Shown here piece by piece: positions 1 through 64,000 of a stretch of 64,000 nucleotides of DNA. The DNA lies in contig CAVVIH010000008.1 in NCBI GenBank assembly GCA_963748295.1, positions 123,873 to 187,872 on the forward strand, written 5' to 3'. Origin of the DNA: an uncultured Acidobacteriota bacterium. GTDB lineage: Bacteria > Acidobacteriota > Vicinamibacteria > Vicinamibacterales > 2-12-FULL-66-21. Numbering within the stretch: the first letter of the stretch is position 1; every line of letters starts with the position of its first letter. Both the position numbers and the translations under genes were made by a program. The notes under the pieces were generated by a model that was given only the letters and a program-made list of their open reading frames with translations, was not told where the DNA came from and did no database searches.

Positions 1-1791
1 CAGGATCAGCCAGTTGCGATCGCCGCGGAAGAATCCCATGCGGCCGAGGTCGACCTTGCTCTCCACTTCCTTGCCGTCCGCGTCGCGCCATTTCGGCTGC
101 TTCGATCGCGAATAGAACACGCCGAGCACGTCCGAGTACCGGAGCGAGGCGATCTCCCCGCCACCATTGCGATCCACCACGCTGACGCGGCCGTCGGCAA
201 GTTGCAGGACGGCCTGACGCTCGCGTCCCTTGTTGTCGGCGTCGGCGACGAGCACGCGCACGTCGTTGAACAGCACCGGCGGCGCGGCGACCGCCTTCGT
301 CACAGGAGGCACGGGCTCGGCGCCACGTGCCGGCATTGGCGGCTGCAGGATCGGCCGGCCCGGGCGCCGGAAGCGTCGCCGGTACCGCGGCGGTTTTCGG
401 CGTGCCCGGACTCGGTGGCGGCACGCTGCTCGCGGTCGGCTTCGCGGGCCCCACACCGGCAGTTGCGGCAACCGGCCCGGTGACGACCGGCGGCGCCGGT
501 GCGGGCGCGGCCGCGGCCGGCGCCTCAACCGGCGGGGTTTGCGCGGCCTGCGGGTCTGGTGTCGCCGGCGCGGTTGATTGCGGCAGACTACCGAGGAACG
601 GCACCTGTTCCTGCAGCGTGCCGCGCTTGAACACCGCGAGCCCGAGCGCGCCCATGCCGGCAATCACCGCGACGAGCAATGCCGCCATCGCAAACAGATG
701 CGTCCGGCCCAGCACGAGCGTCGTGGTCTTGTGCTCTTTCTTCGGCGCGGCCGTTGGAGCCGTTGCGCGGCCGCTGCAGCCGCAGCCAGCATCGTTTCGG
801 CCGGCGCCATCGCCGTCATCACCTGGCTTGGCGGCGTCGCGACGGCTGCGCCGGCGCTGGTTCTCCCGCCGCCGGGCGTCCCCATCGTGCGCGTCGACTC
901 ACGAGCGAGTCCGGTGTCCCAGGGCAGCGCCATGCCAGGCGGCGTCGGCGTCAGCAGCGTGGGCAGTTCGCCCAGGGTCTGCGGCTGCACGGCCGCTTGC
1001 AGCGCGGCGCGGAACTGCTCCGCGCTCTGGAAGCGCGCCGACGGCGCCTTCTGCAGCGCGCGATCGACGATGCCCGTGCACCACGCGGGCAGGTCGGGGA
1101 TGAAACTCACGATCGGCGTCGGAGGCTCGGCGACCTGTTTCTGGATGATCGCGACCGCGGTATCGCCATCGAACGGAAGCTGCGCGCTCAGCAGACGATA
1201 GAGAACGACGCCCACCGCATAGAGATCGGATCGGCCGTCGACTTCGCGCCCGAGCACCTGCTCCGGCGCCATGAACGCGGGCGTGCCCATCATGTAGCCG
1301 CCGAGCGTGTAGTGTTCGGCGCCGAGGACGCGGGCGATGCCGAAGTCCATCACCTTGACGGCGCCCGTGTCGGTGACCATCAGGTTCGCCGGCTTGAGAT
1401 CGCGGTGGATGACGCCGGCACGATGCGCGTGAGCCAACGCATCGAGCACCTGCATGCAGAGGTGGGCCGCCTGCGGCGGCGCGATCGGCCCGAGCCGGTC
1501 CGACAGATCGTGGAACGTCTCGCCGCGCACGAACTCCATCACCATCAGGAGCTCGTCGTCCTGCCGGTGCAGCTCGTACAGCGTCGCGATGCCAGGATGG
1601 TTCAGCCGTGCGAGCGTGACCGCTTCCGCGCGGAAACGCTTCAAGACATCGCTGTCGCCAAGATCCGGGTTCAGGACCTTGATCGCGACTTCGCGATCGA
1701 GGGTCTCGTCAACCGCCTTGTAGACGGTTCCCATCCCTCCGCGCCCGAGGCGGTCGAGGACACGATACTTGCCGACAGTCTTGCCAATCAT
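1..1791 (-). CDS. Membrane-anchored Ser/Thr protein kinase (3' end beyond window; apparent frameshifts near 775 and 345)
   Basis: MIGKTVGKY start, GRGGMG, VAIK, HRDLKPAN, DFG and APE motifs. Other frames continue with a TM helix (FAMAALLVAVIAGMGALGLAVF), a Pro/Ala linker and a C-terminal domain running off position 1. Confidence 0.9.
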
Positions 1792-1825
1792 CGAGGTCAG
1801 TTTTTGGCGGTGGCGAACCGTAATT

Positions 1826-2833
1826 TTATAACCGAAAGCCGTGCCGAAGGGGATCGTTTTTGTCGACCAGGAACTCGTGCTGGCCGGTAATCCACGCGTC
1901 GCCTTCGACCTCAGCCACAATGGCCGCCGTTCCGGCGACCAAAGTCTCCCTCACGATGCGCCCTCGAAACCTGGTCCCGAGGATGCTCTCGTGAACGAAC
2001 GTGTTTTCTGGGCCGAGAACGCCCATTCCCGCGAGGACTGCCATCACGGCGCACGTTCCCGTCCCGCACGGCGATCTATCGACTTCGGCCTCCGCAAAAA
2101 TCGTGACATTGCGCAGGTCCGCGCCCTCCGATGAAGGCGGGCCGGTGAAGATGGTTCCGTATATCCCGTTCAGCATAGGCTGATCCGGATGTACCACTCG
2201 TACCGCTGACTCGACCGCGTGCTTGATGTCCATTCCGGTCCGACGAAGATCGGCGAGCCGGTCGGGACGCACGGGGATGCCGACGGCCTCGCTGTCGACG
2301 ATGGCATAGAAGGCGCCGCCGAAGGCCACGTCGGCGCGGACAGTGCGCATGCCCACCTTTACCGGCAGCGCGGCGTGGAGGACGAACGACGGCACGTTCT
2401 CGAACCTCACGCTCGAGACACGCCGCCGTCCATTCGTCTCGGTGATCGTCGCGCGCGCGCGAATCGGACCGGCCGGGGAATCGAGGACGATGTCCTCGCG
2501 CCCCTCGGCCGGATGCAGCAAGCCTCGCTCGAGCGCGATGGTGACGACGGCAATCACGCCGTGCCCGCACATCGTGCTGTAGCCCTCGTTGTGCATGAAG
2601 AGGACGCCGGCGTCCGAACCGGCGCGCTCGGGCTCGGTGAGCAGCGCGCCATACATGTCGGCATGGCCGCGCGGCTCGAGCATCAGCGCGGTCCGCAGAT
2701 GGTCGTAGTTCTCGCGAAGCCATTCGCGTTTTTCGAGGATCGTCGATCCCTGCAGCGTCGGAAACCCGCCAACGATCAGCCTGAGCGGCTCGCCGGCGGT
2801 GTGGGCGTCGATGGTCTGGATTCTGTGAATCAT
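1826..2833 (-). CDS. Proline racemase / hydroxyproline epimerase family protein
   Basis: IDAHTAGEPLR, EPRGH, MCGH and DRSPCGTGT motifs; both catalytic positions are Cys. Confidence 0.92.
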   Translation of the reverse strand: MIHRIQTIDAHTAGEPLRLIVGGFPTLQGSTILEKREWLRENYDHLRTALMLEPRGHADMYGALLTEPERAGSDAGVLFMHNEGYSTMCGHGVIAVVTIALERGLLHPAEGREDIVLDSPAGPIRARATITETNGRRRVSSVRFENVPSFVLHAALPVKVGMRTVRADVAFGGAFYAIVDSEAVGIPVRPDRLADLRRTGMDIKHAVESAVRVVHPDQPMLNGIYGTIFTGPPSSEGADLRNVTIFAEAEVDRSPCGTGTCAVMAVLAGMGVLGPENTFVHESILGTRFRGRIVRETLVAGTAAIVAEVEGDAWITGQHEFLVDKNDPLRHGFRL

Positions 2834-2882
2834 GAGCTGAGAGCTGAAGGCTAGAGGCTGATAGCTGATAGCTGATAGCTGA
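2834..2882. repeat. Seven tandem degenerate heptamers ((T/G)AGCTGA)
   Basis: gagctga gagctga aggctag aggctga tagctga tagctga tagctga. Confidence 0.9.
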
Positions 2883-2907
2883 AACCTGCCGGCTGTAGAC
2901 TACCGCA

Positions 2908-3886
2908 ATGCTTTTTCTCACCGAAGCCGACGTCCGCGTCCTGCTGCCGATGCAGGACCTGATTGACTCGATGCAGAGCGCGCTCGCTGCCTACTCGAAC
3001 GGGCAGGTGCAACAGCCGCTGCGAACGGTGCTGCAGGTCGGCGCCGGCCATGCGTTCTTCGGCCTGATGCCGGCGTTCATTCCGCAGTCGGGCGCGCTCG
3101 GGACGAAGCTCGTCACCGTGTTCGGCGGCAACGCGGCGCTCGGCCTTCCCACGCATCTTGCGACGATCATCATGCTGGACCCGCAGACCGGAGCGGTTCG
3201 CGCAATCATGGACGGGCGTTACATCACCGAGGCGAGGACCGCCGCGGTGTCCGCGGTGTCGGTGCGGCTTCTTGCGCGCGAGGATGCGTCCACGCTGGCG
3301 ATCATCGGCTCCGGCGTCCAGGCGCACAGCCACCTCGAGGCAATCTCGCTCGTCCGTCCTCTGAAAGAAGTGCGCGTCTGGAGTCCGACACTCGATCGCC
3401 GTCAGCGATTCGCCGCCGATGCGCGCGGGCTCGTGGGCGCAACCGTGACGGCGGTCGCCGACGCCAGGACGGCGGTCGCCGACGCGGACCTGATCGTGCT
3501 CGCCACCGCGTCACGTGAGCCGGTCGTCCGCAGCGAGTGGGTGGCCGACGGTGCGCACATCTGCGCGGTCGGCGCATGCCGTCCCGATCAGCGTGAGATG
3601 ACCACCGATCTCGTCCAGCGCGGAAGGCTGTTCGTGGACTCGCGGACAGGTGCGCTGGCGGAGGCGGGCGATATCGTGATCCCGATCAAGGAAGGCGCTG
3701 TCGACGACAGCCACATCGCCGGAGAGCTCGGCGAGCTCGCGGCCGGCCGTATCGGCGGTCGATTCGAAACCGTCCGACGTGACCATCTTCAAGTCGCTCG
3801 GGATGGCGGTTGAAGACGTCGCCGCGGCGCATCAGGCGTTCGAACGCGCCGCTGAGCGGGGCCTCGGACGGGCGGTGGTCGTCTAG
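2908..3886 (+). CDS. Ornithine cyclodeaminase/mu-crystallin family protein (frameshift near 3770)
   Basis: RTAAVSAV, IIGSGVQA, VGACRP. The shifted frame gives the conserved VTIFKSLGMAVEDVAAA C-terminus, ending at TAG 3884-3886. Confidence 0.88.
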
Positions 3887-4165
3887 GCTTTCGCCTTGCG
3901 CCGTTCGGCCCAGCGCTTCTTCATCATCTCGGAAATACGCTTGCGCGCCTCCGGCGACATCCGGCGCCGCTTGCGCTTGCGCCCTGCCCCGGCCTGAGGA
4001 CCCGACGCCGATCCTCGCGCGAAGCCTCGCGGCCTGTTCGTTCAGCGTCGTCAAACGCTGTCTCGTCGCCGCGATCTCGCGCTCCAGCCCACCCAGCGCC
4101 CAGCCGATGAACTCCGCAGATTTCATCAGCATGTTGTCTTTCTTCCGTGGCCTTCCGCGCGGCAT
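3883..4165 (-). CDS. Small basic coiled-coil protein, putative nucleoid/DNA-binding (frameshift near 3985)
   Basis: MPRGRPRKK N-terminus and a coiled coil. The shifted frame gives GRKRKRRRMSPEARKRISEMMKKRWAERRKAKA*. GAGGAGG SD upstream. Confidence 0.7.
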
Positions 4166-4200
4166 CGCCTACCTCCTCAAAGGCCTTTATCATAGTCTTG

Positions 4201-5406
4201 ATGCCCCGGGAGCTCGGCGGATTCATCGTCGCGGTCCTCGCCGCGCTCATGGCCTGTCCGGTCGCGGCCTCGGCGCAGCCTGAAACGGCCGAAACGCTGC
4301 GCGCACGCGCGGCCGACCTCGCCTACAGCCACGAGCACGAGAAAGCCGCCGATCTGCTCCGCAAGGCCGTCGCGCTTGCACCCGACGACCCCGCGACGCA
4401 CAGGAACCTGGCGAGCGTGCTGTGGCTGCAGATGCTGTTCAAGCGCGGGGCGGTCACCGTCGATCACTATCTGGGATCTTTTTCGCGCGCGCGCGTGGAC
4501 ATGCAGAAACCTCCCGCGGATCTCGATGCCGAGTTCCGCAAGCATCTGACGCGCGCCATCGAGCTGGCGGAAGCCCGGGTCAAAGCGAACCCGCGCGATC
4601 CGCAGGCCAATTACGATTTGGGGGCCGCGGTCGGCCTCCGGGCGTCATACATAGCAACGGTCGAGGGGCGCCTTCTCGCTGGCTTCAACGCCGCACGCCA
4701 CGCCTACGATCTCCACGAAAAGGTCCTCGAGCTCGACCCGAAGCGCAAGGACGCCGGCATGATCGTCGGCACCTACCGCTACATCGTGTCGACGCTGTCG
4801 CTGCCGATGCGGATGATGGCCTACGTCGCCGGGTTCGGCGGCGGAAAAGACAAGGGCATCCGGATGATTGAGGAGACCGCCACCGCCGGCGCCGAGAACC
4901 GAACCGATGCGTTCTTCGCGCTCGTCCTCGTGTACAACCGGGAAAAGCGTTATGAGGACGCCATGCGGGTGATGAAGGAACTGCGAACGCTGCATCCACG
5001 TAACCGGCTTGTACTGCTGGAGGCGGGCTCGACCGCTGTCCGGGCTGGACGTTTCGACGAGGCGGTTACGCTCCTCAGCAACGGCATGCGCATGATCCCG
5101 GCGGACGAATCGCGGCGAATTCCGGGCGAAGAGGCGCTCTGGCGCTACAAGCGCGGCGCCGCCTATGCCGGGCTGCAGCGGCAGAACGAGGCGGTTGCCG
5201 ACCTGACCGCGGCGGCAAGCCCGTCGGCGCAGTCCTGGGTTCACGGCCGCGCGCGCGTGGAGCTCGCCCGCCTGGCGCTGACCCGCGGCGACCGCGGGAC
5301 CGCGTCGCAGGAGGCGCGCCAGGGCCAGAACCTCTGTCAGCAGGGCAACGATCCGGTGTGCGTGGAGCAGGCGAAGAAGCTTTTGAGGGACGCGGATGGC
5401 CGGTAA
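4201..5406 (+). CDS. Secreted tetratricopeptide repeat protein
   Basis: Signal-peptide-like N-terminus and TPR-like helices (KAVALAPDDPATH, KVLELDPKRKDA). Confidence 0.8.
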   Translation: MPRELGGFIVAVLAALMACPVAASAQPETAETLRARAADLAYSHEHEKAADLLRKAVALAPDDPATHRNLASVLWLQMLFKRGAVTVDHYLGSFSRARVDMQKPPADLDAEFRKHLTRAIELAEARVKANPRDPQANYDLGAAVGLRASYIATVEGRLLAGFNAARHAYDLHEKVLELDPKRKDAGMIVGTYRYIVSTLSLPMRMMAYVAGFGGGKDKGIRMIEETATAGAENRTDAFFALVLVYNREKRYEDAMRVMKELRTLHPRNRLVLLEAGSTAVRAGRFDEAVTLLSNGMRMIPADESRRIPGEEALWRYKRGAAYAGLQRQNEAVADLTAAASPSAQSWVHGRARVELARLALTRGDRGTASQEARQGQNLCQQGNDPVCVEQAKKLLRDADGR

Positions 5407-5902
5407 GTTCAAGACGTGGGTCTGGGTCGTCGTCGGCGTCATCGTCGCCGGGATTCTGGGCATCGTCGCGATCGCGGCGGCGAGCATCTACTACGTCTCG
5501 CGTCACGTCGACACGCGGGAAGTGTCTCCCGCGATGGCGTCGCGCGAGTTCGACGAAGTGCGCGCCCGCTTCGCGTCGCAGAAGCCGCTCATCGAGCTCG
5601 ACGAGCGGGGCGATCTCGTCAGGACGAACCCTGATCGGCCCGCGCAGAAAAACCCGAAGTCCCCTGAGCAGATCCACGTCCTCGCCTTCGATTCGCGCGA
5701 AGGACGCATGGTGCGCGTCACTATTCCGTTCTGGCTGCTGCGGCTGAAAGTCGGCGGCACGACAATCGATCTGAACCGCGGCGGCAAAATGGACCTCGAG
5801 GATTTGAAGTTGTCGGTCGAAGACCTCGAGCGCTTCGGGCCGACGCTGATCGTCGATCACAGTTCGCGCGACGGAGAGCGTGTCCTCGTCTGGTCGCAGT
5901 AA
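5396..5902 (+). CDS. Hypothetical single-pass membrane protein
   Basis: N-terminal TM helix; overlaps the upstream gene; normal composition. Confidence 0.75.
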   Translation: MAGKFKTWVWVVVGVIVAGILGIVAIAAASIYYVSRHVDTREVSPAMASREFDEVRARFASQKPLIELDERGDLVRTNPDRPAQKNPKSPEQIHVLAFDSREGRMVRVTIPFWLLRLKVGGTTIDLNRGGKMDLEDLKLSVEDLERFGPTLIVDHSSRDGERVLVWSQ

Positions 5903-5969
5903 CTGTCCCCTTCCAGCGACCCTCTCGTAAAACTGCCAGGGTTTTCGCCGCTTTTCGACTGTTTTCGAC

Positions 5970-5984
5970 AGGCGCGCTTTTTGC
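5970..5984 (+). promoter_or_regulatory. Candidate sigma-54 (-24/-12) promoter
   Basis: AGGCGCGCTTTTTGC gives GG-N10-GC with TTGC, about 35 nt upstream of the ATG at 6020. Confidence 0.4.
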
Positions 5985-6019
5985 CATTTCTCCCTCCAGA
6001 CGAGTTTCGGAGGGTGCCC

Positions 6020-6698
6020 ATGTTGAACATGAAACGATATCTGCTGGTTCCTGCTGTGAGCCTCTTCGCGCTGGCGTTCGCCGCGCCGGCAAGCGCGCAG
6101 TTCGGCCGGCCGTCGGATCGAAATGGTTATTACCGGGCGGGCCCCGCGTACGACAACGGCTTCCGCGAGGGCATCAAGGAAGGCGAGAAGGACGCGCGCA
6201 GCCGCGACCCGTTCGAGTTCAGAGATGAGGGCGACTGGCGCGACGGCGACCGCGGCTATCATCGCCAGTTCGGCGATCGCAACACGTATCGGCGCGTCTT
6301 CCGCGACGGCTTCGAAGCGGGCTACGCGGATGGCTATCGCCGCTCGGCGCGAAACAACGGCTGGGGCCGCGGTGGAAACGCGTATCCGAACTATCCGAGC
6401 GTACCCGAACCGTGCGCCTGGAGGCTACGGATATCCAGGCGACAACCGCAATCCGAACAGCGGCCGCTACGGCTACAACCCGGCGTATGACGCCGGCGTA
6501 CGCGACGGTTACGAGAAGGGGCGAGAGGACTCACGCGATCGTGATTCCTACGACCCGCTGCGCCACAGCTGGTACCGCTCGGGCGATCGGGACTACAGGG
6601 GCGAATACGGCTCGCGCGAGCAGTACCGCGACCTGTATCGCCAGGCGTTCAGGGAAGGATACGACCGCGGGTATCGCGAGGCCGGCTACTACCGCTAA
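6020..6698 (+). CDS. Secreted Gly/Tyr/Arg-rich two-repeat protein (frameshift near 6400)
   Basis: Signal peptide (ALAFAAPASAQ). Two homologous halves: AYDNGFREGIKEGEKD...YRRVFRDGFEAGY and AYDAGVRDGYEKGRED...YRQAFREGYDRGY. Confidence 0.75.
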
Positions 6699-8165
6699 TC
6701 CAGCCGGAGGAACTTCTTCATCCGCGTCAGGAACGTCGCCGGGGCATCGGCCACGGCGACGGTCTTGAGCGTCTCGCGAATCTGATTCAACTCGGCGCGG
6801 CGAGTGACTGCCGCAAGGCCGACTCTCTCCAGCGCCGCGGGATCTGCCGCGCCGAGGGCACGAAACACTTCCGCATCGAGCTCGAGAACGACTGCGTCTC
6901 CGCGCGCGACGACGCTCGCCGTCCGTGGCTCTCCAGTCAGCAGCGACATCTCGCCGAAATAGCCCCCGCGGGGAATCCGCGCGACTTCGCGGTGCTCGGG
7001 CTCGAGCTGCACCGATACCTCACCCGAACAGACGATGAACATCGAGCGTCCCGGCGCGCCCTGACGTACGACCGCCTCGCCGTTGCCGAACATCCGCGTG
7101 GTCGTCGCCGACGCAATGCTGCGCCGCTGCCCTTCCGTGAGCTGTGAGAACAAATCGACGCCGCCGACGATGCGTTCGCGTTCCGTCTGCTTCGCGGCCG
7201 CATCCGGTTCCGGCCACTCGCGGCTGTATCCAACCTCGATCGGCCAGGGGATCTCGATGCCGCGCCGCCCGAACGCGTAGAAAATTGCCGTGCGCACCTC
7301 GTCGCGTGCTTCGTCGTCGAACTCGTAGTCCTCGATCCAGAAGCGGATACGGTAGGTGACCGCGGACGCGTCGAACGCGTGCAGCAGCGCGTCGGGTGCC
7401 GGCGCCTTGAGTACTCGCGACACCTGGTCCATCGCTTCCATCACCGCCGCCTTCACGTCACCGGGCGTGCTCAGGTAACTGGCGCCGACGTCGAGCTCCA
7501 GACGCGTTGGCACCGCCGGCTCGGAGAAGTTCACGATCGCGTGCTTGGAAATCTCGTTGTTGGGAACGACGACGAAGTTGCCCGTCTTGGTGCGCAGCTT
7601 CGTCGCCCGCCAGGTGACTTCGGCGACACGCCCTTCGAACTCGCCGACACGGATCCAGTTGCCGATCTTGAACGGCTTCTCGCTCTGGATCGCGAGCCCG
7701 GCGAAGGCGTTGCCGAGCGTGTCCTGGAGCGCGAAGCCGACGACGACCGCGCCCACCGCGGAGGTGGTGAGCAGCTTGTCTTCGAAGACGAACGTCGCCA
7801 CGAGCAGGAGGACGCCGATGACGATCGCGTCCTGGAGGATCGAGGGAAACGCGTCAGGAACGCGATCCGCCCGAAGCGGATTGATCAGCGAAACGACCAG
7901 CAGATTGATCAGCGCGGCCGCGAACGCGAGCTGCTCGAACGAGCGGAGCTGAAGGTCACACCGCGCTGCCGTGTCCGAATGACGGCACGCCGGGCACCGT
8001 CCCCTGGACGGTGACGACGATGTTCGCGAGAACGTAAGCGCCGAACAGGAAATAGGAGAGCTTGAGCTTCCGCTTGATCAGCCGGTTGGCGGTGAAACTG
8101 GAAAGGACCGCCGTCGCAGCGAGCGCCGCGATGCCGACGACGAGATGCCCCGGGTAGTGATTCAT
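6695..8165 (-). CDS. MscS-family channel with C-terminal cyclic-nucleotide-binding domain (frameshift near 7950-8000)
   Basis: GFALQDTLGNAFAGL, KPFKIGNWIRVG and VVVPNN (MscS); FGEMSLLTGEPRTASV (cNMP cassette). The N-terminal TM part is in ORF 7956..8228, starting at MNHYPGH. Confidence 0.88.
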
Positions 8166-8166
8166 C

Positions 8167-8195
8167 AAAAAAAGAGCCTCGCAGTGCGAGGCTCT
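8167..8195 (-). terminator. Palindromic hairpin with U-tract directly upstream of the mscS start
   Basis: Minus strand AGAGCCTCGCACTGCGAGGCTC TTTTTTT G ATG. Confidence 0.7.
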
Positions 8196-8237
8196 CAGAT
8201 GAGAATTTGCGGCGATTCTAGCACGCATCCCGCGTGT

Positions 8238-8672
8238 TCAGCGTTCAGCGCTTCCCTTCTTCAGCAGCTTCACGGCGCGGTCGCGATCGGTCACGCTGTC
8301 GAAGCCGTACACGGCCGAGAACTTCGTTCCAACGACCTGCGCGACGAGAAACGCGAGGTTGATGCCTGCGTCGGCGATCGCGCGCGCCGTCCGATAGCCG
8401 AGTCCAGCCCGGTTGGACCCCTGAACCATTACGGCGGGAATGTCGCTGGCCGGCGTCAGTCCGGCATCCGCGGCCGCGGCGGCCGCTTTCTTGCCGGAGA
8501 TGGGAAACAACTCGACGGCGCCTCTGCTCTCGTCGCCCGGGAATCGGTACGCCATCAGCACCTGCAAGTCCGCCTTGGTCGTCGCAAGCGGGTGGAGAAC
8601 GCCGGCCAGCGCGCCTGGCCGATTCTCGATTTCCCGCCGCCAGAGTGTGATCACCTTAACGGTCAGGGCCAT
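8238..8672 (-). CDS. ACT-domain protein
   Basis: Two ACT-like repeats: IENRPGALAGVL and SNRAGLGYRTARAIADAGINL. Confidence 0.8.
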   Translation of the reverse strand: MALTVKVITLWRREIENRPGALAGVLHPLATTKADLQVLMAYRFPGDESRGAVELFPISGKKAAAAAADAGLTPASDIPAVMVQGSNRAGLGYRTARAIADAGINLAFLVAQVVGTKFSAVYGFDSVTDRDRAVKLLKKGSAER

Positions 8673-8696
8673 GACGCTGTCTCCTTTCAGCCCGCG

Positions 8697-11168
8697 TCAT
8701 TGCTGCGACAGCGCGACCAGCGGGCTGACCCGCGAGGCGCGCCTCGCAGGCCCGAGGCAGGCAACGAGAGAAACGAATCCGAGGACCGCGACCGCGGTCA
8801 GCATCACCATCGGGTCGAGCGCGCCGACGCCGTACAACTGAGAAGCGATCGCGCCACGCAGCGCGAGAGCGCCGGCGATGCCGGCGGCAATCCCGCACGT
8901 CGTCAGCAGCGCCCCCTCGTTCAGGACGAGTCGAAGGATGCCGCGCGCATCGCTGCCGAGCGCCAGCCGGATGCCGATCTCGCGGGTTCGCTGGCTGACA
9001 TGATAGGCGAGCACGCCATAGAGGCCGATCGACGCCAGCAGCAAGGCCATCAAGCCGAACGCTGCCGAGAGAATCATCGGCGCGCGCCGCGGGTTGAGAG
9101 ACTTCTCGACCCGCTCGGACATCGAGAATACGTCGAAGGCCTGCATTTCGGGATCGATTTCGGCGAGCGCACGCTGGACGGCCGCCGTGGTCGCGGCCAT
9201 GTCCGCGCGGCTTCGCACCGCGAAGCCGATGCCTCGCTCCGGGTCCTGGAAGAATGGCAGATAGTACGCGCCCGCGCGAGCCTGCTCGCCTTCGACGAGG
9301 CCCTTCAGCTTCACGTTCGCCACCACGCCTATCACCTGAAGCCACTTGACGGTCGGTCCGGGCTTCACGATGTCTTCTGGTCGATCGGGCAAATACAGCC
9401 GCCGGCCGATCGGATCGTCACCGGGCCAGAACAGCGCGGCGAGCTGCTCGTCAACTAGGACGACTCCTGGTGCGTCCGGCCCGTCGGCATCGGTGAACAA
9501 TCGCCCGCGCTTCAACGCCACTTTCATGGCTTCCAGATATCCCGGCGTCACATAGAGCTGGTTCGGCGACACGACCGACGCGCCGGGGTCCATCGAGCGG
9601 CCCTCGGGAATGATCACGCTGCTGTTGCCGTCCCAGCTGAAGGGCAGATAGCTGCTGGCGCCGGCCGCCTCGACGCCTGGAAGCGCACGAATCCGCTCGA
9701 GTGCCCGGTTCACGTAAGACCTGAGCGCGGCGTCATCGGGATAGCGCGTTTCGAGAGGGCTCACGCGTCCGGTCAGCACACCCTCCGCGACGAACCCGGG
9801 ATTGACGCGAAGCAGCCGCTCGAAGCTCGCGAGCAGCAGCCCGGCGCCCACCAGCAGCACGAACGCCAGCGCAACCTGCGACACCACGAGCCCGCGCCGG
9901 ATGAGTCGCGTGCCGCGCCCTACCGTGCCGCTGCGGCCTTCCTCGCGAAGCATGTTGCTCAAGCTGACGCGCGCGAGCTGCACCGCCGGTGCGGCGCCGA
10001 TAACCAATCCGAGCAGCACCGCCAGGCCGACCGTGAACGCGAAGATCGTGTTGTCCATCCGAATCTCGTGCGCACGCGGCAAATCGGTCAACCGCAGCCA
10101 CTCGAGCGCGCCGAGACTCCAGTAGCCGACGAGCAGGCCCAGCGCTCCGCCGATCACCGTCAGCAGCGTCGCCTCGGTCACGAGTTGGAAGGCGATCCGC
10201 CCGCGCCCGGCGCCAATCGCGCTTCGCGTCGCCAGCTCCTTCATCCGGGCGCTGCCGCGCACCAGTGAAAGATTCGCGATGTTGACGGCGGCAATCAGGA
10301 CGACGAAGAGCACGCCGCCGAGCAACAGCTGCAACGCCGCGCGGACGTTACGCACCAGATCGGCCTCGAACCCGGCCATCCTGGTCGTGTATCCCGCTTT
10401 AATGAGCGGCGCCTTGAGCGGACCAGCCCGCTCGACGAACTGCGCGTTGAGCGCGTCGACCTGTGCCTGCGCCTGCTCCATCGTTACGCCTGGCGCGAGC
10501 CGTGCGATCTGCTCGTGATTCTGACTGTATCGCCGCTCTTCCGCGCGGTCCTCGTCGCTGAAGGCAAGCGGAACGAAAAGGCGAACGTCGGGATTCAGGA
10601 ACGAAAACGATGGTGGAAGCACGCCGACGACGTCATACACTTCGTCGTCGAGCCGCAGCTGACGCCCGACGATTCCGGCGGCGCCACCCGGTTGCTTCGC
10701 CGCAAGGATGTGACTCAGCACGACGACCTTGTTGCGCCCTGGCGTCCCCTCGTCTTCGCGGAAGAGGCGGCCGGTCGCTGGTTCGGTCCGGAGCACTTTG
10801 AAAAACGAAGGGGTCACGGTCATCGCCGACACGCCCTCCGCCGCCGTCCCCTGGCCAACTCGAAACCCCGCGTTTTGATAGAGCGCAACCTCTTCGAATA
10901 CGTTCGCCAGCGCGCGCCGGTCGAAGTAGTTGGGCACCGAGGTGCCGGCGCGCTCCACGCCTGCGCCAGGGAACGAGTCGTACGAAGTCAGCAGGCGGTG
11001 CGAGTCGGGATACGGGAGCGGGCGGAACAGGACAGAACGCACGACCGTGGCAATGGCGGCGTTGGCGCCCAGGCACACCGCAAGAGTGAGGATGACCGTG
11101 AAGGAGTAGGCGCGGTCCTTGCGCAACATGCGCCACGCGAAGGCGAGATCCTGGCGGATGGCGTCCAT
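8697..11168 (-). CDS. MacB/FtsX-type ABC permease (acidobacterial duplicated orphan permease, ADOP)
   Basis: QDLAFAWRMLRK...ILTLAVCLGANAAI; duplicated permease halves; QRTREIGIRLALG; ARRASRVSPLVAL end; no adjacent ATPase. Confidence 0.92.
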   Translation of the reverse strand: MDAIRQDLAFAWRMLRKDRAYSFTVILTLAVCLGANAAIATVVRSVLFRPLPYPDSHRLLTSYDSFPGAGVERAGTSVPNYFDRRALANVFEEVALYQNAGFRVGQGTAAEGVSAMTVTPSFFKVLRTEPATGRLFREDEGTPGRNKVVVLSHILAAKQPGGAAGIVGRQLRLDDEVYDVVGVLPPSFSFLNPDVRLFVPLAFSDEDRAEERRYSQNHEQIARLAPGVTMEQAQAQVDALNAQFVERAGPLKAPLIKAGYTTRMAGFEADLVRNVRAALQLLLGGVLFVVLIAAVNIANLSLVRGSARMKELATRSAIGAGRGRIAFQLVTEATLLTVIGGALGLLVGYWSLGALEWLRLTDLPRAHEIRMDNTIFAFTVGLAVLLGLVIGAAPAVQLARVSLSNMLREEGRSGTVGRGTRLIRRGLVVSQVALAFVLLVGAGLLLASFERLLRVNPGFVAEGVLTGRVSPLETRYPDDAALRSYVNRALERIRALPGVEAAGASSYLPFSWDGNSSVIIPEGRSMDPGASVVSPNQLYVTPGYLEAMKVALKRGRLFTDADGPDAPGVVLVDEQLAALFWPGDDPIGRRLYLPDRPEDIVKPGPTVKWLQVIGVVANVKLKGLVEGEQARAGAYYLPFFQDPERGIGFAVRSRADMAATTAAVQRALAEIDPEMQAFDVFSMSERVEKSLNPRRAPMILSAAFGLMALLLASIGLYGVLAYHVSQRTREIGIRLALGSDARGILRLVLNEGALLTTCGIAAGIAGALALRGAIASQLYGVGALDPMVMLTAVAVLGFVSLVACLGPARRASRVSPLVALSQQ

Positions 11169-11236
11169 GCTGGAACCTTACGGGCGGACGGTGTCGCCGG
11201 TTCGACGAACGGCCCGCGACGGCAGAGACAGTAATA

Positions 11237-13960
11237 CTACGGTTTCAGGAGGCGTGGCCAGTTGAGTATCACGCTCAACGGCGTGGAAAGGTTCTCCTCG
11301 ATCAACTTGTTCACCAGGATGTGCTGCCCATCCGGCGCCATGTTGTACGGGTAGGCGTCGAGCCTGATCCGCGTTCGCAGGCGCGTCTTGAACAACGGGT
11401 GGATATCACCGACCGCCAACTCGTCTCCGTTGATGCGGACCTGCGCGGCCATGAAGGTCTCGTCCGGCGCGACGAACACGATTTCTGCATTGTCGCGCCG
11501 CCAGTGCGGCCAGCTGCCGCCGTTCGCTGAAACCTGGCGCGGCTCGCCGGCGCGGCCGTGCGGCTTGACGTACACCTCCAGGCGGCCGGACACGTTCGCG
11601 GCGTATGCGATCCATCGACCATCGCCGGAGAAACGTGCCTGTGTTTCGACCAGCGACGTGTCGACGAAGGCCCGCGCAGCCCCGCCGCGAGCCGGCAGCA
11701 GCATGATGTCGCTCCGCGCAATGGTTCGGCCGCCGGCGATGAACAGGACCGACTCGCCGTCAGGCGACCAGTCGGCCGCGAACTTCCCGAGCGCAAGGCC
11801 CTCATCTGCTATCCGCCGCTCGGGTCCGGTTGTCTGGGACTTCTCATACAGGTCTACACGGCCTTCGCGGAACGAGCTGAAGATGAGCCGTCTGCCGTCC
11901 GGGCCCCAGACGGGTGCGAAGTCGTCGGTCGGGCCCCACGTGAAACGTTCGCCAATACCGCGCTTGACGTCGAAGGTCCAGATATCGCGCGTGCCGAGTA
12001 CCGGATCCGCCCTGCTCGATGCCGCCCGGGTTCCGTCGGGCGAGAGCACGACATCCACCCAGTCGGCCTGTTCACCAAGACGACCGACCTCGGTGCCGCG
12101 CCGATTCGAACCACGCCAGCTGAGAACCCACGGCGGCCGTCGTCTGGTAGACGAGCACGTCGTTCGACACGCTGTACGCGCCTCCGATGCCCCCGCCGGA
12201 GGCACTCGTGAGCACGCGTTCCATGATCGGCACCGGCGTGCCTTCGAGCGCCAGCCGGGTTGCGTCGAACGGCTGTGCGAGGAGAGTTCCGCTCCGGACG
12301 AAGAGCAGGCGGCCGCCGGCATACGCCGGCTGCGACGCGTTCTCGACCAGAAGCTTCGCGAACGATGGCTCTCCGAGTCGCCCGATGTAGATACCGGTCG
12401 GCGTCGTCGCGCCCCCCTGCAGGCTGCCGACCGCGGCATAGAGAAAGTGGCGGCCATCCGGGAGAAACGAGGGTTGCGCGTGCTGCACGTGGCCCGCGGC
12501 GGTGTCGAGCGTCGTGGCGGCTGTGGAATCCCCGCCGGACGAACTCGATACCTGGTGAAGGGGCGCGTTGCCGGCCGGCGTGAACAGGATGACGCCCTCG
12601 TGATTCCAGGCGCTCAGGCTGCTGAAGCGCAGGTCGGCCAGCGTGACCGGTGCGCCGCCGTCGAGCGATACCCGCTTCAGCTGGCCGCTCAGGACCGAAA
12701 TCTCCGCTGTCGGCCGCCAGATGAATCCGAGCTGGCGCGAATCCGGGGACCAGAATGGATAAGTGCCTCCTTCTGTCCCGGCGATTGGCTGTGCGACGGG
12801 CGTATCCAGCGGTCGAACCCACAGCATCGTCCCGCCGCCGGGCGCGTTTCCGACGTACGCGATGCGCCGGCCGTCGGGAGACACCGCGAAGCGCGTCACC
12901 TGTTCCGGAGCGGCAGCGGTCGCGAGGTTCGGCAATGGAATCGCGGCGCTCACGACACGTTCGTCCGCGGCACTCGTGTCCGGCGCCTCCCGCCGCCAGT
13001 AAAGGATGCCGAGCGTCAGGAACAGGACGCCGGCAGCCGTCCACGCGGCCGCCTCTCGCATCCTGGACCACCGCATCGAAGCGGCCGCTGCTGCCGGCAT
13101 CGCACCGGAATCGGTGCCGGCGGTGAGCGCCTCGTCCAGCTCGATGCGTGCGTCGGCAATGTCGTGCAGCCGGCGCCGCGCATCCTTCTCGAGACACCTG
13201 CGCAGCAGCCACCGCACGCGCTCGGGTGTCTGGCTGGGAAGAAGCGTCCAGTCCGGTTCGCTCCCGAGGATCGCAACACGGTGTCGGAGAGAGTGGACCG
13301 GGCAAACGGGTTGCGCGCCGTCAGCATCTCGTAGAAGACGCATCCGAACGAGAAGATGTCGGTGCGCTTGTCGAGCGGCTGGCCGCGCGCCTGTTCCGGG
13401 CTCATATAAGCAACGGTGCCCAGGACAACTCCGCTCTTCGTCGCGTCCGCCGCGACCGTCGCCGCATTGCCCTCGGCGACCAGCGCTTTCGCCAGGCCGA
13501 AGTCGAGCACCTTCGAATGGCCCTCGGCGGTGAAGGCGATGTTGGCAGGCTTCAGATCGCGATGGATGATGCCGCGATCGTGCGCAGCCTGCAGGGCGTC
13601 GGCGATCTGCCGCGCGATCGTCAACGCGTCACGAACGGCGAGCGGACCGGATGCCAGACGAGTGGCGAGCGTGCCTCCCTCGACCAGCTCCATGACGAGG
13701 AACTGGGAATCGTCTGCTTCTTCCAGACCATAGAGCGTTGCGATGTGTGGATGGGTCAGGCCCGCGAGGATCTGCGCCTCGCGGCGGAACCTCGAGATGC
13801 GTTCGGGATCGGCAACCGCAGCCGCGGGGAGCGCCTTGACGGCAACGTCGCGTCCGAGGCGCGTGTCGCGCGCGCGATACACCTCGCCCATCCCGCCCGC
13901 GCCAAGCGGCGCGACGATGTCGTACGGACCGAGGCGATGTCCGGATGGCAGCGCCGTCAC
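11237..13960 (-). CDS. Ser/Thr kinase with TM helix and TolB/WD40-like beta-propeller (frameshifts near 13275 and 12110)
   Basis: LGAGGMGEVYRARDTRLGRDVAVK, HRDLKPAN, DFGLAK, YMSPEQARG. Many SPDG/WSPD propeller repeats; ends VILNWPRLLKP. Confidence 0.9.
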
Positions 13961-14048
13961 TTCCTCGCCAGCGCTGCGTTCGGCATGCCAGCCATCACTT
14001 TCATGGCGTGGATGATACCCGAGCGTTGCACGCCGGCGCGAAGCGTGG

Positions 14049-14585
14049 CTACTTCAGCACGATCCGCTGCGTCACCTTCCCGTCCTCGATCGGGCGCTCG
14101 GAGAACGCCGGGTTGCCGCGCATCTCCGAAGTGATGAAGGGATCTCCCGTGAAGACGATCTCGAAGATGTGTGGCGCCCGTCCGGCCGCGCTGACCTCGA
14201 AGTGAATGTGCGCCGGCACGCGGCTCTGCGGATATGAGCCCGGCTTGATTGTGTCGAACGAGTACGCGCCCTTCGCATCGGTCCGCAGGAACAGCTTCAG
14301 CCGCGGATTGCGATTGTCGCTCGCCGGCTTCACGCTGTAATAGCCCTCGTGATCGGTCTGATAGACGTAGAGGGACGCGCCAGCGACTGGCGCGTTGTCC
14401 GGACCTACCACGACGCCGCTGACGTGGAGCGGCTGGCCAGGCTCGCCCGCCGGCGCCAGGCGGCCGGCCGACGGCGCGCCGGCAGGTGCTTCGTGGACGG
14501 CCTGACGTGCGGCCGCCGCGCCTGACAGCAGAACGACGACCACGATCGAGATCCAGGGCAAGCTGCGAACACGTGTGATGAACAT
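14049..14585 (-). CDS. Secreted intradiol ring-cleavage dioxygenase-like protein
   Basis: GEPGQPLHVSGVV, YQTDHEGYYS, TDAKGAYSFDTIKPGSYP, PAHIHFEV; N-terminal hydrophobic signal. Confidence 0.75.
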   Translation of the reverse strand: MFITRVRSLPWISIVVVVLLSGAAAARQAVHEAPAGAPSAGRLAPAGEPGQPLHVSGVVVGPDNAPVAGASLYVYQTDHEGYYSVKPASDNRNPRLKLFLRTDAKGAYSFDTIKPGSYPQSRVPAHIHFEVSAAGRAPHIFEIVFTGDPFITSEMRGNPAFSERPIEDGKVTQRIVLK

Positions 14586-14677
14586 GCGCATCACTCCCTT
14601 CGGCGTGAATCGTCTCACGACTTCGCCCGGCCGGGCGCCGGCGCGCCATTACTTCGTTGGGGCGAAACGCGGGACCG

Positions 14678-14710
14678 AAAAGAGTAAAGCCTCGCGGTCG
14701 CGAGGCTCTC
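14678..14710 (-). terminator. Hairpin terminator downstream of the DUF4142 gene
   Basis: AGCCTCGCG-GT-CGCGAGGCT (14688-14707), followed on the minus strand by a T-rich tail. Confidence 0.55.
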
Positions 14711-14723
14711 GAGCAGACGTTTG

Positions 14724-15420
14724 TCAGTTGGTCGAACGTTTCTTCGCCGCGTTCTCGAGCGTTCTCGCGGCGTCGAGGTGCTTTTGCGCGACGGGGAACG
14801 TCTCGGCCGCCCACTGATTGATCTTCCGCGTCACGTCGTTGTCGCTCTTGGCGGGACGGACTTCCACATCGGCCATCTGCGTTTTGGGGTCGGGCAGCGC
14901 GTTGCTTTGGGTGCGCCCCGCCGCGGCGGTCTTCCAATCCGCGAGCGACTGGACGTCGAGCCGGGATTCCAGCTTCGCGGCAAGGTCCTGATGGCTCTGC
15001 GACCATTGCCTTCGCATACTCGCGATCGAAATCGGCGCCCTGTTCCTTCGCCAACTCGTCGACGATCTTCTTGTGCTTCTCGTCGAGCTGGGCGGGCCAG
15101 TCAATCGGGACGCCTGAGGCGGCGCTCTTCAGCTTGTTGCCAGCCGCGCCATGCTCGTCGATCATCCTTTGCGCGAACGACTTGATGTCAGGGCTTGTCG
15201 CTTTCTCGAGCGCCATGCGGCTGAGCTCGATCTCCGCCAGGTTCTTGAGCGCGACGTCACGCACGAAGTCGTCGTCGTTCTTCACGTCCGCACCGGCCCC
15301 GCCCGTGCCGACCGCAGCGGGGCGTTCCGCGGGGGCGTCCGAACGGTCGGACTTCGAGCAGCCGCCGATGACGATCATGACGGCAGGGACCGCGACCCAC
15401 AACAGACCAGCACGACTCAT
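14724..15420 (-). CDS. DUF4142 family lipoprotein (frameshift near 15000)
   Basis: Lipobox IGGC; DDDFVRDVALKNLAEIELSRMAL, IKSFAQRMIDEH, GADFDREY, QKHLDAARTL. Confidence 0.8.
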
Positions 15421-15578
15421 CCGACCCTCCTCTGCATCTCGACCTGCCGATCGACGTGCAAGGGGAGTGACGTCAGCCGCTCACCGTTTTGCGGGTCGTG
15501 CGTGACGACCGAGGGAAGTACAGAAGCTTGCTGTCGTGGAGATCACCGGAACATGGCGGGCGAGAATCCGTTCAGAAT

Positions 15579-15890
15579 CTAGAGTTTTACCTCGCTGAGT
15601 TGGATCGTCGGCTGCGTGTTCGTGTAATTAGGGATGTCGCCCACGATCGCCTCTGCGTGCGGACCGAATGCCTGCTGAAACGACTCCACCGTGTCGAACA
15701 GAAGATGGCCCATTGCGACGAATGCGGGCGCTGAGCCAGGCTGAGTGCCACTAAGCCCGCCCTCCACGGCGGTGCCCTTGAGCGCAGTCCCAAGTTTCTG
15801 TTGAACCATAGGAATGTGCTTCCCGAGGTAGTACGTCATGTCAAATCGGCTGCCCGGGCCGTTGGGGTATAGGACGCTTACTTTGATCAT
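15579..15890 (-). CDS. EthD family reductase
   Basis: MIKVSVLYPN...FDMTYYLGKHIPMV...DIPNYTNTQPTIQLSEV; own SD (GGAGG) upstream. Confidence 0.88.
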   Translation of the reverse strand: MIKVSVLYPNGPGSRFDMTYYLGKHIPMVQQKLGTALKGTAVEGGLSGTQPGSAPAFVAMGHLLFDTVESFQQAFGPHAEAIVGDIPNYTNTQPTIQLSEVKL

Positions 15891-15922
15891 TCCCGCCTCC
15901 GTCCGGCATTCTACAGCGCGCC

Positions 15923-16532
15923 CTATTCCCGCGGCCCGGCATGCGGGTCGTACGGTTCGATCTGCGCGGCGCGTGCCCGCCAGGTACTCAGCCTTCAATC
16001 GACTTACCTCCACAGCATTGTGCAGAATCTCGCAGTCGCAGTAGCCGCCTCGAGCCATGAGGACGTGAAAGACATCGAAGTACTCTTCCTCGCGGAATCC
16101 TCGAGCTGACAGGACAGCTCGTGCATGCCGGTAGTCACCGTGACACTGCTGTCGAGGATGCGACGCATCTGGAGGGCAGAGGATGTCATCCAGCGCTCCG
16201 AACACGCCCGCCCCGTGCAGGCAACGCATGACATCCGGGCTGATCTCGTCAATCAGCTCGGCATCCGGATACTCCAGATCTTCCGGACGCTCGCCCGGGG
16301 CGAGCTCGAACCACTCCGTTTCAATCAAGTGGCGTTCGTAGTAGTCGGCGGGAATGAGATTCCGGATGTAGTGGTAGCGCTGCGCCGGGTAAAGAGCCGC
16401 GAACTGCGCCTCCGTGAAATACACCGCCGGGCGCGTGGGATCGTCCGTCCACGGTTCCACGCGAATCTCCATATTCGGATAGGCTCGACGCAAGAACTCA
16501 CGGAGGTCGGTTTCAAGCTGATGTAGATTCAT
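15923..16532 (-). CDS. DUF2695-domain protein (apparent frameshift near 15983)
   Basis: GGYCDCEILHN motif. Removing one base gives AEYWRARAAQIEPYDPHAGPRE*. Confidence 0.65.
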
Positions 16533-16559
16533 ATGTCACCGTCGTTCAGCGTTCAACAT

Positions 16560-17381
16560 ATGACGAAGCTGAGGTTTCAGCAGCACGCGATGGCGGCAGC
16601 ATTTGTTGTTTTCTGCGTTGCGGTCATCGCGCTCGCGTCCGCTCCGCTGCTGCTGCCCAAGCCGACAGCGCGCGAGATCCGGCAGCAGTTGTGGGCGGAG
16701 CTCCAACCGGTCCGGCTCGCAAATTGCGAGATGCGGCGTTTCGGCAGTCCCAATGACGGCGGCTATCTGATGTGTGGGAATCTCCTCGGCGCGGTCCAAG
16801 CCGCGTACTGGTACGGCATTGGTCCGTTCGACGATTGGGGCTGCGACGTGTCCCAGAATCTTGGTGTCACCGTTCACCAATACGACTGCTTCATGCCGCC
16901 GCCCTCACCGTGTCCGAGCGCTGTGTTCCACAATGAGTGCATCGGTCCCAAAACGGCCGTCATCGAATCGCGGGTCTTCGATTCGCTCACCAGGCAGATG
17001 TCAAAGAACGGCGATGCTGGCAAAACATTCGTCGTCAAAATCGACATAGAGGGTGCGGAGCTTGATTCGCTGCTGGCCACACCGGACAGCGTGCTGCAGC
17101 GTATCGACCAGCTCGCGATGGAGATTCACGGTGCAGACAAGCGCTTCCTGCGAATGGTCCGGAAGCTAAAACGGACGTTTCACCCGGTCCACATCCATTT
17201 CAACAATCAGGCGTGCACCGTACGATACAAGCCGTTCCCTGCTTCGGCCTACCAGGTCCTTTTCGTCAACAAGCAAATCGCCGTCGTCGATCCGCACCAG
17301 CGGCGTCCCACCTTGCCGCACCCGCTGGATGCTCCCGACTACTCGCTCGGGCGCGACTGTCAAACACCGCTCGAGCCGTAG
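16560..17381 (+). CDS. FkbM-like methyltransferase (Methyltransf_22 type) with N-terminal anchor
   Basis: RFGSPNDGGYLMC, YGIG, VKIDIEGAE, QLAMEIHG, HIHFNN. Confidence 0.8.
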   Translation: MTKLRFQQHAMAAAFVVFCVAVIALASAPLLLPKPTAREIRQQLWAELQPVRLANCEMRRFGSPNDGGYLMCGNLLGAVQAAYWYGIGPFDDWGCDVSQNLGVTVHQYDCFMPPPSPCPSAVFHNECIGPKTAVIESRVFDSLTRQMSKNGDAGKTFVVKIDIEGAELDSLLATPDSVLQRIDQLAMEIHGADKRFLRMVRKLKRTFHPVHIHFNNQACTVRYKPFPASAYQVLFVNKQIAVVDPHQRRPTLPHPLDAPDYSLGRDCQTPLEP

Positions 17382-17391
17382 ATCGAAATCG

Positions 17392-17423
17392 CAAAAACAA
17401 AGAGCCTCGCACTGCGAGGCTCT
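17392..17423 (-). terminator. tRNA-Glu intrinsic terminator
   Basis: Minus strand AGAGCCTCGCAGTGCGAGGCTC TTTGTTTTT, 20 nt after CCA. Confidence 0.8.
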
Positions 17424-17443
17424 GGAAACGAATCTATGATGAA

Positions 17444-17518
17444 TGGTACCGGTACGGGGATTCGAACCCCGGTCCCGTGGCTGAGAACCACGTGTCCTGA
17501 CCCCTAGACGATACCGGC
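17444..17518 (-). tRNA. tRNA-Glu (anticodon CTC)
   Basis: GCCGGTA/TACCGGT acceptor stem, anticodon arm CGTGG-TTCTCAG-CCACG, GGTTCGAATCC T-arm, encoded CCA. Confidence 0.97.
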
Positions 17519-17536
17519 CCCGGACCAGAAACTCCG

Positions 17537-17566
17537 ATTTTAGCAACTGGCGCGGAGCCCGGTCAA
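17537..17566 (-). promoter_or_regulatory. sigma70-type promoter of tRNA-Glu
   Basis: TTGACC-N18-TAAAAT on the minus strand. Confidence 0.6.
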
Positions 17567-17567
17567 G

Positions 17568-17853
17568 GACGCCGATTGCCGCGGATCAACAAACGGGACG
17601 CGGATTCTCAAGATCTTCGATGCAAACGGGGACGCGGATTGACGCGGATCAACACACGAAACGCGGATTGACACGGATCTCCTAATCAACCTCGACGGAT
17701 CAACGGGGGATCTCACGCTCATGACTGAGCCGTGATACCGCGAGAATCCGCGTCCGCTAAAGAAAAAAGAAATCCGCGTCGATCCGCGTTCCGTGAATGG
17801 TTTGTGACCGCGAAAATCCGCGTCTCGTGATTTAATGGCATGCGATCCGCGTC
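17568..17853. repeat. Inverted array of degenerate decamers (GACGCGGATY / RATCCGCGTC)
   Basis: Left arm copies at 17568, 17578, 17597, 17631, 17641, 17660, 17670. Right arm reverse-complement copies at 17745, 17771, 17781, 17815, 17844. Small central hairpin at 17713-17735. Confidence 0.9.
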
Positions 17854-17865
17854 TATGATCTCTAC

Positions 17866-19239
17866 ATGCGCTTTCTCCTCGGACTGATCCTGATCCTCGT
17901 ACTCGCTGCGGGCGGCGCCTGGCTGGTGGCCGGCCGTATGGCCGCGCCCGGCATCCAGATCACGAAACCTGAAAAGTTCGTCGGCGCCTCGACTGAAGTC
18001 GAGGTCGCGGTCGAGTCACCCGACGGCCAGCTCTCGGATCTGCAGATCGCCTTCGAGCAGAACGACAAGCAGGTTCCGCTGTTCAGCCTCGCGGCCCCGG
18101 GCAGCGCCAAAACGAAACAGGACGGACAGCGCGTCATCGTCACTGCCGTCATCGACAAGCAGACGGTGCCGTCGCTGCAGTCCGGCCCGGCGCGGATCAG
18201 CGTCCGCTCCGGACGGAAGGTGCTGTACGGGCTGCGCACCAGAGACGCCGCCTTGACGCGTGACGTCCAGGTAAGACTGGAGCGTCCGCGCGTCGCGGTC
18301 GTCTCGACGCATCACTACGTGAACCACGGCGGCGCGGAGATGGTCGTCTACCGCGTCACCCCGGACGACGTGGAGTCGGGCGTCGTGGTGGGGAACCTCG
18401 AATATCCAGGCTACCGGGCAGCCGGCGCCACCGTGGACGGCGTCAACATCGCCGACCCGGCGCTCCGCATCGCCTACTTCGCGCTGCTCTACGACCAGGA
18501 TCTGAACACGCCGATGCGCGTCTACGCGCGGGACCCCGCGGGCAACACCGCACGCGCGGATTTCGAGCACCGCGTGTTCCCGAAGCCGTTCAAGAAAAGT
18601 CAAATCCCGGTCGATGACAAGTTCCTCGATCGCGTGGTGCCGGCAATCCTCGAAGGCACGACCGACATCAAGCCCGAGGGGGACACGCTCGCCAGGTTCC
18701 TGGCGATCAACGGCGAGCTGCGGCGGAAGAACGCCGAGAAGATCGCATCGTTTGCCGCGCAGACCGCGCCGGAGATGCTGTGGCGAGGCGTCGTGTTCCA
18801 CACGTTCAAGAACAACGCGGTGGAATCCGCCTTCGCCGACCAGCGCACCTATCTCTACAAGGGCAAAGAGGTCGACAAGCAGGTGCACCTCGGCTTCGAC
18901 CTGGCCTCGCTCAGCAATGCCCCTGTCCTCGCAGCGAACCGCGGCAAGGTGCTCTTCGCGGACGAGCTCGGCATCTACGGGAACTGCGTGATCATCGACC
19001 ACGGCATGGGTATCCAGTCGCTCTACGCGCACCTGTCGTCGATCGACGTGCAGCCCGGCCAGATGGTCGAGAAGGAACAGACGCTCGGCCGCAGCGGCAT
19101 GACCGGTCTCGCCGGCGGCGACCATCTGCACTTCACGATGCTGCTGCACGGCCGCATGGTGAATCCCGTGGAGTGGTGGGACCCCCACTGGATCGAGGAC
19201 CGCATCCTGCGCAAGCTCAAGGCCGCCGGGGGGGTGTAG
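17866..19239 (+). CDS. M23 family metallopeptidase
   Basis: HLGFDLAS (HxxxD), YAHLS, DHLHF (HxH), VNPVEWWD; N-terminal TM anchor. Confidence 0.92.
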   Translation: MRFLLGLILILVLAAGGAWLVAGRMAAPGIQITKPEKFVGASTEVEVAVESPDGQLSDLQIAFEQNDKQVPLFSLAAPGSAKTKQDGQRVIVTAVIDKQTVPSLQSGPARISVRSGRKVLYGLRTRDAALTRDVQVRLERPRVAVVSTHHYVNHGGAEMVVYRVTPDDVESGVVVGNLEYPGYRAAGATVDGVNIADPALRIAYFALLYDQDLNTPMRVYARDPAGNTARADFEHRVFPKPFKKSQIPVDDKFLDRVVPAILEGTTDIKPEGDTLARFLAINGELRRKNAEKIASFAAQTAPEMLWRGVVFHTFKNNAVESAFADQRTYLYKGKEVDKQVHLGFDLASLSNAPVLAANRGKVLFADELGIYGNCVIIDHGMGIQSLYAHLSSIDVQPGQMVEKEQTLGRSGMTGLAGGDHLHFTMLLHGRMVNPVEWWDPHWIEDRILRKLKAAGGV

Positions 19240-19246
19240 TAACGTT

Positions 19247-20029
19247 ATGTCTGTGAAGAGGTTCGGGGCCTTGACGGCACTTCTGACCGGAATGCTCGCG
19301 GCGGGCGCCTGCAGCGGCGAGAAGGCGGCGGCGCCGGTGAATACCCCGCCGCCGGGCGCGGTCCGCGTCGACGAATCCAAGACAGGGACCATCACGGGCA
19401 AGATCGCGTTCGAAGGGACGGCGCCGCAGAACCCGGCCATCGGGGTCGGCTCCGATCCGGTCTGCGCGCGCGAGCATCCAGGCGGTATCACGTTCGAGAA
19501 CGTCGTCGTCAGCAACGGCGGGCTCGACAACGTGTTCGTTTATGTCAAGGACGGCCTGGGCAACTATTATTTCGACACGCCAGGCGCAGCAGTGACGCTC
19601 GACCAGCAGGGATGCCGGTACCGCCCGCACGTGCTGGGCGTCCGCGCCGGGCAGCCGCTCGAGATCTCGAACAGCGACGAGACGATGCACAACGTGAACG
19701 CGATGGGGGCGGCGAATCGCGGCTTCAATTTCCCGCAGGCGCTCAAGGGGATGAAGCAGACCAGGACGTTCACCGCCCGCGAGGTGATGGTGACCTTCAA
19801 GTGTGACGTCCACCCGTGGATGAACGCCTACGTCGGGGTGATGGACCATCCATACTTCGCCGTCAGCGCCAACGGGGGCGCGTTCGAGCTGAAGAACGTC
19901 CCCGCCGGCACCTACACGGTCGAGGCGTGGCACGAGAAGCTGGGCACCCAGGCGCAGAGCGTAACGATCGGCGAGAAGGAATCGAAGACCATCAGCTTCA
20001 CGTTCAAATCGGCGGCCGCGGCAAACTGA
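19247..20029 (+). CDS. Lipoprotein with cupredoxin-like and carboxypeptidase-regulatory-like domains
   Basis: Lipobox AGAC; LDQQGCRYRPHV, NSDETMHNV, KCDVHPWM, VPAGTYTVEAWHE. Confidence 0.75.
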   Translation: MSVKRFGALTALLTGMLAAGACSGEKAAAPVNTPPPGAVRVDESKTGTITGKIAFEGTAPQNPAIGVGSDPVCAREHPGGITFENVVVSNGGLDNVFVYVKDGLGNYYFDTPGAAVTLDQQGCRYRPHVLGVRAGQPLEISNSDETMHNVNAMGAANRGFNFPQALKGMKQTRTFTAREVMVTFKCDVHPWMNAYVGVMDHPYFAVSANGGAFELKNVPAGTYTVEAWHEKLGTQAQSVTIGEKESKTISFTFKSAAAAN

Positions 20030-20037
20030 GGCGACAC

Positions 20038-20931
20038 ATGAAATCGAATGCGGACGCGGCAGCGATGCCCGCGGCGCGAACACGGACCAGCGATTACGTT
20101 GCGCTCGCCAAACCGCGGCTGAACTTCCTGGTGGTCGTCTCTGCGCTCGCCGGCTACGCGATGGCGGGCGGCGAGACCAGCGACACGCTGCGTCTCGTCG
20201 CGACCGTCGTCGGAACGGCGCTCGTCGCCGGGGGCGCCTCGGCATTCAATCAGATCATCGAGCGGCAGCCCGATGCGCTGATGCGGCGGACGAGGCTGCG
20301 GCCGCTCCCGGACGGCCGGCTTCAGGCGCCCGAAGCGCTTGCGTTTGCCGCGATCATCTCGCTGCTGGGCGTGCTCACGCTGTGGGCGGGTGCGAACCTG
20401 CTGAGCGCGGTCGTCGCACTCGCGACCCTGCTGATCTACGCAGTCATTTACACGCCGCTCAAACAGCGCACCTCGTTCTCGACCGTGGTCGGCGCGATTC
20501 CGGGAGCGCTGCCGCCGGTCATCGGCTGGGCCGCCGCGCGCGAGTCGCTGTCGCAGGGCGCCTGGGTGCTGTTTGGAATCGTCTTCCTGTGGCAGCTGCC
20601 GCACTTCCTCGCGATCGCCTGGATGTATCGCGAGGATTACGCGCGCGCGGGGTTCCCGATGCTGCCGGTCATCGAGCCGGACGGCCGCAGCACCGCGCGC
20701 CAGGCGGTCATCTACACGGCGGCGCTGTTCCCCCTGAGCCTCGCGCCGACGCTGATCGGAATGTCGGGCGCCCTCTACTTCATGGGCGCGCTCGTGCTGA
20801 CGCTGGCCTTCCTGGCGATCGCCGTGAAGTTCGGGACGACGCGGAAGGTGGCGGACGCGAGACGCCTGTTCTTCGCGTCGATCATCTACCTGCCGCTCAT
20901 CTGGATCCTGATGATCGCCGACCGCGTCTGA
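20038..20931 (+). CDS. ctaB: Heme o synthase (protoheme IX farnesyltransferase)
   Basis: LAKPR, DALMRRTRLRPLPDGR, GAIPGALPP, WQLPHFLAIA, DYARAGFPMLPV. Confidence 0.95.
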   Translation: MKSNADAAAMPAARTRTSDYVALAKPRLNFLVVVSALAGYAMAGGETSDTLRLVATVVGTALVAGGASAFNQIIERQPDALMRRTRLRPLPDGRLQAPEALAFAAIISLLGVLTLWAGANLLSAVVALATLLIYAVIYTPLKQRTSFSTVVGAIPGALPPVIGWAAARESLSQGAWVLFGIVFLWQLPHFLAIAWMYREDYARAGFPMLPVIEPDGRSTARQAVIYTAALFPLSLAPTLIGMSGALYFMGALVLTLAFLAIAVKFGTTRKVADARRLFFASIIYLPLIWILMIADRV

Positions 20932-20932
20932 G

Positions 20933-21346
20933 ATGTCCGTCGCCGATCTACCGGCACTGAACGCCACCCTCAACGCCATCGCGGCGGTCCTGCTCGTCAC
21001 CGGCTACGTCCTGATACGCCGCGGACGCATCCGGCAGCATCGGCGCGTGATGCTGGCGGCGTTCACGACCTCCGCGCTGTTCCTGGTGTCCTACGTCACC
21101 TACCACGCCAACGCCGGATCACGGCCGTTCGCCGGACAGGGACCGATCCGGATCGTGTACTTCGGCATCCTGATCAGCCACGTGATCCTCGCCGCCGCCA
21201 TTCTGCCGCTGGCGCTGATCACGTTGACGCACGGCCTGCGCGAGCGCTTCGACCGGCACGTGCCGATCGCGCGGTGGACGCTGCCGATCTGGCTGTATGT
21301 GTCGGTGACGGGCGTGGTGGTTTATTGGATGCTGTATCAGCTGTGA
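20933..21346 (+). CDS. DUF420 membrane protein (CtaM/YozB-like)
   Basis: LPALNATLN, HRRVML, SALFLVSYVTYH, IWLYVSVTGVVVY. Confidence 0.9.
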   Translation: MSVADLPALNATLNAIAAVLLVTGYVLIRRGRIRQHRRVMLAAFTTSALFLVSYVTYHANAGSRPFAGQGPIRIVYFGILISHVILAAAILPLALITLTHGLRERFDRHVPIARWTLPIWLYVSVTGVVVYWMLYQL

Positions 21347-21364
21347 GCTGATAGCTGATAGCTA
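21338..21364. repeat. Short (T/G)AGCTGA heptamer run
   Basis: cagctgt gagctga tagctga tagcta, between convergent genes. Confidence 0.7.
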
Positions 21365-21367
21365 TTT

Positions 21368-22663
21368 TTAGTCCGCAATGGACGCGTAGCGTCCAGCGTC
21401 TCTTTTGTTCTCGTACATCCTCTCGTCGGCCACCTTGACGAGATCCATGACGTTGTCATGGCCGGCGCGCACTTCGGCGCAGCCGATGCTGAGGCCGACG
21501 CCGGCGGGCAGCGATGCGGTCTCCGGCGAGTTCGCGAAATCGCGCTGCAGCGCGGCGCCCCGCCGCCGTGCTTCGTGCTCGTTGCACGACAGCAGGATGA
21601 GGAACTCGTCGCCGCCCCAGCGGAACACGTAGTCCGCCTCGCGGATGTTGGCGAGCAGGAAGGACGCGACCTGGCGCAGCACGTCGTCACCCGCTTCGTG
21701 GCCGAGCTGATCGTTGACCGCCTTGAAGCGATCGATGTCCACGAACAGGAGCGACAGCGGAATCCCGTGGCGGCGGTGCCGCTGCAGCTCGCGGCCGATG
21801 ATCTCGTCGAAGAAGCGGCGGTTGCGGCAGCCGGTGAGCGGATCGGTGATCACCATGCGCCGCAGCTTGCCCTGCGCGGTCTCGAGCCGGCGGTTGGTGC
21901 GGCGCAGCTCGAACGTCATGTCCTCGAACGTCATGAGCTGCATGCCGAGCGCGCTGACGAGATACGGGATCATCATGAAGAGGAGCGTCGAGGTGGCGGC
22001 CGGCGCATCCGGCGACGGAATCACGAGCACGATCCACACGTGCGAGGCGGCGATCAGGATCAGCGAGCCGCCGACGATCGCGGCGCCGAGCATGCGCGCG
22101 TGCCGCAGCAGCATCAGGTAGGCGGCGCCGGCGGCGGCGATCGCGCCGCCCATCATCACGTGGCCGGGCGCGAACACCGCCTCGGGGCCGAGCGCGAGCG
22201 GCGACAGCGTGAACCACAGGAACAACGGCACCAGCACGTAGGTGTAGTTGCTGCCGATTCGCGGCCGTGCCGGGTAGGCATCGCCGCTGAGCACGAACAT
22301 CAGCGCGCTGAGGATGCCGAGGAACTGCGAGATGCCGTAGGCGAAGTGGCTCGTTTGCAGCACCAGGTACTGGCGCGCCGCGACGAACATCGACGCCGCG
22401 AGCACGGCCCAGCCGAGCACCCAGAAAAGGATGTACAGACGCCGGCGGTAGAAAAAGAGAAGCAGCAGCACCCCGGTGACGACAAGGGCGCCCGCGCCGG
22501 CGAGTGTATGCGGATCCAGGTTGGTCGGATTGGGCGCGATGCCGGCTCCGGTAACCTGTGCCCCCCCCACCGGCGCCGAAGCAAACGGCGCGGCCGAAGC
22601 TACCGCAACGACGATCACGGCAGCCAGGACCAGCAGCCAGGCATGACCCGGCACTCGATCCAT
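21368..22663 (-). CDS. Membrane-bound diguanylate cyclase (GGDEF)
   Basis: About 7 TM helices; DPLTGCRNRR, DIDRFKAVND, RWGGDEF with an RxxD (READ) I-site. Confidence 0.92.
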   Translation of the reverse strand: MDRVPGHAWLLVLAAVIVVAVASAAPFASAPVGGAQVTGAGIAPNPTNLDPHTLAGAGALVVTGVLLLLFFYRRRLYILFWVLGWAVLAASMFVAARQYLVLQTSHFAYGISQFLGILSALMFVLSGDAYPARPRIGSNYTYVLVPLFLWFTLSPLALGPEAVFAPGHVMMGGAIAAAGAAYLMLLRHARMLGAAIVGGSLILIAASHVWIVLVIPSPDAPAATSTLLFMMIPYLVSALGMQLMTFEDMTFELRRTNRRLETAQGKLRRMVITDPLTGCRNRRFFDEIIGRELQRHRRHGIPLSLLFVDIDRFKAVNDQLGHEAGDDVLRQVASFLLANIREADYVFRWGGDEFLILLSCNEHEARRRGAALQRDFANSPETASLPAGVGLSIGCAEVRAGHDNVMDLVKVADERMYENKRDAGRYASIAD

Positions 22664-22750
22664 GTGGAAATTGTCTGGCGGGGAGCCATAACAATCTTAC
22701 CATCGCGGCGGCCCGCCGCGACGGCAACAATGCAGGGGTGAATTGCCCTA

Positions 22751-25186
22751 TTAACGATAGAGCAGATAGCGGTTACGCAGCAGACGCCAGCGGCTCTCGC
22801 CGACCGCCCACGACGCGGCAATCGCGGATGGATCGTGGCCCGCTCGGATGCGGGTAATCCCTTCCCTTGCGCCGTACAGTCGCTCCGACGCTTCGAGCTC
22901 GAAACGCGATCCATACATCTTGGTCAGCATCGAGGCAATCTCGACGCCCACCCGTACGGGCCGCGCCGCCCCGCGGTCGGTGACGACCATGAACACGCCC
23001 TGACACTCCTCGCCGGCGTACTTGCTCGCCGTCGGCGTGAAGCGGACCGGATAGAAGCGGACGCCTGGCACCAGCCGGTTATTGAGCGCTTCCGCAAGGG
23101 CCACGCCGTCGATCCAGGGCGCGCCGATCTGCTCGAAAGGCGTGTCGGTGCCGCGGCCGACCGAAATGTTCGAATACTCGAACGCGCCGATGCCGGGGTA
23201 GAGCGTCGCCTGCAGCAGGTTGCGCATGTTCGGCGACGGATTGATCCACGGCAGCCCCGTGTTGTCGAACCAGTCGTCGCGCCGCCAGTTCCGCATCTGC
23301 ACCACGGTGAGGTTCGCGCCGATCTTGTTCTCGCCGTTGAACAGCATCGCGAGCTCGCCGAGCGTCATGCCGTGCCGGATGGGCATCGACATGTAGCCGA
23401 TGAAGCCGAGCAGCGGCGCGTCGAGCATCGGGCCTTCGATCTGGAAACCGTTGACAGGGTTGGGGCGATCGAGCACGACGACGCCGATGTTGCGCTTCGC
23501 CGCCTCCTCCATCACGTACGCCATCGTCGTCATGTAGGTGTAAAAGCGGACGCCGATGTCCTGCAGATCGATCACGATCGTGTCGATCCCTTCGAGCATG
23601 GCGGCGGTCGGCCGGCGGCTCTCTCCGTACAGCGAATGGATCGGCAGCTTGGTGCGCTCGTCGACCTCCGTCGGCACCTTCGCATCCAGGATCCCGCGAA
23701 TGCCGTGTTCCGGACTGAAGAGCGACACGAGCTTGACGTCGCGTGCGCCGTAGATCAGGTCGATCGTCGTCGCGCCATCTCTGGCCCGGCCCGTGTGGTT
23801 CGTGACCAGGCCGACGCGCTTGCCGCGGAGCGGCGCGAAGCCTTCCGCGCGCAGCACGTCGATGCCGCTGAGCACGGGCGTCGATGGACGGGCGGGCAGC
23901 GTGCCTGACGGGCCGAAGTCGCGGCCCGTCCACTGCCGCTCGGCGCCGTCCGCCGGCGCCGACGTCAGCGCGGACGCCGCGACCGTCGCGACCCGCGCGC
24001 GCAGCGGGGTCACGTCCCCCTTGCCGTCCGGGTGCACGCGGTTCGAGAGGAAGACGACGAACAGGCCGGTCGCCGGATCGATCCACAGCGACGTTCCGGT
24101 GAAACCGGTGTGGCCGAAGGATCCAATCGGCAGCAGCTCGCCGCGATTCGCGGAGAACGACGAGTCGATGTCCCAGCCGAAGCCGCGCACGTTGCGCTCC
24201 GAACCGGGCGTCGCCGGCGTCGTCATCTTCAGCGTGCCCAGCGGCGACAGAATCCGCTGGCCTCGAAACGCGCCGCCGCCAAGCAGCGTCCGCACGAACA
24301 CGCTGAGATCGGCCGCGGTGCCGAAAAGTCCCGCGTGCCCGGCCACGCCGCCCATGCGCCGCGCAGTCGGATCGTGAACGACGCCGCGAAGCATTTTCAT
24401 GTCTGGACCTTCACACGGCCAGCCATATGGCGTGCAGCTCTCGGTGGGAGCAATTCTCGACTGCAGCGAGGCCGGGGGCAGGAACATCGTGTCGGCCATC
24501 TTGAGCGGCCCGAAGATCCGGTCTCTTGCAAACCGATCGAGCGGCTTGCCGCTGACCCGATGCACGATCTCGCCGAGCAGGAAAAAGTTGATGTCGCTGT
24601 AGACGAACCGCTCACCGGGCGGCGCGGTTGGCACCTCCTCGATCGCGAGCTTGATCGCCGCGTCGTAGCCGGTCCAGTCGTCCGCGAGGTCGACGTCCGG
24701 CCTGAGGCCGGATACGTGCGTGAGCAGATGGCGAACGGTGATGTCGCCCTTGCCGTAGCGCTCGAAGCCCGGGATATAGACCGAGACGCGGTCGCTCAGC
24801 CTGATCCGCCCGTCCTCCACCAGCATCATCACGCTGGTCGTGGTCGCCACCACCTTCGTCAGAGACGCGAGGTCGAAGATGGTGTCGAGCGTCATCGGTT
24901 CGACATCCGGCACCAGCGCGCGGTTACCGAACGCCTTCTGGTACAGCACGCGATCGCGATGGCCGACCAGGACCACCGCGCCGGGCAGCTTCTTTTCGGC
25001 GATTGCCTCGGCGACCAGCGGCTCGATCTCCTCGAGCCGTTTGATATCGATGGCTGCGCGCGAGGGTGATGCTGATGTCGAGGTCTGTGGCGCAACAGGC
25101 CGGCCGGCGCTCTGGCGTGGACGTTCGACCTGTCCTGCCTGGAGGGACAGCACGCCCGTCAGGACGGCAACGGCAATCTTGATCAT
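22751..25186 (-). CDS. Serine hydrolase (beta-lactamase fold) fused to exo-beta-N-acetylmuramidase NamZ (DUF1343)
   Basis: FDLASLTK (SxxK), YSD, GHTGFTG; then GLVTNHTG, FSPEHGIRG, DLQDIGVRFYTY, VLDRPNP, PSPNM, SVGRGT. Confidence 0.9.
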   Translation of the reverse strand: MIKIAVAVLTGVLSLQAGQVERPRQSAGRPVAPQTSTSASPSRAAIDIKRLEEIEPLVAEAIAEKKLPGAVVLVGHRDRVLYQKAFGNRALVPDVEPMTLDTIFDLASLTKVVATTTSVMMLVEDGRIRLSDRVSVYIPGFERYGKGDITVRHLLTHVSGLRPDVDLADDWTGYDAAIKLAIEEVPTAPPGERFVYSDINFFLLGEIVHRVSGKPLDRFARDRIFGPLKMADTMFLPPASLQSRIAPTESCTPYGWPCEGPDMKMLRGVVHDPTARRMGGVAGHAGLFGTAADLSVFVRTLLGGGAFRGQRILSPLGTLKMTTPATPGSERNVRGFGWDIDSSFSANRGELLPIGSFGHTGFTGTSLWIDPATGLFVVFLSNRVHPDGKGDVTPLRARVATVAASALTSAPADGAERQWTGRDFGPSGTLPARPSTPVLSGIDVLRAEGFAPLRGKRVGLVTNHTGRARDGATTIDLIYGARDVKLVSLFSPEHGIRGILDAKVPTEVDERTKLPIHSLYGESRRPTAAMLEGIDTIVIDLQDIGVRFYTYMTTMAYVMEEAAKRNIGVVVLDRPNPVNGFQIEGPMLDAPLLGFIGYMSMPIRHGMTLGELAMLFNGENKIGANLTVVQMRNWRRDDWFDNTGLPWINPSPNMRNLLQATLYPGIGAFEYSNISVGRGTDTPFEQIGAPWIDGVALAEALNNRLVPGVRFYPVRFTPTASKYAGEECQGVFMVVTDRGAARPVRVGVEIASMLTKMYGSRFELEASERLYGAREGITRIRAGHDPSAIAASWAVGESRWRLLRNRYLLYR

Positions 25187-25195
25187 TCTCGGTTC

Positions 25196-27011
25196 TTAAC
25201 GAAGCGTGGTGATGGCCTGCATCCGGCCGTCGGTCGCCTGACGGAAGAACGTCTCCCACTCGCGGCGAATCCGGTCGACCTTCTCCACTTGAGTGTTGTC
25301 CACGGAACGGCCGGCGCTCACGACGAAGAGGAACGCCTGCCGGTGAACGCGCGCCGATTCGGCGGCCGAAGGCACGCGCGCGCCGTGGACGGCGATGACG
25401 TCGGACATCAGGACGTCGCGCCGCGTGCCGTTGAACGTGACGCCGACGCGCGGCGCATCCTCGGCCGTCCTCGGCGGAACCACGTTCACCGGGTTCTCGA
25501 CATAGAAGAACGGCGGCACGTCATTGGGACCAACCAGGCCCATCGCGTATTGATCGAGCAGGCTGTAGCGCTGCACGGAGGCGACGGTCCGGTACCGATC
25601 CGCCGCCGAGATCCTCGATGTCGTTCCCCTCCATCACCGAGGCGTCGGAATCGAAGAAGAAACTCCAGTGCGCCGCGCCGCGCCCGAGCAGATGCTCCGA
25701 GCGGTTGGCGGTGTGGTCCCGGAAACTGAAGAACGCCAGCCAGCGATGTCCGACTTCCTGCCCGAGCACGCTCACCGTGCTGTTCTCGCCGAGGAAGCGC
25801 TGCTGCGGATTCTCCGGATACTTGCCGATGAAATCCATGACCGCGAAGCTTCGCAGCCGTCCGGCGCTGCCGAAGTCGCGCGATGCGTCGTAGGTGTCGA
25901 TGCCCAGACCGCGTATCTCGTTCGCCACCGTCGTCTCGTATGCGAACGCATCCGTGATGAGCGGCGCGTCGGTCCAGATGATCAGCTGATCGTAGTTGTC
26001 GGGATGCGACGCGTAGAACTTCCTGGCGATCTGGACCGTGTCCATCTCGCCGCGCTCGGCAAACCGCTCCCCGACCGCCCCGCCTCCGCCAGAGGTGGGC
26101 CCCGCATCGCTCAGGTTCACCGGCGTGAAGAACCCGGTGTGCCCGGGCGAGATGCCGACGATCCCGTCGAGCAGCGAGATTGCGTCGCTGAACTTCATCT
26201 CGACGTTGCCGTTCGGCAGCAGCGTGAGCTGCGCCGTCGTTGCACGCACGGAGTCGAAGCCGCGCACGCCGCACCAGGTGACCGTGTAGGCGTCGACCGC
26301 CGCATTGGTGAAGACGCGACCGCCGGTAGACGGATCGAGATCCGCGAAGAACGGCGCGACCCGCGGCGGACCGGTCAGCAGCCGCGCAACGTTGCGCTCG
26401 GTGCTCGCGTGGTCCGGCTCCTCGAACGTGACGTTGCCGTCCGAGTTGACGAAAGCTGTGGTCTGTGTCTGGCCGAAGAAGGAGAACCCGAACGGCACGT
26501 CGACTTGCACGCTGTCGTCGTCGGTCAGCGTCAAGCGCGTGCCGAGATTGGTGCGGAAGGCGCCGTCAATCCGCGTGACGTCATAGCCGCCGGCGCCGTT
26601 GCGGGTGAAGCGCAACCCCTGGCTGCGGATATCCACCGCGTTCGGCGGCGCGATCAGATCGCCTTCGTCCTGGAGGACGGCGATCTCGCCGATGTCGACC
26701 GGGTTGCGTCCGCCGGGCCCAACTGCCAGATCGCGGGCGCGGCCCGCGCGCTGCCGGTGCGTCCACAACGCGTCGAGCACGCGCCAGCGCGGATCGCGAT
26801 CGATGACCTCGGTCTTGAGCCGGAACGTGTCCGCGGTGGATTCGCCCGGCGCGGAGACTGCCTCGCTTTCAACCGCCGCCGTCAAGCAGGGATTGCCGCT
26901 CTGTCCCGGACCGGGAGAGGGCGACGGGGAACCCCCGTTCGACCCTCCACAGGCGGCCAGCATCCACGCGGCGGACAGGACCAGCAGCAGAACGCGTGGA
27001 CGACGCAGCAT
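25196..27011 (-). CDS. Lipoprotein with NIDO-like region and metallopeptidase-like C-terminal domain (frameshift near 25590)
   Basis: Lipobox LAAC; DDDSVQVDVPFGFSFFG, VAPFFADLDP; GQEVGHRW, HWSFF, YSLLDQYAMGL. Confidence 0.7.
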
Positions 27012-27019
27012 TCGTGGGC

Positions 27020-27955
27020 CTATTTTATGGTTTTCAGCTGCTCGAGGATCTTTTTGGCGTCCGGCAGCTCACGGGCGTCGGGCGGCGCCGCCGCCACGAA
27101 TTTCTCCATGTCGGCCTTCGCCTCGGGCATCTTCTTCGCCGCGAGGTACGCCCTGCCGCGATAGTAGTAGATCTCGTTCTGCTTGGGAAAGGCCTCGCCC
27201 AGCTTCGTCAGCATCGCGACCGCGTCGTCCGGCTTGCCGTCGTTGATTAGATTGATGCCGGCGTTGATGAACGGCAGCGGGTCTTTGACCTGCGCGAGAT
27301 CGATCGACTGCAGGAGCGCCACGCCTTCGGCCTTGTTTCCCGCCTCCATCTGCAGCTCCGCCAGCAGGATCTTGACGTCGATGTTCGTCGGTTCCTTGTC
27401 GAGGACGACTTTCAGGTGTTCGATCGCCTTCGGGTAGTTCTTCTCCCCCGAGTAGGCGGCGGCAATGAAGCGATTGAGCTGGTGGATCGTCGGGTACTTG
27501 GCGAGCAGATCCTCGTAAATCTTGCGGGCCTCGGCGAACTGGTTCGCGCGGAGCAGGCTGTCGGCGCGCTTCAGCTCCGCCTGGATTTCGGCGTTCGGAT
27601 CGGCGACCGCCTTCACGAGCTTGACGTCGACGCGCGGCGCGTTGCCGGCTTCGTCCAGATTGATCGTGCCCTTCTGGCTCTGGAAACCGTCCTTGCTGAA
27701 CTCGAGGTCCCACTCGCCGGTGGCGAGGTTCGCGAACGCCCATTCGCCCTTGGTGTTCGACTTCGATTGGAGCGGCGGCTGCCCCTGCACGTCTTTCTTC
27801 GACACGCGAATCGCCACGTCAGCCAGCGGCTGACCCTGATCGTCGGTCACTTTGCCGGTGATTCTTGCCTCGCCGCGAGGCTGCTGTGCGAACGCGCCTG
27901 CGGCGGATGCCGCCACCAGGGCGACGCTGAGTGCGAGGGTCTGCAGGATTTTCAT
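27020..27955 (-). CDS. Secreted carboxypeptidase-regulatory-like domain plus TPR protein
   Basis: Signal peptide; ITGKVTDDQGQPLADV, GEWDLEFSKDGF; C-terminal TPRs. Confidence 0.82.
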   Translation of the reverse strand: MKILQTLALSVALVAASAAGAFAQQPRGEARITGKVTDDQGQPLADVAIRVSKKDVQGQPPLQSKSNTKGEWAFANLATGEWDLEFSKDGFQSQKGTINLDEAGNAPRVDVKLVKAVADPNAEIQAELKRADSLLRANQFAEARKIYEDLLAKYPTIHQLNRFIAAAYSGEKNYPKAIEHLKVVLDKEPTNIDVKILLAELQMEAGNKAEGVALLQSIDLAQVKDPLPFINAGINLINDGKPDDAVAMLTKLGEAFPKQNEIYYYRGRAYLAAKKMPEAKADMEKFVAAAPPDARELPDAKKILEQLKTIK

Positions 27956-28027
27956 GATCCTAACAGTTTAATGGATTTTGGGGCCGTGTCGGAGGGGGGA
28001 AGACGCGCGCGCAGCAGAGCTTCCGTC

Positions 28028-28069
28028 AAAACGAAACCGCCGGCCGTCTCCTCCAAAACGGCCGGCGGC
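28028..28069 (-). terminator. Hairpin downstream of csoR
   Basis: CCGCCGGCCGT...ACGGCCGGCGG inverted repeat; T-rich tail on the minus strand. Confidence 0.6.
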
Positions 28070-28108
28070 GCACGATTGACGTGCTACGTTCGAGTCGCAA
28101 GCGATCGG

Positions 28109-28384
28109 TTACTTGGCGAACCGATCGAAAATATCCACGAGCTCGGAGAGGCGTTTCGTTTTCTCTGGCTCACCTCTCACGATCCCTTCGGGCACGCACC
28201 GCTCGACGTGATATTTCAGGACGGCCAGGCTGATCCGGTTCAACGCCGCTTCCGCAGCCGCGAGCTGCTGAAGAATGTCTACGCAGAGCCGCGGCTCCTG
28301 CACCATGCGCCGAATGCCGCGGACCTGTCCTTCGATCCGGTTAAGCCGCGTGACGAGGCTTTGCTGCTGTGTCTCATCCAACAT
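28109..28384 (-). CDS. csoR: CsoR/RcnR family metal-sensing repressor
   Basis: RLNRIEGQVRGIRRMV; C(VDILQQ)...H(VER)C fingerprint. Confidence 0.88.
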   Translation of the reverse strand: MLDETQQQSLVTRLNRIEGQVRGIRRMVQEPRLCVDILQQLAAAEAALNRISLAVLKYHVERCVPEGIVRGEPEKTKRLSELVDIFDRFAK

Positions 28385-28589
28385 GAGGTCCCCCGGAACG
28401 CGCCACATTCGGCGTTCACGTGAACTACGCCGCCGGGTTAGCTCCGTTTCGGGGCTCGAGAAAAAAGCCTCGCACTGTCGTCCGACGGCGCGATGTATTG
28501 CAAGCGTCACGCCTCCGCGCGCACTTTCGTGCAGCGATGCGGCCTGAGAGAAACGTTCGATTTTTCGCGCGCTCGCGCAGATCGCGGCG

Positions 28590-28610
28590 CACTGGATACT
28601 CACTGGATAC
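28590..28610. promoter_or_regulatory. Candidate CsoR operator / direct repeat
   Basis: CACTGGATAC-T-CACTGGATAC; minus strand GTATCCAGTGAGTAT resembles ATACCCnnnGGGTAT. Confidence 0.35.
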
Positions 28611-28694
28611 AAGGAACCGTATTTTTGGCTTCGCGTGGATCCATTTTCTTGAGTTCGACGAATCGACAGGAATGCGGGTCGAAAGGCCTCGTGA

Positions 28695-28731
28695 TTGACA
28701 CGAGATTCAGAATGAATGAACATTCATTCAT
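28695..28731 (+). promoter_or_regulatory. Promoter with overlapping FadR-type operator
   Basis: TTGACA-N17-GAACAT-N6-ATG; palindrome ATGAATGAA-CA-TTCATTCAT at 28712-28731. Confidence 0.85.
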
Positions 28732-29353
28732 GGCCGTCATGGCTCGAACACTTCGGCAATCCGCGCCGCGCACCGACAAACGCGACGCCATCCTCCGCGC
28801 CGCCATCGATACGTTCGCGGCGCGCGGCTTCTTCAACGCCCAGGTCGCCGATGTCGCGCGCGCGGCCGGCGTCGCCGCCGGCACCGTGTATCTCTACTTC
28901 CGCGGCAAGGACGACCTGCTCATCTCGATCTTCGAACGCACGATGACCGAGGCCATCGCCGAGGGACGCGAGATCGTCGGCAGGCTCGACGATCCCGGCG
29001 ATCGGCTGCGCGAGATCGCGCGGCTGCACCTGAATCGTCTCGGACGCGACCGCTCGCTCGCCATCGTGTTCCAGGTCGAGCTCCGGCAGTCCACGAAGTT
29101 CATGGAGCGGTTCTCCGCCACGCAGCTGCGCGAGTACCTCGGCATCATTCGCGACGTCGTCGCTGATGGACAGTCGCGCGGCACGTTTCGCACGGGCGTG
29201 AATCCGACGCTCGCGGCCAAGCTGTTTTTCGGCGCGCTCGACGAGATGGCCACGAACTGGATCCTGAGCCGCCGCAGATACGCGCTCGCGTCCGAAGCCG
29301 ACGCCATCGTCGATCTCTTCGTCGGCGGATTGGCGGGGCCCCGCGAGCACTAG
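28730..29353 (+). CDS. fadR: TetR family regulator, Bacillus FadR (YsiA)-like
   Basis: KRDAILRAAIDTFAARGF, VAAGTVYLYF, FQVELRQS, FGALDEMATNWIL; heads a beta-oxidation operon. Confidence 0.82.
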   Translation: MAVMARTLRQSAPRTDKRDAILRAAIDTFAARGFFNAQVADVARAAGVAAGTVYLYFRGKDDLLISIFERTMTEAIAEGREIVGRLDDPGDRLREIARLHLNRLGRDRSLAIVFQVELRQSTKFMERFSATQLREYLGIIRDVVADGQSRGTFRTGVNPTLAAKLFFGALDEMATNWILSRRRYALASEADAIVDLFVGGLAGPREH

Positions 29354-29356
29354 AAA

Positions 29357-31618
29357 ATGCATATTCGATCAGTTGCTGTGCTCGGCGCCGGTACGATGGG
29401 TGCGCAGATCGCAGCGCATTTCGCCAACGCCGGCGTTCCCGCGCTGCTGCTCGACGTCAGCCGCGACGCGGCGCGCGCCGGCCTCGAGCGGGCACGGACG
29501 CTGAAGCCCGACCCGTTTTTCACGCCCGAGGCGCAGACGCTCGTTCGCACCGGAAGCTTCGACGAAGACCTCGCCGCAATTGGCGAGGCCGACTGGATCG
29601 TCGAAGCAGTGGTAGAGCGCGCGGACATCAAGCGCGCGCTGCTCGAGCGCGTCGAACAGCACCGGCGCGCGGATGCGATCGTCAGCTCGAACACATCGGG
29701 GATCCCGATTGCTTCGCTGGCCGAAGGGCGAAGCGACGCGTTCAGGCGTCACTGGCTCGGCACGCACTTCTTCAACCCTCCGCGTTATCTGCATCTGCTC
29801 GAGCTGATCCCGACCGCCGAGACGGCATCCGATGTCCTCGACACGGTTGCCGCCTTCTCCGATCACCGGCTGGGCAAGGGTGTGGTGATCGCGAAAGACA
29901 CGCCGAATTTCATCGCGAATCATCTCGGACTCTACGGCGTTGCGCTCGTGCTGCGCGCGTTGAGGAGCGGCGAATACACCGTCGAGGAGATCGACGCGAT
30001 CACCGGTCCGGCGATCGGCAGGCCGAAGAGCGCCACGTTCAGAACGATCGACATCGCCGGCATCGACGTCCTCGCCCACGTCGCGCGGAATCTCGCCGAG
30101 CGGCTGGACGATCCCGGGGCGCGCTCGATGTTCGATCTCGGACCGCTCGTCACCGACATGGTCGAGCGCGGATGGACCGGCGTGAAGACAGGACAAGGCT
30201 TCTACCGGCGCGACGCAAACGGCGAGATCCTGACGCTCGATCCGGCCAGCATGTCGTTTCGCGCCAGGCTGTCGCCGCGCCTGCCCTCGCTCGACGCGGC
30301 GCGATCCATCGAGGATCCCGCCGAACGCATCCGGACCCTGTTCCTCGGCAAGGACAAAGTCGGCTCGTTCCTGCGCGACACGCTCGGTCAGACGCTGCTC
30401 TACGCGGCGCGTGTCACTCCCGCCATCGCGCATTCAATCGACGACGTCGACCGGGCGATGCGCTGGGGATTCGGCTGGGATCTCGGGCCGTTCGAAACCT
30501 GGGACGCGATCGGCGTGCAGCGAGTCATCGATGCCTGCGGCATGACCGATCTGCCGCCGCTCGTCCTCGAAGCGCGGCAGCGCGGCGGTTTCCGCCCCGG
30601 AGCGTCGCTCCCGCCGGCGGCGCCGGACCTCCGGGTGCTGCAAACATCGAAGTCCCGTGTGGTGAGAAAGAACGCGGGCGCCAGCCTCGTGGACATCGGC
30701 GACGGCGTGCTCGCGGTCGAGTTCCACTCGAAGATGAACGCCATCGGCGGCGACACGATCGAGATGCTCCACGCCGGCGTCAAGGAAGCCTCCTCGAATT
30801 TCCGCGCGCTGGTCGTCGGCAACGAAGCGGTCAACTTCTCCGCCGGCGCCAACCTGATGCTCCTCCTGCTCGAAGCGCAGGAAGGCAACTGGGAAGAGAT
30901 CGACATGATGATCCGCGCCTTCCAGGGCGCGACGATGGCGCTGAAGTACGCGCCGGTGCCGGTGATCGTCGCGCCGGCAGGGCTCGCGCTCGGAGGCGGA
31001 TGCGAAATCGTCCTGCATGCCGATCGCGTGCAGGCAGCCGCGGAGAGCTACATCGGGCTCGTCGAGGTCGGTGTGGGACTGATTCCCGCAGGCGGCGGCA
31101 CCAAGGAGATGCTCGCGCGGGCGATGGAGGACGCGCCGGCAGGCGTCGACGCGCTCCCTTACGTCCAGCGCGTGTTCGAAACCATCGGCTTCGGCAAGGT
31201 CGGCACGAGCGCGCCACACGCGCGCCGCCTCGGCTATCTTCGCGAACTCGACAGCGTCACCATGAACCGGGAGCGCCTGATTGCCGACGCGCGCGCGCTC
31301 GCGGTGGCGCGCGCGGCCGATTACGTCCAGCCGCAGCCGCGCAAGGCGATAAGGGTCGGCGGCGAGGGCCTGCTTGCCGCGCTGAAGCTCGGCGTCCATC
31401 TCGCGTGGCGCGCCGGACGCATCAGCGATCACGATGCGCTCATCGGCCGCAAGCTGGCGTGGATCCTTGCCGGCGGCAACCTGCCGCATGCGGCGACGCT
31501 GTCCGAGCAGCAGGTGCTCGACCTCGAACGGGAAGCGTTCCTGAGCCTCTGCGGCGAGCGCAAGACGCAGGAGCGCATTGCCTACACGTTGAAAACCGGG
31601 AAGACGCTGAGGAACTGA
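29357..31618 (+). CDS. fadN: 3-hydroxyacyl-CoA dehydrogenase/enoyl-CoA hydratase (FadN-type)
   Basis: VLGAGTMG, SSNTSGI, HFFNPPRY, FHSKMNA, GLVEVGVGLIPAGGG, GKTLRN end. Confidence 0.9.
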   Translation: MHIRSVAVLGAGTMGAQIAAHFANAGVPALLLDVSRDAARAGLERARTLKPDPFFTPEAQTLVRTGSFDEDLAAIGEADWIVEAVVERADIKRALLERVEQHRRADAIVSSNTSGIPIASLAEGRSDAFRRHWLGTHFFNPPRYLHLLELIPTAETASDVLDTVAAFSDHRLGKGVVIAKDTPNFIANHLGLYGVALVLRALRSGEYTVEEIDAITGPAIGRPKSATFRTIDIAGIDVLAHVARNLAERLDDPGARSMFDLGPLVTDMVERGWTGVKTGQGFYRRDANGEILTLDPASMSFRARLSPRLPSLDAARSIEDPAERIRTLFLGKDKVGSFLRDTLGQTLLYAARVTPAIAHSIDDVDRAMRWGFGWDLGPFETWDAIGVQRVIDACGMTDLPPLVLEARQRGGFRPGASLPPAAPDLRVLQTSKSRVVRKNAGASLVDIGDGVLAVEFHSKMNAIGGDTIEMLHAGVKEASSNFRALVVGNEAVNFSAGANLMLLLLEAQEGNWEEIDMMIRAFQGATMALKYAPVPVIVAPAGLALGGGCEIVLHADRVQAAAESYIGLVEVGVGLIPAGGGTKEMLARAMEDAPAGVDALPYVQRVFETIGFGKVGTSAPHARRLGYLRELDSVTMNRERLIADARALAVARAADYVQPQPRKAIRVGGEGLLAALKLGVHLAWRAGRISDHDALIGRKLAWILAGGNLPHAATLSEQQVLDLEREAFLSLCGERKTQERIAYTLKTGKTLRN

Positions 31619-31620
31619 CC

Positions 31621-32400
31621 GTGTTCGATCGTGGCTCCGGCCCGCCCGTCATTGTCGTGCCCGGGGTGCAGGGGCGATGGGAATGGATGCGTCCCGCGCT
31701 CGACGCGCTGAGCCGGCGCTGCAGGGCTGTGTCGTACTCGCTTTCCGGTGATATCGGGTCGGGATCGTCGATGGACAGCGGACAGGACTTTGACAGCTAT
31801 ATCCGTCAGCTCGACGGAATCCTCGAGCGGACCGCGATCGATCGCGCGGTGGTTTGCGGCGTCTCGTACGGCGGCCTGATCGCGCTCAGGTATGCCGCGC
31901 TTCGGCCCGACCGCGTCACCGGACTTGCCATCGTCTCGGCGCCGGCGCCAGGCTGGGAGCCGTCCGCACGGCAGGCGACGTGGCTCGCGCGACCGTGGCT
32001 GTCGGCGCCGGCGTTCGTGGCAGGCGGACCGTTTCGTCTGTGGCCCGAGATCCGCACGGCGCTTCCGCAGGCGCCAACGCGCCTCCGGTTCGCGGTTGCG
32101 CACGGGCTGCGGGTCATGCGGGCGCCGATGATTCCGCCATTGATGGCGCTTCGCATCCGCCAGCAGCAGGAAGTGGACTTCCGCGCGGACTGCGAGCGCG
32201 TCAACGTCCGGACCCTCGTGATAACCGGCGACGAAGACCTCGACCGCGTCGTGCCGGTGGAGGTCACACAACGTTATTGCACGCTGATTCCGTCGTCGCG
32301 CTATGTGAGGATGACCGGAACGGGTCATATCGGGTTGATCACGCAACCCGAGCGCTTCGCACGAATCGTTGGTGAATTCGCCGATGGCAACCATAACTGA
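31621..32400 (+). CDS. Alpha/beta hydrolase
   Basis: GTG start; GVSYGG nucleophile elbow, ITGDEDLD, GTGH. Confidence 0.82.
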   Translation: MFDRGSGPPVIVVPGVQGRWEWMRPALDALSRRCRAVSYSLSGDIGSGSSMDSGQDFDSYIRQLDGILERTAIDRAVVCGVSYGGLIALRYAALRPDRVTGLAIVSAPAPGWEPSARQATWLARPWLSAPAFVAGGPFRLWPEIRTALPQAPTRLRFAVAHGLRVMRAPMIPPLMALRIRQQQEVDFRADCERVNVRTLVITGDEDLDRVVPVEVTQRYCTLIPSSRYVRMTGTGHIGLITQPERFARIVGEFADGNHN

Positions 32401-33043
32401 TCTGACCGGTCCGGCCGGCCGGCTCGAGGCGGTGCTGGAGCCGCCCGCGGACGGCCGTGCCGATGGCGCCATCCGCGGGGCGGTCGTGTTCGCGCATCCG
32501 CATCCGCAGTTCGGCGGGACGATGCACACGAAGGCGGTGTATCAGGGAGCCAAGGGTCTGTCGCGAATCGGGTGCGCGGTGCTGCGGTTCAATTTCCGCG
32601 GCGTCGGCCACAGCGAGGGGCAATTCGATCAGGGCGACGGGGAAAAGCAGGATTTCGGCGCCGCGACCGATTACATGGCGAAGCGTCATCCCGGCGCGCG
32701 CATCTGGGCGGCCGGCTTCTCGTTCGGCGCCTGGGTCGCGCTCGAGGCCGGCGCGGCCGACGATCGCGTGTCGGCGCTGATCGGCATCGCCCCGCCGGTC
32801 GCCACGTCGGTCTCGGGAATGCAGTACTCGTTTCCACTCACGCTGGAAAGCACGAAGCCGAAGTTCTTCGTGCAGGGCGAGGCGGATGAGGTGTGTCCCC
32901 TCGAGGCGCTGTGGCGCTTCTACGGCCAGCTGAAGGAACCGAAAGAGATCGTGGTGATTGACGGCGCCGATCATCTCTTCGAGGGAAAAACGTCCGAGGT
33001 CGGCGAGGCGTTGGAGGATCTGCTCGGGGACTACGAGGATTGA
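32384..33043 (+). CDS. Alpha/beta hydrolase
   Basis: HPHPQFGGTM, RFNFRGVG, GFSFG, GEADE, GADHLF. Confidence 0.88.
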   Translation: MATITDLTGPAGRLEAVLEPPADGRADGAIRGAVVFAHPHPQFGGTMHTKAVYQGAKGLSRIGCAVLRFNFRGVGHSEGQFDQGDGEKQDFGAATDYMAKRHPGARIWAAGFSFGAWVALEAGAADDRVSALIGIAPPVATSVSGMQYSFPLTLESTKPKFFVQGEADEVCPLEALWRFYGQLKEPKEIVVIDGADHLFEGKTSEVGEALEDLLGDYED

Positions 33044-33046
33044 ACC

Positions 33047-34210
<1,164 letters not shown>

Positions 34211-34212
34211 AC

Positions 34213-34246
34213 ATCCCGGGCCCCGGCCCCTTGCCCCAGGCCCCGT
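34213..34246. repeat. Short GCCCCNN heptamer-like run
   Basis: atcccgg gccccg gcccctt gccccag gccccgt. Confidence 0.55.
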
Positions 34247-34257
34247 AAGGAGCATCA

Positions 34258-36003
<1,746 letters not shown>

Positions 36004-36004
36004 G

Positions 36005-36598
36005 ATGACGCGCCGGATCGCGGCACTGATGCTGGCGGCCGCTCTGGTGGCCGCCTGCAGCGGCCGCGAGCTCACCTACGACGAGGAAATCGCCGGCTGG
36101 CGGGCGGAGAAGGACCGCTACATGCGCTCCCAGGAATCGCCGGTCCCGGCGGAGCGCCGCGAGTCGTTCGCGCCGCTCCCCTACTTCCACGTCTCGCCGG
36201 CGTATCGCATTCCAGCCGGCCTCGAGGTCATCAAGGCCGAAGAGATCATCGAGATGTCGCTATCGTCCGGCGCGCGGCGGCGGATGCGCCGGGTCGGCGT
36301 GCTCGGCTTCACGCTGCAGGGACAGCAGATGAAGCTCACCGCCTTCGTCGACGCCACCGAAAACGACATGAGCCGCCTGTTCGTGCCGTTCGGCGACCTC
36401 ACCAACGGCACCGAAACGTATCAGGGCGGGCGGTATCTCGATCTGGATCGCACCGCAACCGGCATCTACGACCTGGATTTCAACCGCGCCTACCATCCGT
36501 TCTGCGTCTTCAACCACGAGTACGTGTGTCCCGTCCCGCCGCGCGAGAACCGCTTGAAGGTCCCGATCCGCGCCGGCGAGAGGCTGCCAGCCTCATGA
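36005..36598 (+). CDS. DUF1684 lipoprotein
   Basis: Lipobox VAAC; PFGDLTNGTETYQGGRYL, LDFNRAYHPFC, CPVPPREN, IRAGE. Confidence 0.9.
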   Translation: MTRRIAALMLAAALVAACSGRELTYDEEIAGWRAEKDRYMRSQESPVPAERRESFAPLPYFHVSPAYRIPAGLEVIKAEEIIEMSLSSGARRRMRRVGVLGFTLQGQQMKLTAFVDATENDMSRLFVPFGDLTNGTETYQGGRYLDLDRTATGIYDLDFNRAYHPFCVFNHEYVCPVPPRENRLKVPIRAGERLPAS

Positions 36599-37257
36599 TT
36601 TCCGCGCTCGTGTTCGACTTCGACGGCGTCCTCGCCGACTCGGAGCCGCTGCACCTGGCGGCGACGCAGGACGTGCTCGCGTCGATCGGCGCGGCGCTCC
36701 CGCGCGAGGAGTACTACGCCGACTATCTCGGATATGACGATGCGGGGATGTTTCGCGCGTTGTCGGACGCGCGAGGCTGGGGGCTGACGAGCGGGCAGAT
36801 CGAAACGCTGATCGCCGAAAAGGCGCTCGCGCTCGAGGCGATCATCAGCGGCACGGATGTCCTCTATCCATCGACGCCCGACTGCGTCCGCCGGCTCGCG
36901 GCCGACTGGCCGCTCGGCATCGCGTCGGGCGCGTTCCGCCACGAAATCGAGGCCATCCTCCGGCGCGGCGGCATCGATCGCTACTTCAAGTTCATCGTCG
37001 GCGCCGGTGACACGCCGGAAAGCAAGCCCCAGCCAGGTCCGTACCGCCGGGCCGCGCAGCTGCACGGCGCCGATCCCGGATCCTGCCTGGCGATCGAGGA
37101 TTCCCGCTTCGGCATCGAGTCGGCGAAGTCCGCCGGCCTGTGGTGCGTCGGCATCACCACCACCTACCCGGTCTCCGAGCTGATGGCCGCCGACGCGGTC
37201 ATCGCCAGCCTCGACGAGCTCACGCCGGAACTGATCCGATCGTTCGGGACCGGTTAG
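36595..37257 (+). CDS. HAD family phosphatase
   Basis: FDFDGVLADS, KPQPGPY, IEDSRFG. Confidence 0.9.
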   Translation: MISALVFDFDGVLADSEPLHLAATQDVLASIGAALPREEYYADYLGYDDAGMFRALSDARGWGLTSGQIETLIAEKALALEAIISGTDVLYPSTPDCVRRLAADWPLGIASGAFRHEIEAILRRGGIDRYFKFIVGAGDTPESKPQPGPYRRAAQLHGADPGSCLAIEDSRFGIESAKSAGLWCVGITTTYPVSELMAADAVIASLDELTPELIRSFGTG

Positions 37258-37268
37258 AATCAGCGGCA

Positions 37269-38198
37269 GTGACTTTCGCCTTGCATCTGCAGCCGAGGGC
37301 CGTCCAGGTCGCGCGGGAGCTCGAGCGCGCGCTCGACGCGCCCGGCGAGGGTCTTGGCGCCGCCGCGCTCGCGATCGCGAGAGTGGAATACCCGTCGCTC
37401 GACCCGGCCCGCTATCTCGACGAGCTCCACGAGATGTCCGAAGAGGCGGCGGCGAGGATCAAGGGCGCTGCCGCCACCGACGCGGCGATCCACGCGTTCA
37501 ACGAGTACCTCTACGACGAGAAAGGCTTCTGCGGAAATCGCCAGAGCTACGACGACCCGCGGAACAGCTTCCTCAACGAGGTGCTGGAACGGCGCACCGG
37601 GATTCCAATCAGCCTGGCGGTGGTCTACATGGAAGTGGCGCGGCGGGCGGGCCTCCGCGTCGCCGGTGTCAACTTTCCCGGGCATTTCCTGCTGCGCGTC
37701 CCGGTGGATCTCGACGGAACGTCATCGGTCGACGAGCAGTTCCTCATCATCGATCCGTTTCACGGCGGCGCCCGGCTGTCGGAGATCGATTGCCGCGAGC
37801 TGCTCAGCCAGCACGTCGGCGACGAAGCGGCGTTCGATGCCTCGCTGCTCGCGCCGGCCACCCGCCACGACATCGTCGTGCGGATGCTGGTGAACCTGAA
37901 GCGGCTCTACGTCCGCATGCGATCGTTTCCGCACGCGCGGTTCATCTCGGATCTGCTGCTCGCGGTGGATCCGTCGGCGATCGCCGAGCTGCGCGACCGC
38001 GGCCTGCTGGCCTATCACCTCGAGGATTTTGCCGCGGCATTACGGGATCTCGAGGCCTACCTGCGGCTGGTGCCGAGGCACGCGGCACTGCCGGCGGCGC
38101 CGGCGCCCGATTCAGGCGGCGACCAGACGGAGAGCTACGACGCGCAGGTGTGGGAGCACGTGAAGACGCTGCGCAAGCGCGTCGCCGGGTTCAACTGA
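37269..38198 (+). CDS. SirB1 family (transglutaminase-like plus TPR) protein
   Basis: YDDPRNSFLNEVLERRTGIPISL, FPGHFLL, DPFHGG, RMLVNLK, RDRGLL. Confidence 0.9.
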   Translation: MTFALHLQPRAVQVARELERALDAPGEGLGAAALAIARVEYPSLDPARYLDELHEMSEEAAARIKGAAATDAAIHAFNEYLYDEKGFCGNRQSYDDPRNSFLNEVLERRTGIPISLAVVYMEVARRAGLRVAGVNFPGHFLLRVPVDLDGTSSVDEQFLIIDPFHGGARLSEIDCRELLSQHVGDEAAFDASLLAPATRHDIVVRMLVNLKRLYVRMRSFPHARFISDLLLAVDPSAIAELRDRGLLAYHLEDFAAALRDLEAYLRLVPRHAALPAAPAPDSGGDQTESYDAQVWEHVKTLRKRVAGFN

Positions 38199-38871
38199 GC
38201 CGCCAGCCAACCAGAGCCGACAGCCGCTGCAGCATCGTCGGATTCGTGCGCGCGAGCGTCGCCTGCTCGAGGATCTCGAGCGCCTCGGCGATGTTGAACG
38301 CCGGAGCGATGCCCATCTTCCGCGCTCCCTCGACCGCGCCATCGCTGGGGTTCGACGACACGAGAATCGTCCGGGCGGTCGCGTCGGCGACGACGTCGAG
38401 GCAGTGCTGCGTGCTGTCGTCGACGTGATAGTCGATGCTCAACGCGTGAATCGCGCGTCCACGCCAGCCGTTGAGCACGAACACCGAGGGAAGATCGAAG
38501 CCCTGCCCGACGAGCCAGCGTTGCGTCTGCCTCTGCACGGTCTCACCGGCAGTGGCGGGCCGCTGGGTCACGAAAAAGACTTCCCACTCGTAACGGAGGC
38601 TCAGCTCGTGGATGCGCGCAATCCCGGTCCTGTCGAGCGGCTCGAGCGTCAGCCAGAAGTCCGGCGTCTTCTCGATCTCGCGCCAGATGGCGTCGCGGCG
38701 CCCCTGGGAGCGTCGCGGCTCTTCCTGCTGCACCTGCTGCCCTTCTTCCGGCTCGGGGACGTCGGAACCGGCGGTTGCAGGCGGCCCGAACAGCTGCAGT
38801 TCGACCTTTCGGAACGCGCCGGCGAAGTCCGCGAGAACGCCGTCCAGATCGAAGCTGATCCTGAGAGGCAC
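38191..38871 (-). CDS. HAD-like protein (5'-nucleotidase NT5C-like)
   Basis: FDLDGVLADF, FVTQRP, TQRWL, YHVDD. Confidence 0.7.
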   Translation of the reverse strand: MPLRISFDLDGVLADFAGAFRKVELQLFGPPATAGSDVPEPEEGQQVQQEEPRRSQGRRDAIWREIEKTPDFWLTLEPLDRTGIARIHELSLRYEWEVFFVTQRPATAGETVQRQTQRWLVGQGFDLPSVFVLNGWRGRAIHALSIDYHVDDSTQHCLDVVADATARTILVSSNPSDGAVEGARKMGIAPAFNIAEALEILEQATLARTNPTMLQRLSALVGWRLS

Positions 38872-38883
38872 GATTGACAGCTA

Positions 38884-40255
38884 TCAGCGCGTTCGCGCCA
38901 TCTCGTCGTAGAGGAACGCCGACGCAATCACACCGCCGTGGAAGTTTCCGAGATCGAGCTTCTCGTTCGGCGCGTGCGCATTCTCGTCAGGGAGGCCGAC
39001 GCCGAACAGCACCGACGGCAGGCCGAGGATCTCCTGGAACGTCGCGACGACCGGGATGGAGCCGCCTTCGCGGTTGAAGACGGGCGTCTTGCCGAAACCC
39101 TTCTCGATCGCGCGCCCGGCCGCCTGGACGAACGGGTTGTCGAAGTCGGTCATCCACGGCTTGCCGCCATGCATGCGCGTCACCTTCAGCTCCACGGTCT
39201 TCGGCGCCACCTTGCGCACGTACTCCTCGAACAGCTTCGCGATCTTGTCAGGATCCTGATCCGGCACGAGCCGCATGCTGACCTTGGCCATCGACACTGC
39301 GGGGATCACCGTCTTCGCCCCCTCGCCGGTGAAACCCGCGAGCAGCCCGTTGACCTCGAAGGTCGGACGTCCCCACACGCGCTCGAGCGTCGAGTATCCG
39401 GACTCGCCGAACAGCTTGGGCGCACCAAGCTCCTTGCGGTAACGCGTCTCGTTGAACGGGAGCTTCTTGAATTCGGCGCGCTCCTCGTCACGCAGCGGCC
39501 GGACATCGTCATAGAAGCCGGGGACCTTGATTCGGCCTCCCTTGTCCTTCATCTGCGCGAGCACCTGCGCGAGGACCATCGCCGGGTTGGCGACCGCGCC
39601 GCCAAACGAGCCGGAGTGGAGATCGCTCTTGGTGCCGCGAAGGTCGATCTGACAGTAGACCAGCCCGCGCAGGCCGTAGCAGATCGACGGGATGCCGCGG
39701 TCGAACATCGGCGAGTCGGAGATGACGACCACGTCTGCCCCGAGCTCGGACTGATGCGCCTTGATGAAGTTGTCGAGGTTCGCCGAGCCGACTTCCTCTT
39801 CGCCCTCGAGGATGATCTTCATGTTCACCGGCAGCCGGCCGTTCTGCTTCAAGTGCGCTTCGATCGCCTTGAAGTGCATGAACACCTGACCCTTGTCGTC
39901 GGCGGCGCCGCGCGCGTAGATCTCGCCGTCGCGGATGGTCGCTTCGAACGGCGGCGACTCCCACAGCTCGAGCGGATCCACCGGCTGCACGTCGTAGTGG
40001 CCGTAGAAGAGGATGGTCGGCGCGCCGGCGGCGCCGAGCCACTCGCCGTAGACGACGGGATTGCCGGGCGTTTCGATCAACCGTGACGTTCTGCAGGCCG
40101 ATCCGCCGCATTTCGTCGGCGGTCCATTCCGCGCCGCGCCTCACGTCGGCGGCGTGCTGCGGAAGGGCGCTGATCGTCGGAATCGCGAGGTACTCCTTCA
40201 GCTGGTCGACGTACCGGTCGCGGTTGGTGTTGATGAAGTCGATGACGTTGTTCAT
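38884..40255 (-). CDS. M20 family dipeptidase (frameshift near 40080)
   Basis: YGHYDVQP, ARGAADDKG, EGEEEVGS, GGSIP, AHAPNE. Confidence 0.92.
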
Positions 40256-40269
40256 AACAGTGCTTGTTA

Positions 40270-41106
40270 CTACGGTTTCTGCGGGACTTCAATCGGCAGG
40301 TCTTCCCGGTCGCCCCATTCCTTCCAGGATCCGACGTAGCTGCGGACTTTCGGGTAGCCGAGCAGCCGGAGCGCGACGTAGGAATGCGCCGCGCGGTAGC
40401 CGCCCTGGCAATAGGCGATGACATCCTTGTCGGGCGTGATGCCGGCCTGCTCGTACATCTTTTTCAACTCGTCGGCCGGCTTGAAATCGCCGCCGGGCGT
40501 CAGGTTCTGCGTCCATTCGATGTGCACCGCGCCGGGAATCGCGCCGCCGCGGCGCGCGCGGATCGTCGTCCCGCAGTATTCGCCGTCGCTCCGCGTGTCG
40601 AGCAGCGCCGCGCTGCTCTTGCCGATCGCGGCCTGGACGTCGCGCCACGTGGCAAGCGTCGAGGGCCGGCGCACGCCGGTCCAGTTGGTGGTGACGGCGG
40701 GAGGCGCGTCCCGAGTGACGGGCAATCGCTGTCTGGTCCACGCCCCGAACCCCCCGTCGAGCATTCGTGTCGTGGGATGACCGAGGTATTCGAGAAACCA
40801 GAACGCCCGCGCGGCACGAATGCCTGACTGCTCGTCGTAGACGACGACCGGCGTGCCGGCATCGACGCCATGCACCGCGAGCACGTGCTCGATCATCCAC
40901 ATGAACGCGTTCAGCGGCGCGTCATTGGTGTCGATGAGGCTCACGCCCCAGAGGTCGAGATGGATCGCGCCAGGGATGTGCCCGGCAGCGTACGCGTCGG
41001 GAGGCCGCAGGTCGAGGATCAGCACGCGTTTCGCCGAGTCGCCTTGCAGGATCTGATTCAGCTCGGATGGCTGGACCAGCAGGTCGGGATTCGCGTAACC
41101 CTTCAT
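40270..41106 (-). CDS. Two-domain rhodanese sulfurtransferase
   Basis: GHIPGA, LDGG, YCQGGYRA, YVGSWKEW. Confidence 0.92.
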   Translation of the reverse strand: MKGYANPDLLVQPSELNQILQGDSAKRVLILDLRPPDAYAAGHIPGAIHLDLWGVSLIDTNDAPLNAFMWMIEHVLAVHGVDAGTPVVVYDEQSGIRAARAFWFLEYLGHPTTRMLDGGFGAWTRQRLPVTRDAPPAVTTNWTGVRRPSTLATWRDVQAAIGKSSAALLDTRSDGEYCGTTIRARRGGAIPGAVHIEWTQNLTPGGDFKPADELKKMYEQAGITPDKDVIAYCQGGYRAAHSYVALRLLGYPKVRSYVGSWKEWGDREDLPIEVPQKP

Positions 41107-41176
41107 AAAAGATGAATAGTAGCATCGGGACTTGCGCGGACGCGCTCTGTGATGCAAAGTATAGAGGGAGGCTTGC

Positions 41177-41805
41177 ATGGACCTGCCGAGGGCTCTCGCG
41201 CAGATTCGCGACATTCACGCCGCGCTCGACCGAACCGCCGTGTACCGCGGCTATCGGCCGCGCCTGTCGCGGCATCGGGCGCCATCGGCGTCATCGCGGC
41301 TGCCGTTCAGCCGCCGTCGCTTGCCGCCACGGACCCCATCGGCTTCACCACCTACTGGATCGTCATTGCGCTGTTCACCGTCGCCCTCGGCTCGAGTGAG
41401 ATTGTCTACAACTACTTCGTGCGCGACGACGACCGGGCGCGGCGCGGAACCCGCGAGGCGCTCGGCCAGTTCCTCCCGGGCCTGGTGGCCGGCGTGTTGA
41501 TCACGGCTGCGATCGTCCTGAGCGATCGCGGGCTGGTCAGGCTTCTGCCGGCGTTCTGGGCGATCTGCTTCGCGCTCGGCACATTCGGATCGGTGCCGTA
41601 TCTTCCGCGGGGCTCCGCTGGCGTCGGCGCTTACTTTCTGGCGGCGGGCGCGTATCTCCTGTGGGTCGGACGGGATTTGAACGCCATCTCCGGATGGCAC
41701 GTCGGCGCGATATTCGGCGCCGGACTATTCATGGCCGCGGGCGTTCTGTATGCGTTCGAGCGCCAGTCAACGAGAGGCAGCAATGATTCGGAAGAAGAAG
41801 ACTGA
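41177..41805 (+). CDS. Hypothetical multi-pass membrane protein (frameshift near 41260)
   Basis: MDLPRALAQIRDIH...YRGYR joined to a TM-rich ORF; GGAGG SD. Confidence 0.7.
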
Positions 41806-42184
41806 TAGGGGCGATCAGTCGGGCAGGTTCGCATACGAGGGGCTCGAGCGCGTCCTTCACGAGAAGGCGAGGCTGGGCATCATGACGTCTCTCGTGATGC
41901 ACCCCGAAGGGGTGACGTTCTCCGAGCTGAAACGCCTGTGTGCCCTCACCGACGGCAATCTCAGCAGGCATCTCGAGGTGTTGCGAGAGGCCGCGCTCGT
42001 CGAGGTCTGGAAGGGATTCGACAACCGGAGGCCGCAGACGCTCTGCCGGCTGTCGCCGGAGGGCCGCACGCGGTTCCTCGCCTATCTCGAAGAGCTCGAG
42101 CAGGTAATCAGGGATGCGATGCCGCGCGCCGCAAAGCGTGTCGAGCGGCTGCCCGAACTGCCGCCGGGATTTCAGCCGACCTGA
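41783..42184 (+). CDS. Winged-helix transcriptional regulator (HTH_34 type)
   Basis: LERVLHEKARLGIM, LTDGNLSRHL, GRTRFLAYLEELE. Confidence 0.88.
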   Translation: MIRKKKTDRGDQSGRFAYEGLERVLHEKARLGIMTSLVMHPEGVTFSELKRLCALTDGNLSRHLEVLREAALVEVWKGFDNRRPQTLCRLSPEGRTRFLAYLEELEQVIRDAMPRAAKRVERLPELPPGFQPT

Positions 42185-42952
42185 ACCCAGGCCGCTGACG
42201 TGGCGTCGGCCCGATCCCCCGGCTCCTGCCGCACGCGACCCTCGTCACGAAGCTTGAAGAGGTGCGCGAGCACGGTTTCCACTGCCGCCTGTTCGAGAAC
42301 GGGCGCCAGATCGGAATAAACCTCACGGACGATTTCCGCCGCCGTTCGAGGCCGTCCTGTGACGGCGACGACGATCTGCTCGTCGCGTTCCGCACGATGC
42401 TTCACATACTGCTCAATCAGCGCTCGCGGCTGGTCGACGATCGGGCCATGACCCGGAAGCAGACGTTTCGGCTCGAGGCTCGCGACGAGGCGCAGCGAGG
42501 CGAGATACTGCGCGAGGTTGCCGCCGCGGGTCGCCGGAATGACGACGGTTCCACCCAGCCGCGCAAGATCGCCGCAATAGAGATCCCCTGAACGCTCGTC
42601 GAAAAAGCAGCAATGATCGGGCGCATGGCCTGGCGTATGGAGCACTGTCAGCTCGGTGTCGCCCGCGGTAAGGCGCTCGCCGTGCTGCAACCCCGGATGG
42701 ATGCGCATGCTGGCGCCCGGCCACCGCGCGTTGACCGTCGGCCAACCGGATAGATGATCGACGTGCGAATGCGTAATCAGGACGAGCAGCGAGCGGCGTC
42801 CCGTGCAGCGCGCGTTGGATCGCGTCGACGTGGTCTGGCGATCCCACGCCGGCATCGACGAGCGCGGGCACGCGGCCCTGCAGCAGCCACGTGTTGTTGC
42901 CGGTCGGGCCGGTCCACGCGGACGCGTTTCCGGCCGGCACCAGGAGAGGCAT
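42172..42952 (-). CDS. MBL-fold metallo-hydrolase (LACTB2-like; frameshift near 42795)
   Basis: WTGPTGNNTW, THSHVDH, TPGHAPDH, GDL, LPGHG, AHLFKL. Confidence 0.85.
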
Positions 42953-44260
42953 CAGAAATAGTACTTCAGCCGCACGTAGCCGAAGTCATCGGACGAGAAC
43001 CGTCCGATCAGGTCCCGGCCGCTCCCGATGAACCACCCGAGCGACCCTTCGAGCGCGACGTTGTCCTTCAGCGTGACGACGCCGATACCGCGGAGGAAGC
43101 CGGACGATTCCGATGCGTTGTAGACGGCGAACCCTCGCAGCCGATATCGCTCCCGGCCGAACGTCCGATCGGTCGATGCCATCAGCGAGACATCCGTGCG
43201 GCCGTCGCTGGCGGTCGCACCGGACGCAAGAGGCTCATCGTACGACTCGGAGTGTACGAGCACGGTGGCGCCAACGGTGTAGTCGCCGGCGCGCCGATCC
43301 AGCCCGACACCGGCATCGACGGATCGCCCGCTGACGCGCCCGAACGAAGGCGACTGAAAGCTGTCCTCGGCGAAGAACGCGGCTTCGCCACGAAATCCCC
43401 ACGGAACCCGAGACCGTTTCGAAGTCGCCGCCAATCATCGTGAACCTGGGATACGTCTCGGAGATCCTGATTTCGGCGCCAGTGACCGGTACCGCTACGA
43501 ACAGGCCGAACGGCTCGAACCCGCGATACGCAGACACACTCCAGTCGACACGCCTGGTGGTCGCGGAAAACCGAACGCCTCCCTGTGCGTTTTCCGCGGT
43601 GAACGCCGGCGTCTGCCGTTCACCGCGTGAAATCACAGGACAGCCGAGCGCGAGACAGGCGACTGGAGACTGCGCGGATGCAGCTGCGAGATTGAATGGC
43701 GATGTCGGTTCGTCGAGCTGGTCGAACCGGCCGCGCCGGAAGAACGGGACGTAAACCCCTTCGATCGCCACGTCTTCCGAGAAGGCGATGCGCCCGCGCA
43801 CCAGCGCGACCGGCAGCCTCGCTTCGCTGCGGCCTTCGAAAAAGAACCTCGACACGTCGAGCGGGTTGATGACGTCAGTCGGCTGCAGCTCGTCGAGCCG
43901 TCCCCACACGACGCGCGCGCTCCCGAGCAGCAGGTCCAGTTTTCGCCATGTGAACCCGACGTGGGCGTCGTGCACCCTGGCAATCGCATCCGTGACCCGG
44001 CCGGTGCGATCGGGTTCAGGGCCGACCGGCCTGCGCGCCAGCAGTCCCTCGGCAAATCCCGACAACGTTATTCGAATGCGCGGATTCGGCTCGAGCTTCT
44101 CCTCGGCGAAGAGCCGCACGCGCAGCTCGGTGGTGTCTTCGCGGTTCGGCAAATAATCGCCGAACACCGACACATGTCCGGTGGGCCGCTGCCGTGCTTC
44201 GGCCGCGGCGGCACAGAGCAGCACCGCCAGCGTCGCGACGGCGGCGCGGACGCGCGTCAT
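42952..44260 (-). CDS. Outer-membrane beta-barrel protein, DUF1302-like (frameshift near 43410)
   Basis: MTRVRAAV signal peptide, VVWGRLDELQPTDVINP, C-terminal VRLKYYF barrel signature. Confidence 0.75.
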
Positions 44261-46599
44261 GCGGCCGCCGACATGTTCGCGCGGCGCAACGCATCCGCGC
44301 CGAACACGCGCGGCATGAGCTTGATGATCGCCGGCAGGATGAATACTTCCGCCAGGAACGCGAGCGCCATCGTCAAGGCCATGAGCCCGCCGAACCAGGC
44401 CGTCGGCTTGTACTCCGACAGCAGCAGCACGCCAAAGCCGCAACTGTTGATGATCGCGGTCGTCAGCGAGGCGCGCCCCTCGTGGGCGGTGGCCAGCGCG
44501 ATGGCCTCGTCGGTCGACTGCGCCGGCGGCTGCTTCCTTGCGGTATCGATTGATGAAGTGAATCGTATCGTCGTCGACGACGCCAAGCGCGACGCTGGCC
44601 ACCATCACGGTGGCGATGTTCATCGAGATGTCGAGGAATCCCATGACCCGAGCACCGCGACGACCGGGAGCAGGTTCGGCACGATTGTCAGCAGCCCGAA
44701 GCGGAACGAACGGAACACGACGAAGATGACGCCGAATACCGTCAGGAACGCCGTGGCGAAGCTGTTGACCTGCGAGGTGACGAGGTAGTGATCGAGGGTG
44801 CTGAACAGCCGCCCGATCCCGTCGTCAGGACCGTGATTCCCGTGCCTTCGAACGTCCGTCGCCCGATCCTGTCGGCTTCCTCGACGAGCTCCAGCACCAG
44901 ATCGGAGCTCATCGACTGCAGCTTTATCGAAATCTGCGCGCGCGAGTAATCGCTCGCGACGACGCGCTCCAGCTCGTGACGTCCTTCGCCGCCGAGCGCG
45001 AAGACGAACAGCTCCTGCGCGATCGTGTCCGCATCTGCGGGCACGACGTCCGCATCGGGGCGGCCGTCGTTCAGTTCCTTGTTGATGCGGCGTACGTAGT
45101 CGACGACCGAGGTGACCTTGCGCACGTGCGGGAAGCGCCGGAGCTCCGCCTGCAGCGCGTCCATCCGCTGCAGCGTGTCGGGACTCTTCATCGAGTCTGG
45201 CGGGCCCTCCAGCATCATCTGAAAGCTGTACACACCAGACAACTGATGATCGATCACGAGAGCGGACGCTCCGAGCGGGTGGGTGCGGCTGAAGAAGTTG
45301 ATGTGGTTGGTGTCGACGCGGAGCCGGAGGATTCCGAGCGACGCGATCACGCCTGACGCGAGCGTTGCAACGAGCACGCGGCCGGGGTGCGCGCACGAAA
45401 AGCGCGCGATCCGCTGCAGCGGCCCGAGCAGGTACTGCTCGTGCGGCGCCGGCGCCGTCTCCGGCTTCATCAGCGACAGCATCGTCGGCATCAGCACCAG
45501 CGAAATGACGAAGTCGACCATGATGCCGACAGCGGACCCGATGCCGAACGCCCGGACCGCGACGACGCTGCTCGTTGCCAGCGACAGCATGCCCAGCGCC
45601 GTCGTGGCGCTGGCGCCGAACAGCGGCACGGCGAGATGCGACACCGTCGCCTTGAACGCCTGCTCGGCATCGCCGGTGCGACGCTGCTCGTCCCAGTGCT
45701 GCATGATGTGCACGTCGTCCGCAATCGCCAGCACCAGGACGAGCGGGATCAGCATGCTCGCGAGCACGTTGTAGCTGAACCCCAGCAGCGAGAAGAGCCC
45801 GAGCGTCCAGAGCACGCTGACGGCCACGGCGAACACCGTCAGCAGAGTCTTTCGCCACGACCTGAACGTCAGCGAAGATGGCAATGACGGTGATGAGCAG
45901 GATTGGAGGCGTGAACTTGTACTGGTTTTCCAGCGTAATCCGGTTGTAGGTCTCGCTGATTTCCAGGCTGCCGTTGTAGAAGGCGCGCACGCCGGCGGGC
46001 AGTCCGGGATCGACGATGTCGTGGATTCTCTGGATGACCCCGGCCCGCACATCGTCGATGCGGTCCTCGTCGAAGCTGACGACGATGGCCGTCACCGTGG
46101 CGTCCTCGGACACGAGATCGCCCCGAATCAGATCGTCCTTGAGAGCGCGGCGCTTCACATCGGCGGGGCCGCGCATGTCGAGGTTCTCGAGCAGCGGGCG
46201 CACGTCCAGGCCGCCCGCGTCGGCTTCTCCCGCCGCTGTTTTCGACGGAGGCAGTGCTTCGACGATCGTCGCAGTCGCCAGACTGTAGACGCGCTGAACG
46301 GTCTCGACTCTTTCGATCTCTTCGGTGACCCGCCCGATGAATTGCAGCGTCTCGCGCGAAAACAGCCGGTCGGCGGATTCCGCCTTCAGCGCCACGATCA
46401 GCACGCGGGTGCCCGGGAACTCGGCCCGGAAGCGCTCGTAGTCGCGGTATACCGGGTCCTGCTTCGAGAACCAGGCCGTGATGTCGTTGTCGATTGCCGT
46501 GATGTTCGCGCGCGGGGCAAGGGCGAACGCCCCGAGGACGATGAAAACCGAAAGGATGAAACGCCAGCGATAGATGGCGCCGGCGAGCGTGCGGCTCAT
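44257..46599 (-). CDS. MMPL/RND family transporter (frameshifts near 45870, 44815, 44640, 44520)
   Basis: IADDVHI and GVVDDDTIHF TM motifs, TTALGMLSL, two-fold repeat architecture. Confidence 0.85.
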
Positions 46600-47471
46600 T
46601 TGCCGGCTCCACGCTCGAGCTCGCGCCGGGCGAAGTCGCTCTCCTTGAGGCCGACGTTGTAGTCCATGCTCTCGACGACGAGCTCCGTGCGCGTCTTCTC
46701 GAGATCGTTGGTCATGGTGGACTCCATGACCGTCCAGATGCCCTCGATGCGCTCGACCCGCCTCACCGTGTAGACCTTCTGTTTCTCGTTCCGGCGGTTG
46801 AAGATGTCGGCCTGCACGACGACGAGGCTGTCCTTGAGGATCAGCGACACGACCCGTGGAAATTCGGCGTTCGCGTCCTTACGCCGCGATTCGAGTCGCC
46901 ACGCAGGCTGCGGCGATCCTCCAGCGGGAGGCGTCCACGATGCATCCGTGCCGTGCCCTGAGCCCGTCGAAGGGCCGGCGAACGCGTAGGTGTATTCGTC
47001 GAACTCGCGGCCGCCGATGTCCTCGTATGTGAAGTCGCTGCCGACGAAGCTCTCCTGGGTTTCGGCGCCGGCGATTCGCCGAACGCGGCCGAGTGACGGC
47101 AGGTAGAGGAACCGCTCGTCGTCCGCGTCCGGGTGTTCCCAGACGAGAAACGACGTACCGCGGATGTCGTTGGGAAAGGTGAAGCGGATCAGCAGGCGAT
47201 CGCCGTCCGGCGCCGTTGGCGCGTCGCCCGGCGCACTTCGTCCGCGCAGCGTCGTCAACGTCATCGCGCGCTCGCGGCTGCGTCCGCGCCGATCGAACAG
47301 CCTCATGCGCATCGCGCCGCGCGAGTCGCGTCCGATGTCGCGGTCCTGGACCTGGCGCGCAATGGATTCCGGGGACGGCGTCTGGGCATCGACGCGCTCG
47401 GGGCAACACGTCGCGGCGGTCAGGCCGACGGCGAGGATTGCGGCCAGCGCCTCCCGAACCCGGTTGAGCAT
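46596..47471 (-). CDS. Outer-membrane lipoprotein-sorting protein (LolA-like)
   Basis: LIRFTFPNDIRGTSFL, DDERFLYLPSLGRVRRI, SFVGSDFTYED, IEGIWT. Confidence 0.88.
   Translation of the reverse strand: MLNRVREALAAILAVGLTAATCCPERVDAQTPSPESIARQVQDRDIGRDSRGAMRMRLFDRRGRSRERAMTLTTLRGRSAPGDAPTAPDGDRLLIRFTFPNDIRGTSFLVWEHPDADDERFLYLPSLGRVRRIAGAETQESFVGSDFTYEDIGGREFDEYTYAFAGPSTGSGHGTDASWTPPAGGSPQPAWRLESRRKDANAEFPRVVSLILKDSLVVVQADIFNRRNEKQKVYTVRRVERIEGIWTVMESTMTNDLEKTRTELVVESMDYNVGLKESDFARRELERGAGK
46955..46975. repeat. REP-like palindrome inside the CDS
   Basis: GCCCTGAGCCCGTCGAAGGGC, translated as PSTGSG. Confidence 0.6.
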
Positions 47472-47482
47472 GGCTGGCCCGA

Positions 47483-47512
47483 ATTATGTGAAACATTTCA
47501 CAAATGTGTCAA
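47483..47512 (-). promoter_or_regulatory. sigma70 promoter with CRP/FNR- or Rex-type palindrome in its spacer
   Basis: Minus strand TTGACA-N18-CATAAT; TGTGA-AACATT-TCACA at 47487-47502. Confidence 0.8.
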
Positions 47513-47552
47513 ACCCCTTGAAAATTCGGGCAAAACACGTCATCGTCAGGTG

Positions 47553-47780
47553 ATGGCGCCTGAGACCGTCCTCATATTCGGCAAGGACACCTGCCCTTAC
47601 ACGCAGGCCGCGCGCGACGACTACGCGAAGCGGAAGGTCCCGTTCGAGTACGTGAACGTCAAGAAGAACCCTGCCGATCTGCAGCGGATGCTCGAATTCT
47701 CGAAGGGGCGGCGCGAGGTGCCGGTGATCGTCGAAACAGGGCGTGTGACGATCGGCTTCGGGGGAACCTGAGGCGTCTGA
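47553..47780 (+). CDS. Glutaredoxin-like putative selenoprotein (Sec-x-x-stop C-terminus)
   Basis: GKDTCPYT, VPVIV, TIGFGGT-TGA(47769)-GGC-GTC-TGA. If not recoded, the ORF ends at 47771. Confidence 0.8.
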
Positions 47781-47782
47781 CG

Positions 47783-47799
47783 GCTCCGCGGCGCGGGGC
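47783..47799 (+). promoter_or_regulatory. Candidate bacterial SECIS hairpin
   Basis: GCTCCGC-GGC-GCGGGGC, starting 11 nt after the TGA, with G in the apical loop. Confidence 0.6.
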
Positions 47800-47800
47800 G

Positions 47801-47858
47801 AAACAACTCCCAACTCCCCACGAAACAACTCCCAACTCCCAAAAAGACCAACTCCCAA
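47801..47858. repeat. CAACTCC heptamer array
   Basis: aaa caactcc caactcc cca cgaaa caactcc caactcc caaaaagac caactcc caa. Confidence 0.85.
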
Positions 47859-47873
47859 GGGAACCGGGTACTA

Positions 47874-48296
47874 TCAGCTTTTTTCCAGAACAGGGACGGA
47901 GATCTTCGCCCGGATCGCGTCGGGCACGGGCACCGGCTTGTGCGCACTGTAGTCGTACATCACCTGCACCGTGCGGGCGGTCGCAACGACGGCGCCCGAT
48001 GCATCGGCGATCTCATAGTCGTACATGAAGCTGGTCCGGCCAATCGCCGCGACGCCAATCCCCACCTCGAGCACCTCGCCGGAACGCACCGGCCGCCGAT
48101 AGTCGATCTCCGCGTGGGCGAGGATCACACCGGGCGCACCGGCGGGACGATCCTCGAGCGAGAAACCCCACAGCGCGCGCCAATGCGCGAAGCGCGCCTG
48201 CTCGAGGTACGTCAGGTACACCGCGTTGTTGACGTGACCCATCGGATCGCAATCCCGGAAGCGAACTTCGAGCCGATGCGAAAAGACTCGCTCCAT
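47874..48296 (-). CDS. Acyl-CoA thioesterase (hotdog fold, 4HBT family)
   Basis: VRFRDCDPMGHVNNAVYLTYLEQAR, IDYRRP, GRTSF. Confidence 0.92.
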   Translation of the reverse strand: MERVFSHRLEVRFRDCDPMGHVNNAVYLTYLEQARFAHWRALWGFSLEDRPAGAPGVILAHAEIDYRRPVRSGEVLEVGIGVAAIGRTSFMYDYEIADASGAVVATARTVQVMYDYSAHKPVPVPDAIRAKISVPVLEKS

Positions 48297-48318
48297 GGGT
48301 TTAGTCTACAATCACCGC

Positions 48319-49925
48319 GTGGCTCCCGTCGCCGCGGCATCGGCTGAAACATTCACCGACCAGGAGCGCCAGCAGCTGGCGCCTTACTTCACGAACCTCG
48401 ACGGCCACGTCTTCGCGCTGACGAACCTTCCCGAAACCGTGAAGGGCGCGCTCTTCGCGCGCTACTCGCGATCGGCGAAGTCGCTGCGGCGTCTCTTCCT
48501 CGACGAGTTCGCGAGCGGCGTGCCACCGGCGCCGCACGCCGACACGGGCGTCGGCATCGAGCGCGCGGAGAAGCTGTACGCGCGCGTCTTCAACGATTAC
48601 GGCGACGACTCCGTCGCGCAGCTCGGCGGCGCACACATCGCGTGCGAGTACGTCTCGAACGTGCTGACGAAGGTGCTCGAGTGGGGCCGCCTGATGGCGT
48701 ATCTCGAGCAGTCGACGCGCTACGTGCCGTATACCGACAAGCTGCACGGCCGCTGGCGCTATCACGTCCCGGCCGAGATTTCAGCCGGTCCGCTGCGTGA
48801 TGCGTACGAGCGGACCATGGACGAGACGTTCGAGGTGTATGCGCGGTGGATTCCGCCGATGCAGGAATACTTCGCGCGCAGATACCCGAAGAACGAGACC
48901 GATTCGGACGCGGTGCATCGCGCGGCGATCCGGGCAAAGGCGCTCGACACGCTGCGCGGCCTCCTGCCGGCGGCTACCCAGTCCAATCTGGGCATCTATG
49001 GCACCGGACAGGCGCTCGAGGCGCTGCTGCTGCGCATGCGCGCACATCCGCTTGCCGAGGTTCGCGAATGCGCGGACCAGATGCTGGTCGAGCTGCGGAA
49101 AGTGATTCCCGCATTTCTCGTCCGCGTCGATCAGCCGGAGCGCGGCGGACGCTGGAGCAGTACCTCGCCGAGACGCGCGAGCGCACCCTGGAGACGGCGG
49201 CCCAGCTCGTGGTCGACGAGCCCGAGGAACGCGACGAGGTCGTGCTCGCCGACTTCGATCCCGACGGTGAAGCGAAGGTCGTCGCCGCGGCGCTCTACTC
49301 CGCCACCGCGCTGCCCGACGATCAGCTCCTCGCGATCGCGCGCCGGATGACGCCCGACGATCGCGCCCAGGTGCTGCGCAGCTACGTCGGCGAGCGCGCC
49401 AATCGCCGTCACCGTCCCGGCCGTGCGTTCGAGCGCACCGCGTACCGCTTCGACGTGCTGACCGACTACGGCGCGTTCCGCGATCTGCAGCGGCACCGGC
49501 TGCTGACGATCGAGTGGCAGCCGCTGTCGCCGCGCCATGGATTCACCGAGCCTGACGCCATTCACGAGGCGGGCGCACACGACGACTGGCAGCGCGTGCT
49601 CGAAGCGTCGGCAGCGCTGCACGACAGGATCGTCGCGGCCGGGCTGCCGGGCGTCGCGCCGTACACCGTCGCCATGGCGTACCGCATCAGGTTCTACATG
49701 GAGATGAACGCGCGTGAGGCGATGCACGTCATCGAGCTGCGCTCGGCGCCGCAGGGGCATCCCGCCTACCGCCGCGTCTGCCAGCGGATGCACACGCTGA
49801 TCGCCGACGCCGCCGGTCATCACGCCATCGCCGAGGCGATGAAGTTCGCCGATCACTCCGAAGTGGAGCTGGAGCGGCTCGGCTCGGAGCGCGCGCTCGA
49901 ACGGAAGCGGCTTACTCCGCCTTGA
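48319..49925 (+). CDS. thyX: Tandem-domain FAD-dependent thymidylate synthase (frameshift near 49155)
   Basis: ALFARYSRS, YGDDSVAQL, EQSTRY, RGLLPAA, RAFE, DYGAFRDLQRHR, GHPAYRR. Confidence 0.85.
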
Positions 49926-50479
49926 CCTCTTCGCGGCTCCAGTAGCGGCCGAACTCGTCGAGGAACGTCAGCGAGTCGAACGACTTCATCCGATCGAAGA
50001 AGAGAATGCCGTCGAGGTGATCGGTCTCGTGCTGGATGACGCGAGCCGTGTACCCGCCGGCCCGCAGCTCGACCCGCTTGCCGCGCCGATCGTAGGCCTG
50101 CACCAGGATCTGCGTCGCGCGCGGCACCCGCCCGCGGATGTCCGGGATGCTCAGGCACCCTTCCCAGTCCTCGGCCATGTTTTCGCCGACAATCTTGATT
50201 TCGGGATTGATGAGCGCCAGCCGCGGCACGCTCCGGCCACGGTCCTCCTCGTCATCATTCATCATCGTCATCAGGGGGCGAGAAGCCGGCGACGAACAGC
50301 CGCACGCTTTCGTGCACCTGCGGCGCGGCAAGGCCGACGCCCTGGTACTCGTGCATCGTCTCGAACATGTCGTCGATCAGCCGCTGGATCTCTGGTGACC
50401 TGATCTCGGAGGGACTCAACTCGCGTGCGCGCGCGCGGAGGACGGGATGGCCCATGCGCGCGACCTTCAAGATCGCCAT
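49912..50479 (-). CDS. def: Peptide deformylase (frameshift near 50275)
   Basis: [23 protein letters not shown]. Confidence 0.95.
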
Positions 50480-50657
50480 GCACGCATTATCCCGTTTTCA
50501 GTATTGAGGCGGAAATGGCAGAACTGAAACGTCCGAGCCCGACCGAAACGCCATGTTGGCGTCAGAGTCGGCCCGGCCTTTTGGTATAGTTCTAGCCTCC
50601 CCTTCTAATCGTGGGGCGAGGTGTGCCCGATACGAGATGGGGGCGGTTTACTACCCT

Positions 50658-51110
50658 ATGAAGAAAACATCAATCGCCGCGATTCTGACGCTGGCCGCCG
50701 TCGCCAGCGGCTGTTTTGGATACGAACGCAAGAGCACAGTCGGCCCGTCTGCCACAGGCGTCGCCGCGCTGATGGGAAGCTGGACGTCGGGGAGCCTGGT
50801 TCCGCAGCCCGGCCAGTGCACGGACATGCACTGGGATGTCACCGAGCAGACCGGCAACAGCGCCTCGGGACGCTTCAGCGCCACGTGCGCCGGCGGGCTT
50901 CAATTGACGGGAACGGCGCGTGGGACGCTGACCGGCTCGCTCGTGAACTGGAGCGCCGACGCAACCGCGACTGCCCCGGGTCTCACCGCATCCTGTCCCA
51001 TCGCTCTGACCGGAACCGCGGAGCTGGGGATCGACTCGATTCGCGTCCCCTATCGCGGCACGACCTGCCTCGGGCCGGTTGAGGGGATCGAAACGCTGCG
51101 CCGGCGCTGA
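50658..51110 (+). CDS. Hypothetical Cys-containing lipoprotein
   Basis: MKK...VASGC lipobox; four further Cys. Confidence 0.7.
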   Translation: MKKTSIAAILTLAAVASGCFGYERKSTVGPSATGVAALMGSWTSGSLVPQPGQCTDMHWDVTEQTGNSASGRFSATCAGGLQLTGTARGTLTGSLVNWSADATATAPGLTASCPIALTGTAELGIDSIRVPYRGTTCLGPVEGIETLRRR

Positions 51111-51117
51111 GTGCGGG

Positions 51118-52125
51118 TCAGCGGAGATCGTCCGCTGACTTCGCGCCGTAGAATTCGAACCAGGGCCGCGCCGGCTTCAGGCGCTCGTTGACGTTGCTGA
51201 TGTTCTTCACGCCCTCTGATTCGAGCCACGCTTTGAACGCCGCGCCGCCCTGCTTCGCGTAGACGGGGATGCCTTCCTTCCACGTCGCCCGACCACACAG
51301 CACGCCGGAGAATCTGGTCTTGGCTTCGGCGGCCAGCTCGAGCGACTCGGTGAATTCGGCGTTGCTCACGCCCGCGGACAGATAGATGAACGGACGCGTC
51401 GCGACATCCGCGGCGCGCCGGAAGTGATCCATCGCTTCCTGCTTCGAATAGGCCTTCTGCCCGCCGAACGCTTTCGTGCCCTCGACGCACTTCATGTTGA
51501 TCGGCACTTCGACCTTCATCACGTCGACGCCGTAGCGATCCTTGGTGAACTCCTGCATGCTGCGCGTGACGATCTCGGGCTTCTTCTTCGAGAACTCGAG
51601 GCCCTTCTCGTCGGCCCCTTCCTCATAGCCGACGAATTCGAGGAAGAACGGAATGTCGTTGGCGCGGCACTCGTCGCCGATGCGTTCGACCCAGGCGTGC
51701 TTCTTGTCGTTCACGTCGGCCGGATCGAACGGCGTGTAGTAGAGCAGGATCTTGAGGCAGTCCGCGCCCGCCTCCTTGAGCCGTCGAACCGACCACTCGT
51801 CGAGCAGATCGGGAAGCCGGCCCGGCCCGGTCTTGTCGTATCCGGTCTTCTCGTACGCGAGCAGAAGACCCGCCGACTTCGCGCGGCGCTTGCTCGCGGG
51901 AAGTCCCCACTCGGGATCGAGCAGAATCGCGCTCGCATGTTTCGTCAGCACTTCGGTGACGTGGACCTTGAATTCCTCCATGTCCTTGTCGCCGATGTCA
52001 CCGCCTTTCTCCTTGGCGAGCGCCTTCTGCAGCGACCCGCGCTGATCCATCGCGGCCGCGGCGATCACGCCGCGATCGTTCGAAACGGCCTTCATGCCTG
52101 CAAGCTTGCCTGCTGAGATTTTCAC
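51118..52125 (-). CDS. lacD: Tagatose-1,6-bisphosphate aldolase family (class I)
   Basis: AMDQRGSL, SAILLDPEWG, YEKTGYD, KVEVP, PFIYLSAGV, GVLCGRATW. Confidence 0.9.
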   Translation of the reverse strand: MKISAGKLAGMKAVSNDRGVIAAAAMDQRGSLQKALAKEKGGDIGDKDMEEFKVHVTEVLTKHASAILLDPEWGLPASKRRAKSAGLLLAYEKTGYDKTGPGRLPDLLDEWSVRRLKEAGADCLKILLYYTPFDPADVNDKKHAWVERIGDECRANDIPFFLEFVGYEEGADEKGLEFSKKKPEIVTRSMQEFTKDRYGVDVMKVEVPINMKCVEGTKAFGGQKAYSKQEAMDHFRRAADVATRPFIYLSAGVSNAEFTESLELAAEAKTRFSGVLCGRATWKEGIPVYAKQGGAAFKAWLESEGVKNISNVNERLKPARPWFEFYGAKSADDLR

Positions 52126-52144
52126 AACTGTCTCCTCGAACCGC

Positions 52145-53314
52145 TCATTCTATTACAGGGAACTCGAACCGCTCCACAACCGCCGCGGCGGTCGCCCCGG
52201 CCACCATCTCGGCGACCGGCAGCCGCCCTTCCGCGATGGCGACATCGGTCAGCCGCGCTTTCGTCGCAGGATGGCGCGGCGTGAACAGCGTGCAGCAGTC
52301 CTGGTCGGGAATGATCGAGATCGGATACGTGCCGAGGCGCTGGGCTTCGGCGGTGATCTCCTCCTTGTCCATGCCGACGAGCGGCCGCAGCACGGGCATC
52401 GAGACCACTTCGTTGATCGCCGTCATGTTCTCGAGCGTCTGCGACGCCACCTGGCCGACGACTTCGCCGGTTACCAGCGCCCGTCCCCTGTGCTCGCGCG
52501 CGATCGCTTCGGCGATGCGCATCATCAGCCGGCGATAGATCACGACGCGCAGCGGCGGGGCGATGGCAAGGACGACGCGCTGCTGGATTTCGCCGAACGG
52601 AACCAGGAAGAGCGTGGAGTTGAACTGGAACCGCGTGAGCAGGGCCGCCAGCTCGCGCGCCTTCTCCTGTGACGCCCGTGACAGGATCGGATAGCTGTGG
52701 AAGTGCACGAACAGTACGCGGCAGCCGCGGCGCATCATCCGCCACGCCGCCACCGGCGAGTCGATGCCGCCCGACAACAGGCAGACGACGCGGCCGCTGG
52801 CGCCGACCGGGAGTCCGCCGGCGCCGCGTTCCTTGCCGAAGTAGTAGAACGCCTGGTCGGTCAGGGCTTCGACGTGAATCGTCAGCGCCGGATTCCCGAG
52901 ATCGACGTGCCAGCCGCGAGCTTCCTTGATCCTGCCGCCGACTTCCCGCTCGATCTCGGGCGAGGTGAGCGGGAATCGCTTGTCCGCCCTGCGGGCGGAG
53001 AGCCGGAAAGATGGCGGATCGTCCGCATCGAGGTCGTTGAGGATCGCTCGGGCGATCGCCTCGACGTCGAGTGGGGCGCGGCCCGCGCGCGCGAAATTCG
53101 CGATGCCGAAGACGCGGCCCAGCCGCTCCGTGACTACGCCCCAGTCCGCCGCCGGCCCGAGCACCACCTCGATCCGGCCCATCAGCGCTCGGACATCGCG
53201 CACGTCCAGATCGCCGAGCGCCTGCCGGATATTGCGGACGAGCCTCGCGACGAACCAGGGACGGTTCTTTCCCTTGAGGGCAATCTCCTGATAGTGAACG
53301 ATGACCGACTTCAT
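52145..53314 (-). CDS. thiI: tRNA 4-thiouridine synthase
   Basis: EIALKGKNR, THUMP domain, LLSGGIDSPVAA, GQVASQT, DCCTLF. Confidence 0.93.
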   Translation of the reverse strand: MKSVIVHYQEIALKGKNRPWFVARLVRNIRQALGDLDVRDVRALMGRIEVVLGPAADWGVVTERLGRVFGIANFARAGRAPLDVEAIARAILNDLDADDPPSFRLSARRADKRFPLTSPEIEREVGGRIKEARGWHVDLGNPALTIHVEALTDQAFYYFGKERGAGGLPVGASGRVVCLLSGGIDSPVAAWRMMRRGCRVLFVHFHSYPILSRASQEKARELAALLTRFQFNSTLFLVPFGEIQQRVVLAIAPPLRVVIYRRLMMRIAEAIAREHRGRALVTGEVVGQVASQTLENMTAINEVVSMPVLRPLVGMDKEEITAEAQRLGTYPISIIPDQDCCTLFTPRHPATKARLTDVAIAEGRLPVAEMVAGATAAAVVERFEFPVIE

Positions 53315-54657
53315 CTCTTCGCCGCTCCGGCCGCCCAGTGTCCGCTCACCACCGCGCTTTCGATCGTCCCCGGCAGGCCGGTATCGATCCAGTCGCCGGC
53401 AAGCGTCAGTCCTCTGACCGCCGTTTCCACCCGCGGCCGCTGCGGCTGCCCGGGCGCCAGCGAGAACGTTGCGCGCTTCTCGCGGATCACCGTCCCGCGC
53501 ACGAACGCCGCCTGCCGCGCGCCCGGAATCGCTTCCGCGACCTCGCGAACCGCGCGCGCGATCAAAGCCGGCGCGTCTTCCCTGGCGAGCGCCTCGGCGC
53601 CACTCGCAACCAGCGAAAGATGAGACGCGTCGCTGCCGAATGCAAGGCGCTTGTCGAACACCCACTGCATGGCGCGGCCTGGCAGGCCGACGAACGCCTC
53701 GTCCATCACCCGGCGGTCGTACCAGAGGTTCACCGTGACGATCGGCATCGACCCGGTTTCGTCGGCCGCGGCCACCGTGTCGTGCATGCCCGCCGGCGGC
53801 TGTCCGCCAAACACGCCCTTCAGCCCGTACCAGGGAACCGCGCAGATGACGTTCGGGCAGAGGATGGTTTCGCCTCGCACATCCACGCCGGCGACACGCT
53901 CATCATTGACGATGATGCGCGCGAGCGCGTTGGTGCGCACGCTGCCGCCGCGATCCTCGATAAACCTGCGCGCCGGCTCCGCATACATCAGATGCAGCGG
54001 CCGCGCCGGCAGGACGAGCGCCGCATCCGATGGATCCGGTCCGAACATCTCGGCAAGCACGCGGACGAACGGCGCCGCCGAGGCCACTTCCGGCGGCTGG
54101 TTCAGCGCGGCCACTGCCAGCGGCTCCCACAGCCACGACCGAAGCTTCGTCCCCTGACCGTGCTCACGCAGCCATTCCGAGACCGTCGTCCCTGCCGGCG
54201 CCACGCTGACGCGCCCGAGGCTCTCCAGCTCGCGCCGCGCCTTGCGCAGCGGACCGGCGAGGCGCAGCACCGACAATCGATCCCTCCACGGCATCGCATC
54301 CCAGTCGAGGACCGCCGCCACCAGGTGCAGCGGCGACGGCAGCGGCGGACATCGCAACTCGGTGCGCCGGCCTACCGCGTCGATGTAGGGCACGACGAGC
54401 GACGACTGGCGCCGCACGTTGTCCTGCGCGCCGACACGGTCGAGAAACGCAAACGTTTCGCGATAGCAGCCGAACAGCACATGCTGCCCGTTGTCGACGA
54501 GCTCGCCGCTGGTGCGATCGGGAAACGCCGTCGCGCGTCCACCGAGCTGGGGACGCGCTTCGAGCACGAGCACGCGCGCGCCCTGCTCGGCAAGTACCGC
54601 GGCGGCGCTCAACCCGGCGAAGCCGGCGCCGATGACGACGATGTCGGGGCCGGTCAC
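53311..54657 (-). CDS. hpnE: Hydroxysqualene dehydroxylase
   Basis: IGAGFAGLSAA, DNGQHVLFGCY, LAGDWIDTGLPGTIESAV; follows hpnCD. Confidence 0.92.
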   Translation of the reverse strand: MTGPDIVVIGAGFAGLSAAAVLAEQGARVLVLEARPQLGGRATAFPDRTSGELVDNGQHVLFGCYRETFAFLDRVGAQDNVRRQSSLVVPYIDAVGRRTELRCPPLPSPLHLVAAVLDWDAMPWRDRLSVLRLAGPLRKARRELESLGRVSVAPAGTTVSEWLREHGQGTKLRSWLWEPLAVAALNQPPEVASAAPFVRVLAEMFGPDPSDAALVLPARPLHLMYAEPARRFIEDRGGSVRTNALARIIVNDERVAGVDVRGETILCPNVICAVPWYGLKGVFGGQPPAGMHDTVAAADETGSMPIVTVNLWYDRRVMDEAFVGLPGRAMQWVFDKRLAFGSDASHLSLVASGAEALAREDAPALIARAVREVAEAIPGARQAAFVRGTVIREKRATFSLAPGQPQRPRVETAVRGLTLAGDWIDTGLPGTIESAVVSGHWAAGAAKR

Positions 54658-55499
54658 GGGCGCAGGGCCGTCCGCGCCCAGGTGCCCGCAGCAATGAGCG
54701 CGCGCCGCGGCCGTGGGATCCGGACGACGGTCGAGAAGACGTCGTAATCGCGCCGTTCGATCCGATCGAGGATGGCGCGATAGATCGCGCCCATGATCTG
54801 CGCCGCGACCAGCCGCCGCGCGTCATCACGCGGCATCGCCTCGTCGGCGCGGCGATAGTAGTCGCGGGCGCGCTGCGCCTGATAACGCAGCAGCGCCTTC
54901 ACCTCGGGGGAACGGATGCCATTGCCCGCGGCGTCCGTCTCTCGCCTGAGGTCGTCGACGGTGCAGCGGAACTGGCGCATCTCGACTTGCGGAATGTAGA
55001 CGCGCCCCCGCTTCAGATCCTCGGGCACGTCGCGAAGAATGTTCGTCAGCTGCAGCGCCACTCCCAGCTCGGTTGCGTAGGTTTTCGACTCCGGTTTGCT
55101 GTAGCCGAATATCTCCAGGCAAATCAGGCCGACCGCGGACGCGACCCGGATGCAGTATTCGTACAGATCCTCGAACGTCTCGTACGGGCGGGGCACGATG
55201 TCCATCTCGACGCCGTCGATCAGCGCCTCGAACGCGGACCGCGGCAAGCCGAAGCGCGTCACGAGCGGCGCCAGCGCGCGTCCCTGCGGCGTCTCGGGCG
55301 TTCCGCCGTCGTAGCACGCGGCCAACTCCCGCCGCCATCGCGCCACCTCGAACCCTACGCGTCCCCGATCCGCATCAGCCACTTCGTCGGTGGCGTCATC
55401 CACGGCGCGGCAGAAGTCCCACACCGTGACGATGGCATGCCGCTTTTCTTGCGGCAGCACGAGGAACGAGTAGTAGAAGTTGGTGTCGCGGCCGCCCAT
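54654..55499 (-). CDS. hpnD: Presqualene diphosphate synthase
   Basis: TNFYYSF, FCRAVDD, YCIRVASAVG, LQLTNILRDVPED. Confidence 0.9.
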   Translation of the reverse strand: MGGRDTNFYYSFLVLPQEKRHAIVTVWDFCRAVDDATDEVADADRGRVGFEVARWRRELAACYDGGTPETPQGRALAPLVTRFGLPRSAFEALIDGVEMDIVPRPYETFEDLYEYCIRVASAVGLICLEIFGYSKPESKTYATELGVALQLTNILRDVPEDLKRGRVYIPQVEMRQFRCTVDDLRRETDAAGNGIRSPEVKALLRYQAQRARDYYRRADEAMPRDDARRLVAAQIMGAIYRAILDRIERRDYDVFSTVVRIPRPRRALIAAGTWARTALRP

Positions 55500-55505
55500 G
55501 TCTCG

Positions 55506-56426
55506 CTAGGTGCGCGTCCACAGTATCGCGTCGCGCAGAATCGCCGGCACGTCCGCGGCGCCGAGCGTCGGCCGGGCGTCGAACGACGTCAGGCGCGCGG
55601 CTTCGACCTTGTCGAGAATGCGTCGCCCGCCAAGCCAGGTCAGCCGCAGCTCCCATTTCAGGCGCCCGTTCACACCGTCGCACACTTCGCGGCCGGCGTC
55701 GAACAGGCCGCGCGTACGCTCGACCATCGACGTCAGCACCGCCCGCCACATCGGCGTCATGCGCCGGGCCGCCAAATCCGCCTCACGCGCGCCCCCCTGA
55801 TTCACGTCCGCAACCGGCACGTACAACCTGCCGTTGTTCCAGTCACGTCCAGAGATCCTGCCAGAAATTCGTCAGTTGCAGTGCGGTGCAGACCTTGTCC
55901 GACGCCGCGTCCAGACGCGGTGTCGCGACGCCGGCGACCCGAAGGACGAGCCGGCCCACCGGGTTCGCCGATCGCCCGCAGTAGTCGAGCACGTCGTCCC
56001 AGGTCTGATACCGCCGCGTCGTCACGTCCTGCCGGAAGGCGCTGAGGAGATCCTCGAAGAGCGACACTGGGAGTGCGCACTGGCGGATCGTGGCGTGCAG
56101 CGCCTCGAAGATGAGATCATCGTCGGCCTCCGTGCGCTCCCGAGTGCCCCGCCTTCGCTCGCGGCCCAAAGACGCGCTTCGGCGCGGCAGGCTGAGTCAT
56201 GCAGGCGCCTGCCCCAATCGTCGAGCAGCCGGATGCGTTCATCGTCCGGGATCCCCGGCTCATCCGCGAAGTCGTCTGCGCGTCGAGCGAACGCGTAAAT
56301 GGCAGCGATGTGCGGACGCATCTTCGGCGGCAGCAGCAGCGAGGCAACGGGGAAATTCTCGTAATGGCTACGGGCGACGCGCTCGCAGTACGCGTACGCG
56401 CGCCTTTGCCGATCGTCGATTACCAC
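55506..56426 (-). CDS. hpnC: Squalene synthase HpnC (frameshifts near 56125 and 55845; internal palindromic insert)
   Basis: HYENFPVAS, YAFARRADDFADE, AFRQDV, SANPVGRLVL, QLTNFWQD. Confidence 0.88.
56147..56193. repeat. REP-like element inside hpnC
   Basis: CCGCCTTCGCTCGCG...CGCGCTTCGGCGCGGCAGGC. Confidence 0.5.
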
Positions 56427-56959
56427 TCGGTCTCGGGCAGACCGGCGCGATGGTTTGCCGCGCGCGCCATGACGAAGAGGAGATCCGACAGCCGGTTCAG
56501 GTACACCAGAACCTCCGGATCGACGGCGTCGGGGCCAAGCCCTACGACCGCGCGCTCGGCGCGGCGGCAAACCGCGCGCGCGACGTGCAGCGACGCGCCG
56601 GACGATCCTCCGCCGGCCAGGATGAAGTGACGGAGCGGCGGCAGCTCCGCTTCGAGTTGATCGATCCACTCCTCGAGACGCGTCACGTCCGCCTGGCCGA
56701 CCGTTGCCTTTGCCACGCGCTCCGCGATCCGGCGCGCAGGGTCCGCGAGGCGCGCACCGACTGCAAACAGATCGCGCTGGATCCGCTCGATCATCGACGA
56801 CAGCTGCGCATCCGACGTCGCGGCCCGCGTGAGCCCGAGCCAGGCGTTCAGCTCGTCCACCTCGCCGTAGGCGTCGACGCGCGCCGCCGCCTTCGATACA
56901 CGCTCGCCGCCGAACAGGCTCGTGTCGCCCGTGTCGCCGGTCCTGGTGTAGATTTTCAC
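56420..56959 (-). CDS. PduO-type cob(I)alamin adenosyltransferase
   Basis: KIYTRTGDTGDT, YGEVDELN, RRAER, YLNRLSDLLF. Confidence 0.93.
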   Translation of the reverse strand: MKIYTRTGDTGDTSLFGGERVSKAAARVDAYGEVDELNAWLGLTRAATSDAQLSSMIERIQRDLFAVGARLADPARRIAERVAKATVGQADVTRLEEWIDQLEAELPPLRHFILAGGGSSGASLHVARAVCRRAERAVVGLGPDAVDPEVLVYLNRLSDLLFVMARAANHRAGLPETEW

Positions 56960-57021
56960 AGGATGATTATAGGCACGTTCCCCAGACCAGCCGTCCGCCG
57001 CCGCAAGGGGACAGGCTCCAG

Positions 57022-57747
57022 GTGACGCGTTCTTCAAAAGCAAAAACCCGCGCCGCATCGCCGGTGTCGCTGCCGGCCGCCGGAAACCGTCAGCGCTTCC
57101 GGAAGCGGCTCCTCGAGTGGTATCGCGAAAACGGCCGCGATCTCCCGTGGCGCCGCACGACCGATCCGTATCACATCCTCGTCTCCGAAGTGATGCTGCA
57201 GCAGACCCAGGTCGATCGCGTGCTGCCGAAGTACGACGAGTGGCTGCGCAAGTATCCGTCGCTCGAGGTGCTCGCCGCGGCGGAAGAAGGCGACGTGTCC
57301 GAGACATGGCGGCCGCTCGGCTACAACATCCGTCCGCGCAGGCTCCACGCCATCGCGCGCGAATCGGTCGCCCGTTATGGCGGCGCGCTGCCGTCCGACG
57401 AGGAAACGCTGCGCTCGTTCAAGGGGATCGGCGCCTACACCGCAGGCGCGGTCCTCAGCTTCGCATTCCGTCAACGCGCCGCGATTCTCGACACCAACGT
57501 GGCCCGCGTGCTGTTCAGGATCTTCATCGGCCGCGGCAACCCGCGATCGCACGCGATGCGCCGTCATCTCTGGGAACTCTCGCGATCGGTTCTTCCGGTT
57601 CAGCGCAACGTCTTCGACTTCAATCAGGCGCTGATGGATTTCGGCGCGACGCTTTGCGTCGCCAGAAAGCCGAAGTGCCTGGTGTGCCCGATGAAACGCA
57701 GCTGCGCCGCCTATCCATTCAACCCGGAGAACGAAAGAGCCGAGTGA
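57022..57747 (+). CDS. mutY: A/G-specific adenine glycosylase, lacking the C-terminal domain
   Basis: RDLPWRR, SEVMLQQTQV, GIGAYTA, LDTNVARV, and a four-Cys Fe-S motif. Confidence 0.9.
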   Translation: MTRSSKAKTRAASPVSLPAAGNRQRFRKRLLEWYRENGRDLPWRRTTDPYHILVSEVMLQQTQVDRVLPKYDEWLRKYPSLEVLAAAEEGDVSETWRPLGYNIRPRRLHAIARESVARYGGALPSDEETLRSFKGIGAYTAGAVLSFAFRQRAAILDTNVARVLFRIFIGRGNPRSHAMRRHLWELSRSVLPVQRNVFDFNQALMDFGATLCVARKPKCLVCPMKRSCAAYPFNPENERAE

Positions 57748-58146
57748 GGTCCGACCTTTCGCGCATCGTCGTCACCGCCGCGGTCATCGAGCGTGGTGGC
57801 GCGTACCTCGTCACGCGCAGGCCCGGCGGCGTTCACCTCGAAGGGTATGGGAGTTCCCGGGCGGCAAGTGCGAGCCTGGCGAGGATCACGAAACGTGCCT
57901 GCGCCGGGAGATCGAGGAGGAACTCGGTGTAGACGTGCGCGTTGGCCGTCAGATCTTCGAAGTCGCGCACGAGTACCCGGACCGCGCCGTCGAACTGCAT
58001 TTCTTCGAGTGCGAGCTTCTTGGCGAGCCGGTTGCGCGGCTCGGGCAGGAGATGAGGTGGGTGGCGCCGGGCGATCTCGCCGCGCTGGAGTTTCCGCCGG
58101 CGGATGCCGAGTTGATCAAACTGCTGGCGCGTGCGGGACGTTTTAA
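57744..58146 (+). CDS. mutT: MutT-like NUDIX hydrolase (frameshift near 57848; end uncertain, 58146 or 58306)
   Basis: WEFPGGKCEPGE...CLRREIEEELG NUDIX box, HEYPDRAVELHFF, FPPAD. Confidence 0.8.
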
Positions 58147-58310
58147 CAGGAGTTCAAGAGTTCAGGAGTTTTTCTTACACGAGATCAAGAGATCAGGAGC
58201 TCTTTTTGCAGGAGATCAAGAGATCAGGAGTTCTGGGTCTAAAGAATATTCTCCTGACCTCTTGATCTCCTGTAAAAAACGTCTCCTTATCTCAAGGATC
58301 TCCTGATCTC
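58147..58310. repeat. Octamer-triplet modules with inverted arm
   Basis: CAGGAGAT-CAAGAGAT-CAGGAG type modules at 58147, 58178 and 58209 (31-bp period); inverted copy at 58251-58272 and a degenerate one at 58283-58310. Confidence 0.9.
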
Positions 58311-59302
58311 ACCCGCGCCTCACGGCGCCCCCCGGACGTATTCACCGTCAGCGCCGTCCCGGGCGCGACGAAGTCGCGATGCGCATACCCCAGCGCGATC
58401 GCGCCGAGACGCGGTGACCGCGCGAAGCTGGTGACGAACCCCACCTCGCGGTCGCCAGCGAACAGCCGGTCGCCGCGCGCGGCGTCGGCGTCCAGCGTCA
58501 GGCTGACGAGCCTGCGCGCGACGCGGCCGTGGCCGCGGTGCAGCACGCGGATGATGATCTCCTGGCCGACGTAGCAGCCCTTGGTCTGACTGATCGCGCG
58601 ATCCTCGATCCCGGCCTCGAGCGGGATGGTGTCCTCGTCCATGTCCTGGCCGAACGCCGGATGACCCGCCTCGATCCGGCAGACTTCGGCCGCCGCTTCG
58701 GACACGGCAAGCGCTCCGGATTCAGCCAGCGCGTCCGTCAGCGGTTGCCGCATCTCCGGGTCGACAAAGACGTCGAACCCCGGAATGCCATAGTCGTCGC
58801 TGCGGACGACGACGGCCGGCGTGCCACGCAGATCGAATCGGCGGTTGTCGTTCAGGCGGAGACGCTCGAGCTCTGACGCGTCCGGCGCAGTCTCGTCGCC
58901 AGAACGCAGACGGGCCAGCGCGGCGCTGAGCGCCGGCCCGGCGCTCGGGCCATACACGCCGAACTGGACGATCGAACCGGTCACGTCGGCGACAGTCACG
59001 TCCTCGCTGAAAATGAAGTCTTCGAATCGCGTCCGTATTGCCGGTGCCGTCGTGGCGGGAAGATCGATCAGGATCGCGTCGCCGAGCTCGAGCACGCGCA
59101 TGTCCGAGATCATCCGTCCCTGCGGCGTCAGCATCGCCGCGTAACAACCGCTGCCGGCCTCAAGCGCCATGATGTCGTTCGTCAGCAGCCCCTGCAGGTA
59201 ACTCCGTCGATCGTTGCCGGTCAGACGAAGCCGGCCGCGGCCGGATCGCTCGAGGAAGCCGGACGTTTCCTGCAGAGCCCGGTAAGCACCGTGTGAAAAC
59301 AT
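58292..59302 (-). CDS. ygfZ: YgfZ/GcvT folate-binding protein
   Basis: YLQGLLTND, LTPQGRM, RIEAG, KGCYVGQE. Confidence 0.9.
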   Translation of the reverse strand: MFSHGAYRALQETSGFLERSGRGRLRLTGNDRRSYLQGLLTNDIMALEAGSGCYAAMLTPQGRMISDMRVLELGDAILIDLPATTAPAIRTRFEDFIFSEDVTVADVTGSIVQFGVYGPSAGPALSAALARLRSGDETAPDASELERLRLNDNRRFDLRGTPAVVVRSDDYGIPGFDVFVDPEMRQPLTDALAESGALAVSEAAAEVCRIEAGHPAFGQDMDEDTIPLEAGIEDRAISQTKGCYVGQEIIIRVLHRGHGRVARRLVSLTLDADAARGDRLFAGDREVGFVTSFARSPRLGAIALGYAHRDFVAPGTALTVNTSGGRREARVRSGDP

Positions 59303-59328
59303 GGCTGTGCTGCTGATATCCTCAATAG

Positions 59329-61017
59329 ATGCACGTTTTTCTGCGGTCATTGGCAAGAGTCCCTGGCTGCCATTGTCCCGCCGCCTTTCTCGCCCTCTTT
59401 CTGACCGCCCTCCACGCGCAGACGCCCTCCGAAAACCCGGCGCCGGCGACCGGCGAAGCCTCGTTCAGCGTGTTCATCCGGGGCGCCGAGGTCGGCCGCG
59501 TTCAGACGAACCTCTCGCGCACAGGCAGTGACTGGCTGATCACCTCCACCGGCCGCGTCGGCGACCTGGTCATCAACCGGTTCGAGCTGAAGTACGGCGC
59601 GGACTGGCAGCCGATCGATCTGCGGATCGAAGCGACACAAGGCGACAAGAAAACGCAGCTGAACACGTCGTTCGGCGTGACGACGGCCATCAACGAGATC
59701 ACGCAGAACGCGGTGACCAACGCGAAGACCGATCAGATTTCCGCCCGCACCGTCGTCCTCCCGAATACGTTCTTTGCCGCTTACGAGGCCCTCGCGGCAC
59801 GATTGTCGGTCACCGGACCCGGCGCCGAGCTGCCGGTTTACGTCGCGCCGCAGGCCGAGGTCAAGCTCGCGGTCAAGACGGTCACGGGCGAGACGGTGCA
59901 GACGCCGTCGGGAAGCATCGCAACGCGGCGATACGAGATCGTCATCCAGAATCCGGGCGGGCCGCTCAACGCGACGGTGACGATCGACGACAAGGCGCGA
60001 TTCGCGAAGCTCGAGCTTCCGGCGGCCTCGATGCTGGTCGTGCGCACGGATTTGTCCAGTGTCGCGGTTCGAACCCAAAGTGCGCGGAACCCGACCGACT
60101 CTGACGTCACCATCCCGGCGGCGGGATTCACGATTGCCGGCACGCTGACGCTGCCGCCCGGCGCGTCCGGCAGCGCCGGCCGGCTTCGCCACCCGACGAT
60201 TGTCCTGGTAGCCGGGTCGGGACCGGTCGACCGCGACGCGCTCGTGGCGGGAATCCCGATCTTCACCCAGCTCGCGGGCGACCTCGCGAAACGCGGATAC
60301 ATGGTGCTGCGGTACGACAAGCGCGGCGTCGGTCAGAGCGGCGGCCGCACGGAGACCGCGACGCTGCAGGATTACGCCGACGACCTCGTCGCGATCGTCA
60401 GGTGGCTCGAGAGGCGGGACGACGTGGACGACAACAGGCTCGCGGTGGTGGGACACAGCGAGGGCGGCGCCATCGCGATGCTTGCCGCCGGCCGCGACAA
60501 GAGGATCAAGGCGCTGGCGCTCGTCGCCGCGCCCGGGAGCACCGGCGCGGAGCTGATCCTCGAGCAGCAGAGCCACCAGCTCGACCTGATGAAGGTCTCC
60601 GAGGAAGAGCGCGCGGAAAAAATCGCGCTTCAGAAAAAGATCCAGCAGGCCGTGTTGAGCGGCAAGGGGCTGGACGGATTGCCGCCGCAGATTCAGAAGC
60701 AGGCGAACACGCCGTGGTTCCGCAGCCTGCTCGCGTTCGATCCGGCGCAGGCGATGGAGAAGGTGACGCAGCCTGTTCTGATCCTCCAGGGCGATCTCGA
60801 CGTGCAGGTGCCGCCCCATCACGCCGACAAGCTCGCGGAACTGGCCCGGGCGCGGAAGAAGAACGCGATCGTCGAGGTCGTGCACGTTCCCGGCATCAAT
60901 CACCTGCTCGTTCCCGCGACGACCGGCGAGGTGCAGGAATACCAGGCGCTGACAGAGAAGAAGGTCAGCGAACAGGTTTCGGTCACGATTGCCGATTGGC
61001 TGAAGAAGATCGGCTAG
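59329..61017 (+). CDS. Secreted alpha/beta hydrolase with N-terminal beta-rich domain
   Basis: GSGPVDRD, RYDKRGVG, GHSEGG, QGDLDVQV, INHLL. Confidence 0.85.
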   Translation: MHVFLRSLARVPGCHCPAAFLALFLTALHAQTPSENPAPATGEASFSVFIRGAEVGRVQTNLSRTGSDWLITSTGRVGDLVINRFELKYGADWQPIDLRIEATQGDKKTQLNTSFGVTTAINEITQNAVTNAKTDQISARTVVLPNTFFAAYEALAARLSVTGPGAELPVYVAPQAEVKLAVKTVTGETVQTPSGSIATRRYEIVIQNPGGPLNATVTIDDKARFAKLELPAASMLVVRTDLSSVAVRTQSARNPTDSDVTIPAAGFTIAGTLTLPPGASGSAGRLRHPTIVLVAGSGPVDRDALVAGIPIFTQLAGDLAKRGYMVLRYDKRGVGQSGGRTETATLQDYADDLVAIVRWLERRDDVDDNRLAVVGHSEGGAIAMLAAGRDKRIKALALVAAPGSTGAELILEQQSHQLDLMKVSEEERAEKIALQKKIQQAVLSGKGLDGLPPQIQKQANTPWFRSLLAFDPAQAMEKVTQPVLILQGDLDVQVPPHHADKLAELARARKKNAIVEVVHVPGINHLLVPATTGEVQEYQALTEKKVSEQVSVTIADWLKKIG

Positions 61018-61037
61018 ATCGACTAGACTTCACCGCC

Positions 61038-62168
61038 ATGAAGATCGGCATTCCGAAGGAACACTGGCCGGGTGAAACGCGCGTGGCCGTGGTGCCGGCC
61101 GGCGTGACCGCCCTCACCAAGGCCGGCCTGCAGGTGGCGGTCGAAAAGGACGCCGGTACCGCGGCCGGCTTTCTCGACTCGGCGTATCAGGCGCAGGGCG
61201 CCGAGATTCTGTCGAGGCACGACCTGTTCGCCTCTGCCGACATCCTTCTGACGGTCCGCGCCACCCCGGTCAACGGCGAAGTCCGCCGCGGCCAGGCGAT
61301 CATCGGCTTTGCCGATCCGCTCGGCGCCCCGGACGTCGTCCGCGACGCGGCGAAAACCGGCGTGACGATGCTGTCGATGGAACTGATGCCGCGCATCACG
61401 CGGGCGCAGAGCATGGATGCGCTCTCGTCGATGGCGACGATCGCCGGCTACAAGGGGGTGCTGCTGGCGGCCGACGCGCTGCCGCGGATCTTTCCGATGC
61501 TGATGACCGCGGCAGGCACGATCTCCCCGGCAAGGGTATTCGTCGTCGGCGCCGGCGTCGCGGGGCTGCAGGCGATTGCCTCGTCACGGCGTCTCGGCGC
61601 CAGGGTCGAAGCGTATGACGTCCGTCCGGCGGTGAAGGAGCAGGTCCAGAGCCTGGGCGCGAAGTTCGTGGAGCTGCCGCTCGAGTCCGCCGACTCCGAG
61701 GACAAGGGAGGATACGCGAAGGCGCAGGACGAGTCGTTCTATCGCCGCCAGCGCGAGATGATGCTCAAGGTCGTCGCCGCCAGCGACGTCGTCATCACGA
61801 CCGCGTTGATTCCGGGAAAACGCGCGCCGATCCTGGTCACCAAAGAGATGGTCGAAGCGATGCAGCCGGGCTCGGTGGTCGTCGATCTCGCGGCGGAGCG
61901 CGGCGGCAACTGCGAGCTGACGGTTCCGGATCAACGCATCGTCCACAACGGCGTCACGATCATCGGCCCGTCGAATCCCGCTGCACTGGTTCCGTATCAC
62001 GCGAGCCAGATGTATTCGAAGAACATCATCACGTTCCTGATGCACCTGCTCGGCAAGGAAGGCGCGAAGCAGACGGCGCTGCCGGTCGATGCCGAGGACG
62101 AGATCACGCGCGAGACGCTGCTCACGCGCGACGGGAACGTCGTCCACCCGCGGCTGGCCGGGACATAA
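61038..62168 (+). CDS. pntAa: NAD(P) transhydrogenase alpha subunit, soluble NAD(H)-binding domain dI
   Basis: MKIGIPKE, PRITRAQSMDALSS, GAGVAGLQAI, TALIPGKRAP, DLAAERGGNC; no TM part. Confidence 0.9.
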   Translation: MKIGIPKEHWPGETRVAVVPAGVTALTKAGLQVAVEKDAGTAAGFLDSAYQAQGAEILSRHDLFASADILLTVRATPVNGEVRRGQAIIGFADPLGAPDVVRDAAKTGVTMLSMELMPRITRAQSMDALSSMATIAGYKGVLLAADALPRIFPMLMTAAGTISPARVFVVGAGVAGLQAIASSRRLGARVEAYDVRPAVKEQVQSLGAKFVELPLESADSEDKGGYAKAQDESFYRRQREMMLKVVAASDVVITTALIPGKRAPILVTKEMVEAMQPGSVVVDLAAERGGNCELTVPDQRIVHNGVTIIGPSNPAALVPYHASQMYSKNIITFLMHLLGKEGAKQTALPVDAEDEITRETLLTRDGNVVHPRLAGT

Positions 62169-62177
62169 TACGAACGA

Positions 62178-62477
62178 ATGTGGCTCCTCAGAACCCCTGA
62201 CGACGCACCGTCCCCTTTTTCGTTTCGGATTCCTCCCGGCAAAATGAAAACGATCGGACGCGCCCCGAATGCGGACTTCATCGTGGATGCGACGCTCGTC
62301 TCGCGCCTGCACTGCCGGCTGAGCGCCGGCGCCACCGAGCTCCAGGTCGAGGACCTCGAGAGCACGAACGGCACCTACGTCAACGGCGAACGCGTCGAGC
62401 GCGCCGCGCTGAAGAGCGGCGACAGGCTGGGTGTCGGCGAGGTCGAGTTCCTGATCTCGCGAGCCTCGGAAAGCTGA
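62178..62477 (+). CDS. FHA domain protein
   Basis: IGR, VSRLHC, DLESTNGTYVNG, LKSGD. Confidence 0.92.
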   Translation: MWLLRTPDDAPSPFSFRIPPGKMKTIGRAPNADFIVDATLVSRLHCRLSAGATELQVEDLESTNGTYVNGERVERAALKSGDRLGVGEVEFLISRASES

Positions 62478-62483
62478 CGCCGG

Positions 62484-63122
62484 TTACTGCAGGAACGGAT
62501 TCGTCCGCTTTTCCTCGCCGATGGTCGTCGGCTCGCCGTGCCCTGAGTGAACCACCGTGTCGTCGGCAAACCTGAACAGCACTTCGCGGATCGAGCGAAG
62601 CAGCGTGTTCAGATCGCCGCCCGGCAGATCGGTCCGGCCGATCGAACCGGCGAACAACGTGTCGCCGACGAACAGGGTTCGCTCCGGTGAATCGACCCGG
62701 CCAATCGCCAGGCACACGCCTCCGGGGCAATGGCCCGGCGTGTGATGCACCCACGCGGCGTAGCGGCCGAACCGCAGCGGTCCTTCGCCCTCGTAGAACG
62801 AATCCACCGGCGGCTGCGGATCGACGTGAAACCCGAACGCCAGCCCCTGCTGCACGACCGCGCGATACAGAAAGTCGTCGTCGGCGTGCAGCCAGACCGG
62901 AACGCCCAGCGCCGCCTTCGCGCGTCCGACACCGGTGATGTGATCCATGTGCGCGTGGGTCAGGAGGATGTGCTTGATCGCAAGGCGATGATTCTCCGCC
63001 GCCGTCAACAGGAGATCGACGTCGTCGCCCGGATCGATGATGACGCCTTCGCGAGTTTCCTCGCAGCCGACGACGAAGCCGTTCTTCATGAACGGCGGAA
63101 CCGCCCTGGTTTCTAAGATCAT
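62484..63122 (-). CDS. MBL-fold metallo-hydrolase (glyoxalase II-like)
   Basis: IDPG, THAHMDH, TPGHCPG, GDTLFAGSIGRTDLPGG, EKRTNPF. Confidence 0.92.
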   Translation of the reverse strand: MILETRAVPPFMKNGFVVGCEETREGVIIDPGDDVDLLLTAAENHRLAIKHILLTHAHMDHITGVGRAKAALGVPVWLHADDDFLYRAVVQQGLAFGFHVDPQPPVDSFYEGEGPLRFGRYAAWVHHTPGHCPGGVCLAIGRVDSPERTLFVGDTLFAGSIGRTDLPGGDLNTLLRSIREVLFRFADDTVVHSGHGEPTTIGEEKRTNPFLQ

Positions 63123-63190
63123 TGAGGTTTTCAGGCCATTTGAGCCCGGTTCAGGCCCTCTTACGCCTTACCTGGTAGAGGAAACCGAAC

Positions 63191-63919
63191 ATGGCCAACG
63201 CTCGTGAAATTCGTATCCATACCAGCATACTTGCATCAATCGAGAAGCGGTGTCTCATCTGGATGGCGCACCGGATTCCGCGGCGCGTCAATTCGGACCA
63301 TCTGACGGCGCTGGGCGCGGTGGCGTTGCTGGCCGCCGGATTCTGCTACGCCATGGCGCCGGCGCATTCGTGGGCGCTGATTGCCGGCGTGCTGCTGCTG
63401 GCGGTCAACTGGTTCGGCGACAGTCTCGATGGCACGCTGGCGAGAGTGCGCCACCACGAGCGGCCGCGGTACGGGTTCTACCTCGATCACGTGCTCGATG
63501 CGCTCGGCATGCTCTTCGTCATCGGCGGGCTGGCGCTGGGCGGCTACATGAGCCTGCCGATCGCGGCAGGGTTTCTCGTCGCCTACTACCTGCTGAATAT
63601 CGAAATCGCGCTTGCGACGCACACCGTCGGCACGTTCCGCATCTGGTACTGGAAGTTCGGCCCGACCGAAATGCGCATCCTGCTCGCCATTGGCACGCTG
63701 CAGCTGTTCAGGTCCGTTGACGTGGGCATCCTCGGTTCACGGTATCTGCTGTTCGACGTCGGCGGCGCCGTCGCCATTGCCGCGCTGTTCCTCACATTCG
63801 TGACGTCGAGCGTAATCAATGCGCGGCTGCTCTATCGTACGGAACCGCTGCCACCGGCGACACCGGACGACAAGGCAGCCATCCGGTTTGCGGCACTCAA
63901 GCTCGGAACACGCGGATGA
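63191..63919 (+). CDS. CDP-alcohol phosphatidyltransferase family protein
   Basis: DSLDGTLAR...GFYLDHVLD motif, GPTEMR. Confidence 0.9.
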   Translation: MANAREIRIHTSILASIEKRCLIWMAHRIPRRVNSDHLTALGAVALLAAGFCYAMAPAHSWALIAGVLLLAVNWFGDSLDGTLARVRHHERPRYGFYLDHVLDALGMLFVIGGLALGGYMSLPIAAGFLVAYYLLNIEIALATHTVGTFRIWYWKFGPTEMRILLAIGTLQLFRSVDVGILGSRYLLFDVGGAVAIAALFLTFVTSSVINARLLYRTEPLPPATPDDKAAIRFAALKLGTRG

Positions 63920-63934
63920 TAAGATCGTCCGGAA

Positions 63935-64000
63935 ATGGTTCTGGCCGCTGTCGACGACTTTCTGTTCCGGTCGAAGATCCGCACCACCGCGAAGCAGGCG
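63935..64000 (+). CDS. Partial receiver-like hypothetical protein (runs off window)
   Basis: MVLAAVDDFLFRSKIRTTAKQA; TAAGAT -10 box upstream. Confidence 0.55.
   Translation, partial: MVLAAVDDFLFRSKIRTTAKQA

Follow-up and report, generated by a model that had tools for sequence, protein, structure and literature searches.

Dispersed intergenic arrays of 7- to 10-nt words in an Acidobacteriota genome share their words with the inverted arms of small four-helix-bundle and GxxExxY genes

Results

Six short-repeat arrays in a 64,000-nucleotide stretch of an uncultured Acidobacteriota genome (herein the window) sample a set of dispersed families, each with its own word, and for five of the six the word recurs elsewhere in the source assembly (herein G000; 86% complete) in inverted arms that bracket a small gene. 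Common words, a fixed polarity of arms, pairing of word with protein clade, co-occurrence of array and gene, purifying selection on the genes, and gain and loss of modules are all observed. We give about an even chance to the explanation that the arrays are non-autonomous members of word-specific families, spread in trans by word-recognizing proteins; the reading of the gene-bearing form as a small four-helix-bundle or GxxExxY gene flanked on either side by an array of one word, the two arrays being inverted, seems to us just as evenly poised.

Six Arrays at Gene Ends

The six loci of degenerate short units described in the first-pass annotation are all present above chance expectation, and comprise the following features.

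2834..2882, minus strand: A7 single-arm array of seven degenerate GCTGA(T/G)A units (family CAGCT(A/C/G/T)T, 7 nt)
17568..17704, plus strand: D10 left arm, 10-nt ACGCGGATT-type doublets in ~29-nt modules
17738..17853, minus strand: D10 right, inverted arm, 34- to 36-nt modules
21335..21363, plus strand: short A7 array, three units overlapping the DUF420 stop
34213..34245, plus strand: B7 single-arm array of four degenerate NGGCCCC units (family GGGGCCR)
47799..47858, plus strand: C7 single-arm array, CAACTCC doublets with A-rich spacers
58141..58232, plus strand: E8 left arm, 8-nt GAGATCAG triplets in three 31-nt modules with T-rich spacers
58250..58311, minus strand: E8 right, inverted arm; matching GxxExxY clade in relatives L288 and L290

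As had been described, the two largest loci, at 17568 and 58147, have modules of ~30 bp and an inverted second arm; four of the six loci have one arm. The whole D10 element (17568-17853) groups its doublets into 29- to 36-nt modules, and the end of its right arm is flush with a TATGAT hexamer (17854-17859), likely a -10 box, 6 nt ahead of the ATG of an M23-peptidase gene. Its left arm lies upstream of a tRNA (17447-17518, minus strand). The minus-strand array at 2834..2882 abuts the ATG of a proline-racemase gene, and at 21335..21363 one coding word is followed by the DUF420 TGA stop and then by units in the opposite orientation. The B7 array, the weakest of the six, sits between thiolase and acyl-CoA dehydrogenase genes; four GCCCC at 6- to 7-nt spacing are seen at 10 places genome-wide versus 0 in five shuffles. 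Convergent glutaredoxin-like and thioesterase genes flank the C7 array. The placement of the arrays at gene junctions holds, with the reservation that a NUDIX-matching frame (57935-58306) passes through the E8 array, so that the locus at 58147 is intergenic only if a base has been gained or lost, as is likely, close to the TAA at 58144-58146. A minus-strand gene that ends at 58292 has its final codons overlapped by the second E8 arm.

Both two-arm elements are predicted to fold strongly (D10, z -6.2, with equally stable shuffles 0/100; E8, 58141-58311, z -7.0, 0/200). A known RNA family was ruled out for the arrays, as Rfam matched only one tRNA in the window and no family reached its gathering score at an array. 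An assembly artefact was also ruled out: contigs L166 and L170, which were assembled independently, carry the 17568 element too, and dozens of genomes contain the words.

Word Families across the Genome

A genome-wide scan of each unit shows that the arrays are multi-copy. The window arrays are a sample of 11 word families, which comprise 717 loci in the 5.9-Mb genome, 637 of them intergenic, versus 0 to 20 loci per family in three codon-block shuffles; arrays fill 547 of the 3183 gaps of at least 30 nt. Two-arm loci with arms no more than 120 nt apart keep one polarity per family in 171/171 cases, and in the eight families that could be oriented from cassettes or window loci the order is left-then-right in 157/157. 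As the opposite arm order folds equally well, this fixed polarity is unpredicted by hairpin selection alone. Arrays lie close to stop codons (39% within 10 nt, median 18 nt) and farther from start codons (10% within 10 nt, median 64 nt). The centers of C7 and A7 loci are mostly unique, with no common core or fixed length; family F8 is the exception, its copies having a nested hairpin in common. On inspection, the C7, H7, and B7 words contain G runs and the A7, D10, and E8 words do not.

Gene-less copies outnumber gene-bearing ones by about 90:1 in this genome. Decayed genes amount to one remnant and one stop-bearing duplicate among ~700 loci; a single remnant in so many loci rules out decayed cassettes as the origin of most arrays. 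Target duplications, which had been suggested as a diagnostic, show no excess in C7 (4.8% versus 4.9% in shuffled pairs); A7 gives 10.7% versus 4.1% (shuffle maximum 14.3%) and G7 0/11, fuzzy element ends weakening all three tests. Arms are no more complementary to their own partner than to the arms of other loci (C7, 47/94, p 0.52; A7, 10/32; D10, 6/11), which leaves fold-back copying and locus-specific tuning of stems unsupported. Neither a reverse transcriptase (PF00078) nor a Y1/RAYT transposase (PF01797) was matched in the 86%-complete assembly. The genome is an unusually good test bed, in that its 11 coexisting families allow word swaps with built-in negative controls.

Small Genes between Inverted Arms

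The first-pass annotation linked such arrays in other bacteria to four-helix-bundle and GxxExxY genes, and stated that neither is present in the window. A search of the window likewise found none, and the link holds inside G000 and in relatives. Copies bracketing a small ORF exist in G000 for the words of five arrays and in relatives for the sixth: TIGR02436 four-helix-bundle genes are bracketed by the A7 word of the 2834 and 21338 loci (G000:C6:120588), the B7 word of 34213 (G000:C8:704837), and the C7 word of 47801 (G000:C2:476093), a TIGR04256 GxxExxY gene by the D10 word of 17568 (G000:C4:512226), and GxxExxY genes of relatives by the 8-nt E8 word of 58147. All seven PF05635/PF13366 matches in G000 have inverted word arms (7/7), and the cassettes there sit between protein genes. 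No matching gene was found in the 86%-complete assembly for E8, G7, I7, or J7; J7 has one candidate, in L416. YraN-like and thioesterase-like ORFs between I7 arms, and a membrane-protein ORF in L508, were taken as chance neighbors.

Across the class, inverted arms surround 21/30 four-helix-bundle and 15/30 GxxExxY genes versus 32/300 control genes, and in an enlarged set 111/156 genes versus 34 for the direct orientation. The period is 7 nt for 90 of the 111 four-helix-bundle arrays and 8 nt for 13; GxxExxY arrays here have periods of 8, 9, or 10. The suggestion of one period per protein family is thereby refined, and what pairs with the word is the protein clade: the mapping is from word to clade, not strictly from period to family.

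The GxxExxY genes score 95 to 137 bits against TIGR04256 (cut-off 35), and D73, E83, K85, and Q97 are invariant in 28/28 proteins. By family model and D...ExK residues they belong to the PD-(D/E)xK group and are predicted nucleases. The nearest folds to the GxxExxY model in Foldseek are Cas4 (best match SSO0001, E 0.004) and lambda exonuclease, both weak matches at E 0.004 or worse, with none at E of 0.001 or below. The four-helix-bundle genes score 32 against the Avd model NF033474, weakly for a cut-off of 80; their solved homologs 2GSC and 2RLD have five chains. The small genes are under purifying selection (dN/dS no more than 0.27 in 34 of 35 computable pairs, 10 further pairs being saturated at synonymous sites), and the words thus persist while neutral sites turn over. 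If recognition of the words is real, these families would offer a natural collection of small proteins that bind or cut nucleic acids in a sequence-specific manner.

Word and Protein Vary Together

Word similarity tracks protein similarity (Mantel r 0.37; top of 2000 permutations 0.08). With identity cut-offs chosen after the data were seen, and with kin that are not independent, the D10 word is found in both arms with the correct polarity in 26/31 close versus 4/34 distant relatives. These relatives span Acidobacteriota, Planctomycetota, Gemmatimonadota, Gammaproteobacteria, and others, and the word persists between phyla at protein identities of 40 to 56%. For C7, relatives at 60% identity or above have CCAA(C/A)TC-type words in 9/9 cases, and those at 33 to 42% have CAACTCC in 0/14. 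Array and matching gene co-occur in the 60 family genomes (E8, 10/15 versus 1/45; C7, 8/23 versus 1/37; kin again not independent), and with the query used 5 of the 10 genomes with at least 39 C7 matches are without the matching gene. Some word-clade pairing also arises from co-transfer of a gene with its arms.

Whole units and modules are gained and lost between strains. The first-pass annotation proposed a comparison of empty with filled sites: in other lineages the same junction carries different words or none, and no exact empty site was found in a close strain, as both near strains retain the 17568 element. The arrays are therefore multi-copy, strain-variable, and tied to protein clades rather than unique, fixed, and unlinked to any gene. 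Contigs from 4 of 24 listed runs, mostly of other organisms, were compared with window positions 2400-22000; no joint crossed an array among the joints listed, and one contig has a longer right arm at 17830.

Discussion

Weighing the Alternatives

An explanation at the RNA level, which we judge unlikely, is that arm stems are cut by RNase III from operon transcripts or guard 3' ends, much as in 23S rRNA intervening sequences (IVS), that the proteins handle RNA, and that the gene-less hairpins are mini-IVS. The strong predicted stems, the bias of arrays toward stops over starts, and an RNase III gene in the genome are consistent with it, as is the IVS of Coxiella, for which PMC4990558 reports tandem heptamers in an RNase III-cut stem together with an S23p ORF. 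Against it, own arms pair no better than foreign ones, most window loci have a single arm, hairpin formation leaves the fixed polarity unexplained, and the 86%-complete genome yielded no reverse transcriptase to return RNA to DNA. Rather improbable, in our estimate, is that the arrays are ordinary long microsatellites prone to slippage and the small genes passengers that inherit arms with no recognition involved. Strains differ in array length by whole units and whole modules, which fits this, as do arrays with no detected matching gene and the 29 near-identical four-helix-bundle genes of genome G080, which adjoin another, larger ORF and so show that such genes are able to move as passengers. 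(In the 15 copies examined, 116 to 470 nt of upstream sequence are common to the copies, and in those read this stretch is where a larger divergent ORF begins; the G080 genes were dropped as evidence of self-mobility.) Slippage, however, does not scatter one word in a single polarity over at least 100 unlinked junctions. The word is moreover retained between phyla and in pairs whose synonymous sites are saturated, gene and arrays co-occur, and in a relative (L506) a word family of this genome brackets a four-helix-bundle gene at 1 of 30 loci examined.

It also appears improbable that the arrays are host-useful sites for ring-shaped regulators, which we liken to TRAP, induced by sigma-54 under stress and tuning transcript stability or read-through. 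Here the support is a sigma-54-like -24/-12 motif at a fixed distance before 40/71 four-helix-bundle and 44/81 GxxExxY genes versus 59/600 host genes, and before 43/87 held-out genes; sigma-54 is present in the genome, the small genes are constrained, the solved homologs have five chains, and the arrays occupy 547 of the 3183 gaps. The motif is nevertheless above threshold in 0/7 G000 cassettes and in 4/31 close D10 relatives from other phyla, junction occupancy and word identity shift between lineages, unlike a conserved regulon, and eleven parallel families in one genome resemble repeated invasion.

For spread in trans by word-recognizing proteins, the link of word to gene is direct observation, and action in trans, binding, mobility, and RNA formation are what we infer from the sequences. 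The protein would bind tandem words where gene ends expose a single strand. At such places GxxExxY, with its predicted intact Cas4/lambda-exonuclease-like site, may nick or resect, and the four-helix bundle, for which no catalytic site is known, might bring in host enzymes in the manner of its relative Avd. Through host repair the arms, but not the gene, would next be copied into another junction; slippage would remodel these arms, and intragenic copies would be purged. Against this scheme, it asks a single mechanism to work for two folds that are not related, one of them lacking a known catalytic site.

Relation to Known Systems

REP/BIME sequences with RAYT, and MITEs, combine a single autonomous gene, bordered by repeats of its own kind, with hundreds of gene-less intergenic copies. 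The present families follow a similar logic, with a gene between its own repeats plus many gene-less copies. They differ from REP/RAYT in that the units are tandem 7- to 10-nt words rather than 20- to 40-nt palindromes and the bracketed genes are TIGR02436 or TIGR04256, and from insertion sequences and MITEs in having no excess of target-site duplications and, F8 hairpin excepted, no common internal sequence or fixed length. PF05635 is homologous to the diversity-generating retroelement (DGR) accessory protein Avd (PMC10053308), the match to NF033474 being weak and below its cut-off; unlike in a DGR, no reverse transcriptase was found in G000 (86% complete) and no template repeat was seen beside the genes. 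No cas genes were seen beside the small genes.

In a search mainly of open-access main texts, no paper linking dispersed arrays to four-helix-bundle or GxxExxY genes was found; what was found in print there were separate parts of the system. The array-gene link supplies a specific candidate substrate, open to testing, for two very large orphan protein families. A tentative wider reading, to which we assign slightly less than an even chance, is a hitherto undescribed class of selfish elements that lack a transposase and follow a protein-to-word code. In it each clade of the four-helix-bundle and GxxExxY families would read its own 7- to 10-nt word and sow gene-less arrays by the hundred at gene junctions, with 23S rRNA intervening sequences and the Xanthomonas and cyanobacterial heptamers as special cases. 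For Coxiella burnetii, PMC4990558 places a four-helix-bundle ORF between terminal inverted repeats with variable numbers of tandem heptamers, and describes ORF-bearing 23S IVS as sporadically distributed and of unexplained mobility. Stem-forming inverted repeats, three cassettes with TIGR02436 genes, and two strongly folding window loci resemble these. Unlike them, the arrays lie at mRNA gene junctions and not in an rRNA helix, the great majority are gene-less, a second, unrelated family (GxxExxY) is built to this plan as well, and a single genome holds many words side by side.

The Xanthomonas (GGGAATC) and Nostoc heptamers are described in the main text of Rehm et al. 2015 (PMC4692102) as ~185 dispersed intergenic arrays, 70 to 75 of them convergent inverted pairs, near or over stop codons and not tied to insertion sequences; that main text treats them as G-quadruplex-forming simple repeats, and the terms "S23", "xcc0516", and "helix" are absent from it. 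The arrays reported here are likewise dispersed intergenic tandem 7-mers, often in convergent pairs near stops, and may point to a cause for the excess of intergenic heptamer repeats in bacteria. They differ in that most of their words, judged by sequence, would probably not form a G-quadruplex and in that every word goes with one protein clade.

Short-Word Arrays in the Window and the Genome

Sequence inspection and repeat search located all six intergenic short-repeat loci that the first-pass annotation had claimed. Two are large elements and the remaining four are one arm (array) each. Features are listed by word, the 7- to 10-nt repeat unit.

Short-word loci of the window and the genes that their words bracket in the source genome (contig:position)
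2834 and 21338: A7 word; brackets C6:120588 (TIGR02436)
17568-17853: large D10 element, modular arms inverted to each other, fold z -6.2 against shuffles; word brackets C4:512226 (TIGR04256)
34213: B7 word; brackets C8:704837 (TIGR02436)
47801: C7 word; brackets C2:476093 (TIGR02436)
58141-58311: large E8 element (58147), modular arms inverted to each other, fold z -7.0 against shuffles

The array at 34213 is the weakest of the six; its pattern has 10 occurrences genome-wide and none in five shuffles. An Rfam search of the window returned a tRNA as its sole match. The window spans C8:123873-187872 of the source assembly G000 (5.9 Mb, 66% GC, 86% complete), in which TRF analysis gave 580 period-7, 64 period-8, and 72 period-10 arrays. 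Eleven word patterns, defined from the TRF output and from cassettes (small genes between two inverted arms), mark 717 loci, with 6 to 172 per family and 0 to 20 per family in three codon-block shuffles. By our own gene caller (5,002 genes), 637 of the 717 are intergenic; arrays occupy 547 of 3,183 gaps of at least 30 nt and lie closer to stop codons than to starts. All 171 two-arm loci with arms no more than 120 nt apart keep a single polarity per family; widening the spacing to 1,200 nt adds 7 reverse-order pairs, probably separate loci flanking a gene.

A single I7 doublet (GTGC(T/G)AC) at 28079-28089, absent from the first-pass annotation, lies in a divergent gap and alone is near chance level. 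The NUDIX-like gene at 57793-58306 is spread over two frames, likely through a putative homopolymer indel, and its C-terminal frame crosses the whole E8 element stop-free. F8 copies (CACGGAG 8-mer; e.g., G000:C5:610526, C8:105834, and C2:631163-632100) share a nested REP-like hairpin with ∼47 blastn hits, which is also present within a gene-bearing F8 cassette.

Inverted Arms Flank Two Families of Small Genes

The source genome has three matches to PF05635 (four-helix bundle) and four to PF13366 (GxxExxY), and all seven are flanked by inverted word arms. The earlier claim that short arrays flank such genes therefore holds within this genome; for E8, whose word has no matching gene in the 86% complete assembly (best 52%), it holds in relatives G151 and G165, where the word flanks GxxExxY genes. 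A further heptamer of this genome has a matching four-helix-bundle gene in a relative (L506). Among ∼700 loci the sole gene remnant detected is L342 (G000:C7:86994-87119), a 5′-deleted, stop-bearing four-helix-bundle gene within AATCCCA arms; it is a decay intermediate and gives family H7 its matching clade.

Across the class, inverted arms flank 21 of 30 four-helix-bundle genes (19 with period 7, 2 with period 8) and 15 of 30 GxxExxY genes (14 with period 8 to 10, none with period 7), whereas 300 small host genes taken as controls gave 32, with at least two steps in just 3. A strict correspondence between period and protein family, which the first-pass annotation proposed to test, did not emerge: four-helix-bundle genes have periods 7 and 8 and GxxExxY genes mainly 8 to 10, and it is the word that corresponds to the protein clade. 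In an enlarged set of 156 genes, inverted arms count 111, against 34 for the direct orientation.

Genome G051 has ∼29 diverged four-helix-bundle genes (L045-L050), apparently one-armed, several of them with GTGAAC 6-nt repeats upstream, together with a conserved leader. The complete chromosome G080:C1 (L001, L031-L044) carries at least 29 near-identical four-helix-bundle genes; the copies read stand head to head with an ORF of ∼460 to 490 aa that no NCBIfam model matched, and on the right they end within CTCTGTG-type 8-mer and palindromic repeats. The unit resembles an unclassified composite insertion element.

The Word Tracks the Protein Clade

In the protein tree, where 38 of 81 rows lack a word label, the CGGAT-10 word occurs in 5/5 members of one clade (support 99), CAGAT-9 in 7/12 of another (support 98; one other label, four without), and GAGATCA-8 in 4/10 rows of a third under strict labeling, with further rows recognizable by eye (support 87). 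Proteins of higher identity have more similar words (Mantel r 0.37, 111 labeled rows). Among C7-protein relatives, 9/9 with ≥60% identity carry CCAA(C/A)TC-type words, and 0/14 distant ones carry CAACTCC. The D10 word is in both arms of 26/31 close relatives across phyla vs. 4/34 distant ones (25/30 vs. 5/35 without reassignment of L397 to the close group on identity). Cassette genes are under purifying selection, with dN/dS ≤0.27 in 34 of 35 computable pairs and 0.74 in one; 10 pairs were saturated.

Among 60 family genomes, an E8-clade protein (≥63% to the query) is present in 10/15 array-positive (9/14 with the query's genome left out) vs. 1/45 array-negative genomes, and a C7-clade protein (≥62%) in 8/23 vs. 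1/37, with cut-offs set post hoc and related genomes not independent. With the query used, the C7 gene is missing from 5 of 10 C7-rich genomes.

Junctions Differ among Strains and Relatives

The 17568 element is retained in two near strains at lengths differing by whole modules: L166 gained 29 and 38 nt relative to the window, and L170 lost ∼130 nt. At 75 to 77% protein identity, the junction holds a different word, of 8 nt; most other relatives are empty. In every filled case seen at this junction, the array stops at the TATGAT hexamer that precedes the gene. At the DUF420 stop, five relatives each have a different word that is not the window's, and most of the 19 rows have no array; the thiolase junction in 24 relatives ranges from overlap to 277 nt, with other arrays in a few. 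For the proposed contrast of empty and filled orthologous sites, no exact empty site appeared in a close strain. Several relatives have another palindromic insert at the thiolase/acyl-CoA dehydrogenase junction (L099, L100, L103, L104), some of which also have the thiolase 3′ end duplicated.

Proposed Mechanism and Alternatives

Target duplications, a check named in the first-pass annotation, were looked for at the arrays and none was found. A shared core is absent from the C7 and A7 centers, and arms pair within their own locus no better than with foreign arms. Instead, the word and its direction are kept along with the protein clade, a pattern that suggests recognition by a protein and not stem structure. 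The GxxExxY proteins conserve D73, E83, K85, and Q97, and their model (pLDDT 94) is nearest to Cas4 and lambda exonuclease (E 0.004 or worse). For the four-helix bundle, 2GSC and 2RLD, each with five chains, are matching structures, and Avd, the accessory protein of diversity-generating retroelements (DGRs), is a relative. We therefore favor word-specific proteins that would spread arrays in trans at the DNA level, presumably by binding, nicking, and copying, a reading with a roughly even chance of being correct. The observation in the first-pass annotation is confirmed and its interpretation supported, the mechanism being a proposal.

The component parts are already published. Two reports describe heptamers with an S23p ORF in the Coxiella intervening sequence (PMC4990558) and, in Xanthomonas, ∼185 heptamer arrays that include inverted pairs close to stop codons (PMC4692102). 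The connection of dispersed arrays to four-helix-bundle or GxxExxY genes was not found in print, in a search of largely open-access literature. Added here are the assignment of words to genes, locus by locus, in a single genome; tests of co-occurrence and of words across phyla; the negative outcomes for target duplication and stem tuning; and L506 as a matching gene. Placement of the elements among intervening sequences, IS/MITE, REP/RAYT, or DGRs fails a defining test in each case; neither a reverse transcriptase nor a RAYT, including one for the F8 hairpin, was found in the 86% complete source assembly.

RNA processing in the style of 23S rRNA intervening sequences, considered alongside the strong folds of the two large elements and the untuned pairing of arms, appears unlikely. 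Passive microsatellites, with the whole-module length changes and the word-clade correspondence both in view, we judge still less probable, and we rate a host regulon equally low. A sigma-54-like motif was scored upstream of about half of the cassette genes in the source genome's lineage, of 0/7 cassettes in that genome, and of few in other phyla, and is therefore not counted as a defining feature. A GCAG-N-CTGC-like palindrome lies 95 to 155 nt upstream of 27/81 GxxExxY and 11/71 four-helix-bundle loci vs. 16/600 host genes, a pattern derived from the very loci counted (e.g., L285, L288, L299), and is possibly an enhancer-protein site.

Follow-up and report, generated by a model that had tools for sequence, protein, structure and literature searches.

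A UXX-star family 1 selenoprotein of the Vicinamibacterales with a selenocysteine tail predicted to fold into the glutathione groove of a glutaredoxin-like protein

Introduction

On the forward strand of the DNA analysed here (hereafter the window; 64,000 nucleotides from an uncultured acidobacterium of the order Vicinamibacterales), a small reading frame starting with ATG at position 47553 encodes a glutaredoxin-like protein that contains a CPYT motif with the sole Cys of the frame and proceeds through GFGGT to an in-frame TGA, which is followed by GGC-GTC and, two codons past the first TGA, by a second one at 47778–47780. The locus raises the question of whether the first TGA ends the protein or encodes selenocysteine (Sec) and, in the latter case, what a Sec residue so near the chain end could do. 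A first-pass annotation made from the letters alone had described this same arrangement, which we confirmed in the window, and had proposed a hidden selenoprotein ending with Sec-Gly-Val, in which the C-terminal Sec pairs with the N-terminal Cys. A full-text literature search for UXX-star selenoproteins, the group to which the protein is assigned below, returned the review PMC13188914 as the sole match; no biochemistry of the family concerned (NF041114) was found in the literature searched, and no matching passage was found in the main text of the GOS paper, which is the reference given for that family.

Family assignment and conserved ending

The gene (47553..47780, + strand) encodes 75 residues and a stop, MAPET...GFGGT-U-GV, when the first TGA is translated as Sec (U). 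Scored in this 75-residue form, it matched the NF041114 model (UXX-star selenoprotein family 1) with 126.3 bits against a cut-off of 72, covering profile positions 1–70 of 70, and NF041212 with 101.9 bits against a cut-off of 66; with the same reading, none of the ordinary glutaredoxin and NrdH profile models reached its cut-off (Grx3, 36 versus 90 bits; NrdH-redoxin TIGR02194, 24.8 versus 85.75 bits). The resemblance to Uxx-star proteins noted in the first-pass annotation extends over the whole model, and the gene is an additional member of a family already catalogued, with which it shares the C-terminal U-x-x-stop, the small glutaredoxin fold and a Sec-utilising host. The table of the review (PMC13188914) enters this family as 'Distant Grx-like protein 1' with the motif UxxT and two Sec residues, whereas the present member has CPYT in place of UxxT, that is, Cys at the N-terminal site and a single Sec. 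The motif (47592..47603, + strand; Cys14, CxxT) is invariant in alignment A2, with UPYT in 10 of the 30 relatives. Of these relatives, which are the best 30 of 38 matches over the cut-off, 20 have Cys at the N-terminal site and 10 have TGA (Sec), and UxxT is therefore not required by the NF041114 model. The closest named relatives belong to the Vicinamibacterales (Acidobacteriota); among organisms in culture, Anaeromyxobacter oryzae (L086) is one carrier. The ATG at 47553 is backed by 72-residue database matches of 90–99% identity over the same span; a 212-residue reading frame from GTG at 47133 was rejected, as it overlaps the divergent gene and the homologues have 68–72 residues.

The in-frame TGA (47769..47771, + strand; Sec73) and the ensuing Gly74-Val75 with the true stop (47772..47780, + strand; GGC-GTC-TGA) make up a conserved ending. 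TGA, two codons and a stop occur in 30/30 relatives, the final stop being TGA in 17, TAG in 12 and TAA in 1, and in 77 of 80 GTDB loci (75 by pattern and 2 by eye), a set that was found by a pattern demanding the N-terminal Cys and that overlaps the 30 relatives. The three exceptions carry Cys (L093, GGACGV, above the NF041114 cut-off), carry Ser (L099) or have diverged (L102). Cys stands in place of Sec also in L124–L126 and, by a strict pattern, in 9 of 150 library proteins (e.g., P0131), so that the Cys homologues sought as a check of the first-pass annotation are present. This replacement indicates that position 73 needs a thiol or selenol; a few relatives (L099 with Ser, P0183 and P0200) have a tail with neither Cys nor Sec. 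In sister Uxx-star subfamilies (L124–L126, L128, L129, L131, L133 and L134), CxxT is combined with GRG-C tails and CxxC with GRG-U tails of 3–5 residues; since the tails of the sister families span 2–8 residues, some with CxxC, the rule of two residues after Sec is not universal.

If the first TGA were a plain stop, the gene would yield a monothiol glutaredoxin of 72 residues, and the hairpin described below would be a terminator or a chance structure. In agreement with such a product, all 120 close database matches listed end at GG(T/S). The same matches show that the truncation by standard ORF calling pointed out in the first-pass annotation is real, three residues being lost from the chain end. 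Sec73, called the catalytic residue in that annotation, is more likely a resolving or partner residue, since in glutaredoxins the role of nucleophile falls to position 14, where 10/30 relatives themselves have Sec. Library entries ending with GGTWGV presumably arose from translation of the TGA as Trp by gene callers. A plain stop is at variance with the stop codons themselves: over 110 loci, the first is never TAA or TAG, whereas the second is often one of these. It is likewise at variance with the Gly-Val pair, the residues of which are kept across relatives despite synonymous codon changes. For ordinary genes of the genome with a TGA stop, a further stop exactly three codons downstream was found in 15 of 1050.

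SECIS hairpin and Sec machinery

Folding confirmed the hairpin noted in the first-pass annotation, a 7-bp stem with one G-U pair and a G-containing loop (GCUCCGC-GGC-GCGGGGC; 47783..47799, + strand), which begins 11 nt past the first TGA and sits entirely behind the true stop, in the 3' UTR. Its GGC loop starts 18 nt past the Sec codon and 9 nt past the true stop; the spacing rule for bacterial SECIS elements is 16–37 nt. In five foldings, the stability of the hairpin showed no excess over shuffled sequences (z, −0.41 to +0.94), a result that by itself would suit a plain stop, and the significance of the hairpin resides in its position and conservation, as its stability alone is not beyond chance. 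We therefore examined the homologues for a stem of at least 5 bp with a loop of 3–8 nt bearing G in its first two positions, the loop lying 16–24 nt past the codon and the energy being −6 kcal/mol or better, thresholds that were chosen after the homologue hairpins had been seen. Such a hairpin was detected at 89 of the 92 distinct loci that have TGA and at none of the three that do not, as compared with 79 of 1050 ordinary TGA stops of the genome (7.5%) and 609 of 4600 shuffles. The stem sequences differ freely among the homologues. RNAalifold gave no consensus pair on an unanchored MAFFT alignment of 30 3' ends, which is attributable to the varying offsets at which the hairpins start, and covariation is therefore not formally shown. 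No such hairpin is present in the Cys variant (L093) or the Ser variant (L099), both of which come from small MAGs in which neither selA nor selB was found. In L099, a Ser codon TCA replaces the Sec codon and the hairpin is lost, possibly representing a one-base exit from selenium use. A role of the hairpin as a terminator was rejected, because a U-tract is absent on the + strand.

A SECIS element behind the stop codon is not new for bacteria: in the gene of SaoC, described in bioRxiv 10.1101/2022.07.06.499078, UGA-UAG precedes a stem of 7 bp that carries a GGU loop. SaoC resembles the present gene in this placement of the bacterial SECIS but is an unrelated lipoprotein ending with Cys-Sec. 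The 92 natural UGA-xx-stop hairpins, which are under no coding constraint, offer a clean set for defining the needs of SelB. In the two-Sec forms (L027, L028, L030–L032 and L034–L038), CGTGA is found 18 nt past the N-terminal TGA in 10/10 cases; this motif, in the loop of a coding-region hairpin, is likely a second SECIS.

The genome contains selA, selB and selD above the cut-offs as well as a tRNA-Sec whose anticodon is UCA, so that the machinery to be checked for (selA/selB/selC/selD) is complete. The first-pass annotation had named a lack of Sec machinery together with a lack of Cys variants as evidence against its reading, and both proved to be present. The selD gene carries an in-frame TGA of its own, behind which an 8-bp stem is capped by a GCC loop. 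For the order as a whole, 61 genomes were surveyed: selA is present in 55 of them and the NF041114 family in 37. Of these 37, 36 also have selA, and the remaining genome, which is 84% complete, has selB. The family occurs in none of the five other selA-less genomes, four of which are at least 94% complete and lack selB over the cut-off as well. This co-occurrence, which bears against a plain stop in that the gene tracks the Sec machinery, is a consistency check and not a statistic, because kin are not independent. The selA (G000:C6:332985-334323) and selD (G000:C8:487909-488832) genes appear frameshifted, and split frames or run-together genes are seen also at window positions 48295–49925 (ThyX-like) and 43235–46599 (MMPL) and in L122 (rex/moaC); these are likely indels of the long-read assembly rather than pseudogenes.

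Collectively, the NF041114 score, the conserved ending, the Cys variants, the hairpin and the Sec machinery support the hidden selenoprotein, and we infer that the first TGA is almost certainly read as Sec, a plain stop being highly improbable. In public reads, no contig spans the gene; two RNA runs reach only the side of the neighbouring thioesterase gene, an outcome that bears on expression in neither direction.

Predicted structure and the glutathione site

Structure prediction with AlphaFold2, in which Cys was used for Sec and 30 close sequences served as input, gave a glutaredoxin core that consists of four strands plus two helices and lacks the last helix (pLDDT 87). Short β-bridge strands were assigned to residues 55–56, just before the cis-Pro, and to residues 73–74, the last block having a pLDDT of 86. 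When U-G-V was omitted, the 55–56 strand disappeared and the chain end became disordered (pLDDT 47). From the secondary-structure strings, from which the pairing was deduced, strands 55–56 and 73–74 are predicted to pair, with the tail folding into the glutathione groove. The pairing of the C-terminal Sec with the N-terminal Cys proposed in the first-pass annotation is thus supported at the level of modelling, by the AlphaFold2 predictions with and without the tail.

The best structural matches of the model were BC3987, NrdH, cGrx1 and Grx3, and all 50 alignments listed end at residue 70–71, ahead of the tail. NrdH-redoxin and BC3987 (1H75, 4FIW and 3ZIJ) ranked highest (Z, 9.7–10.2; rmsd, 1.3–1.9; 64–66 residues aligned); like the present protein, they are small and have 'GF' past the last strand, but they differ from it in having CxxC and a C-terminal helix. 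The class I glutaredoxins (E. coli Grx3, 3GRX; clostridial cGrx1, 7C10/7C12) share the fold (TM, 0.76–0.77) together with K-x-x-CPY and GR-x-VP. They have, however, CxxC or CxxS, GG-x-D and a last helix for the glutamate of glutathione (GSH), whereas the present protein has CxxT and neither of the latter two; its C-terminal Sec tail is predicted to occupy the GSH site.

In the sequence alignment with E. coli Grx3, Lys11 coincides with the Lys that precedes the active site, and Val56-Pro57 (47718..47723, + strand), the glutaredoxin TVP/cis-Pro motif and predicted partner strand of the Sec tail, coincides with TVP; in the alignment of relatives, Lys11 is at least 90% conserved and Arg54 is invariant. 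As described in PMC11724882, GSH is held through a hydrogen bond between its cysteine and the backbone of the VP valine and through binding of its glycine carboxyl by the Lys that precedes the active site, while its glutamate is contacted by residues that follow the GG, at helix 3. Going by the model, the protein keeps the VP and Lys elements of the GSH site, while its own tail takes the place of the glutamate-contact element.

Glutathione synthetase GshB was detected in 0/61 genomes of the order, in comparison with 3 of 14 controls, and the hosts of the present protein differ in this respect from those of the class I glutaredoxins. GshF also exceeded its cut-off in 0/61 genomes, a figure to be read with the fact that no control passed this cut-off either. 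The search for thiol synthesis comprised GshB and GshF. A thioredoxin reductase (TrxR) gene is present in the genome. NrdH-redoxin is reduced by TrxR and not by GSH.

Proposed mechanism

We propose, with a probability of roughly 0.6, that the protein is a glutathione-independent thiol-disulfide oxidoreductase, whose Sec tail would lie in the glutathione groove and form a reversible Cys14-Sec73 selenenylsulfide. The predicted position of the tail in the glutathione pocket of a glutaredoxin makes it likely that the protein carries its own built-in redox partner. Moreover, the predicted bridge between residues 73–74 and 55–56 at the site of the GSH cysteine, the missing last helix and the missing GshB together suggest that the tail is likely a tethered stand-in for glutathione, with a bond between Cys14 and Sec73.

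In the first step, SelB with Sec-tRNA almost certainly recognises the G-loop hairpin, located 18 nt downstream of the UGA, and inserts Sec, and the ribosome terminates two codons later. The chain would then take on the glutaredoxin/NrdH core seen in the model, in which the last helix is missing, its tail pairing with the backbone at residues 55–56 as the GSH cysteine does with Val of the VP motif. Cys14 may attack a substrate disulfide or an oxidised thiol; the resulting mixed disulfide could then be resolved by the tethered selenolate, which would do the work of a second glutathione, to give Cys14-S-Se-73. In the two-Sec relatives, a diselenide would form instead. Re-reduction of the S-Se bond would most plausibly be carried out by thioredoxin reductase, the gene of which is present, or by thioredoxin.

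Two other functions of a selenoprotein were weighed against this oxidoreductase. In one, Cys14 and Sec73 would bind or shuttle a soft metal or metalloid (Hg, As or Cu) without redox cycling. The closeness of the two residues predicted by the model would fit metal binding equally well, and in P0234, a sister protein, an ArsR domain is joined to a HUGP/GUXX-star-like glutaredoxin domain; for UXX-star proteins, the review (PMC13188914) suggests that Sec may coordinate a metal or encounter substrates that are unknown. We nevertheless regard this function as rather unlikely, as the catalytic signature of glutaredoxins (K-x-x-CPY and GR-x-VP) is intact and no metal-resistance genes are found among the recurring neighbours (81 clustered loci) or the mapped neighbours (110 loci).

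In the other, which we consider quite unlikely, the tail would act in trans, by dimerization or domain swapping, or would merely plug the groove, with no stable Cys14-Sec73 bond. The GFGGT linker is rich in glycine and flexible, with one-residue insertions in relatives, cGrx1, a close structural match, undergoes domain swapping, and cis and trans arrangements are indistinguishable in a monomer model. Nevertheless, the monomer model places the tail confidently, and both sites are Sec together in 10/30 relatives, as expected for a matched pair.

Returning to the oxidoreductase with a built-in partner, a more far-reaching and more tentative version, to which we give slightly less than even odds, is that the T-U-G tail replaces γ-Glu-Cys-Gly, so that the protein would be a 'seleno-glutathione' redoxin with an internalised cofactor, cycling between Cys-Sec or Sec-Sec states in glutathione-lacking soil Acidobacteriota. 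The idea of such a tethered glutathione was not found among the literature matches listed; the 2025 work of Haft and Tolstoy, who reportedly defined UXX-star family 2, lies outside that scope and may discuss mechanism. If true, the idea would account for the end of the chain just past Sec in this family, for the tolerance of Sec at both sites and for the use of a glutaredoxin fold by bacteria that lack glutathione. The contribution of the present analysis is a testable mechanism for a widespread catalogued family (37/61 genomes in the order).

Gene neighbourhood

On one side of the gene lies a LolA-like/MMPL operon that diverges from it, and on the other a thioesterase gene that converges with it, with a ThyX-like gene beyond the latter. 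Thioesterase, ThyX-like and LolA-like/MMPL neighbours recur in about 40–50% of 110 loci with changing orientation; a conserved operon naming the substrate was rejected on this ground, the neighbours being syntenic housekeeping and transport genes.

Between the selenoprotein gene and the divergent operon lies a Rex-like operator, ATGTGAA-ACAT-TTCACAA (47486..47503, unstranded), which has one mismatch to the consensus as quoted in PMC2883068 and was not met with in 100 shuffles. This box overlaps a strong sigma-70 promoter match (11/12) for the divergent operon, and its right half forms the −35 element of a weak sigma-70-like promoter match upstream of the selenoprotein gene (9/12, a consensus match only; 47497..47525, + strand). 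The genome encodes Rex and contains only 5 matches to the Rex-box pattern. Over 97 distinct homologue loci, 36 Rex-like boxes were found, 16 of them upstream and 20 downstream, and the asymmetric form of the box faces the LolA-like/MMPL/ABC transport cluster. Rex control as a conserved feature of the selenoprotein gene was rejected, because the box follows the transport operon across relatives. These observations suggest a small, NADH/NAD+-controlled Rex regulon in the Vicinamibacterales.

The ThyX-like gene (window positions 48295–49925) encodes two tandem Thy1 (PF02511) domains and adjoins the selenoprotein gene in 56–58 of 110 loci. Between the convergent genes, positions 47800–47858 of the window contain short imperfect repeats built on CAACTCCCAACTCCC; the genome has 186 copies of this 15-mer, some of them close to selD and rex, and the repeats possibly constitute a REP-like intergenic element.
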